The notes under the pieces: model-generated
Databases searched by the model: none
The model's input: the letters and a program-made list of their open reading frames with translations, nothing else
What the model was told of the DNA's origin: nothing
Part shown: positions 1 through 56,772 of the stretch, piece after piece
How the letters are laid out: each line of letters starts with the position of its first letter
How positions within the stretch are numbered: position 1 is the first letter of the stretch
Made by a program: the position numbers and the translations under genes
Origin: a virus
Lineage: Duplodnaviria > Caudoviricetes
Virus record (IMG/VR): IMGVR_UViG_3300037511_000152
Span: 1-56,772 of that record
DNA length: 56,772 nt
Direction: 5' to 3' (one strand)

Positions 1-12
1 GCTCTGCGCACC
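1..12. other. cos site (12-nt cohesive end), left copy
   Basis: GCTCTGCGCACC is identical at 1-12 and 56761-56772; its reverse complement GGTGCGCAGAGC matches the 12-nt cohesive end I recall for phage Chi; lambda gpA-type terminase present. Confidence 0.9.
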
Positions 13-314
13 CCCGGCCTCCGAGGTCTCGGCAGGAGGGACCCAAACCGCCGCGCCACCCCGTCAGGCATCCCTTGCGGCGCACGGCAAGGCACGTAGG
101 ATCGACGAACGTGCAAACGTTGATGCGCACCCACACGCAAGCCAGATGCACTCAGCAGCACGGCCATACGCTAGCCGTAGAGCCATCACGGCAACGACAC
201 ACGGACAGCCCGACGCACAGGCACACGGCCATGCGGACGCGGCCACTGCACCCAGCAGACGCGACACACAGACGCACCGCGCCCGGGAAAAGCAGGGCCG
301 GCCGGCCGGACTCC

Positions 315-325
315 GAAGTTACTTC
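315..325. repeat. GAAGTWACTTC palindrome, first of >=19 dispersed copies (315, 2590, 3544, 3809, 6237, 8557, 12361, 15086, 16949, 17458, 23402, 34530, 39744, 42689, 45696, 46230, 48055, 48820, 51449)
   Basis: Exact copies read directly in the sequence; one-mismatch variants at 8190, 8297, 24739, 49903. Confidence 0.95.
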
Positions 326-457
326 CGAGGTTTTATCAAAGCGACGCACCGCACTGCGCTACGCACGCAGCAGCACGGCACCCAGGCAGCTAGGCTATCG
401 GTAGACCGCACCTAGCCAAGGGACAGCGCCGACCCTGCATACGGATCGACGCCAAAG

Positions 458-482
458 AAAAAGCCCGGCACTCAGGCCGGGC
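458..482 (-). terminator. Rho-independent terminator ending the leftward early operon
   Basis: GCCCGGC/GCCGGGC 7-bp stem preceded by an A-run on + (U-run on -), just past the last leftward gene. Confidence 0.75.
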
Positions 483-507
483 AAAGCACAACGCGGGAGA
501 AAGCTTT

Positions 508-798
508 TCAATACTGATGCATCAACGCATCCAACGCGGCAAGCACGTTGTTTCTGTAGTCCGAGTCCTGCACCGTAGCGGCGATGGCCTCGCGCCACAC
601 AGCTACGTCTTTCACTTGGCCGACGGGCACAAGCGCGGCATGCGTCTGTAGACAATGGTCGATCAACGCCGCCTGTTGCGCGCTCAGTCCCAGCACGCAG
701 GCCGATGCCACGCCTACCAGATAAGCGGGACTCCACTTACCGCCCGTGTCCACCCTAGCCACACGGCAGGCGGACGTATCAAAGTCTTGGCAGTCCAT
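508..798 (-). CDS. hypothetical protein
   Basis: ORF with GGAGGG RBS before ATG 798, in a tightly packed leftward run. Confidence 0.6.
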   Translation of the reverse strand: MDCQDFDTSACRVARVDTGGKWSPAYLVGVASACVLGLSAQQAALIDHCLQTHAALVPVGQVKDVAVWREAIAATVQDSDYRNNVLAALDALMHQY

Positions 799-802
799 CG
801 CG

Positions 803-1084
803 TCACCCCTCCGCCTTGTCTGCTGCTGCCCGTTCCTTGATATGACCGCACCAGAGCCCGGCACGTTCCGTCTCCCCGATCAACGCAAGGAGGAACGTGT
901 ACGTTTCCTGCGAGATCGTTCCGAGTTCCCGATACACGCTTGCCGCGCCTACCATGTAGCAAGCATTGTGAATGCGCGTCTCCTGGGACAGATAAGGCCG
1001 GATGTTGTTGCGCAGGAGATGCCACATGTTCACGGGCAGCGCCGGCCAATGGCGCTCGAATTCGTCTTTACTGATGCTGTACAT
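803..1084 (-). CDS. hypothetical protein
   Basis: ATG 1084 (MYSISKDE), 4 nt after the upstream stop. Confidence 0.65.
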   Translation of the reverse strand: MYSISKDEFERHWPALPVNMWHLLRNNIRPYLSQETRIHNACYMVGAASVYRELGTISQETYTFLLALIGETERAGLWCGHIKERAAADKAEG

Positions 1085-1088
1085 GTCG

Positions 1089-1391
1089 TCACCCGATCCA
1101 GTAGGAGACCCGGGCTTTGCCGCATAGGTCGTAGGTGTGGATAGATAGCGGGATGCGTGCGCCGCGCGCTTCCAGCACGTCGGACAGCCCATCGCGGATG
1201 ATCTTCAGCGCGTCGTTCCGGGAGATGGACAGACCCGCGCAGATGCCCCGCTCAAAATACCGGTTCTCCTCGTTCTGGATCGGCGCGTCAATCCGCACGT
1301 GCAGGTTAAAGCGTGTGCCCGCAGGAGCCCGGGCGACGGCTTTCTCGGCCTCCGCGCGGGTCAGTTCAAGGCGCGTGTGTTGATCGGCCAT
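1089..1391 (-). CDS. hypothetical protein
   Basis: 100-aa ORF packed between neighbours with 4-nt gaps. Confidence 0.75.
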   Translation of the reverse strand: MADQHTRLELTRAEAEKAVARAPAGTRFNLHVRIDAPIQNEENRYFERGICAGLSISRNDALKIIRDGLSDVLEARGARIPLSIHTYDLCGKARVSYWIG

Positions 1392-1395
1392 GACG

Positions 1396-1803
1396 TCACC
1401 CGTACACGATCCGGCCCAGGGCAGCGGCTTGCATGATGCAGTCCGCTAGATTGGCGTCGACCTGCCCGGCGTCGCCGCCGTCTTCGCTGATGAGCGCCTT
1501 GTACAGGCCGGCCCGCAGGTCGGGGCTCACCTGGGCATGGTCAGCCTTGTCCGTCATGTCGCCTTGCAGGACGCGGCGCACGCCTTCACGAAGTTCGGGC
1601 AGGCCTACGCTCTTTTCCGAAACTATCGTGTCTTCGTCACCGCATTCACGGACGGTAACGCGCTGGTGTTCCGTGACGTAGGTGCCTTGGACTGTCTCCG
1701 TGGTAATGAAGTCGGCCCAGTAGTTGGAGCCACCTTCCACGGCCGTGCAAAGCACGTCGCGCAAGAATTGGTCCGAGGGAACGAGGGTCAGAGCGATTGA
1801 CAT
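1396..1803 (-). CDS. hypothetical phage protein
   Basis: 135 aa, GGAG RBS, AxEGGSNYW and DxxxADxIxQ motifs typical of phage early proteins. Confidence 0.8.
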   Translation of the reverse strand: MSIALTLVPSDQFLRDVLCTAVEGGSNYWADFITTETVQGTYVTEHQRVTVRECGDEDTIVSEKSVGLPELREGVRRVLQGDMTDKADHAQVSPDLRAGLYKALISEDGGDAGQVDANLADCIMQAAALGRIVYG

Positions 1804-1834
1804 GGTGTGATTCTCCGTTGTGTGAAAGGATGGA

Positions 1835-2476
1835 TCAGCGGCAAGCCGCTACGAAGGCGGGCGCCATGCGGTTGATGCCGTACATGGAGCGGAAAGCCTT
1901 GCGCGGGTCTTCAATCTCTTCGCGGCTGAACTTCAGATAGTCGGCCAGTTCGTACGCAGCGGCTTCTACGGCAACACGGCGTGCGGTTTCCCGGGTCACG
2001 TCGGGAGAATTCCAAACGGCCAGGGCGACCGACGCGGGGCGAATCGCTTTCAACATGGCGTAAGCCTTGATTGCCGTCATGCCGCGAGCCCGAAGCAAGC
2101 GATATGCGTCGACCGTCTGAGCGTTGCGCGGCTTGCTGCGCAGGGCTGCTGCGTGCAGGCGGATACGGCCGATCAACGCAGCGCGTTGATGGAAAGCCCA
2201 GTCAATGGGGGTACGGGGCTGCACCGAAGGTTGCTCTTCGGTTTCCGGCTTTGCGGCGGGCTGGAAGGTGCGGCGGGTGAGGTTGTAGCCGTCTTCCTTG
2301 CTGTACTCGCCTTTCCATTGCTTGGCCCAGGAATCGGCTTCTTGCTTGTCGGTCGTGAAGCATTCCTCCTCGCAGAATTCGCGGCCGGAAGCGCTATCCG
2401 TAACGCGGACAAGGTAGGCCGGGCGTTGGAACTTGTCGGCCAGGACTTGAATCTCTGCAAACGGGGTGCGCATCAT
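1835..2476 (-). CDS. hypothetical protein
   Basis: 213 aa, GGAG RBS, directly downstream of promoter 2512-2540. Confidence 0.8.
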   Translation of the reverse strand: MMRTPFAEIQVLADKFQRPAYLVRVTDSASGREFCEEECFTTDKQEADSWAKQWKGEYSKEDGYNLTRRTFQPAAKPETEEQPSVQPRTPIDWAFHQRAALIGRIRLHAAALRSKPRNAQTVDAYRLLRARGMTAIKAYAMLKAIRPASVALAVWNSPDVTRETARRVAVEAAAYELADYLKFSREEIEDPRKAFRSMYGINRMAPAFVAACR

Positions 2477-2511
2477 GATGTTTCTCCGCTGTGTTGTGCT
2501 TGTGTATGTCT

Positions 2512-2540
2512 AGAGTAGGTAAAACTGTTCAACAGTTCAA
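2512..2540 (-). promoter_or_regulatory. sigma70-like promoter with ACTGTTCAACAGT operator
   Basis: TTGAAC-N17-TACTCT on -; perfect palindrome at 2524-2536. Confidence 0.7.
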
Positions 2541-2549
2541 GGATACCAG

Positions 2550-2582
2550 AAAAGAAAACGGCCTAGGGGAATCCCTAAGCCG
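2550..2582 (-). terminator. Rho-independent terminator
   Basis: CGGCTTAGGG/CCCTAGGCCG stem (G-U pair on -) followed by TTTTCTTTT. Confidence 0.7.
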
Positions 2583-2603
2583 CGTGTCGGAAGTAACTTC
2601 CGG

Positions 2604-2894
2604 TCAGACGCTGTCGTCTGTGTCCTGCGGGCGTTTCGGCACGCCGATTGTGCCGCCCCATTTGGGCGCGGGCTTGTCGTCAGAGTAGGGCCAGACATTT
2701 TGCCGTTGCGGCGCCCACGTAATGGCCGGGAGTGGATGCACGAACCCAGGTTCGCCCGGCCGTGGTTGCATCATGCGATCCAATGTCGCTGTCACCCGGT
2801 CAGCAACCCACTCGAAATACGGGCGATGCGGATCGCGAACCGAGGACGTGCCAACGATTTTGCCGCGTGCCCATCGCTGTTCTGACGTGTTCAT
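2604..2894 (-). CDS. hypothetical protein
   Basis: ATG 2894 with GGGGAG RBS (MNTSEQRW). Confidence 0.6.
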   Translation of the reverse strand: MNTSEQRWARGKIVGTSSVRDPHRPYFEWVADRVTATLDRMMQPRPGEPGFVHPLPAITWAPQRQNVWPYSDDKPAPKWGGTIGVPKRPQDTDDSV

Positions 2895-2902
2895 GACTCC
2901 CC

Positions 2903-3076
2903 CTATGCATCGTACCGGCACAGCCGCAGAATGCGGTAGCCGGGTTCCGTGTCCACCTGGGCAGCGTTGGCGACGGCCCTGCATTCCCGGTAGGTTCTTA
3001 TGATCGGCTGACCGCTACCTACCGGATACATCTCGCCCGTTTGCAGCGATAGCGCGATCAAAACGACATACCACAT
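2903..3076 (-). CDS. small hypothetical protein (57 aa, hydrophobic N-terminus)
   Basis: Translated by hand, MWYVVLIALSLQTG...; GGGGG RBS; fills the gap exactly. Confidence 0.55.
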   Translation of the reverse strand: MWYVVLIALSLQTGEMYPVGSGQPIIRTYRECRAVANAAQVDTEPGYRILRLCRYDA

Positions 3077-3088
3077 GACAACCCCCTG

Positions 3089-3259
3089 CTACTGACGTTG
3101 CGACACTTCGTGACCCGTCTGCGCGGGTTCTGGCGTTACTGCGCACCAAAAGGCGATGGCGACTCCTGCTACAGCCGTAACGCCCAGGATACGCCTTAGA
3201 CGGCCCTTCCATGGGCAGTCCGGGCTTGTGTGCTCCGTGGAACTGCAAATACAGCACAT
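3089..3259 (-). CDS. small membrane protein with Cys/His knuckle (56 aa)
   Basis: Translated by hand, MCCICSSTEHTSPDCPW...ILGVTAVAGVAIAFWCAV; GGAG RBS. Confidence 0.55.
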   Translation of the reverse strand: MCCICSSTEHTSPDCPWKGRLRRILGVTAVAGVAIAFWCAVTPEPAQTGHEVSQRQ

Positions 3260-3269
3260 GGCGGGTCTC

Positions 3270-3539
3270 CTATCGGTTGTGGCACTCTTCCCTGGCTTTC
3301 AGTTCGTCCAGGTAAGCGCGGCCGGATTCCGTGGGGTAGAAGCGCGGCAAGTGCCACGCTACCGTTCTCAGGCCGTCCGGCTCCTGGCGTGTGGCGAAAC
3401 CACGGCGAACGAGACTATCAAGAATTTTGATCGTCCCGCTTTCGCAGTTCCAAAGCCAGCCGCCCGGCCATTGGCCTATCTTGCACAGCGCCCGCAAGCA
3501 TCCGATTTGCGAGGCGCCGAGTTTCTGCCCGTGTGCCAT
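3270..3539 (-). CDS. hypothetical protein, possible winged-helix
   Basis: ATG 3539; ILDSLVRRGFA...FYPTESGRAYL pattern. Confidence 0.6.
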   Translation of the reverse strand: MAHGQKLGASQIGCLRALCKIGQWPGGWLWNCESGTIKILDSLVRRGFATRQEPDGLRTVAWHLPRFYPTESGRAYLDELKAREECHNR

Positions 3540-3547
3540 CGCAGAAG

Positions 3548-3685
3548 TTACTTCGTAGCGGCTTCCACGGCTGCAATATGTGCTTGCAGAGCCGAGAAAA
3601 CCGGAGCCACGGCAGACGCGACGACTGCGGATGCGCCGACAGCGATGAAGGAAGAAAGAAGGACAGTGATAACGGCGGTTTTCAT
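3548..3685 (-). CDS. small hydrophobic membrane protein (45 aa)
   Basis: MKTAVITVLLSSFIAVGASAVVASAVAPVFSALQAHIAAVEAATK; GGAG RBS; own promoter upstream. Confidence 0.65.
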   Translation of the reverse strand: MKTAVITVLLSSFIAVGASAVVASAVAPVFSALQAHIAAVEAATK

Positions 3686-3730
3686 GATTTTTTCTCCGGT
3701 GTGTTGGTTTTCGGCATCTGCCGTAACTTG

Positions 3731-3758
3731 AGAATAGGTCGTGCCGCGAAGAATTCAA
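3731..3758 (-). promoter_or_regulatory. sigma70-like promoter
   Basis: TTGAAT-N16-TATTCT on -. Confidence 0.55.
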
Positions 3759-3767
3759 GCGCGACAC

Positions 3768-3802
3768 AAAGAAAAACGGCCTAGGCGTTTTCCCTAGGCC
3801 GT
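3768..3802 (-). terminator. Rho-independent terminator
   Basis: ACGGCCTAGG/CCTAGGCCGT 10-bp stem plus U-run on -. Confidence 0.75.
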
Positions 3803-3821
3803 AATTCGGAAGTAACTTCGT

Positions 3822-3992
3822 TCAGTGCGACGGGTGATTCTGCACGATTCCCAGAACTTCGTCGTAGCCCTCATCGCGCAGTTTGTCGGCGACGGCGAAC
3901 AGGTCTTCGCCTGTTTCGTCCCATGAGAAGATGCGCTGTTGATTCGGCGCCGATACGTCACGAATGACTACGCATACCTTGTATGAAACCAT
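3822..3992 (-). CDS. small hypothetical protein (56 aa)
   Basis: Translated by hand, MVSYKVCVVIRD...; GGAG RBS. Confidence 0.6.
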   Translation of the reverse strand: MVSYKVCVVIRDVSAPNQQRIFSWDETGEDLFAVADKLRDEGYDEVLGIVQNHPSH

Positions 3993-3993
3993 G

Positions 3994-4266
3994 TCAATCT
4001 CCGTGGTGTGAGCGAATACCGCCGATCAGCATCCCGCCAATCGTGATAGCCGCGATGCAGATGGCAACCCCGCCGCCCTTGTGGCCTGCGATCATCGTGC
4101 CGAAACCCCAAACAGCCCCGCCAAGGGCGACCAAAGCGGCTAGGGTGAGCCGGGCAAGCGCGATCTTGCTGGCGGACGTGAAAGGAATCGCGCGGGCGTT
4201 CTGCTGTCGTTTCAGGCGTCGCCATGCCCGCATGTCACGGCGTGCCTGTAGGATGGGTGAGCGCAT
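3994..4266 (-). CDS. two-TM membrane protein
   Basis: ATG 4266 with GGAGG RBS; two hydrophobic segments. Confidence 0.7.
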   Translation of the reverse strand: MRSPILQARRDMRAWRRLKRQQNARAIPFTSASKIALARLTLAALVALGGAVWGFGTMIAGHKGGGVAICIAAITIGGMLIGGIRSHHGD

Positions 4267-4267
4267 G

Positions 4268-4720
4268 TCAGCCTCCGGTGTTGAGTTGATGCACGGAGCC
4301 TGCCAACATGCCCGGAAACACGTCATGCAAGAAGCCTTGCGCGTCGGCTAAGTCCTTTGCCGCGAAAGACACGCGATGCCATCCGCCCTTTTTCTGCACC
4401 CAGCGAGGCGAACGGCAATGCGCCAGAACGTCAAAAAGCGCTTGCGCGTTTGCCTCGCCACGGACGACCACGTAAAACCGAAGACGCGGCGCCGGGTGTT
4501 CCTCCGTCTTGCGGCACGCCAGCCTATGCGGGTGCCATGCAAGCCGGTTAACCTGGTCGTCGGCGCCTTTGTCCGTGAAGACGGCGGCCGCGTCCCAGAT
4601 ATCAGTCCATTCCGGTTTAACCATGCCCCACGCATCCACGGGAGCGACCAAGTATTTTCCGGTAGACGGATGCTTGATGCGCAGCAACGCACCCGGCGGC
4701 GGGGTGTAGATGTCGGCCAT
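4268..4720 (-). CDS. hypothetical protein
   Basis: 150 aa, GGAGG RBS, packed with neighbours. Confidence 0.75.
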   Translation of the reverse strand: MADIYTPPPGALLRIKHPSTGKYLVAPVDAWGMVKPEWTDIWDAAAVFTDKGADDQVNRLAWHPHRLACRKTEEHPAPRLRFYVVVRGEANAQALFDVLAHCRSPRWVQKKGGWHRVSFAAKDLADAQGFLHDVFPGMLAGSVHQLNTGG

Positions 4721-4724
4721 GGTT

Positions 4725-5312
4725 TCAGTCCTCCGTAACTACGTCTCGGGCGGCCCAATAAGCGGCTTCCTGTTCTTCGGTGGCGGCGGCGCGGGCGTGT
4801 TCGCCTGCCAGTTCTAGCGCCGTCTCCTTGATGTAGTCGGAACAGTCCGATTCGATCCCCCACACGGCATAGGCGTAGTCGGTCGGCGTTTCGTCGTCCT
4901 GCTCGGGATTGTCGGACAAAGGAGTAACGATAACCCCCACATAGCGCCACTCGTCACGGCACCACGCCCGCAGGCGTTCAAAGTCCGCGTACACGGCGTC
5001 GGTACGCAGTTGTCCTTTTGTGGCGTCCTTTGTCGCGACGTTGCAAGAATTCCAGTCGTCGCGACGAGCGATCTTGATGGCTTCCTGAAAGTCATAGAAC
5101 CGATGGGAGCCCCGATCCGAATTCAGGATCATTTCGCCCGGCCGTTTGCTTCTGCGCTCCCAGCCGGAGACGGGACCATGGCCGTCTTCATTATCCCAGG
5201 GAGCCGGAGCGTCGGCATCGTCTTCCAGGTTCAACCGATAGCGGCGAGTGTCGCCGAAAAGGTCGGTGTATTCGAAAATCTCGCCGTCAATGGCACGCGG
5301 AGTAACTTGCAT
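4725..5312 (-). CDS. hypothetical phage protein
   Basis: 195-aa acidic protein, PWD...W...W.YVGVIV...WGIES pattern. Confidence 0.8.
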   Translation of the reverse strand: MQVTPRAIDGEIFEYTDLFGDTRRYRLNLEDDADAPAPWDNEDGHGPVSGWERRSKRPGEMILNSDRGSHRFYDFQEAIKIARRDDWNSCNVATKDATKGQLRTDAVYADFERLRAWCRDEWRYVGVIVTPLSDNPEQDDETPTDYAYAVWGIESDCSDYIKETALELAGEHARAAATEEQEAAYWAARDVVTED

Positions 5313-5321
5313 GATTGCACC

Positions 5322-6122
5322 TTAAACGGATTGTTTGGCTTGCGATTGATCCCAGAGCAGGCCGCACGACTCCACGGCTTCCCGAAAGCGGCGTTGCAGG
5401 TCAGGTAGGCGAGCGCGCAAGACGGCTTCCAGTTCCTTGCGCGGGAGGGATAGCTGCTCATCGGTGGCCTCTGGCCAGATAGCGGCCTTGCGCGCCTTGT
5501 CGAATTCCCGCTCCTTGCCTTCGCCCATGGTGTACCAGGGGACATACACGAGGCCCGGACCTGAGGCGGTCGGTTGCGTTGCCGAATCCACGTATTGCGG
5601 CACGCCGTCAATGCGTGCGTCTCGCTCTTCGCCTTGAATGATGGCGGCCAAGCGCCAAGCAAGCAACCCGTTACGATTGCGAATCTGGCGCTTCTCGCCC
5701 TTGGCTAGTCCGTTATGGTCGCGGTCACCTGCGAAGTAAGCCGCGTTTGCGACGTAGTGCAGAGGCTCATCCGAAGATGTTAGATGCCACTGGATCAGGG
5801 GCACCAGTTCCGGGAAATGTTTAGCAATCTCGTCATGCAGGCAGCCGCAGGCAAGGCAGTCGTCACGGCGCCGCGAATTGGCGGCCGTGATATCGCCCGT
5901 GATTGCGAATGAGTTATGCCCATTGCCGCAATTATCATCGAATCGAATTTCCACCGTGAAGTAAGCATTCTCCCCGTAATACCTGATCTTCCGGGCGTAG
6001 CTCTTCCAGGTTTGATTACGCAGCAATGCGGGCTTGTCGGTATCGGCCACCACGTTATAGAACCGGCCCGGCACACCAAGCACTTCGCCTGCGTATTCCC
6101 GCTGGATGATTTCGTTAGGCAT
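5322..6122 (-). CDS. hypothetical phage protein, first gene of leftward early operon
   Basis: ATG 6122 with GGAG RBS; FAITG...CGCLHDEI..HFPEL...WHL motif. Confidence 0.8.
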   Translation of the reverse strand: MPNEIIQREYAGEVLGVPGRFYNVVADTDKPALLRNQTWKSYARKIRYYGENAYFTVEIRFDDNCGNGHNSFAITGDITAANSRRRDDCLACGCLHDEIAKHFPELVPLIQWHLTSSDEPLHYVANAAYFAGDRDHNGLAKGEKRQIRNRNGLLAWRLAAIIQGEERDARIDGVPQYVDSATQPTASGPGLVYVPWYTMGEGKEREFDKARKAAIWPEATDEQLSLPRKELEAVLRARLPDLQRRFREAVESCGLLWDQSQAKQSV

Positions 6123-6175
6123 TCTGTTTCTCCGTTTGCGTTGAAGGTCCCGAGTCTTCGCCCGGGGTTGTTGGA

Positions 6176-6204
6176 AGAATAGTAACACTGTTCAACAGTT
6201 ACAA
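6176..6204 (-). promoter_or_regulatory. sigma70-like leftward promoter with ACTGTTCAACAGT operator
   Basis: TTGTAA-N17-TATTCT; palindrome at 6187-6199. Confidence 0.7.
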
Positions 6205-6441
6205 GCAACACCGCGCCTAGGGGTTTCCCTGATCCCGAAGTAACTTCCTGCCCGCCCATGTGGCGGCGCGTCTGCCCGCTACCCCGAATCCAGTATCTAC
6301 AAGGCTTTGCAGCCCGCGACGGCCCGATAACCCGCGCCGTTGAGCCATTGTGCGCTTGGCGCCTCTTGGCGCGGCGGCCGTGATCCTGCGATTGCCCGCC
6401 AGCCCGTTACACCCAGGCCGGGCGGCCGGGCGCCGCGCCGC

Positions 6442-6570
6442 GCTTACTTTGGAACCTCGGATTGATATTTTGAAATCCTAAATTCCGAAACGAGGCCGGC
6501 AGGGGTTCGCGACTTTCGGCTTACTTTGGAACCTCGGATTGATTTTTGAAAATCCTAAATTCCGAAACGA
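6442..6570. repeat. 52-bp direct repeat x2 (6442-6493, 6519-6570)
   Basis: GCTTACTTTGGAACCTCGGATTGAT...AAATCCTAAATTCCGAAACGA is near-identical in both copies. Confidence 0.95.
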
Positions 6571-6582
6571 CCGGTACACCCC

Positions 6583-6611
6583 TTGACTTCTTGTCACTGT
6601 TCAACGATTAT
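6583..6611 (+). promoter_or_regulatory. sigma70-like rightward promoter with operator variant
   Basis: TTGACT-N17-GATTAT; ACTGTTCAACGAT at 6596-6608. Confidence 0.6.
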
Positions 6612-6644
6612 TCGGGAAAACCAACAGCAAGAAGGGGAGAGCAT

Positions 6645-6932
6645 ATGGCGTGCAAAGACTGCCAGGGTAAGAACCCAAGCGTTGACTCCATGGTCGGCCG
6701 GCTGGCCCGCCTTGACATCGGTGAGACGGAGACACGTGCCATCCGGATCGAGTGCGATAAGGCGACCAAGGACACGATCATGGAGACGATCAACAAGCTG
6801 CGCAGCAACATCGCAGCGACCGTCAAGCAGGCCGTCGATAAGACCGGCCACAAGTACACGGTCGAGACCGGCGATATCCGTACGCGCTCATTCGACTTCC
6901 TCCTCATCGTCGCGGTCACGAGACTCGCATGA
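6645..6932 (+). CDS. hypothetical protein
   Basis: ATG 6645 with GGGGAG RBS; first gene of the rightward block. Confidence 0.8.
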   Translation: MACKDCQGKNPSVDSMVGRLARLDIGETETRAIRIECDKATKDTIMETINKLRSNIAATVKQAVDKTGHKYTVETGDIRTRSFDFLLIVAVTRLA

Positions 6933-7465
6933 GCGCCGATCAGAAGTTCTTCGAAGGATCGCTCGCGCTGATGCAGATGGCCGTGGCGTGCGTGATGGAG
7001 AAGGCCGGCATGACCGAGGTGACAGTTACCCGGGAGGAACTGCAATCCATCTTCGATCGTAAGCGCGTGTTTTGGCGCGCGGGCGTGATGGTCGGTTTCA
7101 CGTGTCTCCTTGAAGACCCTGCACCTACGGCCGAGCAGATCGTCGACAACGCAGAACAAAACCACCCTGAACCGGAGGCGCCGACAGCCGAGCCGATGCG
7201 CAACTGGGAGGAAGACTTCAGCCACGAGAACGGCCAATACACGTGCCGTTGCGTTGAGTGCGGGCACAAGTTCATCGGGCACAAACGGCGCCAGGAATGC
7301 AAGGATTGCGCGGCAAGCCGGTCGGCCACGGTGAAAATCATCAAGGACTGCCCGGCGTGCGGTGGCAGCGGCGAGGGAAAAGTTCTCGTCGGCGCAGGCC
7401 CCGATGCGTATCACGAGACCTGCGATTGCCCGCAATGTCTCGGCATCGGGGTCGTCGAGCAATGA
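6929..7465 (+). CDS. Zn-finger protein with DnaJ-type CxxCxGxG repeats
   Basis: CVEC, CKDC, CPACGGSG, CPQCLGIG; ATGA overlap with the upstream gene. Confidence 0.75.
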   Translation: MSADQKFFEGSLALMQMAVACVMEKAGMTEVTVTREELQSIFDRKRVFWRAGVMVGFTCLLEDPAPTAEQIVDNAEQNHPEPEAPTAEPMRNWEEDFSHENGQYTCRCVECGHKFIGHKRRQECKDCAASRSATVKIIKDCPACGGSGEGKVLVGAGPDAYHETCDCPQCLGIGVVEQ

Positions 7466-7752
7466 CCCGAGTTCCTTACCGCTGCTACAGCCGGCGCTTC
7501 AACAGCGAGACGGTGAAGTCTCACTTTCAGAAGGAGTGGGATTCCGTCTTCCTGGCCGGCGCGGAGCCGAATGACACGCGGGTCGTCGCCTTGGTAGCAG
7601 CCGCTGTGAAAACGGGGATCAAGGTCGCCCGGGAGTACCGCCCTGACTACCCAGCCAAAGGGCTCAGTGGTGTGATGGTGACTCGCGTTCCCTTGGACTT
7701 CCAGATGCCGAGAAGCATCGTCTCAAGGTGGAACCCGGCCGGGGGCTTGTGA
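7462..7752 (+). CDS. hypothetical protein
   Basis: ATGA-coupled start (MTRVPYRC). Confidence 0.65.
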   Translation: MTRVPYRCYSRRFNSETVKSHFQKEWDSVFLAGAEPNDTRVVALVAAAVKTGIKVAREYRPDYPAKGLSGVMVTRVPLDFQMPRSIVSRWNPAGGL

Positions 7753-8054
7753 TGGGCGTTGTCATCGAACTGGCGAAAGTGCGAGAGGCCAGGGCGCAGG
7801 CCGTCTCGAAATACCCGCTCATCCGCTGTCCGCATTGCGGCGGCCCGTCGTCTCCTGAGTTTCGCTCGTTGGAAGGGCTTACCGTGCTGATCGCCTACCG
7901 GTGTGACGGCGCGACCAAGGAACCGCACCCAGGCGGCGCGCGGTCAACGACCTTCCGGGTGCTCTTCGACATCAACGGCCGGGCTATCGAAGCCTACTCC
8001 GGCTGGAGCAGCATAAAGCACAAACTGAAGTCGATGTACTGGAACGGCCTCTGA
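7752..8054 (+). CDS. hypothetical Zn-ribbon protein
   Basis: TGATG coupling; CPHCGG motif. Confidence 0.65.
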   Translation: MGVVIELAKVREARAQAVSKYPLIRCPHCGGPSSPEFRSLEGLTVLIAYRCDGATKEPHPGGARSTTFRVLFDINGRAIEAYSGWSSIKHKLKSMYWNGL

Positions 8055-8241
8055 TCGTTTTTGACGGGCCTCCCTAGCCACCCTACGTCCCTCCTCCCGA
8101 TCGTCGAATGGCGGTCCCATCCTGCAAGCCGGAGCCGCCTCGGCACCCCGAATAGACTCTCGCCGGATTGGCTTTCGACTGCCGGCCGCGAAGCTACTTC
8201 AGACAGAAATCAAGAAATACCTCCACTCACTGCAAATCCTC

Positions 8242-8270
8242 TTGACACTCAGTGTAAGAGGGTCTAGGCT
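8242..8270 (+). promoter_or_regulatory. sigma70-like promoter
   Basis: TTGACA-N17-TAGGCT, flanked by palindrome variants at 8190 and 8297. Confidence 0.65.
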
Positions 8271-8332
8271 GCGTTTCATCTCGCACACGCTCGTGCGAAG
8301 TAATTTCCGAATCCAGGAAAAGGAGTACCGCC

Positions 8333-8563
8333 GTGGATGCCCCGCAAATCGATTGGAATGACACAGGCAAGCTGCTGATCCTGCTGCTTGTCCTCGGCGT
8401 CCTGTTCACGGCCACGATCGTGATTGCGATTAACGTCACTTCTCGCAAGGAGACCACGACTGACGACAAACGCTGTACGTATCTTGCGCGTCTGCTGTCC
8501 AGTGAACTCAATCGCCCTGACGCGGTGGACTTGATCCGCTCGCGTTGCCTTCAATCGAAGTAA
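8333..8563 (+). CDS. single-TM membrane protein
   Basis: AGGAG RBS; hydrophobic LLILLLVLGVLFTATIVIAI. Confidence 0.7.
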   Translation: MDAPQIDWNDTGKLLILLLVLGVLFTATIVIAINVTSRKETTTDDKRCTYLARLLSSELNRPDAVDLIRSRCLQSK

Positions 8564-8578
8564 CTTCCAACTCGAACC

Positions 8579-8836
8579 ATGGAACCCTGTCCGATCGTTC
8601 TCGACCTTGACGGTGAAGTCGCCGACCTTGACCTCAACGCCCCTGCCCCCTCCCTGAACGTCGCAACCGCCATGCTGATCGCGGTAGCCAACGCGGTCGC
8701 TCACTGCGGAAAGACTGAACTGACCATGGTGCACCACGACTACTCACCACTGGCCGGTAAGCGCGTCAGCATCTCCATGAGCGAAGCCGACGGCACCATA
8801 ACCATCTCGATCTCGCCTAACGGCGGTGCACACTGA
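8579..8836 (+). CDS. hypothetical protein
   Basis: 85-aa ORF coupled to the next gene. Confidence 0.65.
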   Translation: MEPCPIVLDLDGEVADLDLNAPAPSLNVATAMLIAVANAVAHCGKTELTMVHHDYSPLAGKRVSISMSEADGTITISISPNGGAH

Positions 8837-9075
8837 TGAAGAGCCCTCAGATCGCACATCTGCCAGCCGAAGAGCAGGCCCTGTTTTCCGAACTCAAAGT
8901 CTTGAAGTCGGCTGCCGGGTTCTTCGTCGGTTCGTCTTACAACAATCCGGCAGGCTTCCAGGAGCCGGGCTCCCGGGACACTGAGTATTTCCAAACTCGT
9001 GAGCAGGCCGAACGCCGACTCACACTTATCAACACGGTCAAGAATCCGCAGGAGTATCTGCGCGACCACGGCTAA
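8836..9075 (+). CDS. hypothetical phage protein
   Basis: VLKSAAGFFVG...EPGSRDTEYF.TRE.AE motif; TGATG coupling. Confidence 0.75.
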   Translation: MKSPQIAHLPAEEQALFSELKVLKSAAGFFVGSSYNNPAGFQEPGSRDTEYFQTREQAERRLTLINTVKNPQEYLRDHG

Positions 9076-9085
9076 CGGAGCAGCC

Positions 9086-9850
9086 ATGACGGACAAACCG
9101 ACGGTCCTCAATGAGATCACGAATCGGCTGTTGAAAGACTACCCCACCATCAACGCGGAAGTTCACCTTCGCTGCGCTGAACTAATCCACATGTGGCGGA
9201 CATCCGGAGGCGATCTCAATTTCGGCCAAGTACACGGGCTGCACGCGGCGCTGCGGGTTATCGACAATCTGAACTCGCGGCCGATTACCGAGTGCGCGGA
9301 CGACCGGCGAAAGGTCGATGTCGAATGCAAGATCGACCTGGAAAAGTTCGCCAACGAAAATCGTGCGATGAACTTCGGCCAAGCCCCGAAACCGCTGTTC
9401 GTTGACGAGGCCACTCCAGAGATCGAAAAGGTGACTCGCGAGATGTTCGAGGCCGCGCATAGCGGCGTTGACCTGCCGCGTCCCGAGAACGATCAGGCCG
9501 TCGCTATCCGGAAGAAGGACTACAGTCTGCGGCTCTACCAGACGAACCTCCCCTGGTCGATCCGCTACTCCACGGACTTCCGGTCCTCGCCGATGGCTCA
9601 CAAGGACTTCGCTCACGCACTGCACCACGTGTCCAAGGCAGCCGGCAAGCTCCACGGCTTGGTCGACGATATGGACCATGACCGCGCAGTCGCCGACGAT
9701 CCGACGCTGCGCGAGACCTACGGCAAGTATGTCGCTGATCTCGTGGTGTGCGCGCTTCGGATGGCGAATACCTTCCCTGGCGGCGTGCTCGATCTTCAGT
9801 ACGCCGTGCACTACCGCATCGAAGATAAGAACGGAGTCAAACTGCCATGA
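9086..9850 (+). CDS. hypothetical protein with C-terminal MazG-like helical domain
   Basis: GGAG RBS; YVADLVVCALRMAN...DLQYAV resembles the MazG ExADxx...LA...DL..A pattern, but is degenerate. Confidence 0.6.
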   Translation: MTDKPTVLNEITNRLLKDYPTINAEVHLRCAELIHMWRTSGGDLNFGQVHGLHAALRVIDNLNSRPITECADDRRKVDVECKIDLEKFANENRAMNFGQAPKPLFVDEATPEIEKVTREMFEAAHSGVDLPRPENDQAVAIRKKDYSLRLYQTNLPWSIRYSTDFRSSPMAHKDFAHALHHVSKAAGKLHGLVDDMDHDRAVADDPTLRETYGKYVADLVVCALRMANTFPGGVLDLQYAVHYRIEDKNGVKLP

Positions 9851-10176
9851 CCAAACCGAACAAACCGACATCGAGGGCGGTTCCGGGCGATTGGTTTCAG
9901 TCTGCGCCTAAGACTCTCCAAGGGCCGCAACAGGCTGATATTGGCAGCCTTCCCCGCGCCAGCGCCTTCCGTGCATCCGTCGAACGCATGGTGACCATGC
10001 TGGAGGAAGGCGAGTGGGCGGAACACGTGGCGGCGACCACGGGTAAAGGCGATCCGCTTGCGCAGCGCCTTGAGGACACCATCACCAATCTCATCAACGA
10101 AGCCGGCGGCAACGCAGGAGGGGAGCATGGACAGCAAGATCATCAAGTCGACTGTCACAGTGAAGATTCTGACTGA
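9847..10176 (+). CDS. hypothetical protein
   Basis: ATGA-coupled ORF. Confidence 0.6.
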   Translation: MTKPNKPTSRAVPGDWFQSAPKTLQGPQQADIGSLPRASAFRASVERMVTMLEEGEWAEHVAATTGKGDPLAQRLEDTITNLINEAGGNAGGEHGQQDHQVDCHSEDSD

Positions 10177-10372
10177 CAGCCATTACGAGTCGAACGCTGG
10201 GTCGCAAAATCAACAAGGCGTCGTTGCATTGGAATGGGGCCTGCGGGAGATCGTGCGGCTTCTGTATCTGCACCACGGCGGAGATTTGCCCGTCAGCACT
10301 ATCGTGCAGGAGGAACTGGCGTCGATCAGGCGGGCCATTAGCCAGGAACTCGGAAGGAAGCGCAGCGCATGA
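10127..10372 (+). CDS. hypothetical protein
   Basis: GGAGGGAG RBS before ATG 10127. Confidence 0.6.
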   Translation: MDSKIIKSTVTVKILTDSHYESNAGSQNQQGVVALEWGLREIVRLLYLHHGGDLPVSTIVQEELASIRRAISQELGRKRSA

Positions 10373-10704
10373 CCGACAAAGCGACAGGAGTTATGCGGCG
10401 GCAGCAGCGCTGGGATTACCTGTTGCAACGCGCGGTCCGTTATTCGACGCTGGATGTCGTCAACGCCTATCTTGTCGAAGATTACGTAGAAGAGACGGGC
10501 GCTAAATCCAAGGTGATGTGGTACGGCGCAGATAAGTGCCCGCTACTCGGCCGTGACCTTTCGGCAATGGAGCGCGAAGGGCTCCTCAGCCGATATAGAA
10601 CCGGGCTGTCGGATATGCATAGTATGGGCTTCCCTTCGTGGGTCTGGGTCTATTCTCTGACGGACAAAGGACGTGCGCGACTGGAAGAACTGAAGGTTTC
10701 TTAA
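10369..10704 (+). CDS. winged-helix-like protein
   Basis: LGRDLSAMEREGLL...VYSLTDKGRARL pattern. Confidence 0.7.
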   Translation: MTDKATGVMRRQQRWDYLLQRAVRYSTLDVVNAYLVEDYVEETGAKSKVMWYGADKCPLLGRDLSAMEREGLLSRYRTGLSDMHSMGFPSWVWVYSLTDKGRARLEELKVS

Positions 10705-10717
10705 TCAGGAGGGGTCG

Positions 10718-11068
10718 ATGGGCAACACGAGTTACGGAATCTTCGGGCCGAATAAAGACAAGCCGCACATCCGCAAGGTGCGTGGCTTCTGGAGAGTCAG
10801 CCCGATACCGCAGACGCGCTCCGTGGTCAAGCGCTCGCGATGGGCCTCGGCCAGTGGTTTTGCGGCCTGGAAGAACGTCCATGATAGCTGCGTGAGCATA
10901 TGGCTCGACAGCCATGACCGGAAACGCCCGTCTGCCTGCTCCGCGCCCGCCGTATGCCACGCCGGACGCGACGGCGAGTGCAATCACGAAGGCTGCCCTC
11001 AACTCCGCGATTGCGAGCCCGCACGTAGCGGCCGTAGTTGCCCCCTGGCCGAATTCGACTATGACTGA
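10718..11068 (+). CDS. Cys-rich hypothetical protein
   Basis: GGAGG RBS; CHAGRDGECNHEGCPQ...SCPL. Confidence 0.65.
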   Translation: MGNTSYGIFGPNKDKPHIRKVRGFWRVSPIPQTRSVVKRSRWASASGFAAWKNVHDSCVSIWLDSHDRKRPSACSAPAVCHAGRDGECNHEGCPQLRDCEPARSGRSCPLAEFDYD

Positions 11069-11294
11069 CATTCCGATCACAGGACTGGACATCGCGCTGA
11101 CGATTGGCGCGATCCTCCTCATCTACGTACTTGCGTGGGCCGACAGTCGAATCGACCAACCGAAGGTCGACATCACACAAGTCGATGAGCATGAACTGCT
11201 CGTTAAAGCCGAGTTCGAGGACGACGGAACGCCTGAGAACCCGGAAGCCGAAGAACTCATCAGAAGGTGGAAGGAACGCAAATGTCAAAGGTGA
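11061..11294 (+). CDS. small membrane protein
   Basis: MTDIPITG...; single TM helix with acidic tail. Confidence 0.6.
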   Translation: MTDIPITGLDIALTIGAILLIYVLAWADSRIDQPKVDITQVDEHELLVKAEFEDDGTPENPEAEELIRRWKERKCQR

Positions 11295-11947
11295 CAGTGA
11301 AAAAGAAGAACGACATCTTCGACCTGAGCGCGGAGATGATCCGGCTCGCCTTACTTTGGAAGAGCGACCACCAGATGGGCGCGTCGGCTGAGCAGTTGGT
11401 GTTTATTCACGCCGAACCACATCCGGACGGCGCGCTGATCCTGGGCTGCGACGGGGGCGCGATGTTTATCGGGCTTGACCGAAAAGGCAAGTGCCCGCAT
11501 GCCGTGAACATTGCACTGTGCCCGGACGGGATTCGCGAGTTGAAGGGCGACACGATTCACGCTCGGCGAGTCAGCGGGCCGAAGGACTGCTACGAGGTCA
11601 CGGACGAAGGCGAGACGATCTTCGTTTCGAACGACACGTGGCTGCTCCCCGACCACTGGCCGGACTGGCGCCGGATCGTTCCGGGTGAAGAGGCCTTCAA
11701 CAAAGCGCAGGCCTACACGCCGCGAGTTCTGAACTCCTCCTACCTCGGGCGCATCGCAGAGATGTACCGGGGCGACGAGTGGTCGGCCGAGCGGTGTGTC
11801 CACTTCGCGACCAAGGGGCTAGGCCACAACGTGTTCGTGTTCTTTCCGTGGAATCCGGACATGCTGCTTATGTTGGCCCCCATGAAAGGGGAAACCCCGC
11901 AACTCACGTGGCCGAAATGGCTTGAAGACCCGGCCGGCGATCTCTAG
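11282..11947 (+). CDS. DNA polymerase III beta (sliding clamp)-like protein
   Basis: ILGCDGGAMFI and WPDWRRIVP resemble the clamp motifs ATDGHRL and FPDyrrvIP. Confidence 0.65.
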   Translation: MSKVTVKKKNDIFDLSAEMIRLALLWKSDHQMGASAEQLVFIHAEPHPDGALILGCDGGAMFIGLDRKGKCPHAVNIALCPDGIRELKGDTIHARRVSGPKDCYEVTDEGETIFVSNDTWLLPDHWPDWRRIVPGEEAFNKAQAYTPRVLNSSYLGRIAEMYRGDEWSAERCVHFATKGLGHNVFVFFPWNPDMLLMLAPMKGETPQLTWPKWLEDPAGDL

Positions 11948-11956
11948 GAGGATGCC

Positions 11957-12124
11957 ATGTTTGTCGTTACGCTTCGACATAGGAACAACGAAGACAACCT
12001 GATGGACATTGCTATTGAGGCTCCTCAGTCGACTTCGCAGGATTCAGTCAAACGGCAAGCGCTCAATACGCGCTTCATGCCGGAACTCTGGACCGTGGTG
12101 TCAGTGACGTGGGAGGACGTGTGA
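11957..12124 (+). CDS. small hypothetical protein (55 aa)
   Basis: Translated by hand; GGAGG RBS; GTGA coupling to the next gene. Confidence 0.6.
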   Translation: MFVVTLRHRNNEDNLMDIAIEAPQSTSQDSVKRQALNTRFMPELWTVVSVTWEDV

Positions 12125-12357
12125 AATCCATCGAAGTGACGATGCCGATGGATAAATGGGACGCTGTGGGAAGCGAGACGGCCTGCGGCATCAGGCTTCT
12201 CGAACTTCTGCGGCAGGCCGGCATACCGGCAGTCGGCCGAATCATGCTTCAGGGTGTGGAACATGGAACCTTGGAGATCACCAAAGAGCAGTGTTTCAAC
12301 GAGATGATTTACACCTGGACCCCTGATCCTGACTACGATCCGGCCAGCGGTCTTTAA
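12121..12357 (+). CDS. hypothetical protein
   Basis: GTG start with GGAGG RBS. Confidence 0.6.
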   Translation: MKSIEVTMPMDKWDAVGSETACGIRLLELLRQAGIPAVGRIMLQGVEHGTLEITKEQCFNEMIYTWTPDPDYDPASGL

Positions 12358-12382
12358 CCCGAAGTAACTTCAAGGAGTCAAC

Positions 12383-13108
12383 ATGGAAGCCCAAACCACC
12401 ACCGATGCACCGACCTATATGGAACATGTTTTACAGGTCGAGCAGCTTTTCATGCAGCACCAATACTGGCCTGACGGCGCCAGAGAGGCCGGTAAGTACG
12501 TTGCTGCTGTCCCCGCCGATCAGATTAGCGAAGAGAATCGGGGCAAACTCATCTCGTTCATCGCCCAGTACTCGGTTCAGAAACACAACGCGACCACTTA
12601 CGATTTCTTCGAAGATGTCGAGAAGTTCAATCTTGCGGCGGGCCGTACCAACCATCGGTTCGAACCGAAGGCCATCGGGCTGCACGTCGCCCTGCAACTC
12701 GAAGAACTCCGCGAAAAGCTGGTTGCCATCTGTAAGATGTCGCCGGTATTGAACGATGACACGCACCAACTGCTCACGACCATCAACGCGATGCGTCATC
12801 TCCGCCATCTGTTCAAGGAAGGCGTGTTCACGCAAATGATCGCGGACGCCGACCCGATCGAACTCCTGGACGGCGACATCGATCTCTGCGTGGTGTCTGT
12901 CGGCTCCATGATGAGCCAAGGCGCCAACTACCAACGGGCGCTGCGCAAGGTCACGGACGCCAATCTCGCCAAGCTGGTGAACGGCATTGCTATCAAGGAC
13001 AAGGACGGCAAGATTCAGAAGCCGGACGGCTGGGCGCCGGCTGACCTGAGCGACTGCCTGCATGACGACTTCCGCGAAGACCTGGAGAGCAAATCTCTTC
13101 ACGGTTGA
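12383..13108 (+). CDS. MazG/PRA-PH-like nucleoside triphosphate pyrophosphohydrolase
   Basis: LEELRE...ELLDGDIDLCVV...VTDANLAK...KDKDGKIQKPDGW matches this family's signature. Confidence 0.8.
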   Translation: MEAQTTTDAPTYMEHVLQVEQLFMQHQYWPDGAREAGKYVAAVPADQISEENRGKLISFIAQYSVQKHNATTYDFFEDVEKFNLAAGRTNHRFEPKAIGLHVALQLEELREKLVAICKMSPVLNDDTHQLLTTINAMRHLRHLFKEGVFTQMIADADPIELLDGDIDLCVVSVGSMMSQGANYQRALRKVTDANLAKLVNGIAIKDKDGKIQKPDGWAPADLSDCLHDDFREDLESKSLHG

Positions 13109-13109
13109 C

Positions 13110-13137
13110 TTGACAGCGTTCAACAGTTGTATAAACT
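13110..13137 (+). promoter_or_regulatory. sigma70-like promoter with operator variant
   Basis: TTGACA-N16-TAAACT; GCGTTCAACAGT in the spacer. Confidence 0.65.
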
Positions 13138-13197
13138 CACCTCTGTGAATCGGAGGTGAGTCCTCCTGTTCTTCCGAATAACAACCAGGGGTTGGAG

Positions 13198-14082
13198 ATG
13201 TATCAGAGCTACAAGGAAATCAATTTCCGAAAGGCGTCCCTCGCCATGATCGACTTCATGAACTCGATCATTCGGCAGTACACCGCCCAAGGGTTCCGTT
13301 TGACGGTCCGGCAGCTTTACTACCAACTCGTGGCCCGCGCGGTGATCGAGAACACGGAGCGCAGCTACAAGAACATCACGTCTTTGGTGAACGACGCCCG
13401 ACTGGCCGGGCTGATGTCCTGGAACGCTATCGAGGACCGGACGCGTGACTTCATTCGCCGACCGAACTGGGATAGCGGGCAGAGCATTCTGAACGTCTGC
13501 GCGAACCAGTTCCACATGGATATGTGGGAAAACCAGCGGACACGGGTGTGGGTCGTCGTGGAAAAGGAAGCCCTGGCCGGCGTGTTGGAAGGCGTGTGCC
13601 ACGAACTGGACGTTCCTCTACTCGCGGCACGAGGATATCCGAGCGGAACAGTGCTGCGGGAATTCGCTGTCGAGCAGATCATGCCTTCACTAGACGCGCA
13701 ACAGGACGCGCTGATTCTCCACCTGGGCGACCATGACCCCTCCGGCCTTGATATGACGCGCGATCTGGAAGAGCGCATTCAGATGTTCTCGGAGACCGAG
13801 TGCATCACGCTGCGCCGGATTGCTTTGAACCGGGACCAGATCGACGCTTATAGGCCCCCGCCCAATCCGGCCAAGACTACTGACGCGCGTTTCGCGGACT
13901 ACCGTCGCCGGCACGGCAGCGAGTCGTGGGAACTGGACGCTCTGAACCCCACGGTACTCGCCGACTTGGTTCGCGCTAACGTCCAGGTAGAGATCGACGA
14001 AGACGAGTGGGCGAGGCGTGTCGACGAAATCCAGGACGTGAAAGACCGTCTCATCAAGATCGCTGAAGAATTTGACGTTTAA
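13198..14082 (+). CDS. Topo VI subunit A/Spo11-like Toprim protein
   Basis: TVRQLYY (catalytic-Tyr winged-helix motif), VVVEK, RGYPS and DHDPSG (DxD) Toprim motifs. Confidence 0.8.
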   Translation: MYQSYKEINFRKASLAMIDFMNSIIRQYTAQGFRLTVRQLYYQLVARAVIENTERSYKNITSLVNDARLAGLMSWNAIEDRTRDFIRRPNWDSGQSILNVCANQFHMDMWENQRTRVWVVVEKEALAGVLEGVCHELDVPLLAARGYPSGTVLREFAVEQIMPSLDAQQDALILHLGDHDPSGLDMTRDLEERIQMFSETECITLRRIALNRDQIDAYRPPPNPAKTTDARFADYRRRHGSESWELDALNPTVLADLVRANVQVEIDEDEWARRVDEIQDVKDRLIKIAEEFDV

Positions 14083-14094
14083 CCGGAGAACACC

Positions 14095-14688
14095 ATGAGC
14101 CACCGTCGCGCTAAGGCCATTCGGGCCGCCATGCACGCAGAAGGTAAGAACATCAATGCGGAGCCTGTCCAGGATGGGGCGCCGCGTTGGCACCTATATT
14201 TTGGGGCGGTTCAACGGGTTGCTTCGGGTGACAAGGCGGCGTACAAGCAGGCCAAGCGCGCCGGCCGCGCGATGTCAATCGATCAGAAGGAATTGAAGCG
14301 CGCGCAGGTCGAGAAAGAAGCCAAGACCGCCGAGATCATGAGCACGCTGCCCGACTTTGATCTTGACGAGAACGTCCCGAGCCTGATGAAAGAGCGGGCC
14401 TACAACATGCTGAATGGCGGCGAAGTCTTCATCGAAGGCATGGAGGTAGGCGAAGCGACCATTGTGTCTATCGGCAATTTCGCAGAGGGCGCACGGGCCG
14501 CCGCTGAAACTATCGTGCGGTTCAGCAAAGCATTCCGGCAGGCTTTCATGTTCGGCGATCAGCGGGACCGTGAACGCGACATGGGCGATGCCGTCGTCGT
14601 TGACGAGGAAACCCGCTTTACGGGCAAGCATCCGCTCCTCGCTGCACCTTACGGGGAAAACCCTGATAAGGAAAACCAGAAGGACTAG
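14095..14688 (+). CDS. hypothetical protein
   Basis: 197 aa, GGAG RBS. Confidence 0.75.
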   Translation: MSHRRAKAIRAAMHAEGKNINAEPVQDGAPRWHLYFGAVQRVASGDKAAYKQAKRAGRAMSIDQKELKRAQVEKEAKTAEIMSTLPDFDLDENVPSLMKERAYNMLNGGEVFIEGMEVGEATIVSIGNFAEGARAAAETIVRFSKAFRQAFMFGDQRDRERDMGDAVVVDEETRFTGKHPLLAAPYGENPDKENQKD

Positions 14689-14711
14689 TCCTTCATGATG
14701 ATATATTTTTC

Positions 14712-14739
14712 TTGACAGTGTTTAACAGTAGTATACTGT
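14712..14739 (+). promoter_or_regulatory. sigma70-like promoter with operator
   Basis: AT-rich upstream sequence, TTGACA, AGTGTTTAACAGT, TATACT/TACTGT. Confidence 0.65.
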
Positions 14740-14765
14740 AGAAGCACTGCAACAACGGAGGTGTC

Positions 14766-14960
14766 ATGAATACGAATCTTTTGGCAGTACCGCAGTTCGC
14801 GGTGGAACAGGCCATCGAGGTTATGAAAGCCGCAGAGCAGATCGGCGGCAGCAAACAAGATGCCCGCTCCAATGCGAGAGTTTGTCTCGAAATGGCCTTG
14901 AGAGAAGGCACTCCCGAGATGTCCGAAAAGATTTACGGCGCGATCCACCCCGATACGTAA
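14766..14960 (+). CDS. small hypothetical protein
   Basis: GGAGG RBS, own promoter. Confidence 0.7.
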   Translation: MNTNLLAVPQFAVEQAIEVMKAAEQIGGSKQDARSNARVCLEMALREGTPEMSEKIYGAIHPDT

Positions 14961-15085
14961 CGCCTGCCGTACCGCAATAAAGATCAAATCGTCAACCCAA
15001 AAGGCACCCGCCGAGGGGGTTTATGCAAGAAGAGCGACTAGCCTTTCGTCGCTGTGCAGTTAAGGGGTGGTTTTAGGACGAGCCG

Positions 15086-15127
15086 GAAGTAACTTCGGCT
15101 TGACAGTGTTGAACCGTTCTTTATACT
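15086..15127 (+). promoter_or_regulatory. promoter of the ParB-like gene with GAAGTAACTTC site and operator
   Basis: Palindrome at 15086-15096 lies 3 nt before TTGACA-N16-TATACT; AGTGTTGAACCGT in the spacer. Confidence 0.75.
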
Positions 15128-15172
15128 GGAGTCTCGCAACTTTTATCAGCGACCGCTCCTCTGGAGATCATA

Positions 15173-16423
15173 ATGGCAAAAGCTCAACTCCCCGGCCTGT
15201 TTGAAGAAGAAATCAAACGAGGCAACATCACCAAAGCAATCAAGGATGCACATGCTGCGTCCGCTGAAGCTCGCTCGGCCATGGTGCCGTTCGATCAGAT
15301 TCACATCATCGACGGTCTGAACCCTCGTGTGTGGAACACGCCGGCAGTGAAGGCGCACATCGAGAATATCGGCAAGTCGATCCTCGCCAACGGTTTCTAC
15401 GACGACAAGCCCCTGGCCGTATTCGTCCGTAAGATCGATGGCGTCGACAAGATTTGCCTGCGTGACGGCCACCACCGTTACTTCGGCGCGGAATACGCCA
15501 ACAAGAAGGAGCCCGGCAAGGTCAAGGAAGTCCCTGTCGTCTTCGACGCGCAAGAGATGTCCGATGTGGACATGACCGTCTCTTTCGCTACCGGCAACAT
15601 GGGCCGCCCACTCACGCCATACGAAATGGGCGTCGTGGTGCAGCGGCTGGCGACCGAGAGCCCGACCAACCCGCACCCACTGTCGAAGAAGGAAATCGCG
15701 ACCCGACTGGCCGTGACCGAGCGCTATATCGACGACCTGGGCGTGTTGATGACGGCCTCGCCGGATGTCATCGACCTCGTGGTCACTGACCGCGTGGCGG
15801 CCACCCTGGCTATCCAGATGGTGAAGATGCACGGGGACAAGGCCGGAAAGCATCTGCTGAAGGCTGCCGAAAAGCTGGCGGCCATTGGCAAACCGGCCGG
15901 CAAGATCACGTCCAAGCATATCGAGCCGGAGGCTCGGCCGAAGAACAAGAAGTCCGCCACTGACGGCGCGAAGGGGAAGAAAGCCAACAAGACTGATCAG
16001 CAAGCCGAGGGGAAGACCTTCCAGCGCAATTTGTATTTCGATGGCGCATTGGACAGTCTTCGAGCGCTGGAAGCTCTGCGCGCCGGTCTGAGTGAGCAGG
16101 AAGCTGTGACGGTCGATGAGTCGATGAAAGCGATTCTGTCGAAGTTCGGCGACACGAAGCTGGCGAACTACGCGGTGCGCGAGGAAATCTCGGACTACGA
16201 GGAAACCGGCCTCGTCCGTCTCGGCCTCGTGGAGGTGCAGGCCGATGACCCGCCGCCCGCCAAGACCGAAGAACCCGTGAAGAAGGCGAACGGGGAGAAA
16301 CGGCAACGCAGCAGCAAGAAGGCGAAGCAAGAAGAACCGGTCAGCGACCCGCAACCCGTAACTTCTGGGGCCACGGCGGAGAAGACTCCGGAAGAGTTGG
16401 AAGCTGCTGCCGCCGATCTGTAG
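15173..16423 (+). CDS. ParB/Spo0J-like protein (CTPase-type N-domain, HTH, long charged C-terminal region)
   Basis: GLNPR, DGHHRYFGA (GxxRxxA box), N.GRPLTPYE, HTH KKEIATRLAVTERYI. Confidence 0.85.
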   Translation: MAKAQLPGLFEEEIKRGNITKAIKDAHAASAEARSAMVPFDQIHIIDGLNPRVWNTPAVKAHIENIGKSILANGFYDDKPLAVFVRKIDGVDKICLRDGHHRYFGAEYANKKEPGKVKEVPVVFDAQEMSDVDMTVSFATGNMGRPLTPYEMGVVVQRLATESPTNPHPLSKKEIATRLAVTERYIDDLGVLMTASPDVIDLVVTDRVAATLAIQMVKMHGDKAGKHLLKAAEKLAAIGKPAGKITSKHIEPEARPKNKKSATDGAKGKKANKTDQQAEGKTFQRNLYFDGALDSLRALEALRAGLSEQEAVTVDESMKAILSKFGDTKLANYAVREEISDYEETGLVRLGLVEVQADDPPPAKTEEPVKKANGEKRQRSSKKAKQEEPVSDPQPVTSGATAEKTPEELEAAAADL

Positions 16424-16448
16424 TTCCCCGACTTCCAGATCGGCACAA

Positions 16449-16481
16449 AGGGTGCTAGGAAAACCCTAGCACCCTCTTTTT
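16449..16481 (+). terminator. Rho-independent terminator after the ParB-like gene
   Basis: AGGGTGCTAGG/CCTAGCACCCT 11-bp stem plus CTTTTT. Confidence 0.8.
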
Positions 16482-16877
16482 ATGCCCATGAAACTCATCA
16501 TCGCAGGCAGCCGCTCAATCACCTCCATGGCAACCGTGGAGGCAGCCATCTTATGGTCTGGCTGGCGCGACCAAATTACAAAGATCGTTTCGGGCATGGC
16601 TGTCGCTGTCGATCCCGTGACTAGACAGCCCATCAAAACGGTGGATGTACTGGCCTACGACTGGGCGATCTCGCAAGGAATACCCGCCGAAAAGTTCTAC
16701 GCCAAATGGAGGTTGTACGGCTACGACGCAGGCTTCATGCGCAACGCAGAAATGGCCGCCTACGCGGATGCTCTCCTTGCCGTATGGGACGGCAGGAGCG
16801 GCGGCACCAAAGACATGATCTTCCGAGCCCGCGAACGCGGACTGCCTGTCAAGGTCTACTCCGAGGCGGGGCTGTAG
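16482..16877 (+). CDS. SLOG (YspA/DUF2493-like) family protein
   Basis: KLIIAGSRS...GMA...AGFMRNAEMA..ADALLAVWDGRSGGT. Confidence 0.85.
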   Translation: MPMKLIIAGSRSITSMATVEAAILWSGWRDQITKIVSGMAVAVDPVTRQPIKTVDVLAYDWAISQGIPAEKFYAKWRLYGYDAGFMRNAEMAAYADALLAVWDGRSGGTKDMIFRARERGLPVKVYSEAGL

Positions 16878-17064
16878 TTACGCCCTTCGCTCTAGGTAAT
16901 TACGCTAACTTGCACCACGGCTGAATTAGCCTAAGCTACCTACACACCGAAGTTACTTCGCCGCACAGACGACGAATGGGGTGGGGAAAATTTCGCGACG
17001 CTGCGTTCTGCCGCGCGCAAATCACGAGTACACCGAACAGACCGGATCAAGGAGATCAACGGCC

Positions 17065-17745
17065 ATGGGCTTCCTATCGTCTATCAAAACCGCATTCAAA
17101 GACCTCATCGATCCGTGTTACGGCGGAGCGACGGGCCAAACGCCGCCGCGTCGCAACCCCACGGAGCCGTCGAAGCATGCTGTCGACAACGTGATTCAGA
17201 TGGTGCGACTGTCTGACGTTGATTGTCCGGTCGACGAGACGTGTGGTTTCCCTTTGCATCTGGAGGATACGGCAGACGGCCATAAGCGGTATGGTGCGCA
17301 CGAGGACGTGAAGGTGTACGGCGATCAAACGATCTGCAACGACTGCGGCCAAGCTTGGGACACGAACGATATCGACCCGCCTGCCACATGTTCTCCGAAG
17401 AGCCTCGGCCGCTTCCTCGACGACGAGACCTGGGAGTCGTTCCCCTTCAAACGTCCCGAAGTAACTTCGGAGTCGGATGACCCGGGACACCTGATTGCGC
17501 TGGAAAAGATCGCACAGAACTACGCACAGAACTGGAGTATCTGTGCAGAACACTCGCTGTCTCGCCTGAAAGCCGAACTGTTCTACGATATGGCAAACTG
17601 GCTGCGCGGCGTGGCATTCATCCCCAGTGAACAAGGTCCGCGCCAAGAACTCGCGCGTGTCGTGGCCCAGCAACTACAGAACAAAGAAAGCTGCGCTGAG
17701 AAACTCGCGGCCGTCGTGCTCGACTGGGCGCTCACGCCGCGCTAA
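17065..17745 (+). CDS. hypothetical protein
   Basis: AGGAG RBS before ATG 17065; ICNDCGQAWD motif. Confidence 0.7.
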   Translation: MGFLSSIKTAFKDLIDPCYGGATGQTPPRRNPTEPSKHAVDNVIQMVRLSDVDCPVDETCGFPLHLEDTADGHKRYGAHEDVKVYGDQTICNDCGQAWDTNDIDPPATCSPKSLGRFLDDETWESFPFKRPEVTSESDDPGHLIALEKIAQNYAQNWSICAEHSLSRLKAELFYDMANWLRGVAFIPSEQGPRQELARVVAQQLQNKESCAEKLAAVVLDWALTPR

Positions 17746-17775
17746 CCAACTAGGCTCAAAAGGGTAAGGGAACTC

Positions 17776-18000
17776 ATGAAAATCCAGAAACTGAAAGACG
17801 CGGCAAAGTCCGCCATCAAGCCGACGCTCTACGTTCTTGCGGGCGTCCTTTTCGGCACCTCTTATTTCTTCCACTACGCGGCAAAGCATCTGTACACGCA
17901 GGAAGAAGTGCTTGACGTTGTGCAAGATGTCGCGCCTACCGCGTACAAGGCTGGGCTCGACAAAGGTTACAAGGTTTGTTCGAAGGGCAGTTCCACTTAA
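17776..18000 (+). CDS. small membrane protein
   Basis: Basic N-terminus followed by a TM helix. Confidence 0.65.
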   Translation: MKIQKLKDAAKSAIKPTLYVLAGVLFGTSYFFHYAAKHLYTQEEVLDVVQDVAPTAYKAGLDKGYKVCSKGSST

Positions 18001-18011
18001 TCGAGGTCAAC

Positions 18012-18860
18012 ATGTTTCGCTTTCCTTCCAAGGATTTTTCAGGCGTTCTGCTGAGATGGCTTGCGGTAAGGCTGTCTCCGATACTCGTCAGACGCGCTGT
18101 TAAAACGCCGTACACCCACATCGGCGACTACATGCAACGCTATTGGCTCGTGCCTTTTGCTGTGAGCGGCACTGCGAGCGACCATGGGTGCGGGCCTGTA
18201 TCGTTCTGGCGCCGGCCGATCGCGCGTGTGCTTCAACTCCTGGGCGTGGCCGTACGCATCCACGTGATCTTGCGTTCTGACGACGATGATGCGTATCACG
18301 ATCACCCGTGGGACTTCATGACCTTCATCCTTGACGGCGGGTACTACGAATATCGTCCGCTGTTTTCGGAAGGACTCAAGGTCGGTAATTCCTGTCAGCG
18401 CTATGACGCCGGCAGCCTGAATTTCCGGCGTGCCGAGGACATGCATCGTCTCGAACTACGCAGAGGCGAGCCGGCCATCACGCTCTTCGTTACGACGAAG
18501 TGGCGCCAGATTTGGGGCTTCTTTCCGGACAGCGCGTTCAAAGTCGAGTGGAAGGAATATCTCGCACGAAACAACCGCCGAGCCCGCACCCAGGAAGAAG
18601 CCGTCATCGCGACCAACGTGGCCGAAGATCAGACGACATGGGTGGCCTGCACGTGCAAGGATTGCAACGGCCTGACGTATCTGGCGCGCTACGATCTGCC
18701 CAAAATGGCTGACCTGATGGCGGCGGACATGAAATCCCTGGAGGAAGACAATCGGTATCCGCAAGCGGCAGACTCTGCGACGATCGAACGAGATTGGTGT
18801 ACGTGCGGTGATGACTCGGATGAACGGATCATTGCGCACGTCGCGAAGGAAGGTGCTTAA
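18012..18860 (+). CDS. cupin-like protein with C-terminal Cys motifs
   Basis: HDHPWDF...GGYYE...HRLEL cupin signature; CTCKDC. Confidence 0.75.
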   Translation: MFRFPSKDFSGVLLRWLAVRLSPILVRRAVKTPYTHIGDYMQRYWLVPFAVSGTASDHGCGPVSFWRRPIARVLQLLGVAVRIHVILRSDDDDAYHDHPWDFMTFILDGGYYEYRPLFSEGLKVGNSCQRYDAGSLNFRRAEDMHRLELRRGEPAITLFVTTKWRQIWGFFPDSAFKVEWKEYLARNNRRARTQEEAVIATNVAEDQTTWVACTCKDCNGLTYLARYDLPKMADLMAADMKSLEEDNRYPQAADSATIERDWCTCGDDSDERIIAHVAKEGA

Positions 18861-18861
18861 T

Positions 18862-19092
18862 ATGCCGTCGATCTACAACCGCGAAGACGCGACTAAGCTG
18901 GATCAGGCGGAACGCGATCTGGCAAAAGCCCGAAACAACCTGCTCCAGATGGAGAACGCAATCATCGCGGCCAAGGTGCTCTGCGCCGGCACGCTACGTA
19001 ATCGCTATCGGTTCAATCGGCGCATTGAAGGGCAAGACCCAGTTACGGCGTTCATCTATGCAGTCATTGCTCGTGCGGTGTACGGACGATGA
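18862..19092 (+). CDS. hypothetical protein
   Basis: Coupled ORF starting MPSIYNRE. Confidence 0.6.
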   Translation: MPSIYNREDATKLDQAERDLAKARNNLLQMENAIIAAKVLCAGTLRNRYRFNRRIEGQDPVTAFIYAVIARAVYGR

Positions 19093-19484
19093 AAGCCTAT
19101 GCCGCCTTGGCCGTCATGCTACTGGCGGCATACAATCGGATCAGCGCGCACGCCCGCAGCAAGAGGCTTGCCGTTGAGGTGATAGAACGAGCAAGGGCAG
19201 GGAGGTCACACGTGGTTAAGCACGTCGTTGAACTCGGGCAGACAAGAAACGTGATGCTAGCTTTGTATCGCTGCGGCAATCTGACTTGCGGTGAAATCGG
19301 GCGCATCGTTTCGTCCGAAGAGATCAAGACTCCGGAGCAAGCATTCAAAGCGGGCAGGCCGGTTCGAGACTACATGCTCGACATGGGCTGGATCACGCCG
19401 AGCAACGCCGGCAATCGGGAGTTTAGGCATTCACTGACGCCGGCAGGATCGGCGGTAGCGAGGAAATTAATCGGGGTGGCCTGA
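19089..19484 (+). CDS. hypothetical protein, possible winged-helix
   Basis: ATGA overlap; MLDMGWI...HSLTPAG. Confidence 0.6.
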   Translation: MKAYAALAVMLLAAYNRISAHARSKRLAVEVIERARAGRSHVVKHVVELGQTRNVMLALYRCGNLTCGEIGRIVSSEEIKTPEQAFKAGRPVRDYMLDMGWITPSNAGNREFRHSLTPAGSAVARKLIGVA

Positions 19485-19705
19485 TGATGTGCGTTATCGA
19501 AAGTACCTGCGCTATGAAAACGGTTTCCGATGGTCCGCCGCTGGAGCAATACGATCACGTGCAGATAGACGGGGCGGTGTACGTCCTGTCGACGCCGCCC
19601 GCAGACACGACTGTCAGAGGCGCCAAGATGCGGACATGGCTGATTCAGATGAACACAGGCCGCTTCCTTCCGCTGCTGGAATTTCTGGGCGAGAAGACCC
19701 ACTGA
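19484..19705 (+). CDS. hypothetical protein
   Basis: TGATG-coupled ORF. Confidence 0.55.
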   Translation: MMCVIESTCAMKTVSDGPPLEQYDHVQIDGAVYVLSTPPADTTVRGAKMRTWLIQMNTGRFLPLLEFLGEKTH

Positions 19706-19707
19706 AA

Positions 19708-20007
19708 ATGCCGCGATATCTCCACGACGACGAAGGCTACCTCGATATCCACGCGGTGATCGACGCCTGCATGCTGATGGGTGCTCCGCCTTGGTACAAC
19801 CTACGGAACCGCCATCTCCTCCAGAACCCAGAATTCGCCGCGCGCTGCGAGTCCACATGGCCGGCCAGTGTGTGGAGAAGGGCGGTCAAGGTCGCCTACG
19901 ACAATCTGAAGAACGGGGCGACTTTCGACAGCCTCGGCAGCCCGGAAAATCGGCCCGTGGCTGCATTTTTCCAGATGACCCTATGGGATGGTGCCACCCT
20001 GGCATAA
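19708..20007 (+). CDS. hypothetical protein
   Basis: ATG 19708 (MPRYLHDD); last rightward gene of the block. Confidence 0.6.
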   Translation: MPRYLHDDEGYLDIHAVIDACMLMGAPPWYNLRNRHLLQNPEFAARCESTWPASVWRRAVKVAYDNLKNGATFDSLGSPENRPVAAFFQMTLWDGATLA

Positions 20008-20038
20008 AAAACGCCCTGAGCCGCTAAGCCCAGGGCGC
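20006..20038 (-). terminator. terminator at the convergence of accessory and late operons
   Basis: A-run followed by a CGCCCTG/CAGGGCG stem. Confidence 0.55.
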
Positions 20039-20110
20039 CCAATTGGCAGATGATCCCCGCATCTACCAAGCCCCGCCGGTCACTGCAAGGCCGGCGTACC
20101 TAAATCTGCG

Positions 20111-20416
20111 TCACTGCTTGAGGACGTACCCCACACCGACGTTGATCGAACAGGCCGTGAACTCTTTCGGCTGATCCGTGATCTCGGCGCCCGGCTTGAT
20201 GTGCCACGCCAGATAGCCCGAGATCGTGATAGAGACTTCCTGGCCTTCCGGCGGCTCCGCCACGAAGGTCAGTGCGTTCCGGACGTTCAGAAGAACTGCC
20301 TCGCGGTCAGCCGCGTGAACAGGCTGATGCGCCACGACCTCGGTGTCGAACTTGGTCATTAGGGTGTCGAGGGCTTCCAGCTTGGTATTTGCAGATGCTC
20401 GAATGGAATAGCTCAT
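20111..20416 (-). CDS. hypothetical protein at the end of the late operon
   Basis: ATGA-coupled to the o-spanin; MSYSIRAS... Confidence 0.7.
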   Translation of the reverse strand: MSYSIRASANTKLEALDTLMTKFDTEVVAHQPVHAADREAVLLNVRNALTFVAEPPEGQEVSITISGYLAWHIKPGAEITDQPKEFTACSINVGVGYVLKQ

Positions 20417-20637
20417 TTGGTGGGTCCTTTCTTCGGTGGTTTCCAGCCGCATCGTTCGCGGCCAGTGTTGTTGTGCTCCAGGATGGCCTCAGCCGTTTTA
20501 TCGGTAAGGATGTCACCCTGTGACACAAAGATCGGCTTGGTCCAAACGCAGTCGACGGCGATAACCTTGGTCTGGATTTCGGTCGTGGTGGCGCAGCCGG
20601 CCAGGGCGCAGCATGCGAGGATCAGCAACTTCATCAT
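20413..20637 (-). CDS. o-spanin (Rz1-like lipoprotein)
   Basis: Lipobox LAGC; DCVWTKPI...ILEHNN...CGW. Confidence 0.8.
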   Translation of the reverse strand: MMKLLILACCALAGCATTTEIQTKVIAVDCVWTKPIFVSQGDILTDKTAEAILEHNNTGRERCGWKPPKKGPTK

Positions 20638-20646
20638 GGAAGCCTC

Positions 20647-20940
20647 CTAGTCCCGGCTCCACTCGTCCTTCAGTTGCTGTTGAGCGCCGCCGGGCGGTAG
20701 CGCTTCAACTTCGGCCTCGACCTTGTTGCGCGTCTCGGTCGCTTGAATGATTTGATCTTTGGCCTCGGAGTTAGCCTTTTCCAAGGCGAGATCGCGTTTC
20801 ACCCGGTCGGCTTCGCTGTGCGCCTGCTCGGCTTTCTTGGCGCGGCGGCCGCCTAGGGCGTAAGCGCCGAGCACGACCAGGAGAACGGACAGAGCGGTAA
20901 GCGCCCAGTCTTTGGCACGCAGGAGCAGAGCGGCAATCAT
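20647..20940 (-). CDS. i-spanin (Rz-like)
   Basis: N-terminal TM, coiled coil, LKDEWSRD end; directly upstream of the lipoprotein. Confidence 0.75.
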   Translation of the reverse strand: MIAALLLRAKDWALTALSVLLVVLGAYALGGRRAKKAEQAHSEADRVKRDLALEKANSEAKDQIIQATETRNKVEAEVEALPPGGAQQQLKDEWSRD

Positions 20941-21122
20941 TTCGTGCCCTTATAGGAGTTGCCGCGCTTGGAGCCGAATTGCCATGCCCACGGCTTGCGA
21001 CGCGACTTGGTTGAAGGTGCCGTCCCGAAATTCACGTTGACCGCATTGTAGGCTGGCGGTGTGTAGCCGGTCGTTGTGAAATTCGGGCTGACGGCGTTGA
21101 AGGCGGGAGGTGTGTAGGCCAT
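20937..21122 (-). CDS. small virion-like protein with duplicated YTPPAxNAV..NF motif
   Basis: Internal repeat in a 61-aa ORF coupled to both neighbours. Confidence 0.6.
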   Translation of the reverse strand: MAYTPPAFNAVSPNFTTTGYTPPAYNAVNVNFGTAPSTKSRRKPWAWQFGSKRGNSYKGTK

Positions 21123-21126
21123 GAGA

Positions 21127-21429
21127 TCAGCCCGGTGTGATACGGTCGTACCCGATCATCTGGTACGTCGTAGGGTTGAAAAAGAGGGCATAGACATCGG
21201 TCACACTTCCGGTCTTGACCGTATAGTTTCCGCTGCCATCCGCCGTAGCTTGGCCGAGCAGTTCGCCGTTGTTCTTGGCGTAGACCCGAACCAGGATGCC
21301 CGCTGTAGCAACACCGCTCACTGAGCAAGTCCCGCTCACGGATTTAGTCAGCGTCGCGTCCATGTACACACGGCCTACAGAGCCGCGCGTACGCGACACC
21401 TGAACGCCAATCGAGCCAAGGTCTGCCAT
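21127..21429 (-). CDS. tail-associated beta-sandwich protein
   Basis: VSGT...VRVY....GELL..ATAD.SGNY pattern. Confidence 0.7.
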   Translation of the reverse strand: MADLGSIGVQVSRTRGSVGRVYMDATLTKSVSGTCSVSGVATAGILVRVYAKNNGELLGQATADGSGNYTVKTGSVTDVYALFFNPTTYQMIGYDRITPG

Positions 21430-21431
21430 GG

Positions 21432-22415
21432 TTAGCTCCAGGTGTCGCTTGTTTCGACGATGATCTGTCCGGCGTGCCCGCTGTCAGAACTTCCGCCGCC
21501 CTTCACATTCAGCAGCATGAACTGTTTGGAGGACAACACGCCTGTCCCGCTGAACGTGTCACCGTGGGAAGCAGGTTGCGGATGCAACGGGCACCACAAA
21601 CCTTTCAGATAGCCGCGAATGGCGTTGTTGTGGCAGACCAGGATCGGGCACATGTCCAGCCCGCTGTCCGGCCCATTCGGGTACGTCACGAAGTTACCGG
21701 AAGACGGCTGGCCCGTAACGCTGATGTTGTAACCGGCCAGGAAGTGAACGGATTTCGTAACCTGGATGGCGGAGCCGGTTCCTTGCCACGTACGGGGCAT
21801 GTAGTGCCCTTTCAACATCGTCGTAGCGAAGTTCGACCCAGAGTCATGCCCGATGGACGCAACTTCCTCATGCGCGTCGTTGCTGAAGGAAATGTTTTCC
21901 GACCGGACGCCCATGATTAGCGTGCTGTAGGCATCGCCGGGCTTGTAGGCGAAGATATCGCCAAAAGAGAAGCCGCTGGAGTAGCTCGGGCTGTTCCAGT
22001 CGCCCGTATCGATGAACAGGTGGAAACACGTGGAGTCCGCGACGCAGTACCACGGTCGCGCTGTCGAATCAGCCGTGTTCGATTTGCGGCAGACGACGCC
22101 GAAGGACGACTGTGCCACGGTCGGGAAAGGCCCAGTGCCCGTCGCAACCGCGCTCATCGTCTCATAGCCGCGCATCTGCGCTTCCTTGGCCGTGGTCGGC
22201 GCGGCGTCGTTCACATCGAGGTACATCGCGTTGCTGCCGGCCCCTTGCAAGTACACGCCCTTGTTGGTGGCGTTGTACGGCTTCGTCCATCCGGCTGCGG
22301 TTTTCGAGCCGTACCCGTTGACCAGGATCGCATCCAGCAGAGTGACCAGGGAGCCGGCAACGCCCGTCAGAACGGGCGCCGAGGCATCCGTGGATTTGTA
22401 AAGGCGGACAGTCAT
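21432..22415 (-). CDS. tail fibre/virion structural protein
   Basis: Y.STDASAPVLTG..GSL..LLDA.LVNGYG N-terminus typical of siphophage tail-tip proteins. Confidence 0.75.
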   Translation of the reverse strand: MTVRLYKSTDASAPVLTGVAGSLVTLLDAILVNGYGSKTAAGWTKPYNATNKGVYLQGAGSNAMYLDVNDAAPTTAKEAQMRGYETMSAVATGTGPFPTVAQSSFGVVCRKSNTADSTARPWYCVADSTCFHLFIDTGDWNSPSYSSGFSFGDIFAYKPGDAYSTLIMGVRSENISFSNDAHEEVASIGHDSGSNFATTMLKGHYMPRTWQGTGSAIQVTKSVHFLAGYNISVTGQPSSGNFVTYPNGPDSGLDMCPILVCHNNAIRGYLKGLWCPLHPQPASHGDTFSGTGVLSSKQFMLLNVKGGGSSDSGHAGQIIVETSDTWS

Positions 22416-22431
22416 GATTTACGGCTCCTAT

Positions 22432-23136
22432 TTATGCGACGGTTTGGACGGGCACGGTTGCGGTGCCAGTCTCCAGCACACCATACCAAGCGGATGCAGC
22501 GGCCAGGGACTCGACCCACATCTCCCCTGCCCCCAGGACGATCGCGCATGTAGCGAGCGTCGCATTACTGGCCGTGCTCAGTCCCAGCTTTCCAGATGAG
22601 TTGTTGTAGACGATGAAGCGGCGACGACCTGCACTCGCAGTGATCAACGGGGCAACGGTGGCTGCCATCGCAGCCGTCGTTTCAACCACGGTCGATCCCT
22701 GTGCTTCAGCGACAGAGATAGCCCCCTGGTCGGAAGCAAGCGTAACGGGAGTGGAGTTCGCTTTGGTCGCCTGCCCCTTTGCCGGAACTTTCCCGTTCAT
22801 GGCCGCCAGGGTCGATTCAGTGGCTGCGTCCTTCGTGCCGACATAGGCGAGATTCGCTTGCGTCGGTGCGCCCGACAGCGCAGCGCCCGTGCTGACGTTG
22901 CGCCAGATAGTCGCTACGAGCGACGGGCTTGACCCACTGACATCGTAGACATCCGCACGCACGATCATGTCGTTGTTCGAATAGCCTGTCCCGCCGGCTG
23001 TCGCGACATACTCCGTCTGGATGATCTCTCGGTCGACGGTGGACCCACCCCCGCTGCCGAGAGAGAAGACCGCTCCGGTCTCGGGGTCCATTCCGACCAC
23101 TGCGGTCGGCGCTTGGCTCTGAATTGCTCGCGTCAT
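22432..23136 (-). CDS. putative virion structural protein
   Basis: Ala/Thr/Gly-rich 234 aa in the late operon, GGGAG RBS. Confidence 0.65.
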   Translation of the reverse strand: MTRAIQSQAPTAVVGMDPETGAVFSLGSGGGSTVDREIIQTEYVATAGGTGYSNNDMIVRADVYDVSGSSPSLVATIWRNVSTGAALSGAPTQANLAYVGTKDAATESTLAAMNGKVPAKGQATKANSTPVTLASDQGAISVAEAQGSTVVETTAAMAATVAPLITASAGRRRFIVYNNSSGKLGLSTASNATLATCAIVLGAGEMWVESLAAASAWYGVLETGTATVPVQTVA

Positions 23137-23163
23137 GATTTTCTCCCGGGGCTGTGTCGCGTT

Positions 23164-23865
23164 TTAGAGCGTGCCCTTCTGGTACTTCTTGACTTGTGAA
23201 TAAGCGATGAACAGGGCGACGGCGAGCGTGAGCACGCCGAACACTACGCGTACGATCTGACCGCTCGTGATGTTGTCGCCCTGCTGGCTCATCGCATCTG
23301 CGATTTGCGGAGCTACGTCTGCCAGTTGCGCGATGCCGATGGTTGCCGTGCCCGTGGCCCCGACAGTTTCCTTCGTGACAGGAATTTTGTCGGCCGCTAC
23401 GGAAGTAACTTCAGGCTTCACGCCGGCCATACGCAGCGCCTCGTTGATCGTGGCGTCGTCATACCACGAGTTGAGAGTGCCCTTCGGGCCTGCCCCGTTC
23501 TCGTGGCGAATGATCGCTTCGACCATGGGCTTGAGGTCTGCGTAGCTGTGCGTGTCAAACGGCTCGTCCGCGCCCAGGTTGCACGCCTTCGCGACCGAAG
23601 CGATGTAGGCCTCGGTGTTGTTCTCGTTCTGGGGAGCCCAGCGAGAGATGATCTTGCGAACCGTGTCCAGGTCGTACTTGTCCTGGTAGGAGATCAGCAA
23701 GCGCGCCAGCGCGCGAATTCCGTAGGCGGGAGTCTGAAACACGCAGAACCGCGTGTCCGATGATTGGTCTGCCGCGAGACCCTGCCACTTGTTGGCCGGA
23801 TTGCGGTCGATGTTGCCGGGGTTGTTGTTGCGAATGCCGCGCGGGAGGTCGGTCATTTTGTCCAC
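23164..23865 (-). CDS. endolysin-like protein with C-terminal TM helix
   Basis: RGIRNNNPGNI, RWAPQNENNTEAY, AIIRHENG lysozyme-like family motifs. Confidence 0.8.
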   Translation of the reverse strand: MDKMTDLPRGIRNNNPGNIDRNPANKWQGLAADQSSDTRFCVFQTPAYGIRALARLLISYQDKYDLDTVRKIISRWAPQNENNTEAYIASVAKACNLGADEPFDTHSYADLKPMVEAIIRHENGAGPKGTLNSWYDDATINEALRMAGVKPEVTSVAADKIPVTKETVGATGTATIGIAQLADVAPQIADAMSQQGDNITSGQIVRVVFGVLTLAVALFIAYSQVKKYQKGTL

Positions 23866-24176
23866 TCCTTGGTCATGCTGCGGCTTGGTCGGTCGTAGAG
23901 CCGTTCAGCGAGGGTGTCGATCTTTCGGGATATGTCCTTCAGGTCATCGCGAACATCTCGCTGCGCGGTGATCTGGTTCTGCTCGACTCGCTTGATCTCG
24001 GCCTTGTTGACCTCCGTCTCGCGTACTGCGTCGTTTGCCCTTCTCTCGATGTCGGCGATCTTTCCGACGACGAAAACCGTGGAGGTTCCACAAATCGTCA
24101 ACACCGAGATTACGGTCTTCAGGTCCAGCTTCGACCACCAGGAACCGCTCTCCTCTTGTTTGTGCTCTTCGGCCAT
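23853..24176 (-). CDS. holin-like membrane protein
   Basis: One N-terminal TM plus coiled coil, immediately upstream of the lysin. Confidence 0.6.
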   Translation of the reverse strand: MAEEHKQEESGSWWSKLDLKTVISVLTICGTSTVFVVGKIADIERRANDAVRETEVNKAEIKRVEQNQITAQRDVRDDLKDISRKIDTLAERLYDRPSRSMTKEWTK

Positions 24177-24260
24177 TGGTCGGCTCCCCTGTCAAGTTTT
24201 TCGGAGTTTAGCAGAAGACACTTGATTTTGTGAGGAAATCTTGCTACACGCGCGCACGCG

Positions 24261-24728
24261 CTAGGCCACGACCCAGCTACCATTCTTTCGTACGTACTTG
24301 TTCCCGTCTGTGGGTGCTTCCTCGACAACGGCCACCCAGGAACCGTTCTTGCGGGCGTAGAGCAATCCGTCAGAAGGTGCGTCACTCAGCACTAGCTTCC
24401 AGGCGCCCGAAACGAAGTCAAGACGCCCTTTCACGGCGCAGCGCACCGTCCATCCGCTCTTCGGCGTGTAAAACGTCCAAGCCGAGGCATACCAGACGGC
24501 GATCTTATTGTCCTTCCCCGCCCAGGCTCCAGTAGCGGATGCGCCGACGATATAGCGATCGCCGTCTGCCGGGCTACTGGGCGGCGCAGTCAACGTGCTG
24601 TCGATCACCCCGCACATCATGAGGTCGTCAACGGTCTCTGCGAGCAGATTGAAAGACGGACCCCAGGTGTTGTCGCCTGTCGAAAAGCCCCAGGTGATGC
24701 CGAGGTTTATACCGGTTTGCGTGCTCAT
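24261..24728 (-). CDS. DUF2793-like tail protein with two foldon-like repeats
   Basis: PPSSPADGDRYIV...ATGAWAG...W.F.TP..GW; DAPSDG..YARKNGSW and EAPTDG..YVRKNGSW. Confidence 0.8.
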   Translation of the reverse strand: MSTQTGINLGITWGFSTGDNTWGPSFNLLAETVDDLMMCGVIDSTLTAPPSSPADGDRYIVGASATGAWAGKDNKIAVWYASAWTFYTPKSGWTVRCAVKGRLDFVSGAWKLVLSDAPSDGLLYARKNGSWVAVVEEAPTDGNKYVRKNGSWVVA

Positions 24729-24729
24729 G

Positions 24730-27012
24730 TCAGCCTCCGAAGTTATTTCCAAAGTCCAGGCCGAATCCGGTCGCAGTGGCCGGCAGCCAGTGGGTGGTTA
24801 CGTCGTACTTGAATGTGGAGACGAGGCTATCACGCACGGACTCGATTTCAAATCGGAGGTCCTGCGCGCCCGTCACTCCGGTATCGGTCTGCATGGCCGA
24901 GGCGGTGTACGTCCAGGTGACGCCCGTCAGCCCTGATTCCGTATGCTTCAGTGTTGTGCCGCTGTAGACGCGGATCGTATAGGTCGTGCCGGTCTCAGGG
25001 CCAACGCTCGCCTCGGTTGTCCCCACCAATTGATCGGATTGAGTCTTGCGATCTCGATGTGCCCAGGTGAACACCATGTCGCCGACGACAGGAGAAAGGC
25101 CGACGATGAGCGAGCCATTTAGCTTCACGTTGGCAGGAGGATAAGGGCGTGCCTGCCGGCTTGCAAACGTCGCCGTATTCGTCGGTGCGTCAGCGAGAGC
25201 GAGCATCGCGCCGGAAACTTTTGTTCGGTAGGCCGTGGTGACTGTTTCGCCGTCCGTGTACTCCTTGCGATCAGTTCCAACGAAGCTGTCATAGAAAAAG
25301 ATCGGCGTATTGGCCTCATGCGGGTGAGGCAGCGTATCTGCGCATCCTCGCGCCACCGTGACCCGTTTGGTAGAAAGGTCGATAGCATCGACGCGGACGA
25401 TCTCGCGAGAAGCTCCTGTGCCCAGTCGCGCGGCCATGCCGACAGAAACGGAGGTCATGTCTGCCGAAGAGCCGTAATGAATCACGGAGGTGTAAGCGTC
25501 GATATCGTCGGCCAAGAGAGCCGCTGGCGAGAAGTTGGCGTCCGCACCTTTCGACATTCCGCTTCCTGCGTCGACCCACAACTCATAGTTTGTCGACATG
25601 CCGGTAGGCTTCTGCACAACTGCCGAAATGAAGCCAGACGTGTCATGCAATGCGGCCAAGTCTGCGGATGGCATCAAACGAACTAGATCACGGTACGAAG
25701 CCTCAGTCATATCGTAGGCAGTCGCAGGACGGGGCGTTACGTCAGGAGGTGTCCAGGTTGACGGCTGAGTGTCGACGTAGCTCGTATCTGGGAACGAGAA
25801 CACGTCCTGCACACAGACGATGGTTATAGTCCCGTCTTCAATGGAGTTCTCTTTGATCTCCCCTGCCCGCACGCGGATGTTCCGCGCGTTAGCTTCTGGC
25901 GCGTTGAGCGTGAACACCGAACCAGGGCGAATCTTCCAGCCCCGGCGATCCAGGGTCACGTTGAACCGCTTCAGCGGCAGCCCCAGGGCTTTGAGATCGC
26001 GTTGTGCGACGCGCGCGGCAAGATCGGCTGTCGGAATGCCGGGATACTCTTTCGTCTGACTGTAGACGGCGTTCTGGGCTTGCATGGAGCCGAGGTTCTG
26101 CACCCGCACGGAGCCGTCCATATCGATGATCGGGTCGTGGTACTTCACGATGAATTCGTTGATCACCGTAGACGTGCTGGAGGTATCCGCGTTTTCGACT
26201 TTCACCAGCCCGCTCGTCTCGTCCAGGACCGGGATATCGGCGTCGGCTGCGGGCGCGCGAATTAGGTCAAGCGTGATCTTGCCGGTCTCCCGATCCTCAT
26301 AAAGGACGCCGCCTATATGGTCGAGAACTTGGCTGACAAACTCGTCTAGATCGCTTTGTCGTACCCAGCGCATGCACAGCCCAAAGTTCTCCGAGCAAAG
26401 GGTGTTTGCAGCATCAATGAACGAGGGAACGTTCATGATGCTCTCCGGATGGCCGCGACCCCATTCCGTGTTCGTGGCGCACTCGTACAGAATGTGAGCC
26501 GGGTTCATTGCGCGAATGTAATTCGACCCTTGAAAGTCCGCTGGCTGGGCAGACCCTACAAGGTAGATCGCGGCCTTCTCTGGATAGAATGTCGGGCCGC
26601 TCCACCCAGCGTTCGTTCGGCGAGCGCGAATCGTCCAGGTTTTCGGATACGGGTTCATCGCGCATATCTGGCCGTCGAAGAACAGCGTGAACATGCGCCG
26701 GAATGCTGGAACGAGCCCACCTAGCATCGCGGCCAAGTTGCCGTTCACAGGCTGATTCCAGTCCCCCATCATGATGTCGAGGTTTCCTACAATGCCGCCT
26801 TCCTTTTTATCGCCCCCGAACAGATCGGGTTGATTGATGTAGAGGCTTCCGCTTGTTTTGATGGAGTCGATGCCAAGCGCTTCGTTCTCTGAAAAGGCGT
26901 ACCGGTCTCCTACCTTGATGGAGACCAATTCGTCGACCGGACCTCGCGACACACCCATGTGCAGGCCCATGAGGTAGCGAAAGCCGATAACTACGTCACC
27001 TTTCTTACCCAT
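24730..27012 (-). CDS. tail tip / central tail fibre (host-specificity) protein
   Basis: GFRYLMGLHMG, MNPAHILYE, RGCADT motifs; position after tail assembly genes. Confidence 0.85.
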   Translation of the reverse strand: MGKKGDVVIGFRYLMGLHMGVSRGPVDELVSIKVGDRYAFSENEALGIDSIKTSGSLYINQPDLFGGDKKEGGIVGNLDIMMGDWNQPVNGNLAAMLGGLVPAFRRMFTLFFDGQICAMNPYPKTWTIRARRTNAGWSGPTFYPEKAAIYLVGSAQPADFQGSNYIRAMNPAHILYECATNTEWGRGHPESIMNVPSFIDAANTLCSENFGLCMRWVRQSDLDEFVSQVLDHIGGVLYEDRETGKITLDLIRAPAADADIPVLDETSGLVKVENADTSSTSTVINEFIVKYHDPIIDMDGSVRVQNLGSMQAQNAVYSQTKEYPGIPTADLAARVAQRDLKALGLPLKRFNVTLDRRGWKIRPGSVFTLNAPEANARNIRVRAGEIKENSIEDGTITIVCVQDVFSFPDTSYVDTQPSTWTPPDVTPRPATAYDMTEASYRDLVRLMPSADLAALHDTSGFISAVVQKPTGMSTNYELWVDAGSGMSKGADANFSPAALLADDIDAYTSVIHYGSSADMTSVSVGMAARLGTGASREIVRVDAIDLSTKRVTVARGCADTLPHPHEANTPIFFYDSFVGTDRKEYTDGETVTTAYRTKVSGAMLALADAPTNTATFASRQARPYPPANVKLNGSLIVGLSPVVGDMVFTWAHRDRKTQSDQLVGTTEASVGPETGTTYTIRVYSGTTLKHTESGLTGVTWTYTASAMQTDTGVTGAQDLRFEIESVRDSLVSTFKYDVTTHWLPATATGFGLDFGNNFGG

Positions 27013-27214
27013 TGCGTTGCTCCTTACGCGCGGCCTCGATTGCTCGTGCCATCAAAGGGTCTTGCTTCCAGTCGTGAGGCATTTCGTCGACCAGTAGGCC
27101 ATCTTTCACGAAACGCCCCCACTCCACGCCGTGTGCTGTCGCCCAGGACCGCGCGCCGGCCATGCAAAGGCTTGCAGCGCGAACGTGACGAGGAAAGAGG
27201 ACAAGACCGGTCAT
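27005..27214 (-). CDS. tail assembly protein
   Basis: RHVRA..LC..GARSW...HG..W..F...G motif; synteny. Confidence 0.75.
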   Translation of the reverse strand: MTGLVLFPRHVRAASLCMAGARSWATAHGVEWGRFVKDGLLVDEMPHDWKQDPLMARAIEAARKEQRNG

Positions 27215-27453
27215 TTGCCGCTGTCCGATGTGATTGCCTCTGTACGGAAGTTACCGAGGCCGAGGATGAAGAAATCTGGGACCCAGCAGTCTCCGAATAT
27301 CACGCATTGTGGCGTGCCCTCTTCAAACTGCGGGAAATCGAAGTCGGTCAAGGCTGCCGGCTTCGCGTCTTGGGGACGCGGGGCAGTAGCAGACGAGATC
27401 ACCGCCGAGATGATCATCGCCGCGATCCACCAACATATGGTGTACGGGTCCAT
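27211..27453 (-). CDS. tail assembly protein
   Basis: Hydrophobic N-terminus, DFDFPQ.EEGTPQ.VIFGDCW. Confidence 0.8.
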   Translation of the reverse strand: MDPYTICWWIAAMIISAVISSATAPRPQDAKPAALTDFDFPQFEEGTPQCVIFGDCWVPDFFILGLGNFRTEAITSDSGK

Positions 27454-27462
27454 CGTGACCTC

Positions 27463-28305
27463 CTAGTAGATCGGGTTTCCGTCAAATGGGCTCGTGCTCG
27501 GAAGGTGAGGCACGCCGCCGTAGTTGACGCTGTTGTTGAAGAAGCTGTTGCAGTAGTCGATCGTCCGCTTGCACCCGGGGTAAATCGTGAACGTCGTGCC
27601 TGCTACGCCGTCTACATCGTCGATTGTGCCGAGGAGATCGATAGCCTGTGCTGTTTGGGCTTCGATACCTCGTCGCTCCACTGTTCCCGTAATCGGATCG
27701 GTCCATTCAACGAAACCTCCGCTGAAACGACCATCGGCGACCAAGGTAGGCGTTGCCACGGCCAAGTGGCTCGCGGTCAAGGTGCCTGTCACTGATACGG
27801 CAAACGCCGCCTTATTCACTCGGCAGTTCGCGTCATACACGAAATGAGGGCACCCGCGTTGCCATTGAAGGCGAAGACCGCCACGCTTGAAAGATATCGT
27901 CAGCATGTTCGCAGTGATTTCGGCCTGCGAAGCGTCAACGATACGGCATGAGCCGACCTCTCCTAGCCACGCGATAGGAACGTTCGTGATGTCGCCGCTC
28001 GCATATGAATCGTCATAGTGCAGTTCGCGCAGCGTCAAGAAAACAGTCTCTGACGGCGGCGTTCCGCGATACTTTTTAACGATGTCGAGATCGGCCCGGC
28101 ACGTCACCGTAAGCGTCTCAGTGGTCGGCTCTCCGTTTTGCTGAAATCCGGCGTCCTCCATCGAAACACCTAGATACGTTTTGCCTGCGACCACGAGGTC
28201 ACGGTCGGACGAGTTGTAGTAGAACGTGGTGTTGCCATACATGAACTCGTAGAGCCGAACCGGGATGCCATCGAAGTTGCTGTTTTCGTAGGCTTGAAAA
28301 GTCAT
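27463..28305 (-). CDS. minor tail protein (BR0599/gpL-like)
   Basis: CP..VYD..C and YPGC.RT...C...FNN..NYGG Fe-S Cys motifs. Confidence 0.85.
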   Translation of the reverse strand: MTFQAYENSNFDGIPVRLYEFMYGNTTFYYNSSDRDLVVAGKTYLGVSMEDAGFQQNGEPTTETLTVTCRADLDIVKKYRGTPPSETVFLTLRELHYDDSYASGDITNVPIAWLGEVGSCRIVDASQAEITANMLTISFKRGGLRLQWQRGCPHFVYDANCRVNKAAFAVSVTGTLTASHLAVATPTLVADGRFSGGFVEWTDPITGTVERRGIEAQTAQAIDLLGTIDDVDGVAGTTFTIYPGCKRTIDYCNSFFNNSVNYGGVPHLPSTSPFDGNPIY

Positions 28306-30650
28306 GGCTTCCTCGCGTTGCAAACCGGCAGTTTCAGGATATACGAGAAGAACGGCTGTATCGGGTCAGTCGGGTCGTACCCCTGAGTCTGCATGTAAAG
28401 AGCATTCGGGCGCAGCGTCCCAGGAGGGAGACCTACTTCCGTAAAGCCGGTAGCCATCGAGTTCACGAAGTAATCGAACGTCCCGAATGTCGATCCGTCC
28501 GACGCATTCAGACCTACCATCTGGTCTACAAAGTGAACGGTATCCATGCTCTGGCCCCAGATCACGTCGTTTCGTGCGTCGAACAAAATATTGTCGAACG
28601 TAGCGGGAACTGGGAATCGCCGACCTGTCCAAAAGGCCGAACCAATATTCCATTCCGCCATGTAGCGAGGACTCCCTGAGTTCTCATAAGCCCATATCGA
28701 GCCACGTCCTGGGTCGGCCAAGAGGCGCGCTATTCCGTTCGCGTTTGTCGCAGCGACCGCTACGGTGGCGCCGTCGAAAACGAGCAGTTGGTTTATGTAG
28801 GTCGACGACGTGGGTGTGCCATTAGGGGCAGTGAAGTACAGCTTGCCGTCCGTGCCGATCACGGAAAATCCGCTGAACAGGCGGTTGGAGTAGGTGTAGA
28901 CGAGCGTAGCCGCCATCGTCGACGGATCAAGTGTGTAGAAGCGTGTGTCAGCTACGACAGAGGCAATCATTACGATAGTGCCGTCGCCGAGAACACGAAT
29001 GCGTCCGCTGCTGTTGTTATACCCGATACCATCTGCCGTGAGGTCTCGACTAGCCAGGACGGTTCCGGTAGCCGCGTCGATCTTAAGCACCCACATGTGA
29101 TTAAGCACGGCATCTATGCCAAAGCACAACATCGCTGACCTGAATGAGTCGTAGGTGAACGCAGGAGCCCCGAAAATGGTGAAATTCGATGGGCCGCCCG
29201 TGATGGTGCCCAGGGCGTCGAGCGCTGAGGTCGAGTATCGATAGGCGATTACCGACCCGCTGTTGGAGCCGGCCCAGATTTCGCGAGTGACAGGGTTGAA
29301 GTCGCCCTCGAAATTCAGATCGTACGCACGCGCAGAACGAAGGATCGGCGCGCAGATGTTGCCGCAAGTTCCTGACAGCATCGCTCCTTCCCAAGCCGGC
29401 TGATCGAGGGCCAGTATCTGGCGATTCTCGGGCGTCGTAATGAAGGATACAACACTGGTCGCGACGCCGGTATTGTCCGTTTGGTGGTTGATTTCCACAC
29501 GGTCCTGGTCAAGCCTCATCAACGTCATAAACGACACGCGTTTGATGGAGGAGACCGCGACAGGCACGCCAAGGTCAGCGGCCAGGGTGAGCGTTTCGGT
29601 TCCGTCTAGGTTGTCTACTGCGGCGTTGATGCGCGTGAACAGAACGCCACCGTCTCGCAACGCGATGCAGAGATCGCGCCGCCCGGGGTACTGGTGCTCT
29701 GGGTGCGTAGAGTCGACCGCCATGTTGACATACTGAGAAACACCGACCTTCTCGATGGTGATCGTCGTGTCCGAGGCGCCGATGTCAGCAGTCGGCCGCA
29801 TGTCGATAAAGAAGGTGGGGACCCAGACCGGTCTTGCTCGGCCGCGAGCCCAGTAGAGCAGATCACGAAGTTCCTTCTGTTCCTGACGACCGATAGTCCA
29901 AATTTCGTGTTGACGGCGTTCGACTGCATACAGAGCCGTGTCGACGCGATACGGCAACGACATTCCGTTGTCGAACTCCGCGAGTATCCGCGACCATTGA
30001 CGGGTCAATGCCCCGTTCTCGTTTGACGGCTTGCGGTAGACCTTGTAGCCAAGGTACGCCTCGGCCGGCGCGACTGCCGAGTGATCGTTCGTTTCGGTAA
30101 CGACGAATGAGCATTGAAACGTGCTCACGTTATCGTTTCGGCGAACGTCCTGGGGCTGGTCTTCAAATTGCGCCTGCTTGATAGGGAAGACCTTCGTCTT
30201 CGCAGGCCAGGGCTTCGCGAGTCCGGGGGCCTTGATAGTCATCGTAGAGCCGCCCAGGAAGGCGACCTCCACAACTTCGAACGTCTGCGCGTCCGCTCCT
30301 TGGATGAACGCCAACCCATCGACCTCGAACTCGGTGTAGTCCGTGTTCACATGAAGAACGGTGTCCCCAGGAGAACCGGCTTCAGTCATCGGATTCGAGT
30401 CCCACCAGAGCGGGAGATTCCAGCGTGAAGCGCCTGCTGCCCAAACTGCGAGGTCAAGGTGAGATCGTTCGTTTCCGACGCCGAGGCACTGGAACTCGAC
30501 ATGCCGGCGCGGCGACAGTCGCAATGCACGCCGCTGCTCCGCTCCTTTTGGCGAAGTTGCGACGCTCGTCTTCCATTCCAGCGCCTCAAGGATGCCGTCT
30601 TTCCAGTCAGGGCGGAACGACCAACACGGGAGAGTCTTATCTGCGGCCAT
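28302..30650 (-). CDS. distal tail protein with long C-terminal extension
   Basis: LEWKT.V..S..G.EQRRALR..PRR N-terminus directly after the tape measure gene; beta-rich C-terminal ~350 aa. Confidence 0.8.
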   Translation of the reverse strand: MAADKTLPCWSFRPDWKDGILEALEWKTSVATSPKGAEQRRALRLSPRRHVEFQCLGVGNERSHLDLAVWAAGASRWNLPLWWDSNPMTEAGSPGDTVLHVNTDYTEFEVDGLAFIQGADAQTFEVVEVAFLGGSTMTIKAPGLAKPWPAKTKVFPIKQAQFEDQPQDVRRNDNVSTFQCSFVVTETNDHSAVAPAEAYLGYKVYRKPSNENGALTRQWSRILAEFDNGMSLPYRVDTALYAVERRQHEIWTIGRQEQKELRDLLYWARGRARPVWVPTFFIDMRPTADIGASDTTITIEKVGVSQYVNMAVDSTHPEHQYPGRRDLCIALRDGGVLFTRINAAVDNLDGTETLTLAADLGVPVAVSSIKRVSFMTLMRLDQDRVEINHQTDNTGVATSVVSFITTPENRQILALDQPAWEGAMLSGTCGNICAPILRSARAYDLNFEGDFNPVTREIWAGSNSGSVIAYRYSTSALDALGTITGGPSNFTIFGAPAFTYDSFRSAMLCFGIDAVLNHMWVLKIDAATGTVLASRDLTADGIGYNNSSGRIRVLGDGTIVMIASVVADTRFYTLDPSTMAATLVYTYSNRLFSGFSVIGTDGKLYFTAPNGTPTSSTYINQLLVFDGATVAVAATNANGIARLLADPGRGSIWAYENSGSPRYMAEWNIGSAFWTGRRFPVPATFDNILFDARNDVIWGQSMDTVHFVDQMVGLNASDGSTFGTFDYFVNSMATGFTEVGLPPGTLRPNALYMQTQGYDPTDPIQPFFSYILKLPVCNARKP

Positions 30651-30652
30651 GG

Positions 30653-33600
30653 TTAGAATCCGAGAATCTTGCGGACCTTGCCACGATTCTTGCCGATCAC
30701 CGAGACGAGGGTCTGTTCGCCGCGCGCGCTCTGCATCGCGTCAGGGATCATGTTCGGGTCCGTGACCAGGATATTGCGGATGGTCTGCGGTCCTTGAGCA
30801 CCAATCTTCGCTACGCCGGCCTTGGTCTGGTTCATGATGTTGCGTGGGTTGTCCTTCGACAGAACCTCTTCGCCCTTTTGGAGTATCGCAGCCTGCTCGT
30901 CACTGCTTAGCCCGACGACCGTGCCTGTGTGATAGCGTGGCGCCCCGGCGAATGCCATCGCGGAAATCGATCGTGACCGGCTTGCCACGTCTCCTACGAC
31001 CCCGCCAGCGTGCGAGACAGTCGGTGTGAAGGTCCAACCGGTCGTAGAAGCGCCCGCTGTAGCGTCGCCCCCAAAAGCCCCAAAGATCGATGAGACGATT
31101 CGCAGCGCGATCATCTTCGTGATGGTCTCCGCTACTGCTTGCGCGATGCTTCCGAGCGCCTTCAAAGCGATAGAACCGACCGACTTGAGTGCGTCTCCCC
31201 AGGACATGGTTCCGCGAATGAGACCTGCAAAGGCGTCCGCCATCCCGTTCACGACATCTTCAAAGCCTTTCGAAAACGAGCTTTCAAAAGCGTCCTTGAC
31301 CGCCGTGAGTTCCTTGTCCGCGTATTTCGCGTTGGTCTGCAACAAGACCAACTGAGCATTCAATGCATTCAGCTTCTCCTGCGGGATGTTGCCGTCTTGC
31401 GCCATCACCGCAAGCAGTTCTTTCATGCTTGCCACGGCTTTGTCAATCGAAGGCTGCGTGGCGTCAAACGCGGTCTTGATCTTCGCCTGCGCATCGGTAT
31501 GCGTCATCACGCCAAGGTCGACCATCTGGTTGTAGGTCGCAACTTCCGCGTTGCGCTGTTGGAGAATGTTGTTCGTCTCGGCCAGTGTCTGATTGAATAG
31601 CGTCATGCCGGCTTCCGCCGACCCAGACTTCGGGCCGAACACATCGCCGGCAGAACTGATCTTCTGCATCTTAGCGACCAGGGCATCGAGCTTGTTGTCA
31701 GAGATGCCCGGGGTGCTCTTCAAGTTGGCCGCGAACTTAGCCATGCCATCGGCGGCCAAGTTGATGACAGGCACGAGTTCTTCGTTGATCTTCTTGATCT
31801 TCTCGTAGGCTGTCACGTTGTCGATGAGCCCGGCTGCCTGATCCGCCGTTACCTCGGCAATCAGGTCCTTACGTTCCTTCATGAGATCGTTGACGGCCTG
31901 CTCGCCCTTCTTCAACGCCTCTGTGTTAAAGGCGATCGTCTCCTGCTGAACGGCTTGCTCTTTAAGCGCCGCAACCTGAGCCTTGAACTGGGCAAGAGGC
32001 GTCCCATCGACGCTTGTAACGCCGGCTTTCTGAGCCTTGACGATCGTGTCTTCGATGTCCTTGAACGAGCGCCGCGTAGCCTCCAGCCGAGCGTCAAGGC
32101 TGTCTTTGTAATCCTTCTCGACTTTCTTGTTGATGTTGTTCAGCTTATCGGCCAGGGACTGCTCAAGCCGCTCCCGCAGCTTCTCAGCTTTGCTGTCATC
32201 CGCAGCCGGCGGGGTCACGCCAGATTTGTCCGGTTTGTCGGTAGGGCCGGATTGAGCGCCCGGCTTAGGAGAAGCCAGACGCGCGCCGTTCGCTCCGACG
32301 ATATCGACCATCATCTGCTGAGCTACGGACCTGCTATCCGCGATTTCCTTGTCGCGCATTGCCCGCGCCGACGCCACTGTCTTCTTCGCGTTTTCCGCAG
32401 CAACGTCGAGCCCGGTTTTTACGTTGGTACTGATGCCGGATGCAATCAACTCACCGAGCTTGTCAAGACCGAATTTCTTAGCCAGTTCGACCAAGTTGCC
32501 GAGGAACCCGTTCTTGATGTCGTCGATGCCCTTGACAGCCTTATTCGCGATGTCGACGATCGACTCGGACAGGCTGGCGAGCACAATGATCAGACCGTAG
32601 CGGAGGTTGATCCACACCTCCATGAGGTTCTGAACCATGTTCACGGCGGCAAGCTGAACGATCTCGAACTTGTTCCGCAGAATCGTGCCGATCTCCCACC
32701 CGGTCATGAAAGCTGTGACGGTCAGGAGAACCTTCTGGATCGCGCCAAGAGCTTTCGTGAGACCCGTTGCAGAAGTAGCGGCTGCATCCAGGCCGCCTGC
32801 TGCGGCAACGCCGGCTGTGCTGGTTCCTGCCAGCGCGGCATTCAACGTCAGAATGTTGGTAGCCGCCGCGACCGCGCTGCCTGCGATTCCGATCAAGAAC
32901 TGCCCGATCTTGATAGTCAGAATCAGGGTCATCACATCGCGAACAAGCTGGAAGTTGTTCACGACGACAGTGAGGACATCCAGGACTTTCGTAAAGCCGT
33001 CTGATAGCTCCTGCGCAAACTTCTTGCCCTCGGCGCTCTTGAAGAAGTCCTGCAATACCCGAAGGAACTTCGTGAATCCGGCCGCAAAACCGGAATCAGC
33101 GATGATCAGCTTGAAGTCGTTGAAAGCCGTGCCAGTTCGGCCGAGTTCCGCGTTCATGCCGTCCAGGGTGTTCGGAAGATTCTTGCCGAACTCCTTGGAA
33201 AAGGTATCCACGAAATTGAGAATCTTGTCGGCGCCAATCTGCCCCTTCTGGAGCATCTTGTCCAACGCGCTCGTCGGAACGCCGAGCGATTTAGCCAACA
33301 GTGCGGCCGCGCCCGGCAGATGCTCACCAAGCTGTTGCCGCAGTTCCTGCGCTTCGATCTTCCCTTTCGAGAACATCTGGGTAATCGCTAGGAACATACC
33401 CTTCGTAGACTCATCATTGAGGCCGAGGGACCGAACCGTTTCCGCCAGCTTCTCGAAGATAAAACGAGTTTCCTGGGTCGTGGCGCCAGACGCCTTAGCG
33501 GCCACGGCGAACTGACCGTAGTCCTTGGTCAGCTTCTGGACGTTAAAGCCCAGGCGATCAGCAACGCCGCGCACATACTCGAACTCTTCGCCGATCTTCT

Positions 33601-34633
33601 TCGAGTCTGTGCTGTCCGCAATCACCGACAGAATGTTCGTGGAGGTCTGCCGATTCTGGAACGAATCCAGCGCCTCCTTGGCGATGTTGATAGCGCCTTG
33701 CAGGCCTGCGTAGGTCGATGCCAGCGCGAGGACTTCGCCGCGCAGACGTTGATACCAGGACAGCGACTCGCGCTGGCCGCTAGTCAGGGAGTCGAGAGCC
33801 TGCTTGTTTTTCTTGACAGCAGCCTCTTCCGCCTTACGAGCGGCCACTTCTTCGGCGGCTCGCTGCTTGGCCGCTTCTGCCTCTTGCCGAGCGGCCTGAG
33901 CGGCCGCAGCAGCAGACTCTCGTTTAGCCTGGGCCGCATCGCGATCGGCTTGCTTGATGGCCTCGGCTGCGGCGCGCTCTGCCTCTCCGATAGCTGCGAT
34001 CTTCGCCTTGTTGGCGTCGGCTGCGGCAGACGTGTTCTTGATCGCGGTCGTTACTTGCTGCTGCGCGACCACGAGTTTGTCTTGGATCGTGGCGAGTTCG
34101 GCCGTTGCGGCGGCAGCACCGTACATCGAAGCTTGGACTTGCGCGATCTCCCCTTGGAGGGCGCCGACGCCAGCTTCGATTTTTTCCGTCTGCGTCTGGA
34201 AACGTTGCAGTTGCTCGACTGCCTGCTTGGTCGGAGGCCCGACCGACAGAATGTCATTCGAGAAAAGTTCGAAGGCGCCTGCCGCGCCCTCTGCTTTCCT
34301 GATCTGCTCGTCAAGCTGCTGGTTAAGACGGACAAGCTGTTCTGACAGGGCGCTCTGCCGGGCGGCCGCCCGGTCCATCGAGGCGGCCGTAGAAGAAACC
34401 GCCTTATCGAGGGCGGTCTGTTGGCGGGCAAGATCGCTTTCGGACTTCGTGAGGTCCGAAATCCCTTTCTTCAGTTCTTCGACCGAAGCATCGGTCTTTT
34501 GAGCGACCTTCGCTTGTTCCGAGAGCGCGGAAGTAACTTCGTCGACTGCGGCGGCGGTATCCTTGAGCGTCTTGCTGCTCAGGTCTTTCGCCCGAATGAC
34601 GAGATCGACTTCCTTTTGATTGTTACCCGCCAT
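30653..34633 (-). CDS. tail tape measure protein
   Basis: 1326-aa Ala-rich helical protein; QMFSKGKI.A.ELRQQLGE tape-measure motif; HTG...EQ.AILQKGEEVL end. Confidence 0.95.
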   Translation of the reverse strand: MAGNNQKEVDLVIRAKDLSSKTLKDTAAAVDEVTSALSEQAKVAQKTDASVEELKKGISDLTKSESDLARQQTALDKAVSSTAASMDRAAARQSALSEQLVRLNQQLDEQIRKAEGAAGAFELFSNDILSVGPPTKQAVEQLQRFQTQTEKIEAGVGALQGEIAQVQASMYGAAAATAELATIQDKLVVAQQQVTTAIKNTSAAADANKAKIAAIGEAERAAAEAIKQADRDAAQAKRESAAAAAQAARQEAEAAKQRAAEEVAARKAEEAAVKKNKQALDSLTSGQRESLSWYQRLRGEVLALASTYAGLQGAINIAKEALDSFQNRQTSTNILSVIADSTDSKKIGEEFEYVRGVADRLGFNVQKLTKDYGQFAVAAKASGATTQETRFIFEKLAETVRSLGLNDESTKGMFLAITQMFSKGKIEAQELRQQLGEHLPGAAALLAKSLGVPTSALDKMLQKGQIGADKILNFVDTFSKEFGKNLPNTLDGMNAELGRTGTAFNDFKLIIADSGFAAGFTKFLRVLQDFFKSAEGKKFAQELSDGFTKVLDVLTVVVNNFQLVRDVMTLILTIKIGQFLIGIAGSAVAAATNILTLNAALAGTSTAGVAAAGGLDAAATSATGLTKALGAIQKVLLTVTAFMTGWEIGTILRNKFEIVQLAAVNMVQNLMEVWINLRYGLIIVLASLSESIVDIANKAVKGIDDIKNGFLGNLVELAKKFGLDKLGELIASGISTNVKTGLDVAAENAKKTVASARAMRDKEIADSRSVAQQMMVDIVGANGARLASPKPGAQSGPTDKPDKSGVTPPAADDSKAEKLRERLEQSLADKLNNINKKVEKDYKDSLDARLEATRRSFKDIEDTIVKAQKAGVTSVDGTPLAQFKAQVAALKEQAVQQETIAFNTEALKKGEQAVNDLMKERKDLIAEVTADQAAGLIDNVTAYEKIKKINEELVPVINLAADGMAKFAANLKSTPGISDNKLDALVAKMQKISSAGDVFGPKSGSAEAGMTLFNQTLAETNNILQQRNAEVATYNQMVDLGVMTHTDAQAKIKTAFDATQPSIDKAVASMKELLAVMAQDGNIPQEKLNALNAQLVLLQTNAKYADKELTAVKDAFESSFSKGFEDVVNGMADAFAGLIRGTMSWGDALKSVGSIALKALGSIAQAVAETITKMIALRIVSSIFGAFGGDATAGASTTGWTFTPTVSHAGGVVGDVASRSRSISAMAFAGAPRYHTGTVVGLSSDEQAAILQKGEEVLSKDNPRNIMNQTKAGVAKIGAQGPQTIRNILVTDPNMIPDAMQSARGEQTLVSVIGKNRGKVRKILGF

Positions 34634-35332
34634 TTTGAAGGCTCCCTATCGTTTTCCTGAATATGCCGTCCTTGTCGCCAGACCAGATCGACAGGACGGC
34701 TTGCTGGATCAAGACCGACTCGGTTGCCATCTTAATGTTGATGCGCTCCCGGGCGATCCTCGCTTCCGTCCACATGAACCCGATGGGATACTTCCAGGCT
34801 TCGGGGTGCCCCTCGGACATGAGGAGACTGGCATCCCGACGCCAGTTGGTATAGACCTTCAGGGTCGGGGACGTTTCCGCGTCTTCCCACTGGGGTTCGA
34901 GACGGTGTTCTTCATCAGTGCCCCCTTCCCCTGCATGAAGAGACTCATCACCGTCTCGACGAATTTTTTTGGGCCACCGTAGTCAGTGAAGGTCAACTCG
35001 AAGATCGACGTGAGTGCTTCGAGGAGAACAGGGACCGGTAGCACTCTGGCGTTTTCAACAGCATCCGGTTCATCGGCGGCCAGGGCGACGGCGCGCGCCG
35101 CAATTTGCGGAGCGTCCTTTACGAAGTTGACGATCAGGTTGGTATCCGAGGCACCATCTGTAAAGATGTTCGGATTTTCCTTGGCGATCTTTTCGAACAT
35201 CACGTCGAGCGACGGCAGGTCATGTTCGATGATCGAGGCAATGTCGGAGAGGGCCAGTGCGCGGACGCTGAACAGAACCTCTTCTCCGTTCTTGACCGGT
35301 TTCCGCTTGGGCTGGAAGCTGGAAAGAGCCAT
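34623..35332 (-). CDS. tail assembly chaperone, -1 frameshift-extended form (gpGT-like)
   Basis: A-AAA-AAA heptamer at 34964-34970; the -1 frame is open from there into ORF 34623-34820. Confidence 0.8.
34859..35332 (-). CDS. tail assembly chaperone (gpG-like)
   Basis: Lies between the major tail and tape measure genes; AGGAG RBS. Confidence 0.85.
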   Translation of the reverse strand: MALSSFQPKRKPVKNGEEVLFSVRALALSDIASIIEHDLPSLDVMFEKIAKENPNIFTDGASDTNLIVNFVKDAPQIAARAVALAADEPDAVENARVLPVPVLLEALTSIFELTFTDYGGPKKFVETVMSLFMQGKGALMKNTVSNPSGKTRKRPRP

Positions 35333-35356
35333 GTTGTTTTCTCCTTGGGGATGGAG

Positions 35357-35380
35357 GAACCCCGGCCGAAGCCGGGGCTT
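35357..35380 (-). terminator. hairpin/terminator after the major tail gene
   Basis: CCCCGGC-CGAA-GCCGGGG (UUCG loop on -). Confidence 0.6.
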
Positions 35381-35396
35381 GCTGCGGGACCTCCGA

Positions 35397-36191
35397 TTAC
35401 GTGGTCAGCCGGCCGGCCACGTACACACGCTCGGTGGTGTCGTCGCGCTTCAGGATTTCCAGCGCGAACTCACCCTTTTGCCAATCGTCGCCCTTCAGCG
35501 AGAAATCGCCGTTCGGGGTCAGCTTGACATACGGGAAGTAGTAGTCGCGCTGAGGGCCGTAGGCGTTCGCAGAGACGAAGCGCAGGGCGCCGTACACCTG
35601 TTGACCCGCCGAGATCACCTGATCGAACGTGCCTGCCGCCAGCTTGTATTCGATCGTGAAATCGGTCATGCCGTCGATCGTGGTTTCTGCCGGCGCGTCA
35701 ACCACGTCGATCCGCCCGGTATCGAGGTGCACAACGAAGTTCCCCGTGGCGGAGACCGTGGTCGGCGTCCCGCCGGTCGTCTTCACCGTAACTTCCGACA
35801 GGCCGCGCACGCCCAGGGGGTGAGTGGCGTCCAGGCCGATCTGCAACGACGTGCCCGGGGTGAGCTTGCGCGTCTCCGAGACAGGGGTCGTGCCCGTGGC
35901 GGTCTGCGTGACGACACTGGCGTCGCCCGAGAACAGTAGCGCGATGTTCTCTTTCGAGATCGAGTCGAACTGCACCGTGCCGGTCTGCGTCGATTGCAGC
36001 GTCACCACGATATCCTTTTGCTTCAGACCCTCATCACTATCGAAGTGGTCGAGGTTTTCGTCCGAGCGCGAGGTCGAGAACGACGGCGTGTTGCCGAGGT
36101 AGCGTTCCGCGCCATTGCCGATTTTGGCGTTGGTGGCGAAACGCTCGAAGTAAATCTTACCCCGGCCCAGGACTTGTTGCTGTGCAGCCAT
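35397..36191 (-). CDS. major tail (tube) protein
   Basis: VLGRGKIYF...RYLGNTP...LTPNGDFSLKGDDW. Confidence 0.9.
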   Translation of the reverse strand: MAAQQQVLGRGKIYFERFATNAKIGNGAERYLGNTPSFSTSRSDENLDHFDSDEGLKQKDIVVTLQSTQTGTVQFDSISKENIALLFSGDASVVTQTATGTTPVSETRKLTPGTSLQIGLDATHPLGVRGLSEVTVKTTGGTPTTVSATGNFVVHLDTGRIDVVDAPAETTIDGMTDFTIEYKLAAGTFDQVISAGQQVYGALRFVSANAYGPQRDYYFPYVKLTPNGDFSLKGDDWQKGEFALEILKRDDTTERVYVAGRLTT

Positions 36192-36208
36192 GATGGCCTC
36201 CTTTGCAG

Positions 36209-36742
36209 TTAAAGTTCGTTCGGCGCCGTGTACGGGCGACGCACGTCGTACACAAGGCTGATCGTCACCGGAAGGTAGAAGAACGCCTTGCTCGAAATGT
36301 CTCGTTGCGGCGGATGCGCTAGGCCGGGGCCGTACGCTAGTCCGCCGATGAGACCTCCGAGATTGTAGGCATCCGGAAACTCCGGATTGCCTGAACTCTC
36401 ATTGATGGAGATGACCTGCCCGAGGCACTGTTCCACTGCGGCCATGAGTGCATAAGCAGGGTCGGACGGGTTCTCCTTGTCGTCTTGCGCGAAGCCCTGG
36501 ATCAGGATCAGCCATGGTTCGCTGCGGCGTGTTTGTTCTTCCCCCGCCTCGATACCTGAGCCCGGCTTCAGCGGCTCAAGAATCGACAGGAAGGGGACCT
36601 GTCCGAGCATCTCTTCCCCGAAAACAGTCTTGCCCCGCTTCACCTTTCCAGCCAGATCAACGTCATAGCCGTTAGCGATGGTGATCGTCTCCAGGTGTGC
36701 GGTGAGAGCCTTCAGCACCCGAAGGCGCAGCGAATCGGCCAT
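36209..36742 (-). CDS. tail terminator-like protein
   Basis: ITIANGY..DL...V.RG...P.LSILE; synteny. Confidence 0.8.
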   Translation of the reverse strand: MADSLRLRVLKALTAHLETITIANGYDVDLAGKVKRGKTVFGEEMLGQVPFLSILEPLKPGSGIEAGEEQTRRSEPWLILIQGFAQDDKENPSDPAYALMAAVEQCLGQVISINESSGNPEFPDAYNLGGLIGGLAYGPGLAHPPQRDISSKAFFYLPVTISLVYDVRRPYTAPNEL

Positions 36743-36743
36743 G

Positions 36744-37361
36744 TCATGCTCCGGCGAGGCGCGAGAACTGACGCAGGAATTCATCGCCTAGGTAGTCTAG
36801 GACGGGTTGCGTCACTTTGTCGCTCACATCGCGAAATACCTGCTCCACGGAAGGCCCGTAGAGCAGATACAGGTTTTTGCCAAACGGGCGCGCTTGTTCT
36901 TTCTTGCTGTGCACGCCTTGCCCGTCTTTCGTGCGCAGCACAATACCGACGTTTCCGTTTTCGGCATTAAGCAGGTTGCCGGCCTTCAGCGTCACAACGA
37001 ACGCGCTTTTCATCACACGACTCTCACCGGGCTTTACGCGCACCGTGACGCCCGTTTGACGCTTTCCAGGTACGGGAGCACCAACCAGGAAGCGAGCGAG
37101 GCTGGTGGGCCTGCCACGGGCCGTCACGATGGCTTCCAGATCGGCACTTGTGGCCCGTTTGGAAGCCGAGAAACGTTGATCGTTCAAATAGCCCTTCGGA
37201 AAGGCGATTTGAGCGAGCATTTCTTCCCGCGAAAGAGGAATGACCTTGCGGTCGACCGTCTGGTTGATGGCAAGACGGGCAGCCGTCGTTGTAACTTCGG
37301 GCAGCCCGTTCAGATAGTCTTTGAAGCCGAGCAGACCTTCGGCGTCGAGGTAGACGCTCAT
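36744..37361 (-). CDS. neck/tail completion protein (gpZ-like)
   Basis: ARLAINQT...LYGPSV.QVF; synteny. Confidence 0.8.
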   Translation of the reverse strand: MSVYLDAEGLLGFKDYLNGLPEVTTTAARLAINQTVDRKVIPLSREEMLAQIAFPKGYLNDQRFSASKRATSADLEAIVTARGRPTSLARFLVGAPVPGKRQTGVTVRVKPGESRVMKSAFVVTLKAGNLLNAENGNVGIVLRTKDGQGVHSKKEQARPFGKNLYLLYGPSVEQVFRDVSDKVTQPVLDYLGDEFLRQFSRLAGA

Positions 37362-37720
37362 GGGGTGCCTCGCGTAACGATCCAGATGCGCTCGATAGGC
37401 CCGTCGTCCGGCTCCTGCGCACCCAGGACAAACGAAAAGCCACCCATCAGGGCCTCCACGGTCACGACACCACCTTCGGCCAGGGTAACGCTTTTGGCTG
37501 CCAGTTCTTCGCGGTCGAAGATGATCCGGTCGATGCCTTCGACGATCTCAGCCCAGCCCTGGTTGTCGAGATCGCCAACGCGATTGATCTTGTTGTGCCA
37601 GCGTACACCCAATGCGACAGACGCCCCGCCGCCCGGCGGAACATACGCCGCCTCGACCTTCAGCGAATCGTGAAGGGCGCGGCGAGCGTCGTACTTCATC
37701 TGGGCGAACGGGGAAGTCAT
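37358..37720 (-). CDS. head-tail adaptor
   Basis: ARRALH...VRWHNK; synteny. Confidence 0.75.
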   Translation of the reverse strand: MTSPFAQMKYDARRALHDSLKVEAAYVPPGGGASVALGVRWHNKINRVGDLDNQGWAEIVEGIDRIIFDREELAAKSVTLAEGGVVTVEALMGGFSFVLGAQEPDDGPIERIWIVTRGTP

Positions 37721-37722
37721 GA

Positions 37723-37950
37723 TCAGAGCGGGTCGTCTTCTTCGGTCTTCTTCACAACGGCCTTCGGCGCCGAAGGAACTTCGACCTTTTCCAGCGCCAT
37801 CGTCCCTTCGGGTGCGAGGGCTTCTTTGTTCAGGCGCATGATGTCGTCGATTTCAGACTGGGTGAAGTCAAACGACTGATCGGGCAGCACGTGGAGCATC
37901 TTCCCCTTGCGGGAAACGATGATCCGTTGTCGAGCGGTACGTTCGGGCAT
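37723..37950 (-). CDS. small protein after the capsid gene (gpFI-like position)
   Basis: AGGAG RBS; synteny. Confidence 0.7.
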   Translation of the reverse strand: MPERTARQRIIVSRKGKMLHVLPDQSFDFTQSEIDDIMRLNKEALAPEGTMALEKVEVPSAPKAVVKKTEEDDPL

Positions 37951-37974
37951 TTTGTTTTCTCCTGGTTTCGGGAT

Positions 37975-37999
37975 GGAAGCCCGGACTAGCCGGGCTTCC
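37975..37999 (-). terminator. hairpin after the major capsid gene
   Basis: GGAAGCCCGG/CCGGGCTTCC 10-bp stem. Confidence 0.6.
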
Positions 38000-38029
38000 T
38001 GTCTACCTGCTTACCTTTCGCCGAAAGGC

Positions 38030-39067
38030 TTAGGCGTCCTGAACGATCATCAGGAACGTCGCGTTCGGCTCGCGCGGCACCATAAGCGGCGCCGACTGAA
38101 CCATCGCGTACGTCACCGAGGGATCGTCTTCGTCCCACATCTTCGGGAAGCGCGACAGCGCAACGAAGCCCGCACGGCGGTCCTTGATGGCGCCGAAGCA
38201 GCGCACGCCGCCAACGCCCGGTCCGGAGCCGTGCACAGCGTTCGTCGGGAACAGTTGAACTTCCGTACCGTCGTCGGCGGTGTACGAGTCGGCGTAGGTC
38301 CAGAGTTCCACCGGAGCGGTGTTCGGGCCGGACAGGATGCCTCGGAACTGCTGCGGCGAACCATCACCCAGTTTGGCGTTGTACTCCGTGCTGCCACCAC
38401 GAACTTGATTCGACAGCAACGCCTTCACGTCCGCGTTCTTCACGAACGACTGCCATGCATGCAAGCCGAACGTGAGGCGGTTGATCGGGCTGCGCGCCAG
38501 TTGGTACGACGTGGTGCGGATGTCTTCGATGTTCTGAAGCGGATCGGCACCCGACTGATCCCAGCGAGCCGTTCCCGACAGGGTGGCGGTCAGCGAGGAG
38601 TCGCGACCGAAGTCCACACGTACGAGCGGGTAGTCGTCACCTTCCACGTCCACGTAGCCGTAGATGGCCGCCATCGCCGCCATCCACTCCAGGCGGTTGT
38701 CGATGCGGTTGTTCATCTCCAGCAGCGTGTCGGCCAGGGCGGCGTCGAAGCGCTCCGCGATCGATAGTTCGCCGAGCGGCTGTTCGCCGGCACGACGCTT
38801 CAGGGCACGGGTGTAATCCACCACGTCCTTCGGCTTCACGTAGGCCGGACGGAACGCCTTGGTCGAGTAGCCGCGCGACTTGATGACCTTGCCCTGCACG
38901 TTCGGTGCAACGAACGGAGCCAGCTTCTTGTCCGTGCGAATCTTATCGAACAGGATTTCCTCCTGCTCGAAAACGACTTCATCCGGGAAGAGACCGAGCC
39001 AGTACGGCGAGAGTACCGGCTGAACGCGCAGCACTTCCAGCAGTGTCGCGGTATCGTAGATTTCCAT
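38030..39067 (-). CDS. major capsid protein (lambda gpE family)
   Basis: LAPFVAP.VQG...FRPAYVKPK...R.EWMAA...QSAPLMVP. Confidence 0.95.
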   Translation of the reverse strand: MEIYDTATLLEVLRVQPVLSPYWLGLFPDEVVFEQEEILFDKIRTDKKLAPFVAPNVQGKVIKSRGYSTKAFRPAYVKPKDVVDYTRALKRRAGEQPLGELSIAERFDAALADTLLEMNNRIDNRLEWMAAMAAIYGYVDVEGDDYPLVRVDFGRDSSLTATLSGTARWDQSGADPLQNIEDIRTTSYQLARSPINRLTFGLHAWQSFVKNADVKALLSNQVRGGSTEYNAKLGDGSPQQFRGILSGPNTAPVELWTYADSYTADDGTEVQLFPTNAVHGSGPGVGGVRCFGAIKDRRAGFVALSRFPKMWDEDDPSVTYAMVQSAPLMVPREPNATFLMIVQDA

Positions 39068-39121
39068 TTCTTTCTCCTGGTGCGCTGGGTGTCCTTGTCT
39101 ACCCGGCGGCGTGGTTGTCTA

Positions 39122-39511
39122 TTAGCCGTCGATCTCTTCGATCAGGATCGGCGTACGAGCGAAAGCAGCCTTGCGCTCGGCTACGGTGTCGGTTGCTGCG
39201 TTCCACACCAGAGCGGCGTGGTTGAAGCAGCCGGCCACGTAGATCGAGACCTGCTTGTTGCCCGTCGTCGCGGCCTTCGGCTGGCACGCGATACCGACCG
39301 CGAACTGCGAGCCATCGGACGCAGCCGGATCGTGCGGGACGATCAGGCCGGTCGCGGCGATAACGCCGACCACGCGGTATTTTTCGAGCGTGGTTGCCGC
39401 TGCGCACGGGTAATCCGTGGTAACAGGGTCCACTTCGCCTGCGAACAGTTGGAACGGGGTGTAGGTGCCCACGTCACGGTTCGCGGCGAGATCGCTATCA
39501 ATCAGAGCCAT
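39122..39511 (-). CDS. head decoration protein (gpD-like)
   Basis: DP.ASDGSQ.AVGI...Y.AG.FN..ALVW. Confidence 0.9.
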   Translation of the reverse strand: MALIDSDLAANRDVGTYTPFQLFAGEVDPVTTDYPCAAATTLEKYRVVGVIAATGLIVPHDPAASDGSQFAVGIACQPKAATTGNKQVSIYVAGCFNHAALVWNAATDTVAERKAAFARTPILIEEIDG

Positions 39512-39574
39512 TTTGCTCTCTCCTGGTTATTGCCCCGGTTGCCCGGTACGAAAACGCCTCGCGGCGAATCTGGG

Positions 39575-40879
39575 TTAAGCGTCGAGCTTCTTGCCGTGTG
39601 CCTTGGCCTGCGCGGCCAGGATGCGGTTAGAAGGCTTGGCTGCGGCTTCTTCGGTGGTCTTGGCGCCGGTATTGGCGGTCACGCCAGCGCCGCCGTCACG
39701 GTCCATAGCAGCACGGAAGCCCGTGTCGCCTGCCGGCGCTTCGGAAGTAACTTCCGGGGCCGAAGCGGTCAAGATGGCCTTGGCGTCTTCCACCGACAGA
39801 TCGGTGTTCATCGCCAGATGCGAAGCCAGCTTCGACTTGCCCTTGGCTTCTTCACAGCTTGTGATGGCGGACATGCGGGCGCGTTCGGCACTTTTCGCTT
39901 CGGCTTGCGCCTTGGCGATGTCCTCGGCAGTCAGGGCGGCCTTACCGTCGCCCGGCTTTTCGGTCGTTGTCATGCTGATCCCCTTTTGGGTGGTTGAGCC
40001 GGATAGCTCGGTAATGAACGCCGAGATTGCCGCTTGCGGAGTGGCGATCTCGTCGATGAGGCCCAGTTTGAGCGCGTCGTCGGCATTGTATGTCAAAGCC
40101 TCGGTGTCGCGAACAGCCTGGGCGTCCATCCCGCGATTTTCTGCAACCACGGAGACGAACTTATCGTAGGACTTGTTGACGTTGCCCTGAATGCGCTTGG
40201 CAACGTCGGCCGGCAAGTCCTGGAACATGTTGCCGTCCACCTTGTGAGCGCCGGCATGGATGAAGCTGATGTTGATGCCATTTTTCTCCAGCAGCCCTTG
40301 CACCGAGGCGTGCATCACAACGACGCCCACGGAGCCGGCGCCTGCGGACGGGGCGGCTACCACCTTGGTGGCTGAAGACGCGATGGCATAGCCGGCGGAA
40401 TAGGCGGCCGAATCGATGATCGCCATCGACGGCTTCTCGGCGCGCGAAGCTAGGATATCCGCGCACAACTCGAAGCAGCCTGCGGCCTCTCCGCCATTCG
40501 AATTCAGATCGAACACGATGCCCTTGACGTCCGGATCGGCCAGGGCTGCCTGCATCTGGTTGCGGATGAAGTTGTAGCCCGTGACACTGCCCCACGAGGA
40601 CGAGAACCGGTTCAGGAGCGTACCCCAGACCGGAATAATAGCCAGCCCTTCCTGGAAGGCGAACGGCTTGTCCGGCGGGTTGTTGCCGTTAAAACCGTAG
40701 GCCATGCGGACGTTGTTCGGGCCGTTGCGCTTGCAGGCCTCGTGCTCCAGGCTGTCGTCGGACTCCTTCAGCGTATGGAAAAGCTGAAGGGCATACTCAC
40801 GTGTCACGAGGTGAGGCGAAATCAGGGCCTCATGGAGGTTGAAGCGCCCCAGTACCTCGGTAGCCATTTTCATGCTCAT
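39575..40879 (-). CDS. prohead protease (S49) with C-terminal scaffold
   Basis: D.NS.GGEA.G, AYSAGYAIAS, GSVGVV, V...RG motifs. Confidence 0.9.
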   Translation of the reverse strand: MSMKMATEVLGRFNLHEALISPHLVTREYALQLFHTLKESDDSLEHEACKRNGPNNVRMAYGFNGNNPPDKPFAFQEGLAIIPVWGTLLNRFSSSWGSVTGYNFIRNQMQAALADPDVKGIVFDLNSNGGEAAGCFELCADILASRAEKPSMAIIDSAAYSAGYAIASSATKVVAAPSAGAGSVGVVVMHASVQGLLEKNGINISFIHAGAHKVDGNMFQDLPADVAKRIQGNVNKSYDKFVSVVAENRGMDAQAVRDTEALTYNADDALKLGLIDEIATPQAAISAFITELSGSTTQKGISMTTTEKPGDGKAALTAEDIAKAQAEAKSAERARMSAITSCEEAKGKSKLASHLAMNTDLSVEDAKAILTASAPEVTSEAPAGDTGFRAAMDRDGGAGVTANTGAKTTEEAAAKPSNRILAAQAKAHGKKLDA

Positions 40880-42516
40880 TGCGAGGCTCCTTGATCGTTG
40901 GTGTTGTCGGCCAGGGTGCCTTGCGTCGACACCCCTGCCGTTGTCTTCTGCGCGTCGAGATTGAATTCGAGGCCGTACTTGTTCGCAAGTTCTTTCTCAC
41001 GCTTGGCTTGACGGAACATCGTCCGCCAGTCGCCACCAAGACGTGCGCACTCCGATTCGAACGTAGAGACGCCGCCCTTGATACGCAGCAACATGGCTTG
41101 CGTTTCTTTCAGTTCGTCGATCTGCGGCATGCCGGCGCCGATCCAGGAGCAGGCACCCAGAGCTTCCTTCATCAGGGGTTGGTAGAAGAGATCGGAGAAA
41201 CGCTGACGAGACCAACCCACTGGACGCGGGGTGTCACCATCGTTGATCATCTCTTCCAACACGAGCAGATAGCACTCAGTGGCGAACCGGTCAGCGGTCT
41301 TCGCCTTGATAGCCTGCATCGCGCGACGAGTCGTCGCCATGCCGGCGCGCAAGCTGGAGTAGTTCGACTTGCTGAACTCTCGCATGAACTCTTCCACGCT
41401 GAGGCCAAGCGGCGCAGCCACGTGGCGCAACAGCGAGGTCTCGAAGTCCGTGCCGACACCGCCAGGGGTGCCCATTGGCTTCAGGCTCAACTTCGTGCCT
41501 GGAAACAGATGCGGGATCTTCGCGCCGTCGATGGCGATGTTATTCGACGAGCCGATGTAAGCCATCAGGCTTTCCATGTACTCGGCAAGCGCCTTCTGAT
41601 ACGAGGCGTCGCCACCCATCTGCTGGAACAGCACGTCAGGTGGCAACTCGCTTTCGATAGCTGCGGCGAACGAGGCGTTCACGACCGCGTTTTGTAGCGT
41701 GATGTCCTGGAACTTCTTGGTCATCTTCATCTGCTTCATGCCGGCCACGAGGTCGCTGATGCCGCGCGACTGATCAGGCTGGTGCTTGTCGTAGATGTGG
41801 ATGACTTGACGGCGGCCCCACGGCTTCGACGCGGGCACAAACTTCCAGGTGAGTTGATTCGGGTCCGGCCAGTTGTCGCCAGGGTCTGCGTTCTGGATGT
41901 TGTAGCCAACCGGTTTGCCGAGCGTGGCGTACTGAATACCGCGACGCAGGTTCACCGAGTCTGACACTCCGTTCGGATTCGTCAGGCGCGCCGGCGAGAC
42001 CATCTGAATGCACGTCGAGTAGGCGCGGCCCAGACCGCGATCCCATTCAGCCGTAGCCAAGACCTCACCAGTGTGGAAGCGCGACATGATCGCGAGACGA
42101 ACAAGGTCGCTGAAAGGCAGTACGCCTTGCGCATCCAGGTAGCCGGCGGTGGATTCCGCAAACAGGGTGAACCGGGCTTCCACGGCTTCCTGGAATTCAG
42201 CGGCCCAAACGTCGTCGAACGGAGCGCCGAGGACTTGGATGTTCGGATTGGCGTTCAGCAAATACGCCAGACCGATAATCGAATCACGCTGGAACGTTGC
42301 CGCACCGGCCACGTAGCCGTCGTTTTGGCGCAGATCGAGAGCGCGGGCGTCGGCCGTCTTTTTGATCGGGTTGATCATCGCATCGGGCGAGCGCGTCGAG
42401 GCGGCCCAATTGACGGTTTCCCGGGTGTTGCGATCTGCGCCTTCGATGGCGCCGCCGATTGCCTGCTCTTTCAGGCCATCGACCTCAGCGAGTGAGCGAA
42501 CTGTGATTTTCGGCAT
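40876..42516 (-). CDS. portal protein (lambda family)
   Basis: RA.DL.QND.Y, Q.RGIS, NYSSLRA, IDELKE motifs. Confidence 0.95.
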   Translation of the reverse strand: MPKITVRSLAEVDGLKEQAIGGAIEGADRNTRETVNWAASTRSPDAMINPIKKTADARALDLRQNDGYVAGAATFQRDSIIGLAYLLNANPNIQVLGAPFDDVWAAEFQEAVEARFTLFAESTAGYLDAQGVLPFSDLVRLAIMSRFHTGEVLATAEWDRGLGRAYSTCIQMVSPARLTNPNGVSDSVNLRRGIQYATLGKPVGYNIQNADPGDNWPDPNQLTWKFVPASKPWGRRQVIHIYDKHQPDQSRGISDLVAGMKQMKMTKKFQDITLQNAVVNASFAAAIESELPPDVLFQQMGGDASYQKALAEYMESLMAYIGSSNNIAIDGAKIPHLFPGTKLSLKPMGTPGGVGTDFETSLLRHVAAPLGLSVEEFMREFSKSNYSSLRAGMATTRRAMQAIKAKTADRFATECYLLVLEEMINDGDTPRPVGWSRQRFSDLFYQPLMKEALGACSWIGAGMPQIDELKETQAMLLRIKGGVSTFESECARLGGDWRTMFRQAKREKELANKYGLEFNLDAQKTTAGVSTQGTLADNTNDQGASQ

Positions 42517-42518
42517 AG

Positions 42519-42764
42519 TCAGAAGGTGAAACCGAGAGGCCGCTGCGGAAGCGGCGCATTACCGGTTGCAGTGGCGCCGCACACACTGTCGAGAGCGGAC
42601 ACCCAGTCCTTCAGTGCCTGAAGATTGGCAGCGCTGTACTCCACCCGCTCGCCGTTCTGATCGACGAAGACGCGAACTTGCTGCCCCAGAAGTAACTTCC
42701 GCAGAGCAGCCTTCGCGGCAACCAGATCGGCCGGGCAGGTATCGGGGTCGACGATGTATGCCAC
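42519..42764 (-). CDS. head-to-tail joining protein (gpW-like)
   Basis: A...LL.G...V.DQNGERVEY..AN...L; GTG start with AGGAG RBS. Confidence 0.85.
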   Translation of the reverse strand: MAYIVDPDTCPADLVAAKAALRKLLLGQQVRVFVDQNGERVEYSAANLQALKDWVSALDSVCGATATGNAPLPQRPLGFTF

Positions 42765-42782
42765 GTGGCGCTCCTGCAAGAA

Positions 42783-44966
42783 TTAAGCCAGTGCTGAACC
42801 AAATTTGCCGAAATCATAGGCCCCTTTCGAATCCTGTGCAAACCTTTTGTTGCCGTCCGGGGCCGTCACCAAAGCGTTCTTATCCCACTCGGCAGCCCAG
42901 ACCGGCGGGTTGTTCCAATCCAGGGTGTCGGCCTTGATGAACTGGGAGGCACAGAAGCCCAGCACGTAGTAGCACAAATCCCAGGCTTCGTTCCGTGCGC
43001 TGTTAGGGTTCAGCCAGCCTTTGCCCGTGTCTCGGTGCTCCGCGCACATCTCGACGTAGAAGTTATCTGGAAGCCACCCGGGGAAATGGAACATCCCGTG
43101 GGTCGGCACAACACAATCCAGCCGGCCGTTCAAGTCATCTTTCAGCATGTTGGAATTAAGCAACAGAACACCCACGTCGCCACGGGCCGCTGCAAATTTG
43201 TCTTTCCGCTGGGCGTCTGGATACGTTAGTCGTGCGCGCGGGAGCGCCACCTTGGGGTCGCCCTTCAGAAGCTGAAACCGGCCCGAATAGCCAACGAGTT
43301 CCGGCATGTCCTGCGGCGGGTTGCGCAGTCGACGAACGAAGTTGTACGCGTTGGTGGTCACGCCCTCTTTACCGCCTGAGTCACACCCCATCAGTTTGAT
43401 CTGCATGCGTCGGCCGGAGCCATCGGCCAGTGGGTAGGTCTTGTCGAGGCATTGGAAGATCAGTTCGTCCCAGTCTTCTAGATAGCTGTGCGGCTTGACC
43501 CAATCGTGATCGCCGTCCGCGTCCAGGCGTTTGCTCTTTCGAATATCGAATCGATCTATGACCCTCACGTCGAATGGCGTCCCCGGGCAGATGCCAAACA
43601 CTTGAACGACGAACATGTTTTTCTGAACGTCAGCCATCGCCAGCAGGAAACGAACGTCATGCGGAACTTCGCGATAGTCGGCTGGCTTATCGCCCAGGGG
43701 TTCGGCGCGCGACTTCAGGACTTCGGGCAGGCGAGAGTCGATCAAGCCGCGATATTTGTATGGCTCTCCAAGGTCGGTGTTGTAGAACTTCTTCAACGCC
43801 TCTTGAGAGCCAGTCTTTTGGAACTCTTCATCGGCGTTGAAGAAGTTCATCAGAAGTTCCTTCCACGTGACAAACGCCGCCACGACCCCTTTGAGCCAGA
43901 AGGACGCGATCTTCGAGCGGAAAGGCTCGCCCGTGATCTCGCCGCCCTGGTGAATCTCCTGCCCGTCCTTAATCCACACACCGCGCTTATCAATGTCCTT
44001 GCGCATGTCCGGCAGAATATTGAACGAGCAGCATGGGCATTCCATGTAGACGCTCTCCGCGCGCGCCAGCTTATCCTTTTTCTTTTCGTCCCACTTCAGC
44101 ATAGTGAACTCGGGCTCGAACCAGGACTTGCAGTCAGGACACTCCCAGTAGCGGCGGCGGCGGTCTCCACGGTTATACAGCGCCAAGATTCCTTGAACTG
44201 GAGGCGCTTCATGCCGCGTGCTCGCGATCCACGTCTTGGCTTTCTCTGGCTCAAACTCGCGTGATGGGCTGGACTCCGCCAAGGTCATCGCGTACGAGCC
44301 GAACGTCGTGCCCCGCTTCGAGGCGAGATCGTAAGGCGAGCCTTCGCCGTCGATATCGTCTTCCATGCGGTCGTAGTCCGTCAGCCCCACCAGAGGGATC
44401 GGACGCCCTGCGAATTCAGCCACGGAAGGCCACGAGAGCGTGAGGATGATGCCACTCACGTAGTGCTTGTCGAACTTGTTGTCCGTATCCCGCGACTTCT
44501 TCAGTTGAGCGCCGACTTCCGGGCTGTGACGGTGCAGACGGTCAATACGTCGCGTAGAGAAGTCGCGCGCCATCGCCTGTGACGGGTTGTAGATGATCAT
44601 GTCCATCGGATTCACCTTCACCACATAGGTGATCCAATTGATCAGCAGAGCATCCGTCTTGCCGCACTGCGCCGGCCCGACAAACACACAGCCCTTGTAG
44701 TCGCGAGACGCCAGCACATCCATCGGCTCTTGCATATACGGCGTCATGTCGTTGCGCCACGGGCCGCTGTACGAGCCCGGGTTGTTCAAGACACGATATC
44801 TCTCGGCCGCCTCAGAGACAGACAGGCGTTCGATAGGCTGGAAAAGCGGTACCGCCAGTTCTACGACGATCTGGCCCAGGCTGGCATACCCATGGGCCGC
44901 GCTATAGTCCTGCTGCCCGTTCGTCGAGGTCGTCGAGGTCTGGGTCGAAGTCTCCATTTCCTCCAT
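42783..44966 (-). CDS. terminase large subunit (lambda gpA family)
   Basis: PAQCGKT Walker A, ESSP, CPDC/CPCC, RNEAWD; start uncertain (44966 or 44957). Confidence 0.95.
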   Translation of the reverse strand: MEEMETSTQTSTTSTNGQQDYSAAHGYASLGQIVVELAVPLFQPIERLSVSEAAERYRVLNNPGSYSGPWRNDMTPYMQEPMDVLASRDYKGCVFVGPAQCGKTDALLINWITYVVKVNPMDMIIYNPSQAMARDFSTRRIDRLHRHSPEVGAQLKKSRDTDNKFDKHYVSGIILTLSWPSVAEFAGRPIPLVGLTDYDRMEDDIDGEGSPYDLASKRGTTFGSYAMTLAESSPSREFEPEKAKTWIASTRHEAPPVQGILALYNRGDRRRRYWECPDCKSWFEPEFTMLKWDEKKKDKLARAESVYMECPCCSFNILPDMRKDIDKRGVWIKDGQEIHQGGEITGEPFRSKIASFWLKGVVAAFVTWKELLMNFFNADEEFQKTGSQEALKKFYNTDLGEPYKYRGLIDSRLPEVLKSRAEPLGDKPADYREVPHDVRFLLAMADVQKNMFVVQVFGICPGTPFDVRVIDRFDIRKSKRLDADGDHDWVKPHSYLEDWDELIFQCLDKTYPLADGSGRRMQIKLMGCDSGGKEGVTTNAYNFVRRLRNPPQDMPELVGYSGRFQLLKGDPKVALPRARLTYPDAQRKDKFAAARGDVGVLLLNSNMLKDDLNGRLDCVVPTHGMFHFPGWLPDNFYVEMCAEHRDTGKGWLNPNSARNEAWDLCYYVLGFCASQFIKADTLDWNNPPVWAAEWDKNALVTAPDGNKRFAQDSKGAYDFGKFGSALA

Positions 44967-45576
44967 CTCCTCCGCCACTTCCGGAGGCTGCGAATTGGAT
45001 GTCGGCTTCGGTGATTTCACGGATACCGCCTTCTTCCGTGTCGAGTTGGCGTCTTGGCTCATTTGCGAATCGTTCCACAAGTTTTTCACGGACATCAGCC
45101 ATCAAGGCGTCGATGATCTGCTTGCACGCCTCGCGCTGACGGTCTGTCATTTCGGCCTCTCGCTCCACGGCATCAACGGCCAGGAGTAGTGAGGTCCGGA
45201 TCGTCTTGAATACTTCGCCGTAGTGCTCGATCACCACATCAGTCGGCCAGTGCCAGCCCTGCTCCTTCTCGAACTTCAGCCGCTGCATCTTGCCGGCCCA
45301 AAACTCCTTAAGAAGGAGAGGCGGCAGATCACGGTGGTTCATCTTCTTTATGTGAGCTTCGATGTCGCCAATCGGATCGACCAAGTAGGGCGCAGCATCG
45401 CGGATCGAGTAGACCGGGTGCCCCTGGCGTTTTCCACACGGCTTAAGCCCGAAGATTCTCTTTGTGACCGTTCGGTTGTCGTAGCCGAACAAGGTTGCGA
45501 GTTGCGAGACCGACGCACCCTGGAACAACATGACCCGGGTCTGGTCGTCGAACTCGCTTTGTGGTTTAACAGGCAT
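44902..45576 (-). CDS. terminase small subunit
   Basis: N-terminal HTH SVSQLATLFGYDNRTV, LPP.L.K.FW; directly upstream of TerL. Confidence 0.85.
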   Translation of the reverse strand: MPVKPQSEFDDQTRVMLFQGASVSQLATLFGYDNRTVTKRIFGLKPCGKRQGHPVYSIRDAAPYLVDPIGDIEAHIKKMNHRDLPPLLLKEFWAGKMQRLKFEKEQGWHWPTDVVIEHYGEVFKTIRTSLLLAVDAVEREAEMTDRQREACKQIIDALMADVREKLVERFANEPRRQLDTEEGGIREITEADIQFAASGSGGGDGGNGDFDPDLDDLDERAAGL

Positions 45577-45603
45577 ATAGTTCTCCAGTTGCGACTGACG
45601 GTA

Positions 45604-47289
45604 TCACAGCAAATCTTCCTCGTCAGCAAACACGTCGTCTTTGAACGACGAAACGGCTTTGCGGAGGTATGCGATAGCGCGGTCAGGATCGTCGCGAAGT
45701 AACTTCAGGTAGTGCATGAATTCTTCATGGCCTTCTTTTTTCTGTGCTTGTGCGGCCCACACCAATTCCTCGGCGGTATTGAGTACCCGAGGCATGTGGA
45801 TCGACACGAGATACTCCTGCCCCTGGCGCGCGAGTCGGCGAATCAGTTGCAGGAACAACTCCAAAGAGTCAAACGGATCAAAGAGATACAGATGGTGCCC
45901 GCCTGCCTGCATGTTCAGCCCGTAGGCATTAGACGCTGGATGAAAGAACATCATCTGTATCTTGCCTTTCTTCCAGTCGCCTAGCAGTTTGCCCTCTTTA
46001 TCCATCGTCTTAGCAAACGGGAATGCTGCCTTAAGGCGGTCGAGCGAGGATTTAAACCAGTACGCCACGAGAATGTTTTGCCCGCATTCTCGCAGTTCCT
46101 CGTACAGGCTTTCGAGGTCTTCGATCTTGAGGTCGTGAACGTGATGCGTCACTTTCTGCTTCTTCAAGGAACCATGAATCTTCGGGTCCGGGACCATCAC
46201 GGTTTCGTACACGGCGCCGCTGCAAAGCTGAAGTAACTTCTGGCGCTGGTCTGCCGCGTTCTCCGCGAGAATCTTCACTCCCGAAGGTAGCTCCAGGACG
46301 AACTGCTTCTCGAATTTGCGGTACATATCCATCTGCTCTTTCGCCAGGGAAAGCCGGCGCTGGATGAACCAGGGCTCCGCCAAATCAAGATAGTCCTTCG
46401 CCTCCATTACCAAGCAGATCGGCGCGATGAGCTTCAGGATTTCCTCCTTCGCCCCCGGCCGCAGGCTGTATTTGCGCTTGTACTCGTTGTAGGTGAAATA
46501 CTTGTCGCGGAAATACTTGATGGAGCGCGAGAACCGTTCACCACCGTCGAGCAGATAGATTTGCGCGAACAGATCGAGATACGATTCCGGCGCGGGTGTG
46601 CCGGTCAAAATGTGCAACCGAGTGATGTACTTCCGCGCCCACTTGAGAGCCTTGAACCGGTCTGTGCGATAGTCCTTAAAGTTCGAGGACTCATCCACGA
46701 TCACAGTCTTGAACGGCCATTTGGTGCCGAACATCTTCCAGAGCCAATACACCCGCTCACGGTTGATGATGTGCATACACGCGGGCGTCTTGGCGAGCCG
46801 CAGCATGATGGCTTCCTTCTGCGCCGTCTCCGCTGCTGACCGTTCCCCTGCCAACCACTCAGAGCCGTCAGGCATGTCGATATAGAACGCCTTTACTTCT
46901 TCGACCCGGGCACGCCCCGCAGCTTTGATCTCTTCCTTCCAGCAGTCGTCCTCGGCGCGTATGACGATGTGCGATAGGTGCGCCAGATGCTCCCAAATCG
47001 GAATTTCGTTCGGCCACGTTTGCGTGGCGACCTTGAGCGGCGCGATCACCAAGATAGGGCCGTCCTCTCCAGAGTCGATGATCTGCTCGACGAGCCGAGC
47101 TATGACTGTGAGCGAGATACAGGTCTTGCCGAGACCTGGGTCGAGGAACAGGCCTGAGAAAGGATTCTCCCAGAGGAAATCGACGGCCGTGTCCTGGTAG
47201 ACGTGCATGTCCTCCTCGCCGTACTCCACGAGTTCGAACATACGCGCCACGTCACGCGCAATCACCTTCTGTTCAGTAGAGAACACCAA
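45604..47289 (-). CDS. SNF2-family helicase
   Basis: LDPGLGKT, VDESS, LTGTP, GLNMQ, RLARQGQ. Confidence 0.9.
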   Translation of the reverse strand: MVFSTEQKVIARDVARMFELVEYGEEDMHVYQDTAVDFLWENPFSGLFLDPGLGKTCISLTVIARLVEQIIDSGEDGPILVIAPLKVATQTWPNEIPIWEHLAHLSHIVIRAEDDCWKEEIKAAGRARVEEVKAFYIDMPDGSEWLAGERSAAETAQKEAIMLRLAKTPACMHIINRERVYWLWKMFGTKWPFKTVIVDESSNFKDYRTDRFKALKWARKYITRLHILTGTPAPESYLDLFAQIYLLDGGERFSRSIKYFRDKYFTYNEYKRKYSLRPGAKEEILKLIAPICLVMEAKDYLDLAEPWFIQRRLSLAKEQMDMYRKFEKQFVLELPSGVKILAENAADQRQKLLQLCSGAVYETVMVPDPKIHGSLKKQKVTHHVHDLKIEDLESLYEELRECGQNILVAYWFKSSLDRLKAAFPFAKTMDKEGKLLGDWKKGKIQMMFFHPASNAYGLNMQAGGHHLYLFDPFDSLELFLQLIRRLARQGQEYLVSIHMPRVLNTAEELVWAAQAQKKEGHEEFMHYLKLLRDDPDRAIAYLRKAVSSFKDDVFADEEDLL

Positions 47290-47551
47290 TCGCCTCCGTC
47301 AAGCTGTGCCACACGTAGCATCGCGCCCCGTGAGCCTCCATTTCTTCGCGCCGCATGACTTGGTGCTCGTCCTCTTCTTCTCCAGGGCGCTTGATCTCAG
47401 GCCAGATAACTTTACCGTTGCGGATCATTACGCGATCCATCACGCCTTTCCTGCCCGGAGAAACGAACTTGCCGACCCACCAACCGCGTGACTCGGCATA
47501 GCTGCAAATCTCCTTCTCGACCTTCGATTCCCTCGTTTTATCCGTTGGCAC
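47273..47551 (-). CDS. VRR-NUC domain nuclease
   Basis: ES.VE...K.VSPGR.GV.DR...EIKRPG...Q. Confidence 0.85.
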   Translation of the reverse strand: MPTDKTRESKVEKEICSYAESRGWWVGKFVSPGRKGVMDRVMIRNGKVIWPEIKRPGEEEDEHQVMRREEMEAHGARCYVWHSLTEAIGVLY

Positions 47552-48074
47552 GCGCCTCTCCCCTGAGGATACGGATGCAATGCCCTACGTCAAAGCCATT
47601 CTCCCTAGCGAACTTCGCAACTTGCCCGCGCGACATGCCTCTGATCGCCATCACGGTAGTCGTCGATAGCTTGGCGTTCGGGTGTTTCTCTCCTTCCGGC
47701 ATAGTCCCGTGCTTCCGCTTATCCGCCATGTTGCCTTTCGGCGTGTCGTAGCGCAAATTGCCAGAGTGATTGCACGATGACACACCATTCCGATGACAGA
47801 TATGCGCGCCCGCCGGCCGCTTCCCCTTGAAGGCGTGAGCCACGAGGTCGTGCACCCATCGCTTGGACTTCTTGTTATTACGCCAAAGGAAAACAGCGAT
47901 ATAACCACCGTATTCGTACAGGCGCAGCATAGCGCCCTTTATCGTCTTTACGTGTCCGTTCACTTGCGTGATCTGACGGGTTAGCGAGCGTACGCGACCA
48001 CGGTTGGACACTTCGTAGAGCCCTTTGTACCCGACGACATGGGTCCATTTCTCGGAAGTAACTTCAGACATCAT
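47538..48074 (-). CDS. NUMOD4-HNH homing endonuclease
   Basis: W..V.GY.GLYEVSN.GRVRS, VH.LVA.AF, H.NG...N...NL.Y.T...N. Confidence 0.9.
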   Translation of the reverse strand: MMSEVTSEKWTHVVGYKGLYEVSNRGRVRSLTRQITQVNGHVKTIKGAMLRLYEYGGYIAVFLWRNNKKSKRWVHDLVAHAFKGKRPAGAHICHRNGVSSCNHSGNLRYDTPKGNMADKRKHGTMPEGEKHPNAKLSTTTVMAIRGMSRGQVAKFARENGFDVGHCIRILRGEARANG

Positions 48075-48077
48075 GGC

Positions 48078-50267
48078 TCAGTCCTTTCGATAGAAAATCC
48101 ACTCGGCGCCTGCTGCGTTGAGCGGGATATCCTGCCCCCACCAAGGAAGGCGAATCATGCACTCGCGCAGCTTTGCGACGCTGTGGTACTCGTCGTCCTC
48201 GTCCTCGATACAGTTGATTTCATCGTGCACATGAAAACGGATGTCGAATCCTTCCTCGTCAGCAGCAAAGAGACCTAGTTGCAGTATGTCTCGCGCGATG
48301 GCTTGCACGAGGTTTTCAGTCATCTTTCCGCCGTGAGAGTCGATCCGAACCCATTTCCGCGTGTCCTGATCCATCCCCATGTATGTCAGGTTGATACGAG
48401 TGTAGGTCTTCGGTTCGCCGGTCTTCTGATCGATAACAGGCTTTCCGGTCTCTTTGTCCAGCGAGATGAACGTCTTCTTCTCAAGCTTGGGCTTGTAGTA
48501 ATAGAGCCGCCGGCCGGAGGGTAGAATGGCGCACAGGAAAGGCTTGCGAAGTTCGAACGTCACAGGACCGACCGAATGCTCGTTACCTGTGCGGATCGTC
48601 GCAGCAATGGCGGACTCAAGGTCGTACCAAAGCTGAGGAATCTCGGGGTATGTCTCACGGAAGATTTCCACCGAACGGGCCGATTCCTTCTGGGTCATCT
48701 TCACGCCCATGTTCTCGGCGTAGCCCCAAAGCCCGGTTTTCTTCCCTGCCCGCTCGGTGCCTCCGCCCAGGCGATATCCGGCGCCCAGGGTAGCGGGTTT
48801 CGACATCTTGCGCTGGTGCGAAGTAACTTCGTCGTAAGGAACGTTGAACAGTCGAGTGGCGAAGTCCTTGTAGGCGTCGCGACCTTCACGGAAAACGTTC
48901 AGCAACCGTTCGCACCCGGACAGCCACCCGATTACGACCGATTCAATCGAGGCCAAGTCGCAGGAGCGGATAATCTTTCCTTCCGGCGCTCTGACGACCC
49001 CGCGCACGCACCCCGCGATCAAATCCATCGGCTCCTTGGCGAGAAGCTGGATCATACCGTAGTCGTTCTCGCGGATGGCATCGGTAGCCGCCACAAGCCA
49101 GATGTCGGACTTGTCATGCGCCTCAAGGAATTTAGGCGTACTATGCAAGTTCTGCATCTGCACACCGCGTCCGGAGTATCGAAGCGTCCGCGCCGCGCCT
49201 CCGAACTTTATGCTGTGCCGGAACATGTAGCCCGGGCCGAGCTTCTTCGTAAAAGCGGAATACTTGGAGACCGACGTTCGAGAGGCTTGGCGCCGCGCCT
49301 TGAGCATCCGATAGCACGAAGCCGTGATGCCAGGGGTCTTGTAGCTAACCGGCGTGTCGAAAACAATGTCGTCTTCTACGACCAAGGAATCGTCCTTCTC
49401 AGGGGCTAAGCCGTGTTCCTTGCAGTATGCCTCGTGCTCGTCGATAACCTTCATTACCGACGCCTTTTCCAGGTCAGCAAAGCGGTAGCCGCGATCTTTG
49501 AGCCAGGGTAGAAGCTGGTTGCGGGAGTTTGGGTTAGCAAGGCCCGTTTCAGCCTTCATCATCTTGATGATCTCGGCCTTGCGCATCGCTGCCAGTGCGG
49601 TAGCATTCTCAGCCATGGTGACATCGACCGGGATGCCCCTGTCGTTGATCTTCTGATCGAGTGCGTATTCGGCCCACGCCGTATCCCAGATTGGGAATCT
49701 CTCCAACCGGCTCCAGACTTCGAACTCAGAAACCTCATCCTGCACGTTGTAACCGCAGAACCGCTCCCATTCCTCCGGGTCGGTCGTCCAATCGCGCCAG
49801 CGAAGCTGCTGGTTTTTCGTGATCCGCTGAGGTTGACAGAACAGTTTGATGAGTCGGCCACCTGCGGGGTCTTTGATTTTATCGAGCGGTAGGCACATCT
49901 GCGAAGCAACTTCGGCGAGGCTTCCGGTGAAGCTGTGCATCGCGGCTTTCGCCATCGTGCAGCGCCACTCTTCGTAGCGCGTAGGAATCTTCGCCACGTC
50001 ACGCGTAATGCGACGTTCGAACTCGGCGTTGAAGGCGACCTTGAGGATTCCACGGTCTGCCAGAGCTTCCCGAAGTTCAATAGGCATGCGGCTGCCCATC
50101 GAAAGGTCCCAGCTTCCTCGTTCAGAGGTTTCCCCGTCAACGACGATGCGCCACGCGGCCATCAGGATGCGCGTCGACGGGTCCGAGGCGTAGGCGTCCA
50201 GACCGCGTTGAACGAGGTCTACTTCGCTCGCTGTTTCGTAGTCAAGATGGAGGCGGATTTCCTGCAT
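48078..50267 (-). CDS. DNA polymerase, family A, with 3'-5' exonuclease domain
   Basis: DYET, AFNAEFE, YNVQD (exo); DLASIE, R...K...LG.GY, HVHDE (pol motifs A/B/C). Confidence 0.95.
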   Translation of the reverse strand: MQEIRLHLDYETASEVDLVQRGLDAYASDPSTRILMAAWRIVVDGETSERGSWDLSMGSRMPIELREALADRGILKVAFNAEFERRITRDVAKIPTRYEEWRCTMAKAAMHSFTGSLAEVASQMCLPLDKIKDPAGGRLIKLFCQPQRITKNQQLRWRDWTTDPEEWERFCGYNVQDEVSEFEVWSRLERFPIWDTAWAEYALDQKINDRGIPVDVTMAENATALAAMRKAEIIKMMKAETGLANPNSRNQLLPWLKDRGYRFADLEKASVMKVIDEHEAYCKEHGLAPEKDDSLVVEDDIVFDTPVSYKTPGITASCYRMLKARRQASRTSVSKYSAFTKKLGPGYMFRHSIKFGGAARTLRYSGRGVQMQNLHSTPKFLEAHDKSDIWLVAATDAIRENDYGMIQLLAKEPMDLIAGCVRGVVRAPEGKIIRSCDLASIESVVIGWLSGCERLLNVFREGRDAYKDFATRLFNVPYDEVTSHQRKMSKPATLGAGYRLGGGTERAGKKTGLWGYAENMGVKMTQKESARSVEIFRETYPEIPQLWYDLESAIAATIRTGNEHSVGPVTFELRKPFLCAILPSGRRLYYYKPKLEKKTFISLDKETGKPVIDQKTGEPKTYTRINLTYMGMDQDTRKWVRIDSHGGKMTENLVQAIARDILQLGLFAADEEGFDIRFHVHDEINCIEDEDDEYHSVAKLRECMIRLPWWGQDIPLNAAGAEWIFYRKD

Positions 50268-50360
50268 TTCGTCACCAGAGAAAAAGAAGCCCGAGATGTC
50301 TCCACCCCGGGCTTCAAAGCTGCCGCCGTCAGCGTCCCTTCCGACGACGGCCCTGAGACG

Positions 50361-50996
50361 TTACAGACCGCTGTCGTCGTCTTCGTCGAAGCCAGAGGAC
50401 TCGCCGCCATCTTCGTAGCTCTCGAATGCCTCGTCGGCGTCTTCCTCGCTGATGCGCTCTTCCCCGAAGCTGACACCATCATCCTTGACGAATTGCACGG
50501 CCAGGAGCGAAGCATTGACACGCTTGCCGTGCTTGTTGTCCTGCCACCATGGCTTGATGAGCATATTGACGATGCCGCCCGCGAAGAACACACGTGCCGC
50601 ATCTTCCGGCTTCACGGTGCGATTGCGAGCGTCACGCAGGATCGGTGGCTTCTCCTCGACCTCGGAGGCCGACAGAGCCCACATGCCGTCATACTCGTCC
50701 TTGGCCTTCAGATCACCGTCCTTGGCGAACTTCTTGTCAGCCGGAATCTTCTTGCCGTCGTTGCGTTCGGCCAGGATTGCGTCGATGCGCTTGACGCACA
50801 TCTTCAACACATCACCATGCGTTTTCTTGTCGGCGAGGCCGGTCATTGAAAATTTCTTCGGCGACTCGGGATCGTCATCGTCAACACGCTTGGGCTTGCC
50901 GAGATGCGGATAGCTGGCACGAACGCCCTTGATGAGCATGCAGCCGTCGGTGTACAGCACTACGTTGCTTGTCTGTTCTTTGATTTCGCGGGCCAT
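50361..50996 (-). CDS. single-stranded DNA-binding protein (DUF2815-like)
   Basis: VR.SYP.L..P, L.AVQF..D...FG, acidic tail. Confidence 0.85.
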   Translation of the reverse strand: MAREIKEQTSNVVLYTDGCMLIKGVRASYPHLGKPKRVDDDDPESPKKFSMTGLADKKTHGDVLKMCVKRIDAILAERNDGKKIPADKKFAKDGDLKAKDEYDGMWALSASEVEEKPPILRDARNRTVKPEDAARVFFAGGIVNMLIKPWWQDNKHGKRVNASLLAVQFVKDDGVSFGEERISEEDADEAFESYEDGGESSGFDEDDDSGL

Positions 50997-51017
50997 GGTG
51001 GTCTCCGGTTTCGCTGG

Positions 51018-52373
51018 TTACAGGTCTTCTGCCGTGAGGTCGCTGAAAACTTCATCAGCCACGGCGTCAAGTGGTTGCCGGGGGTCCGACAACGGCACTA
51101 GGGTAGCGCGCCCGCGCGGTTTGTCAACGTGCGGAGCGAGCAGCTTCACAGCTTCGCCACGACGAAAGCCGGCTTCGACAAGCGCGTCTTCCGCCTGAGC
51201 GGGTGAAGCAAATGACAGTTTGTACAGACTGAGCGTGTCGACGCCCTGTTTATGCAGAAATCGTTCTGCCGCCTTCTGATTCTTGAACACTCGGTTGGTC
51301 CGCGCCTCGACAAGTTTCTGGCCTGGAACCGGCTCTCCGCGCAGCGCGCGACGGTCCAACTCGGCTTCCACATCACGGAACCAACTCTCCACGATCCCTC
51401 GATAGGCGACCAAACGGCTGAGGTGCAGCGTGCTGAGTTCGCCGGGTGGAAGTAACTTCGGAGCGTACAGGCCCACCTCCAAAGCGTCCTTCACCTCTTC
51501 CATCCGCTCGATAGAGGTCTCAACGTCGTCGAAAACCGAACCGTTCAACTCCTCCATCGCTGCCGCGAACGCCGCGCATGTGCCCTTCACGCGGCACCAT
51601 TGGCAGCCTTTTTCCGAGACGCGTCGAGGGGCATTCTCCTGCCACGCGAGGGCGGCACGCTCTTTCACCCACGCCGCAAAATCGAGCAACTGTCCAACCG
51701 TCGTTTCCCAGGTCTGGAAGTGCCCCAAACGCGGTTGGCAAATACGGATGCGTATGTACTTGATGTCGTCCCGTTCGGCTTTGGACAGAGACCGGTAAAA
51801 ACCGTAGGCGTACAGCAGCGCCTGAGTGTTGCCGTTCAGCTTGATCGGGTTGTCGAACTCATCGCGCCAACACCAAGCAGGCTCATTCAGGTCTTCAGCC
51901 GCATAAACGATGACGCCTTTTCCGAACTTCAAGTCGGTAACAGTGATCGTGCGGCCAAAGATGGCGCCATGATCGGACGTTCCGCCTTGCTTCGGGATGG
52001 GGGTGAGGTCGCTGAACCAAACCTTCGTCTCGGTGTAGTGATCGCCCTCACATTCCATGCACCAGTCGACGTACAACTCGACGTAATCGAGCATCGAGTT
52101 CGTGATCTCGATCGTCCAGCCATCGACCTCCATGGTGGTGCCGACCAAGTGTTTAGGCCGAACGCCCGTTTTTAGCCAGTGCTCAGCGACGTGATGCGCG
52201 ACAGTGCCTTCAGCGGCTTCTTCGCCTGCGTCGTCTTTCGCTGTAAGGTTCGGGAGGAGGGAGCCGGCACACCAGAGCCACATTGCGCTAGAGGACGGCG
52301 AAAAGATAGAGTGACCACCCGCCAGGATGTCGTACTTCTTCGCTCCGAGGTCGACAGGTGGTTTGATTTTCAT
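51018..52373 (-). CDS. Cas4-like PD-(D/E)XK exonuclease (DUF2800)
   Basis: HS.FSPS...W..C.GS, EGT..H, GTSD, DLKFGKG, Q...YA.G, CQWC...C. Confidence 0.9.
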   Translation of the reverse strand: MKIKPPVDLGAKKYDILAGGHSIFSPSSSAMWLWCAGSLLPNLTAKDDAGEEAAEGTVAHHVAEHWLKTGVRPKHLVGTTMEVDGWTIEITNSMLDYVELYVDWCMECEGDHYTETKVWFSDLTPIPKQGGTSDHGAIFGRTITVTDLKFGKGVIVYAAEDLNEPAWCWRDEFDNPIKLNGNTQALLYAYGFYRSLSKAERDDIKYIRIRICQPRLGHFQTWETTVGQLLDFAAWVKERAALAWQENAPRRVSEKGCQWCRVKGTCAAFAAAMEELNGSVFDDVETSIERMEEVKDALEVGLYAPKLLPPGELSTLHLSRLVAYRGIVESWFRDVEAELDRRALRGEPVPGQKLVEARTNRVFKNQKAAERFLHKQGVDTLSLYKLSFASPAQAEDALVEAGFRRGEAVKLLAPHVDKPRGRATLVPLSDPRQPLDAVADEVFSDLTAEDL

Positions 52374-52391
52374 GGGGTGGGACGAAAAAGG

Positions 52392-52705
52392 AAGACGCCG
52401 CTCAAGTCCGGGGGGACTGGGTGGGAGTGCCGAGCGGCGTCTTGGTGCTCCACGACGATCACCGTGAAGCGCAGTCTTTCACATTCCCGCGAGCAAGCCT
52501 ATCCCGAGGTTTCACACGCGGTGGGCTGCCGACTGCGCTTCACGGTGACGCCTCCACACGGAGGCGGGCAAGTTGTCAGGACGCGATTGCCATCTCGCCG
52601 CCCGGGACTCTGCGGAAGGTCGACCGGGCCAACTCCTGCGGGTCGTGGCTCTCGCGCAGTGCCTCGGCGCCCCGTGTCCGGAAACACCGCGCACCGACCC
52701 GCAGG
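52392..52705. ncRNA. candidate structured RNA / multi-hairpin intergenic element
   Basis: Perfect stems 52392-52403/52432-52443 (12 bp), 52459-52476/52531-52548 (18 bp), 52549-52555/52560-52566 (7 bp), 52635-52645/52695-52705 (11 bp). Confidence 0.5.
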
Positions 52706-52714
52706 GCCGCAGGC

Positions 52715-53104
52715 TTAGAGCCCCGATCCCTCTTCGTCGCTCCCTTCGCCACCGCCGTTTTCAGCATCGTCGATCATCTTCTGACCGGCTTGCATGAACG
52801 CGGCGAAGTTCTCTTCCGCGATGTCGGCCAGGGCGTCAGCCTTGCCCTTTTCCTTGATCAGCTTCTTCGCAGCCGGAGTGCCGAACTGATCCTTGATCTT
52901 CACGGCCATGGCCTTGACCTGCTGCACGTCGTACTTCGTCGCGCCGGCCTTGCCGCCGGCCTTGCCGCCCTTGCCGCTGCTTGTCTTGGTGCTGGTGCTC
53001 TCGGTCGACTCGGCCTTGCCGCCGCCGCCACCGCCGCCCTTCAGGGCTGCCGTGTTCTCGTTCAGTGCCTCGATGAGGGCATCGATTTTATCTTCCAGGG
53101 ACAT
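52715..53104 (-). CDS. hypothetical protein heading the replication operon
   Basis: MSLEDKIDALIEAL..NT coiled coil, Gly/Ser/Thr linker, helical C-domain; GGAG RBS. Confidence 0.8.
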   Translation of the reverse strand: MSLEDKIDALIEALNENTAALKGGGGGGGKAESTESTSTKTSSGKGGKAGGKAGATKYDVQQVKAMAVKIKDQFGTPAAKKLIKEKGKADALADIAEENFAAFMQAGQKMIDDAENGGGEGSDEEGSGL

Positions 53105-53159
53105 GCAATTTCTCCAGTGAGTTTCGGATTGAGGCCGGTTCCTCGGGGCCACGGTTGGC

Positions 53160-53260
53160 ATTGAATACGAACCAAAAAATAGTGTCAAGGAAATTTTTAC
53201 CTATCCCATGAAAAAGTTACCTGCTATCCTACGGTCAATAAACGCCGCAAGGAATAACCT
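53160..53260. promoter_or_regulatory. AT-rich divergent promoter region
   Basis: TTGACA on - near 53184-53189; lies between divergent operons. Confidence 0.55.
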
Positions 53261-53290
53261 TGCACATTCCAATAATCAGGAGTAAGGACA

Positions 53291-53569
53291 ATGGCAATTC
53301 AATGCCCGGCATGGCTCGCGACGCTGCCTGAAAGCGAACAGAAGGTGGCACGGCGGAAGTTCCTTCTGAAAGTGTGTGCCATGTACGCCACCCCGAACGG
53401 CACCATGCGCGAGTTCTCCTCCGCCCTGGGCTACAACGAGGGTTCGCTTTACACCTATTTCCGGGGTGACGCAGACATCCCGCCCAAGTTGGCGATCGCC
53501 ATCGAAAATCTCGTCGGGGTCGAACTCGCCCCGCGCGAACTCCTGCTGCCTGAAATCTTCAGCCGATAA
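53291..53569 (+). CDS. HTH (Cro/XRE-like) DNA-binding protein
   Basis: MREFSSALGYNEGSLYTYFRG...IPPKLAIAIE...LLPEIF. Confidence 0.8.
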   Translation: MAIQCPAWLATLPESEQKVARRKFLLKVCAMYATPNGTMREFSSALGYNEGSLYTYFRGDADIPPKLAIAIENLVGVELAPRELLLPEIFSR

Positions 53570-53583
53570 CAAGGAGTCGCGCC

Positions 53584-56124
53584 ATGGCGGAGTCCTCCAA
53601 ACGGACCCGCTATCTTGCGAACATGGGGGAGTCCCTGATCGAACAGGGATACAACATTACGCCGATATCGATCGGCACGAAGCACCCTCCGCACGATGGC
53701 TGGTCGAAGATCAAATGCACAAAGGCCGTCCTCAAGAAGTGGCTTGAGAACGGGCTGACATACACGAGCCTGAAGGACAAGAAAGAACACACCGCCGACG
53801 TGTCGAACGCCGGCGTTGGCATTCTTACGCGCGATACCCCGGGCGTCGACATCGACGTTTCCGACGAAACGATGGCGAAAGACCTGGAGCAGTGGGTCAT
53901 CGACAACATCGGCGTTGCGCCAGTTCGCGTCGGCCGCGCCCCGCGTCGTCTCTTGCTATTCCGCTGCACTGAGCCTTTCAAGAAGGTGCAGTCGAACGTC
54001 TACCTTGATGAGTGGGACGAGCCCCAAAAGGTTGAAATCCTCGCGGACGGCCAGCAGTTCGTGGCGTTCCATGTTCACCCGGACACGCACAAGCCCTACG
54101 AATGGTTGTATCAGGACGGTCCGCTCGTCACGGCTGCGGATGACCTGCCAACGTTGAACGAGGCGCAGGCTCGCGAGATTGTCAAGCAATTCGAGACACG
54201 CGCGAGACTGGCCGGCTGGACACTGAAGAAGGCGGCTCGGACTGGCCCAGCGACCAGGGGCGGCAACGTCATCGAAGACCCGTTCGCGGATGTCAAGGAA
54301 AAGACTCGCATCACCGACGCAGAGCTTCGCGAGAAGTTGATGGTGGTGCCGAACAATGACGACTACGAGACGTGGTTCCAGGTCGGCATGGCGCTCTACC
54401 ATCAATATGATGGCGGCGACAAGGGCTTGGAGCTTTGGCACGACTGGTCGGAGTCCGCCTCCAACTACGACAAGGCCGCTCTGGATCGTCATTGGCCGTC
54501 GTTCGCAATTGACGAGAAGGGCCGCGAGCCGCTGACCGCACGCTACATCATCAAGCTGGCGTCAGAAGCCGAAACGCAGCAAAACCGCGAAGAGATCGAA
54601 GCGATCATCACGGCTTTGCGCGAGGCAGATACTCGCGAAAAGCTGGAGTCGGCTTGCAAGTCGGCCAAGAAAGTCGACCTCGACAAGATGGGCCATGAAC
54701 TTGTGCTCAACGAGGTGAAGATCGCCTATCGGAGATTGACCGGCCATGCGATCCAGATCAAAACCGCTCGCGACCTGATCCGGTATGAGAACCCCCAGTA
54801 CATGAAGCAGAAGCCGGAATGGCTGGAGAACTGGGTGTACCTCACCGATGCCGATGCGTTCTACAACACCGAGACGCAGGACGAAGTGACGATCACGGGC
54901 TTCAACAGTCTGTTCAACCGCTACATGTTGACGAAAGCCGAACGGATGGAGGGCCGGGCTCGCCCGGAAATCCAGGCGTCCGACCAAGCCTTGAACGTGT
55001 ACGAGTTGCCGATCGTTCGAGGCAAGATGTACCTGCCGGAGGCCGACCGCGTGTTCAAGATGAACGGCGTTCTCTGGGCCAACTCCTACACCGACCGCAA
55101 CATCCCCATCGTCAAGAGCAACACGCCTACCCCTGCTGAACGGAAAGCAGTGATGCGCGTCGTCGCACATTTCGAACACCTGATTCGAGACGAACGCGAA
55201 CGCGCGTTGGTGCTGTCGTGGCTCTCGTACATCGTGAAAGAACGCAAGAAGCCTAACTGGGCCGTTCTGCTCCAGGGTGTTGAGAACGACGGTAAGTCGC
55301 TCATCGCTACGATGATGGGGCTGATTCTGGGCGCCGAGAACGTGAAATTCATCTCGCCGCGCACCATGCAAGGGTCGGACTTCACCGATTGGGCTCATGG
55401 TGCTCTGCTGGGCGTAATCGAAGAACTGAAGATCGAAGGCCATAGCCGTTTCGACGCGCTGAACGCCATCAAGGACAAGATCACGAACCCAGTCATCGCC
55501 ATTCACCCGAAGGGCGGCGCCGAGTACAACGTCGTCAACACGATGGCGTACCTGATCCTTACGAACTTCCGCGACTCGATGCCCATGACCGCCGGCAACA
55601 CGCGATTCTTCCCGGTCTTCTGCCGCATCCAGACGCCGCAGGCGCTCGGGAAGTTCAAAGCCGAGAACCCCGACTACTTCATCCAGTTGTACCGGGCTAT
55701 CACGACCCATCCGGTCGCCCTGCGCCGCTGGCTGCTGGAGTACGACTATCACGAAGAGTTCAACCCGGTCGACCGTGCGCTCAGTTCGCACGCGAAGATG
55801 GAGATGATCATGCTCGCCAAGTCCGAGGAAGAGGAAGTCCTGGAAGACCTCCTTGAGTCTCGCGCCCGCGAAGACCACACGGAGATTCTGTTCAACGCCA
55901 CCTCGCTCGTGGAAGAGATCATTGGCACGACCGGTGTGCGCAGCACGGAAATGGAACGCCGCGTCTCCCGCGTCCTCCAGGCACGCGGCTTTTCCCGCCT
56001 AGGTCGGATTCGCATCGGCACCGAACGGCACTCGTTCTGGTCGAAGGAACCCGAACGCTTCCGGGACAAGAAAGGCGAGATTCTTCCGAACGCGATCAAG
56101 GAATGGATCGACGGCGACCTCTGA
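53584..56124 (+). CDS. primase-helicase (prim-pol N-domain, PriCT-2, C-terminal P-loop helicase)
   Basis: GVDID, GQQFVAF.VHPDT..PY.W, DYETWFQVGMAL...W..WS, G....GKS, TN, RFF. Confidence 0.9.
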   Translation: MAESSKRTRYLANMGESLIEQGYNITPISIGTKHPPHDGWSKIKCTKAVLKKWLENGLTYTSLKDKKEHTADVSNAGVGILTRDTPGVDIDVSDETMAKDLEQWVIDNIGVAPVRVGRAPRRLLLFRCTEPFKKVQSNVYLDEWDEPQKVEILADGQQFVAFHVHPDTHKPYEWLYQDGPLVTAADDLPTLNEAQAREIVKQFETRARLAGWTLKKAARTGPATRGGNVIEDPFADVKEKTRITDAELREKLMVVPNNDDYETWFQVGMALYHQYDGGDKGLELWHDWSESASNYDKAALDRHWPSFAIDEKGREPLTARYIIKLASEAETQQNREEIEAIITALREADTREKLESACKSAKKVDLDKMGHELVLNEVKIAYRRLTGHAIQIKTARDLIRYENPQYMKQKPEWLENWVYLTDADAFYNTETQDEVTITGFNSLFNRYMLTKAERMEGRARPEIQASDQALNVYELPIVRGKMYLPEADRVFKMNGVLWANSYTDRNIPIVKSNTPTPAERKAVMRVVAHFEHLIRDERERALVLSWLSYIVKERKKPNWAVLLQGVENDGKSLIATMMGLILGAENVKFISPRTMQGSDFTDWAHGALLGVIEELKIEGHSRFDALNAIKDKITNPVIAIHPKGGAEYNVVNTMAYLILTNFRDSMPMTAGNTRFFPVFCRIQTPQALGKFKAENPDYFIQLYRAITTHPVALRRWLLEYDYHEEFNPVDRALSSHAKMEMIMLAKSEEEEVLEDLLESRAREDHTEILFNATSLVEEIIGTTGVRSTEMERRVSRVLQARGFSRLGRIRIGTERHSFWSKEPERFRDKKGEILPNAIKEWIDGDL

Positions 56125-56145
56125 TCTGCACAATTTTTGAGCAAC

Positions 56146-56169
56146 GCCCGGCACACGGCCGGGCTTTTT
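56146..56169 (+). terminator. Rho-independent terminator after the primase gene
   Basis: GCCCGGC-ACACG-GCCGGGC-TTTTT. Confidence 0.85.
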
Positions 56170-56196
56170 GTTGGCCTTTTTCTACCGAAATCGGTC

Positions 56197-56612
56197 TGTC
56201 CCGGACATGATTTTGGCTGTCCCGGACATTTCGATGGGGTCGTTTTTGGCCGTTTTTCGCCCTGATTGCCTAAATTTTGAGCAGCCGACGAAAAACCGTC
56301 GACCTGAGAAAGCCGTCCCCTCGGCCAAGAGTCGTACAAACCTAGATCGGCCGAAAAGCCGGTTTTTGCCGTTTTTCTCACCTCCGGGACAACTCCGGGA
56401 CAGCCGGAAACCCTTTGTTTATCTACCTTTCTTCCTTTTTTGTCCCGGACCAGACAATAAATCAGTCATATAAGAAAGAAATAAAAAAGCACCGTTTTCC
56501 TAGAGGGGAACACACCCGCAAAATTATTTTACGTATAGGGGAACTGGAATCGGCGTTTTTCCGGGACAGCCGGGACAGCCCGGGACAAGACCCCTGCCTC
56601 CTGTCCCGGACA
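56197..56612. repeat. iteron-like TGTCCCGG/CCGGGACA repeats (9 copies) around an AT-rich tract
   Basis: Copies at 56197, 56218, 56384, 56395, 56441, 56561, 56570, 56580, 56602, in both orientations. Confidence 0.85.
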
Positions 56613-56760
56613 TCGGTTTTTCCTCGCAGCCGGCGGCCGTTTGCATAAGTGATCCGGACGATACTTGCTGGGAATTCCCTGAAAACCCGGCGGCCGATGG
56701 ACGAAAGCCGGATTTTTGCAGAGGTGCTATCGAGAAAAACCGGAAGAGTCTGAGGCCGGG

Positions 56761-56772
56761 GCTCTGCGCACC
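56761..56772. other. cos site, right copy
   Basis: Identical to 1-12; across the junction it is flanked by the inverted repeat GAGGCCGGG/CCCGGCCTC. Confidence 0.9.

Follow-up and report, generated by a model that had tools for sequence, protein, structure and literature searches.

The window (the whole stretch of DNA analysed, 56,772 nucleotides in length) derives from a BcepNazgul-like phage (Casjensviridae). Neither an integrase nor a methyltransferase was matched in the window, and the phage is virulent-looking. No match to a named phage was obtained when 24 kb of the window was run through megablast. Among sequencing runs, two were listed as matches, both available as contigs and neither from RNA. 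The window encodes an orphan ParB/KorB-like protein and carries dispersed copies of the palindrome GAAGTWACTTC, both within and between genes:

15173–16423, + strand: orphan ParB/KorB-like protein of 416 amino acids (phrog_1033, E = 2.7e-40)
Same protein, N-terminal domain: ParB/Srx-type, with DGHHR at residue 98
Same protein, central domain: helix-turn-helix, with recognition helix TERYIDDL at about residues 182–193
Same protein, C-terminal domain: helical, for predicted dimerisation, residues 286–325
Same protein, tail: disordered, rich in Lys and acidic residues
15100–15127, + strand: promoter-like TTGACA-16-TATACT before the ParB-like gene, matching the consensus at 11 of 12 positions; the 15086 palindrome ends 3 nt before its −35 element
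315–325: exact site (GAAGTTACTTC), close to the left end; the local ORF is doubtful
2590–2600: exact site, intergenic, with the stop codon of a gene on one side and an intrinsic terminator (2558–2583, − strand) on the other; 15-bp palindrome from 2588
3544–3554: exact site within ORF 3270–3767 (− strand), phase E-V-T-S
3809–3819: exact site, intergenic, immediately upstream of a terminator (3776–3802, − strand)
6237–6247: exact site, intergenic, about 35 nt upstream of the − strand promoter-like sequence TTGTAA...TACTAT
8557–8567: exact site; a start codon (8579) lies 11 nt downstream
12361–12371: exact site immediately upstream of the ribosome-binding site of gene 12383–13108
15086–15096: exact site adjoining the −35 element of the promoter of the ParB-like gene, 87 nt before the ATG
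16949–16959: exact site, intergenic, upstream of gene 16981–17745
17458–17468: exact site within gene 16981–17745, phase E-V-T-S; 15-bp palindrome from 17456
23402–23412: exact site within gene 23164–23865 (− strand)
34530–34540: exact site at the N-terminus of the tape-measure gene; position common to BcepNazgul
39744–39754: exact site in the head protease gene; position common to BcepNazgul, other codons in AH2, G008 and G013; 15-bp palindrome from 39742
42689–42699: exact site in the head–tail adaptor gene, phase K-L-L
45696–45706: exact site in the SNF2 helicase gene
46230–46240: exact site in the SNF2 helicase gene, peptide KLLQ
48055–48065: exact site in codons 4–7 of gene 47538–48074 (− strand)
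48820–48830: exact site in the DNA polymerase A gene; position common to BcepNazgul and G019
51449–51459: exact site in the DUF2800 exonuclease gene; position common to BcepNazgul
8190–8200: one-mismatch site GAAGCTACTTC
8297–8307: one-mismatch site GAAGTAATTTC
24739–24749: one-mismatch site GAAGTTATTTC, in a region without exact sites
29867–29877: one-mismatch site GAAGTTCCTTC
33061–33071: one-mismatch site GAAGGAACTTC
37772–37782: one-mismatch site GAAGGAACTTC
43853–43863: one-mismatch site GAAGTTCCTTC
49903–49913: one-mismatch site GAAGCAACTTC; relatives, too, are enriched in this variant
53356–53366: one-mismatch site GAAGTTCCTTC

The 19 exact copies compare with 0.03 expected from dinucleotide shuffles, none of 100 of which reached this number; together with the 9 one-mismatch copies there are 28 sites, against 0.60 expected. 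An earlier note on this DNA had listed the same 19 copies, all of which we recovered in place, and its description of the 15-bp palindromes at 2588, 17456 and 39742 holds. The four one-mismatch copies that it gave (8190, 8297, 24739 and 49903) are real, and five more were found, at 29867, 33061, 37772, 43853 and 53356. It had also proposed a codon-preserving shuffle as a check: the 11 exact copies in genes lie far above the mean of 0.25 and the maximum of 2 obtained in 300 synonymous-codon shuffles that kept every protein. The remaining 8 of the 19 fall outside the gene set, although non-coding DNA makes up only about 10% of the window (binomial p = 3e-4). These comparisons establish both the array and selection on the DNA itself.

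A peptide-level cause was rejected, as in-gene sites use two codon phases in the window and all three in relatives, and codon shuffles abolish them. The helicase peptide KLLQ at the 46230 site is kept in eight of nine relatives (all eight that aligned; G005 did not), and its codons AAG TTA CTT are confined to the window and BcepNazgul. In 16 of the 19 exact sites the + strand has A at the centre, and the coding strand reads GTT in 5 of the 7 in-gene E-V-T-S sites. This bias is largely a consequence of coding, because the K-L-L phase with a coding-strand A would give TAA; in relatives the centre base is mixed, without a + strand A bias. A strand-polar element, such as nick sites or Chi- or KOPS-like sequences, was rejected on these grounds and because host-type genomes are without the word beyond the few copies given below.

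Among cultured phages, BcepNazgul carries 18 copies of GAAGTWACTTC and Erythrobacter phage R16L carries 19; four uncultured relatives, with records that are 98–100% complete, carry 18–23. An IMG/VR scan with the single protein found no relative, whereas an alignment scan did. Of 29 IMG/VR records encoding a relative, 13 contain the 11-mer, and 12 of those 13 have two or more copies. Five of eight compared coding sites lie at the same position in BcepNazgul, and only one is common to any subfamily-2 genome. Judged by these genomes, the array is conserved, with turnover of positions.

The earlier note had proposed to test whether relatives with this ParB carry the same or a co-varying palindrome, and had held that a motif equally abundant without the gene would speak against the link. 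A number of relatives encoding the protein carry one or the other, and the link withstood the second check: five Casjensviridae-type phages without a ParB match have the relaxed motif GAAGNNNCTTC 0–1 times, compared with 26 times in the window. The 11-mer is absent from relatives in which the recognition helix of the ParB-like protein differs. Only in the window, BcepNazgul and G022 does a site lie in the 400 nt preceding the ParB gene, with a near-site in G005; six further genomes with arrays have no such site, and on this basis autoregulation was rejected as a general feature.

The only sequence-level family match of the ParB-like protein is to PHROG: it has no Pfam match even at E = 1, ParB_N (PF02195) included, and a PDB profile search by sequence returned no match. 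Its AlphaFold2 (AF2) model (pLDDT 74) has as its best Foldseek match RK2 KorB (8qa9; E = 1.2e-8, TM 0.67 on the target), with Noc and ParB next. KorB, Noc, ParB/Spo0J and pNOB8-like ParB-N chains are found at E ≤ 1e-3 among the matches listed, and PadC, Srx and SerK folds rank lower. These matches to the model argue for an N-terminal ParB/Srx-type nucleotide-binding fold. The central helix-turn-helix is identified by model helices 172–179 and 183–193 together with the matches of relatives P0010 and P0016 to Pfam KorB (23.2 and 24.6 bits; cut-off, 22.3) and of P0008 to HTH_ParB. A homodimer through the C-terminal domain is predicted: the dimer model scored 0.51, against 0.02 for the best of three controls, with a symmetric interface at 286–325, ≥66% of contacts in common between runs and pLDDT ≥73. 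Of 30 proteins with homodimer structures 20 attained the mark used, compared with 1 of 23 with single-chain structures.

The canonical CTPase arginine patch GERRxR is absent; the equivalent strand–helix junction reads DGHHR, in which D98, G99 and R102 are invariant across 18 relatives. The ParA-binding motif [LFI]G[KR]G[LFI] was not found in the protein, and no ParA ATPase was matched in the window with the PF13614 profile. With neither GERR nor the ParA-binding motif, clamp behaviour is an analogy, by which the protein might bind CTP, load and close as a clamp and coat the genome.

The recognition helix reads T-x-R-Y-[IL]-[DY]-D in all 13 motif-bearing ParBs with a readable helix and in R16L. 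Among 18 motif-free rows, the R-Y start occurs only in L009 (RYLDDL) and L010 (RYLQDL), which come from integrase-bearing elements and have a few near-sites. Sphingomonas phage Carli, with the helix RHLNN, has no copy of GAAGTWACTTC and 39 of GAAA-N3-TTTC, and locus L127 (RMVNN) has 15 of the latter within 20.5 kb. Helices of the GAAA class are thus R-x-x-N-N and those of the GAAG class R-Y-x-D-D, which establishes the co-variation of motif and helix. A single clade of weak support (SH-aLRT 84) contains the Carli and L127 proteins together with all 14 proteins of the GAAG class. The tree of motif-bearing ParBs needs two changes, although one change (a single origin) is also possible, so that the helix–motif link is in part a matter of phylogenetic inertia. 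Few contrasts are decisive: Carli, L127 and the pair L009 and L010.

We consider that GAAGTWACTTC probably represents binding or loading sites of the KorB/ParB-like protein encoded at 15173–16423, with a probability of roughly 0.7. That this protein reads the palindrome was the claim of the earlier note, which finds support in that the motif tracks and changes with the helix, is missing from relatives that lack the gene and is no motif of the hosts, and in that the fold is KorB/ParB-like and a dimer is predicted. The rest of that note's reading, loading of the protein at the sites and coating of the genome, is conjectural, given the missing ParB_N match and DGHHR in place of GERR. Specific binding is what we infer from the comparison of sequences; nucleotide dependence, spreading and biological purpose are speculative. 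A dimer joined by the C-terminal domain would recognise one GAAGT half-site with each of its helix-turn-helix motifs, and selection would keep about 19 strong and 9 weaker sites genome-wide, in intergenic gaps where these are available and otherwise in genes. More speculatively, the protein may spread or slide from the sites, perhaps with a nucleotide as driver, like KorB and ParB, thereby covering or organising the whole phage chromosome; at sites beside early promoters, its own included, it might act as a KorB-like transcription regulator.

A broader proposal, which we offer tentatively, is that Nazgul-like phages without an integrase build a private chromatin. A partner-less ParB/KorB-type protein would load at 20–40 selected sites every few kb, coat or compact the chromosome, and either label it as self, for replication and packaging, or shield it from host nucleases. 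Once lysogeny was lost, the dense arrays could have grown out of a regulator with few sites, such as temperate relatives have, and word and helix would then have co-evolved.

It is unlikely that another DNA-binding protein of the phage, such as a small fast-evolving regulator, reads the palindrome while the ParB-like protein merely travels with it in an early module. The array-bearing ParBs may form one clade, which makes co-inheritance possible, and polymerase type also travels with the arrays: besides ParB, only the DNA polymerase separates array-bearing from array-free Nazgul-like genomes in our tblastn gene table. This table was made at E = 1e-4, at which short, fast-evolving DNA-binding proteins would escape. 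However, the word is conserved at 11 of 11 positions at only 40–50% protein identity, so its reader should be well conserved and detectable by tblastn, and no second predicted DNA-binding protein is common to all array genomes. Moreover, the ParB helix changes exactly where the word does, in Carli and L127, and Carli retains the array-type polymerase despite its changed motif.

Quite unlikely, too, is a chemical role at the sites, in which the ParB/Srx-fold protein would be an activator or targeting subunit of a base-modifying enzyme, or a nicking nuclease, and the sites would be marks rather than clamp-loading points. PMC13229309 describes phage ParB homologues that work with a TET/JBP enzyme and activate thymine dioxygenases and that, according to its abstract, have no DNA-binding domain. 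Those proteins resemble ours in being partner-less phage ParB homologues with a role other than segregation, and differ in that the window protein has a helix-turn-helix and the window has no TET/JBP match (PF12851, E ≤ 1). DGHHR resembles the non-CTPase ParB/Srx enzymes, and a gene named ‘cysteine dioxygenase’ by PHROGs (17976–18860) lies 1.5 kb downstream of the ParB-like gene. However, this gene has no Pfam match and is present also in the array-free AH2, G008 and G013; the ESM Atlas gave it automatic names only and no family. The missing methyltransferase match also weighs against chemistry at the sites.

That a host protein binds the palindrome, and that the phages accumulate it to recruit or titrate that protein, is very unlikely. 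The motif-bearing phages have Beta- and Alphaproteobacteria as hosts, and the same word is used in phages of Burkholderia and Erythrobacter, whereas Carli uses a different one though it infects sphingomonads, as does R16L. Seven of eight host-type genomes (2–9 Mb) hold 0–4 copies of the 11-mer, without enrichment over the 1–15 copies of a reversed control; the eighth, a Rhizobium MAG, has 12, each of them on a small contig that is probably a piece of phage DNA. In Burkholderiales genomes the reversed control slightly outnumbers the word, a shortfall that might mean that the word is functional. The Casjensviridae-type relatives without a ParB match are also without it, and on these counts GAAGTWACTTC is not a host motif.

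That the word works as a hairpin in RNA or in single-stranded DNA, perhaps to signal processing or pausing, is highly improbable: it is palindromic, some copies reach 15 nt and three immediately precede terminators, but the stem has just 4–5 pairs with a loop of 1–3 nt, the ten arm positions are all fixed in sequence rather than co-varying, and enriched one-mismatch variants such as that at 49903 break the pairing. Terminase- or cos-related repeats were rejected, as the enriched word of AH2 differs in kind and is clustered at the genome ends, whereas that of the window is dispersed.

The IncP-1 plasmid RK2 has 12 OB sites, compared with about 19–40 sites in the phages. Its KorB/OB system, as described in PMC11790492, is otherwise close: a replicon of about 60 kb with one short palindrome at many dispersed places, some promoter-adjacent and some distant, and, as its reader, a ParB-fold protein with a central helix-turn-helix that is the best structural match of ours. 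The window differs in having no ParA/IncC match (PF13614), in belonging to a virulent-looking phage rather than a plasmid, in DGHHR in place of the GERR patch, in its word and in the many sites within genes. Chromosomal ParB–parS and Noc–NBS resemble it in how the N-terminal and DNA-binding domains fold, in using a palindromic site (a putative one for the window protein) and in dimerising through the C-terminus, as the window protein is predicted to do. Noc, too, has many dispersed sites. In contrast to both, the window protein is without the ParA-binding motif, a Pfam ParB_N match and GERR, and its sites are not clustered near an origin. Cluster A mycobacteriophages carry stoperators, tens of copies of one short site genome-wide and also inside transcription units, with one phage protein as reader. 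The likeness lies in these many copies, transcription units included, with a single phage reader; stoperators, however, lack symmetry, follow the direction of transcription and are recognised by the immunity repressor of temperate phages, whereas the window has a palindromic site, no integrase match and a putative ParB/KorB-type reader.

The ParB family comprises segregation clamps of chromosomes and plasmids, and KorB is a plasmid-wide regulator. A dense, selected site array in a virulent-looking phage without a ParA match would give the ParB fold a new phage job: genome marking, compaction, protection or global timing. We found no description of such arrays in phages in the main texts of the literature, although the supplementary files of PMC13229309 and PMC12704722 could list the protein family; the words palindrome, ParB and repeat are all absent from the AH2/KL1 paper (PMC3483164), and the Erythrobacter phage paper (PMC12185513) mentions a ParB/Srx gene just in passing. 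A plasmid-style dispersed-site system with a ParB/KorB-type reader thus appears not to have been described for such phages. Three cultured phages carry the system, BcepNazgul, R16L and Carli, which makes it directly testable. Two natural specificities are on offer, GAAG half-sites with D-D helices and GAAA half-sites with N-N helices, and such orthogonal protein–site pairs could serve ParB/parS-type DNA labelling tools.

AAAG-N3-CTTT in G022 and L114 was rejected as a third specificity class, as many copies read AAAGGAACTTTCAT and may be ribosome-binding or start contexts. Even spacing was likewise rejected as a feature of the window array, the sites of which are not more evenly placed than by chance (CV 0.84 versus 0.93, fraction 0.34); the sites of Carli, G019 and G029 are more evenly spaced than chance.

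The palindrome GAAGTWACTTC has 19 exact copies in the window, each at the coordinate listed in the earlier note, which had proposed them as parS-like loading sites for a phage ParB; dinucleotide shuffles contain 0.03 copies on average and none of 100 reaches 19. The four one-mismatch copies and three 15-bp palindromic extensions described there are also real, and five further one-mismatch copies are present. With up to one mismatch allowed, 28 sites are found versus 0.60 expected, and an unbiased k-mer scan returned only GAAGTWACTTC and its sub-words as strongly enriched. Eleven copies lie within genes of the window gene set, in the phases E-V-T-S (n = 7) and K-L-L (n = 4), and are spelled with rare codons; third positions in the window are around 72% G+C. 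The proposed codon-preserving control (300 synonymous shuffles) gave a mean of 0.25 and a maximum of 2, versus the 11 observed in genes. The other 8 of the 19 copies are extragenic, versus approximately 10% non-coding DNA (p = 3e-4). The centre base on the + strand is A in 16 of 19 sites largely because of coding: the alternative in K-L-L is a TAA stop, and E-V-T-S prefers GTT over GTA. Centre bases are mixed in the palindromes of relatives. Sites are spaced no more evenly than chance in the window (p = 0.34), and more evenly than chance in the IMG/VR records G019 and G029 and, most of all, in Sphingomonas phage Carli.

Arrays of this kind, with many dispersed copies in one phage genome, recur among relatives. 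Burkholderia phage BcepNazgul (Casjensviridae), which is collinear with the window (same gene order; large terminase 56–59% identical), has 18 copies, and the temperate relative AH2 has 0. Of 29 IMG/VR records with a gene for a relative of the ParB-like protein, 13 contain the palindrome. Four records that are 98–100% complete hold 18, 20, 22 and 23 copies; another, G008, is 100% complete, encodes a ParB-like relative and has none. The cultured Erythrobacter phage vB_EliS-R16L, from the more distant array-bearing subfamily 2, has 19, and the variants GAAGCAACTTC and GAAGTSACTTC are likewise enriched in subfamily-2 genomes.

Individual positions are less constant than these numbers. Five of the eight coding sites compared are at identical positions in BcepNazgul; of the same eight, only the polymerase site is held in common with subfamily 2, and in one genome. 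The helicase peptide KLLQ is retained in all eight relatives that align there, and is spelled AAG TTA CTT in the window and BcepNazgul only. Each array genome has 30–40% of its sites outside predicted genes and the remainder in all codon phases. Site numbers thus stay constant from genome to genome as the locations shift, a pattern which indicates that selection maintains the array itself. Other repeats are arranged differently: in AH2, nine copies of AGGTCCGAAT(A) are grouped at both genome ends (189–215 and 57569–58021) and, unlike the dispersed array, are probably terminase-binding sites near cos. In record G017, an 18-bp unit containing CCGGACACC occurs in 21 tandem copies (14840–15208).

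The window, estimated to be 92% complete in IMG/VR, encodes a lambda-type terminase, family A DNA polymerase, SNF2 helicase, DUF2800 exonuclease and primase-polymerase. Searches of the window for a tyrosine integrase, an N6/N4 or C5 methyltransferase and a TET/JBP dioxygenase gave no match, nor did one for a ParA-type ATPase, in agreement with the claim that ParA is absent. None of nine array genomes, the window included, has an integrase match; among relatives, tyrosine integrases were found only in four array-free records (AH2, G008, G001 and G002). Terminase, portal and capsid sequences place the window nearer to the array-free AH2, G008 and G013 (52–59%) than to array-bearing subfamily-2 phages (44–51%).

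The candidate reader of the palindrome is the orphan ParB-like protein encoded at 15173–16423 (+). It has no Pfam match, even at E = 1, and matches PHROG 1033 ‘ParB-like partition protein’ (2.7e-40); Pfam KorB or HTH_ParB is matched by three of its relatives. An AlphaFold2 model (18 relatives as input; mean pLDDT 74) has a strand-rich N-terminal domain and a helix-turn-helix (172–193), then a disordered linker that leads to a helical C-terminal domain; the tail is disordered too. The top Foldseek match of the model is RK2 KorB (8qa9; E = 1.2e-8; TM 0.67 on target), followed by Noc and chromosomal ParBs and, far lower, sulfiredoxin and a serine kinase. DGHHR replaces the canonical GERR patch, and D-G-x-x-R is invariant across the family. 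No ParA-binding peptide was found in the protein. A predicted two-copy model has a symmetric interface through residues 286–325 and scores 0.51 versus 0.02 for the best of three controls. Among proteins of solved structure, 20 of 30 homodimers and 1 of 23 single-chain entries attain that mark. Model runs had contact agreement of at least 66% and pLDDT of at least 73. The dimer score may reflect likeness to already solved ParB-family dimers; no PDB chain was detectable by sequence search with the protein.

When window genes were compared by tblastn, by which short regulators could have slipped through, only the polymerase type and the long-form ParB-like protein told Nazgul-like genomes with and without arrays apart. 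The polymerase (48078–50267) is of one type in every array-bearing Nazgul-like genome, Carli included, and undetectable in AH2, G008 and G013, which are array-free and otherwise closer relatives; this may reflect inheritance together with the ParB-like protein or a functional connection to it. The recognition helix starts with T-x-R-Y-[IL]-[DY]-D in all 13 readable array-bearing proteins and in R16L, and 16 of 18 array-free rows have other residues there (AY, KY, FY, SR, NY, TY, AF, QR and GY). The two exceptions, loci L009 and L010, are from integrase-bearing elements and have a few near-sites with typical flanks. Temperate carriers of this helix class have only 1–3 near-sites.

In Carli, which shares the polymerase type of the window and also encodes a long ParB, the helix is RHLNN. 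This phage contains 0 copies of GAAGTWACTTC and 39 of GAAA-N3-TTTC, mostly GAAATSATTTC and GAAACGATTTC, and the spacing of the latter is much more regular than chance would give (CV 0.41; 0 of 5,000 random placements as even). At the metagenome locus L127, where the helix is RMVNN, 20.5 kb contain 15 copies of GGAAA-N3-TTTCC. In the ParB tree, the Carli and L127 proteins and 14 proteins of the array-bearing GAAG class form one weakly supported clade (SH-aLRT 84). More distant ParB-like variants from metagenome loci have palindromes of their own:

L093: CGTCCAAATTTGGACG, 5–6 dispersed copies
L115: ACTTTTG-N3-CAAAAGT, 5–6 dispersed copies
L124: GCTGA-N4-TCAGC, 5–6 dispersed copies

All array-bearing proteins may share one origin, in which case much of the agreement between helix and word is due to common descent; Carli, L127 and the temperate L009/L010 pair provide the independent contrasts. 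The earlier note's expectation that relatives lacking the protein would lack the palindrome was borne out: SS2019XI, MA11, FoX4, phiAxp-2 and Enc34, Casjensviridae-type phages without a match to it, hold 0–1 relaxed GAAGNNNCTTC versus 26 in the window. Seven of eight host-type genomes searched (2–9 Mb) hold 0–4 copies of GAAGTWACTTC, below the reversed control. The remaining genome, from a Rhizobium MAG, has 12 copies, on small contigs of probable phage origin.

Early-region palindromes occupy the available gaps and late-region ones lie within genes. The contexts are as follows:

2590 and 3809: early-region palindromes in the gap that separates a stop codon from a terminator
6237: early-region palindrome just 5′ of a promoter-like sequence
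8557 and 12361: early-region palindromes just ahead of ribosome-binding sites
15086: early-region palindrome ending 3 nt 5′ of the −35 hexamer in the ParB-like gene's own putative promoter
2527–2534 (−), 6190–6197 (−) and 15107–15114 (+): promoter-like sequences with TGTTGAAC in the spacer, 3′ of palindrome copies
2558–2583 (−), 3776–3802 (−) and 16449–16475 (+): strong terminator-like hairpins with a CCTAGG-containing stem

TGTTGAAC is weakly enriched (4 copies in the window; 9 of 100 shuffles reach 4). Two of the three CCTAGG-stem hairpins sit 7–8 nt 3′ of a palindrome copy. According to PMC11790492, KorB has both promoter-proximal and distal OB operators and, by sliding as a CTP clamp, can reach promoters at distances of up to 1.5 kb, and the placement of early-region sites in the window is similar. 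We favour a reading of these sequence patterns in which the ParB-like protein would bind the palindromes as a dimer and act across the whole phage chromosome, with local promoter effects. Such a protein may slide along DNA, and could serve timing, compaction, protection or packaging. Alternatively, a ParB/Srx-fold protein could act chemically on the sites, as a nicking nuclease or with a base-modifying partner, such that the sites are marks. PMC13229309 describes ParB-dependent thymine dioxygenases; however, the window has no detectable dioxygenase of the TET/JBP type, and the gene nearby that matches a ‘cysteine dioxygenase’ PHROG could not be assigned to a Pfam family and is found in array-free relatives as well, so we regard chemical marking as very improbable. 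We class the system, read as a chromosome-wide array of dimer-binding sites, as a KorB/OB-like network that moved into virulent-looking phages and expanded genome-wide. We found no description of dispersed arrays of such palindromes in phages in the portions of the literature searched, and a recent survey of ParB folds (PMC12704722) mentions orphan phage ParBs, and not their sites, in the passages covered.

Flanking the ParB-like gene region are 12383–13108, which encodes a MazG-like nucleotide pyrophosphohydrolase (phrog_671), and 16482–16877, whose small product is SLOG/YspA-like (PF10686, below cut-off). The product of 13156–14082, which the window has in common with G005 and G019 only, matches PHROG 6247 ‘DNA topoisomerase’ (2.8e-120) and, weakly, DUF2399 (0.00032, below cut-off). 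In the plasmid collection, homologues of the N-terminal and helix-turn-helix regions occur on 108 records, mainly large Pseudomonas and Xanthomonas plasmids (30–38% identity over around half of the protein). The last 100 residues of subfamily-2 proteins (for example, L037 and R16L) form long Lys/Ala/Pro-rich, histone-H1-like tails with a conserved, acidic terminal peptide, ...LPPxV...D(I/L). In the window protein the tail is shorter, and its last residues are ...AAADL. In R16L (L078), a DUF2312-annotated gene (2672–2971) lies directly 5′ of the ParB-like gene; we take DUF2312 to be the GapR family of nucleoid-associated proteins.
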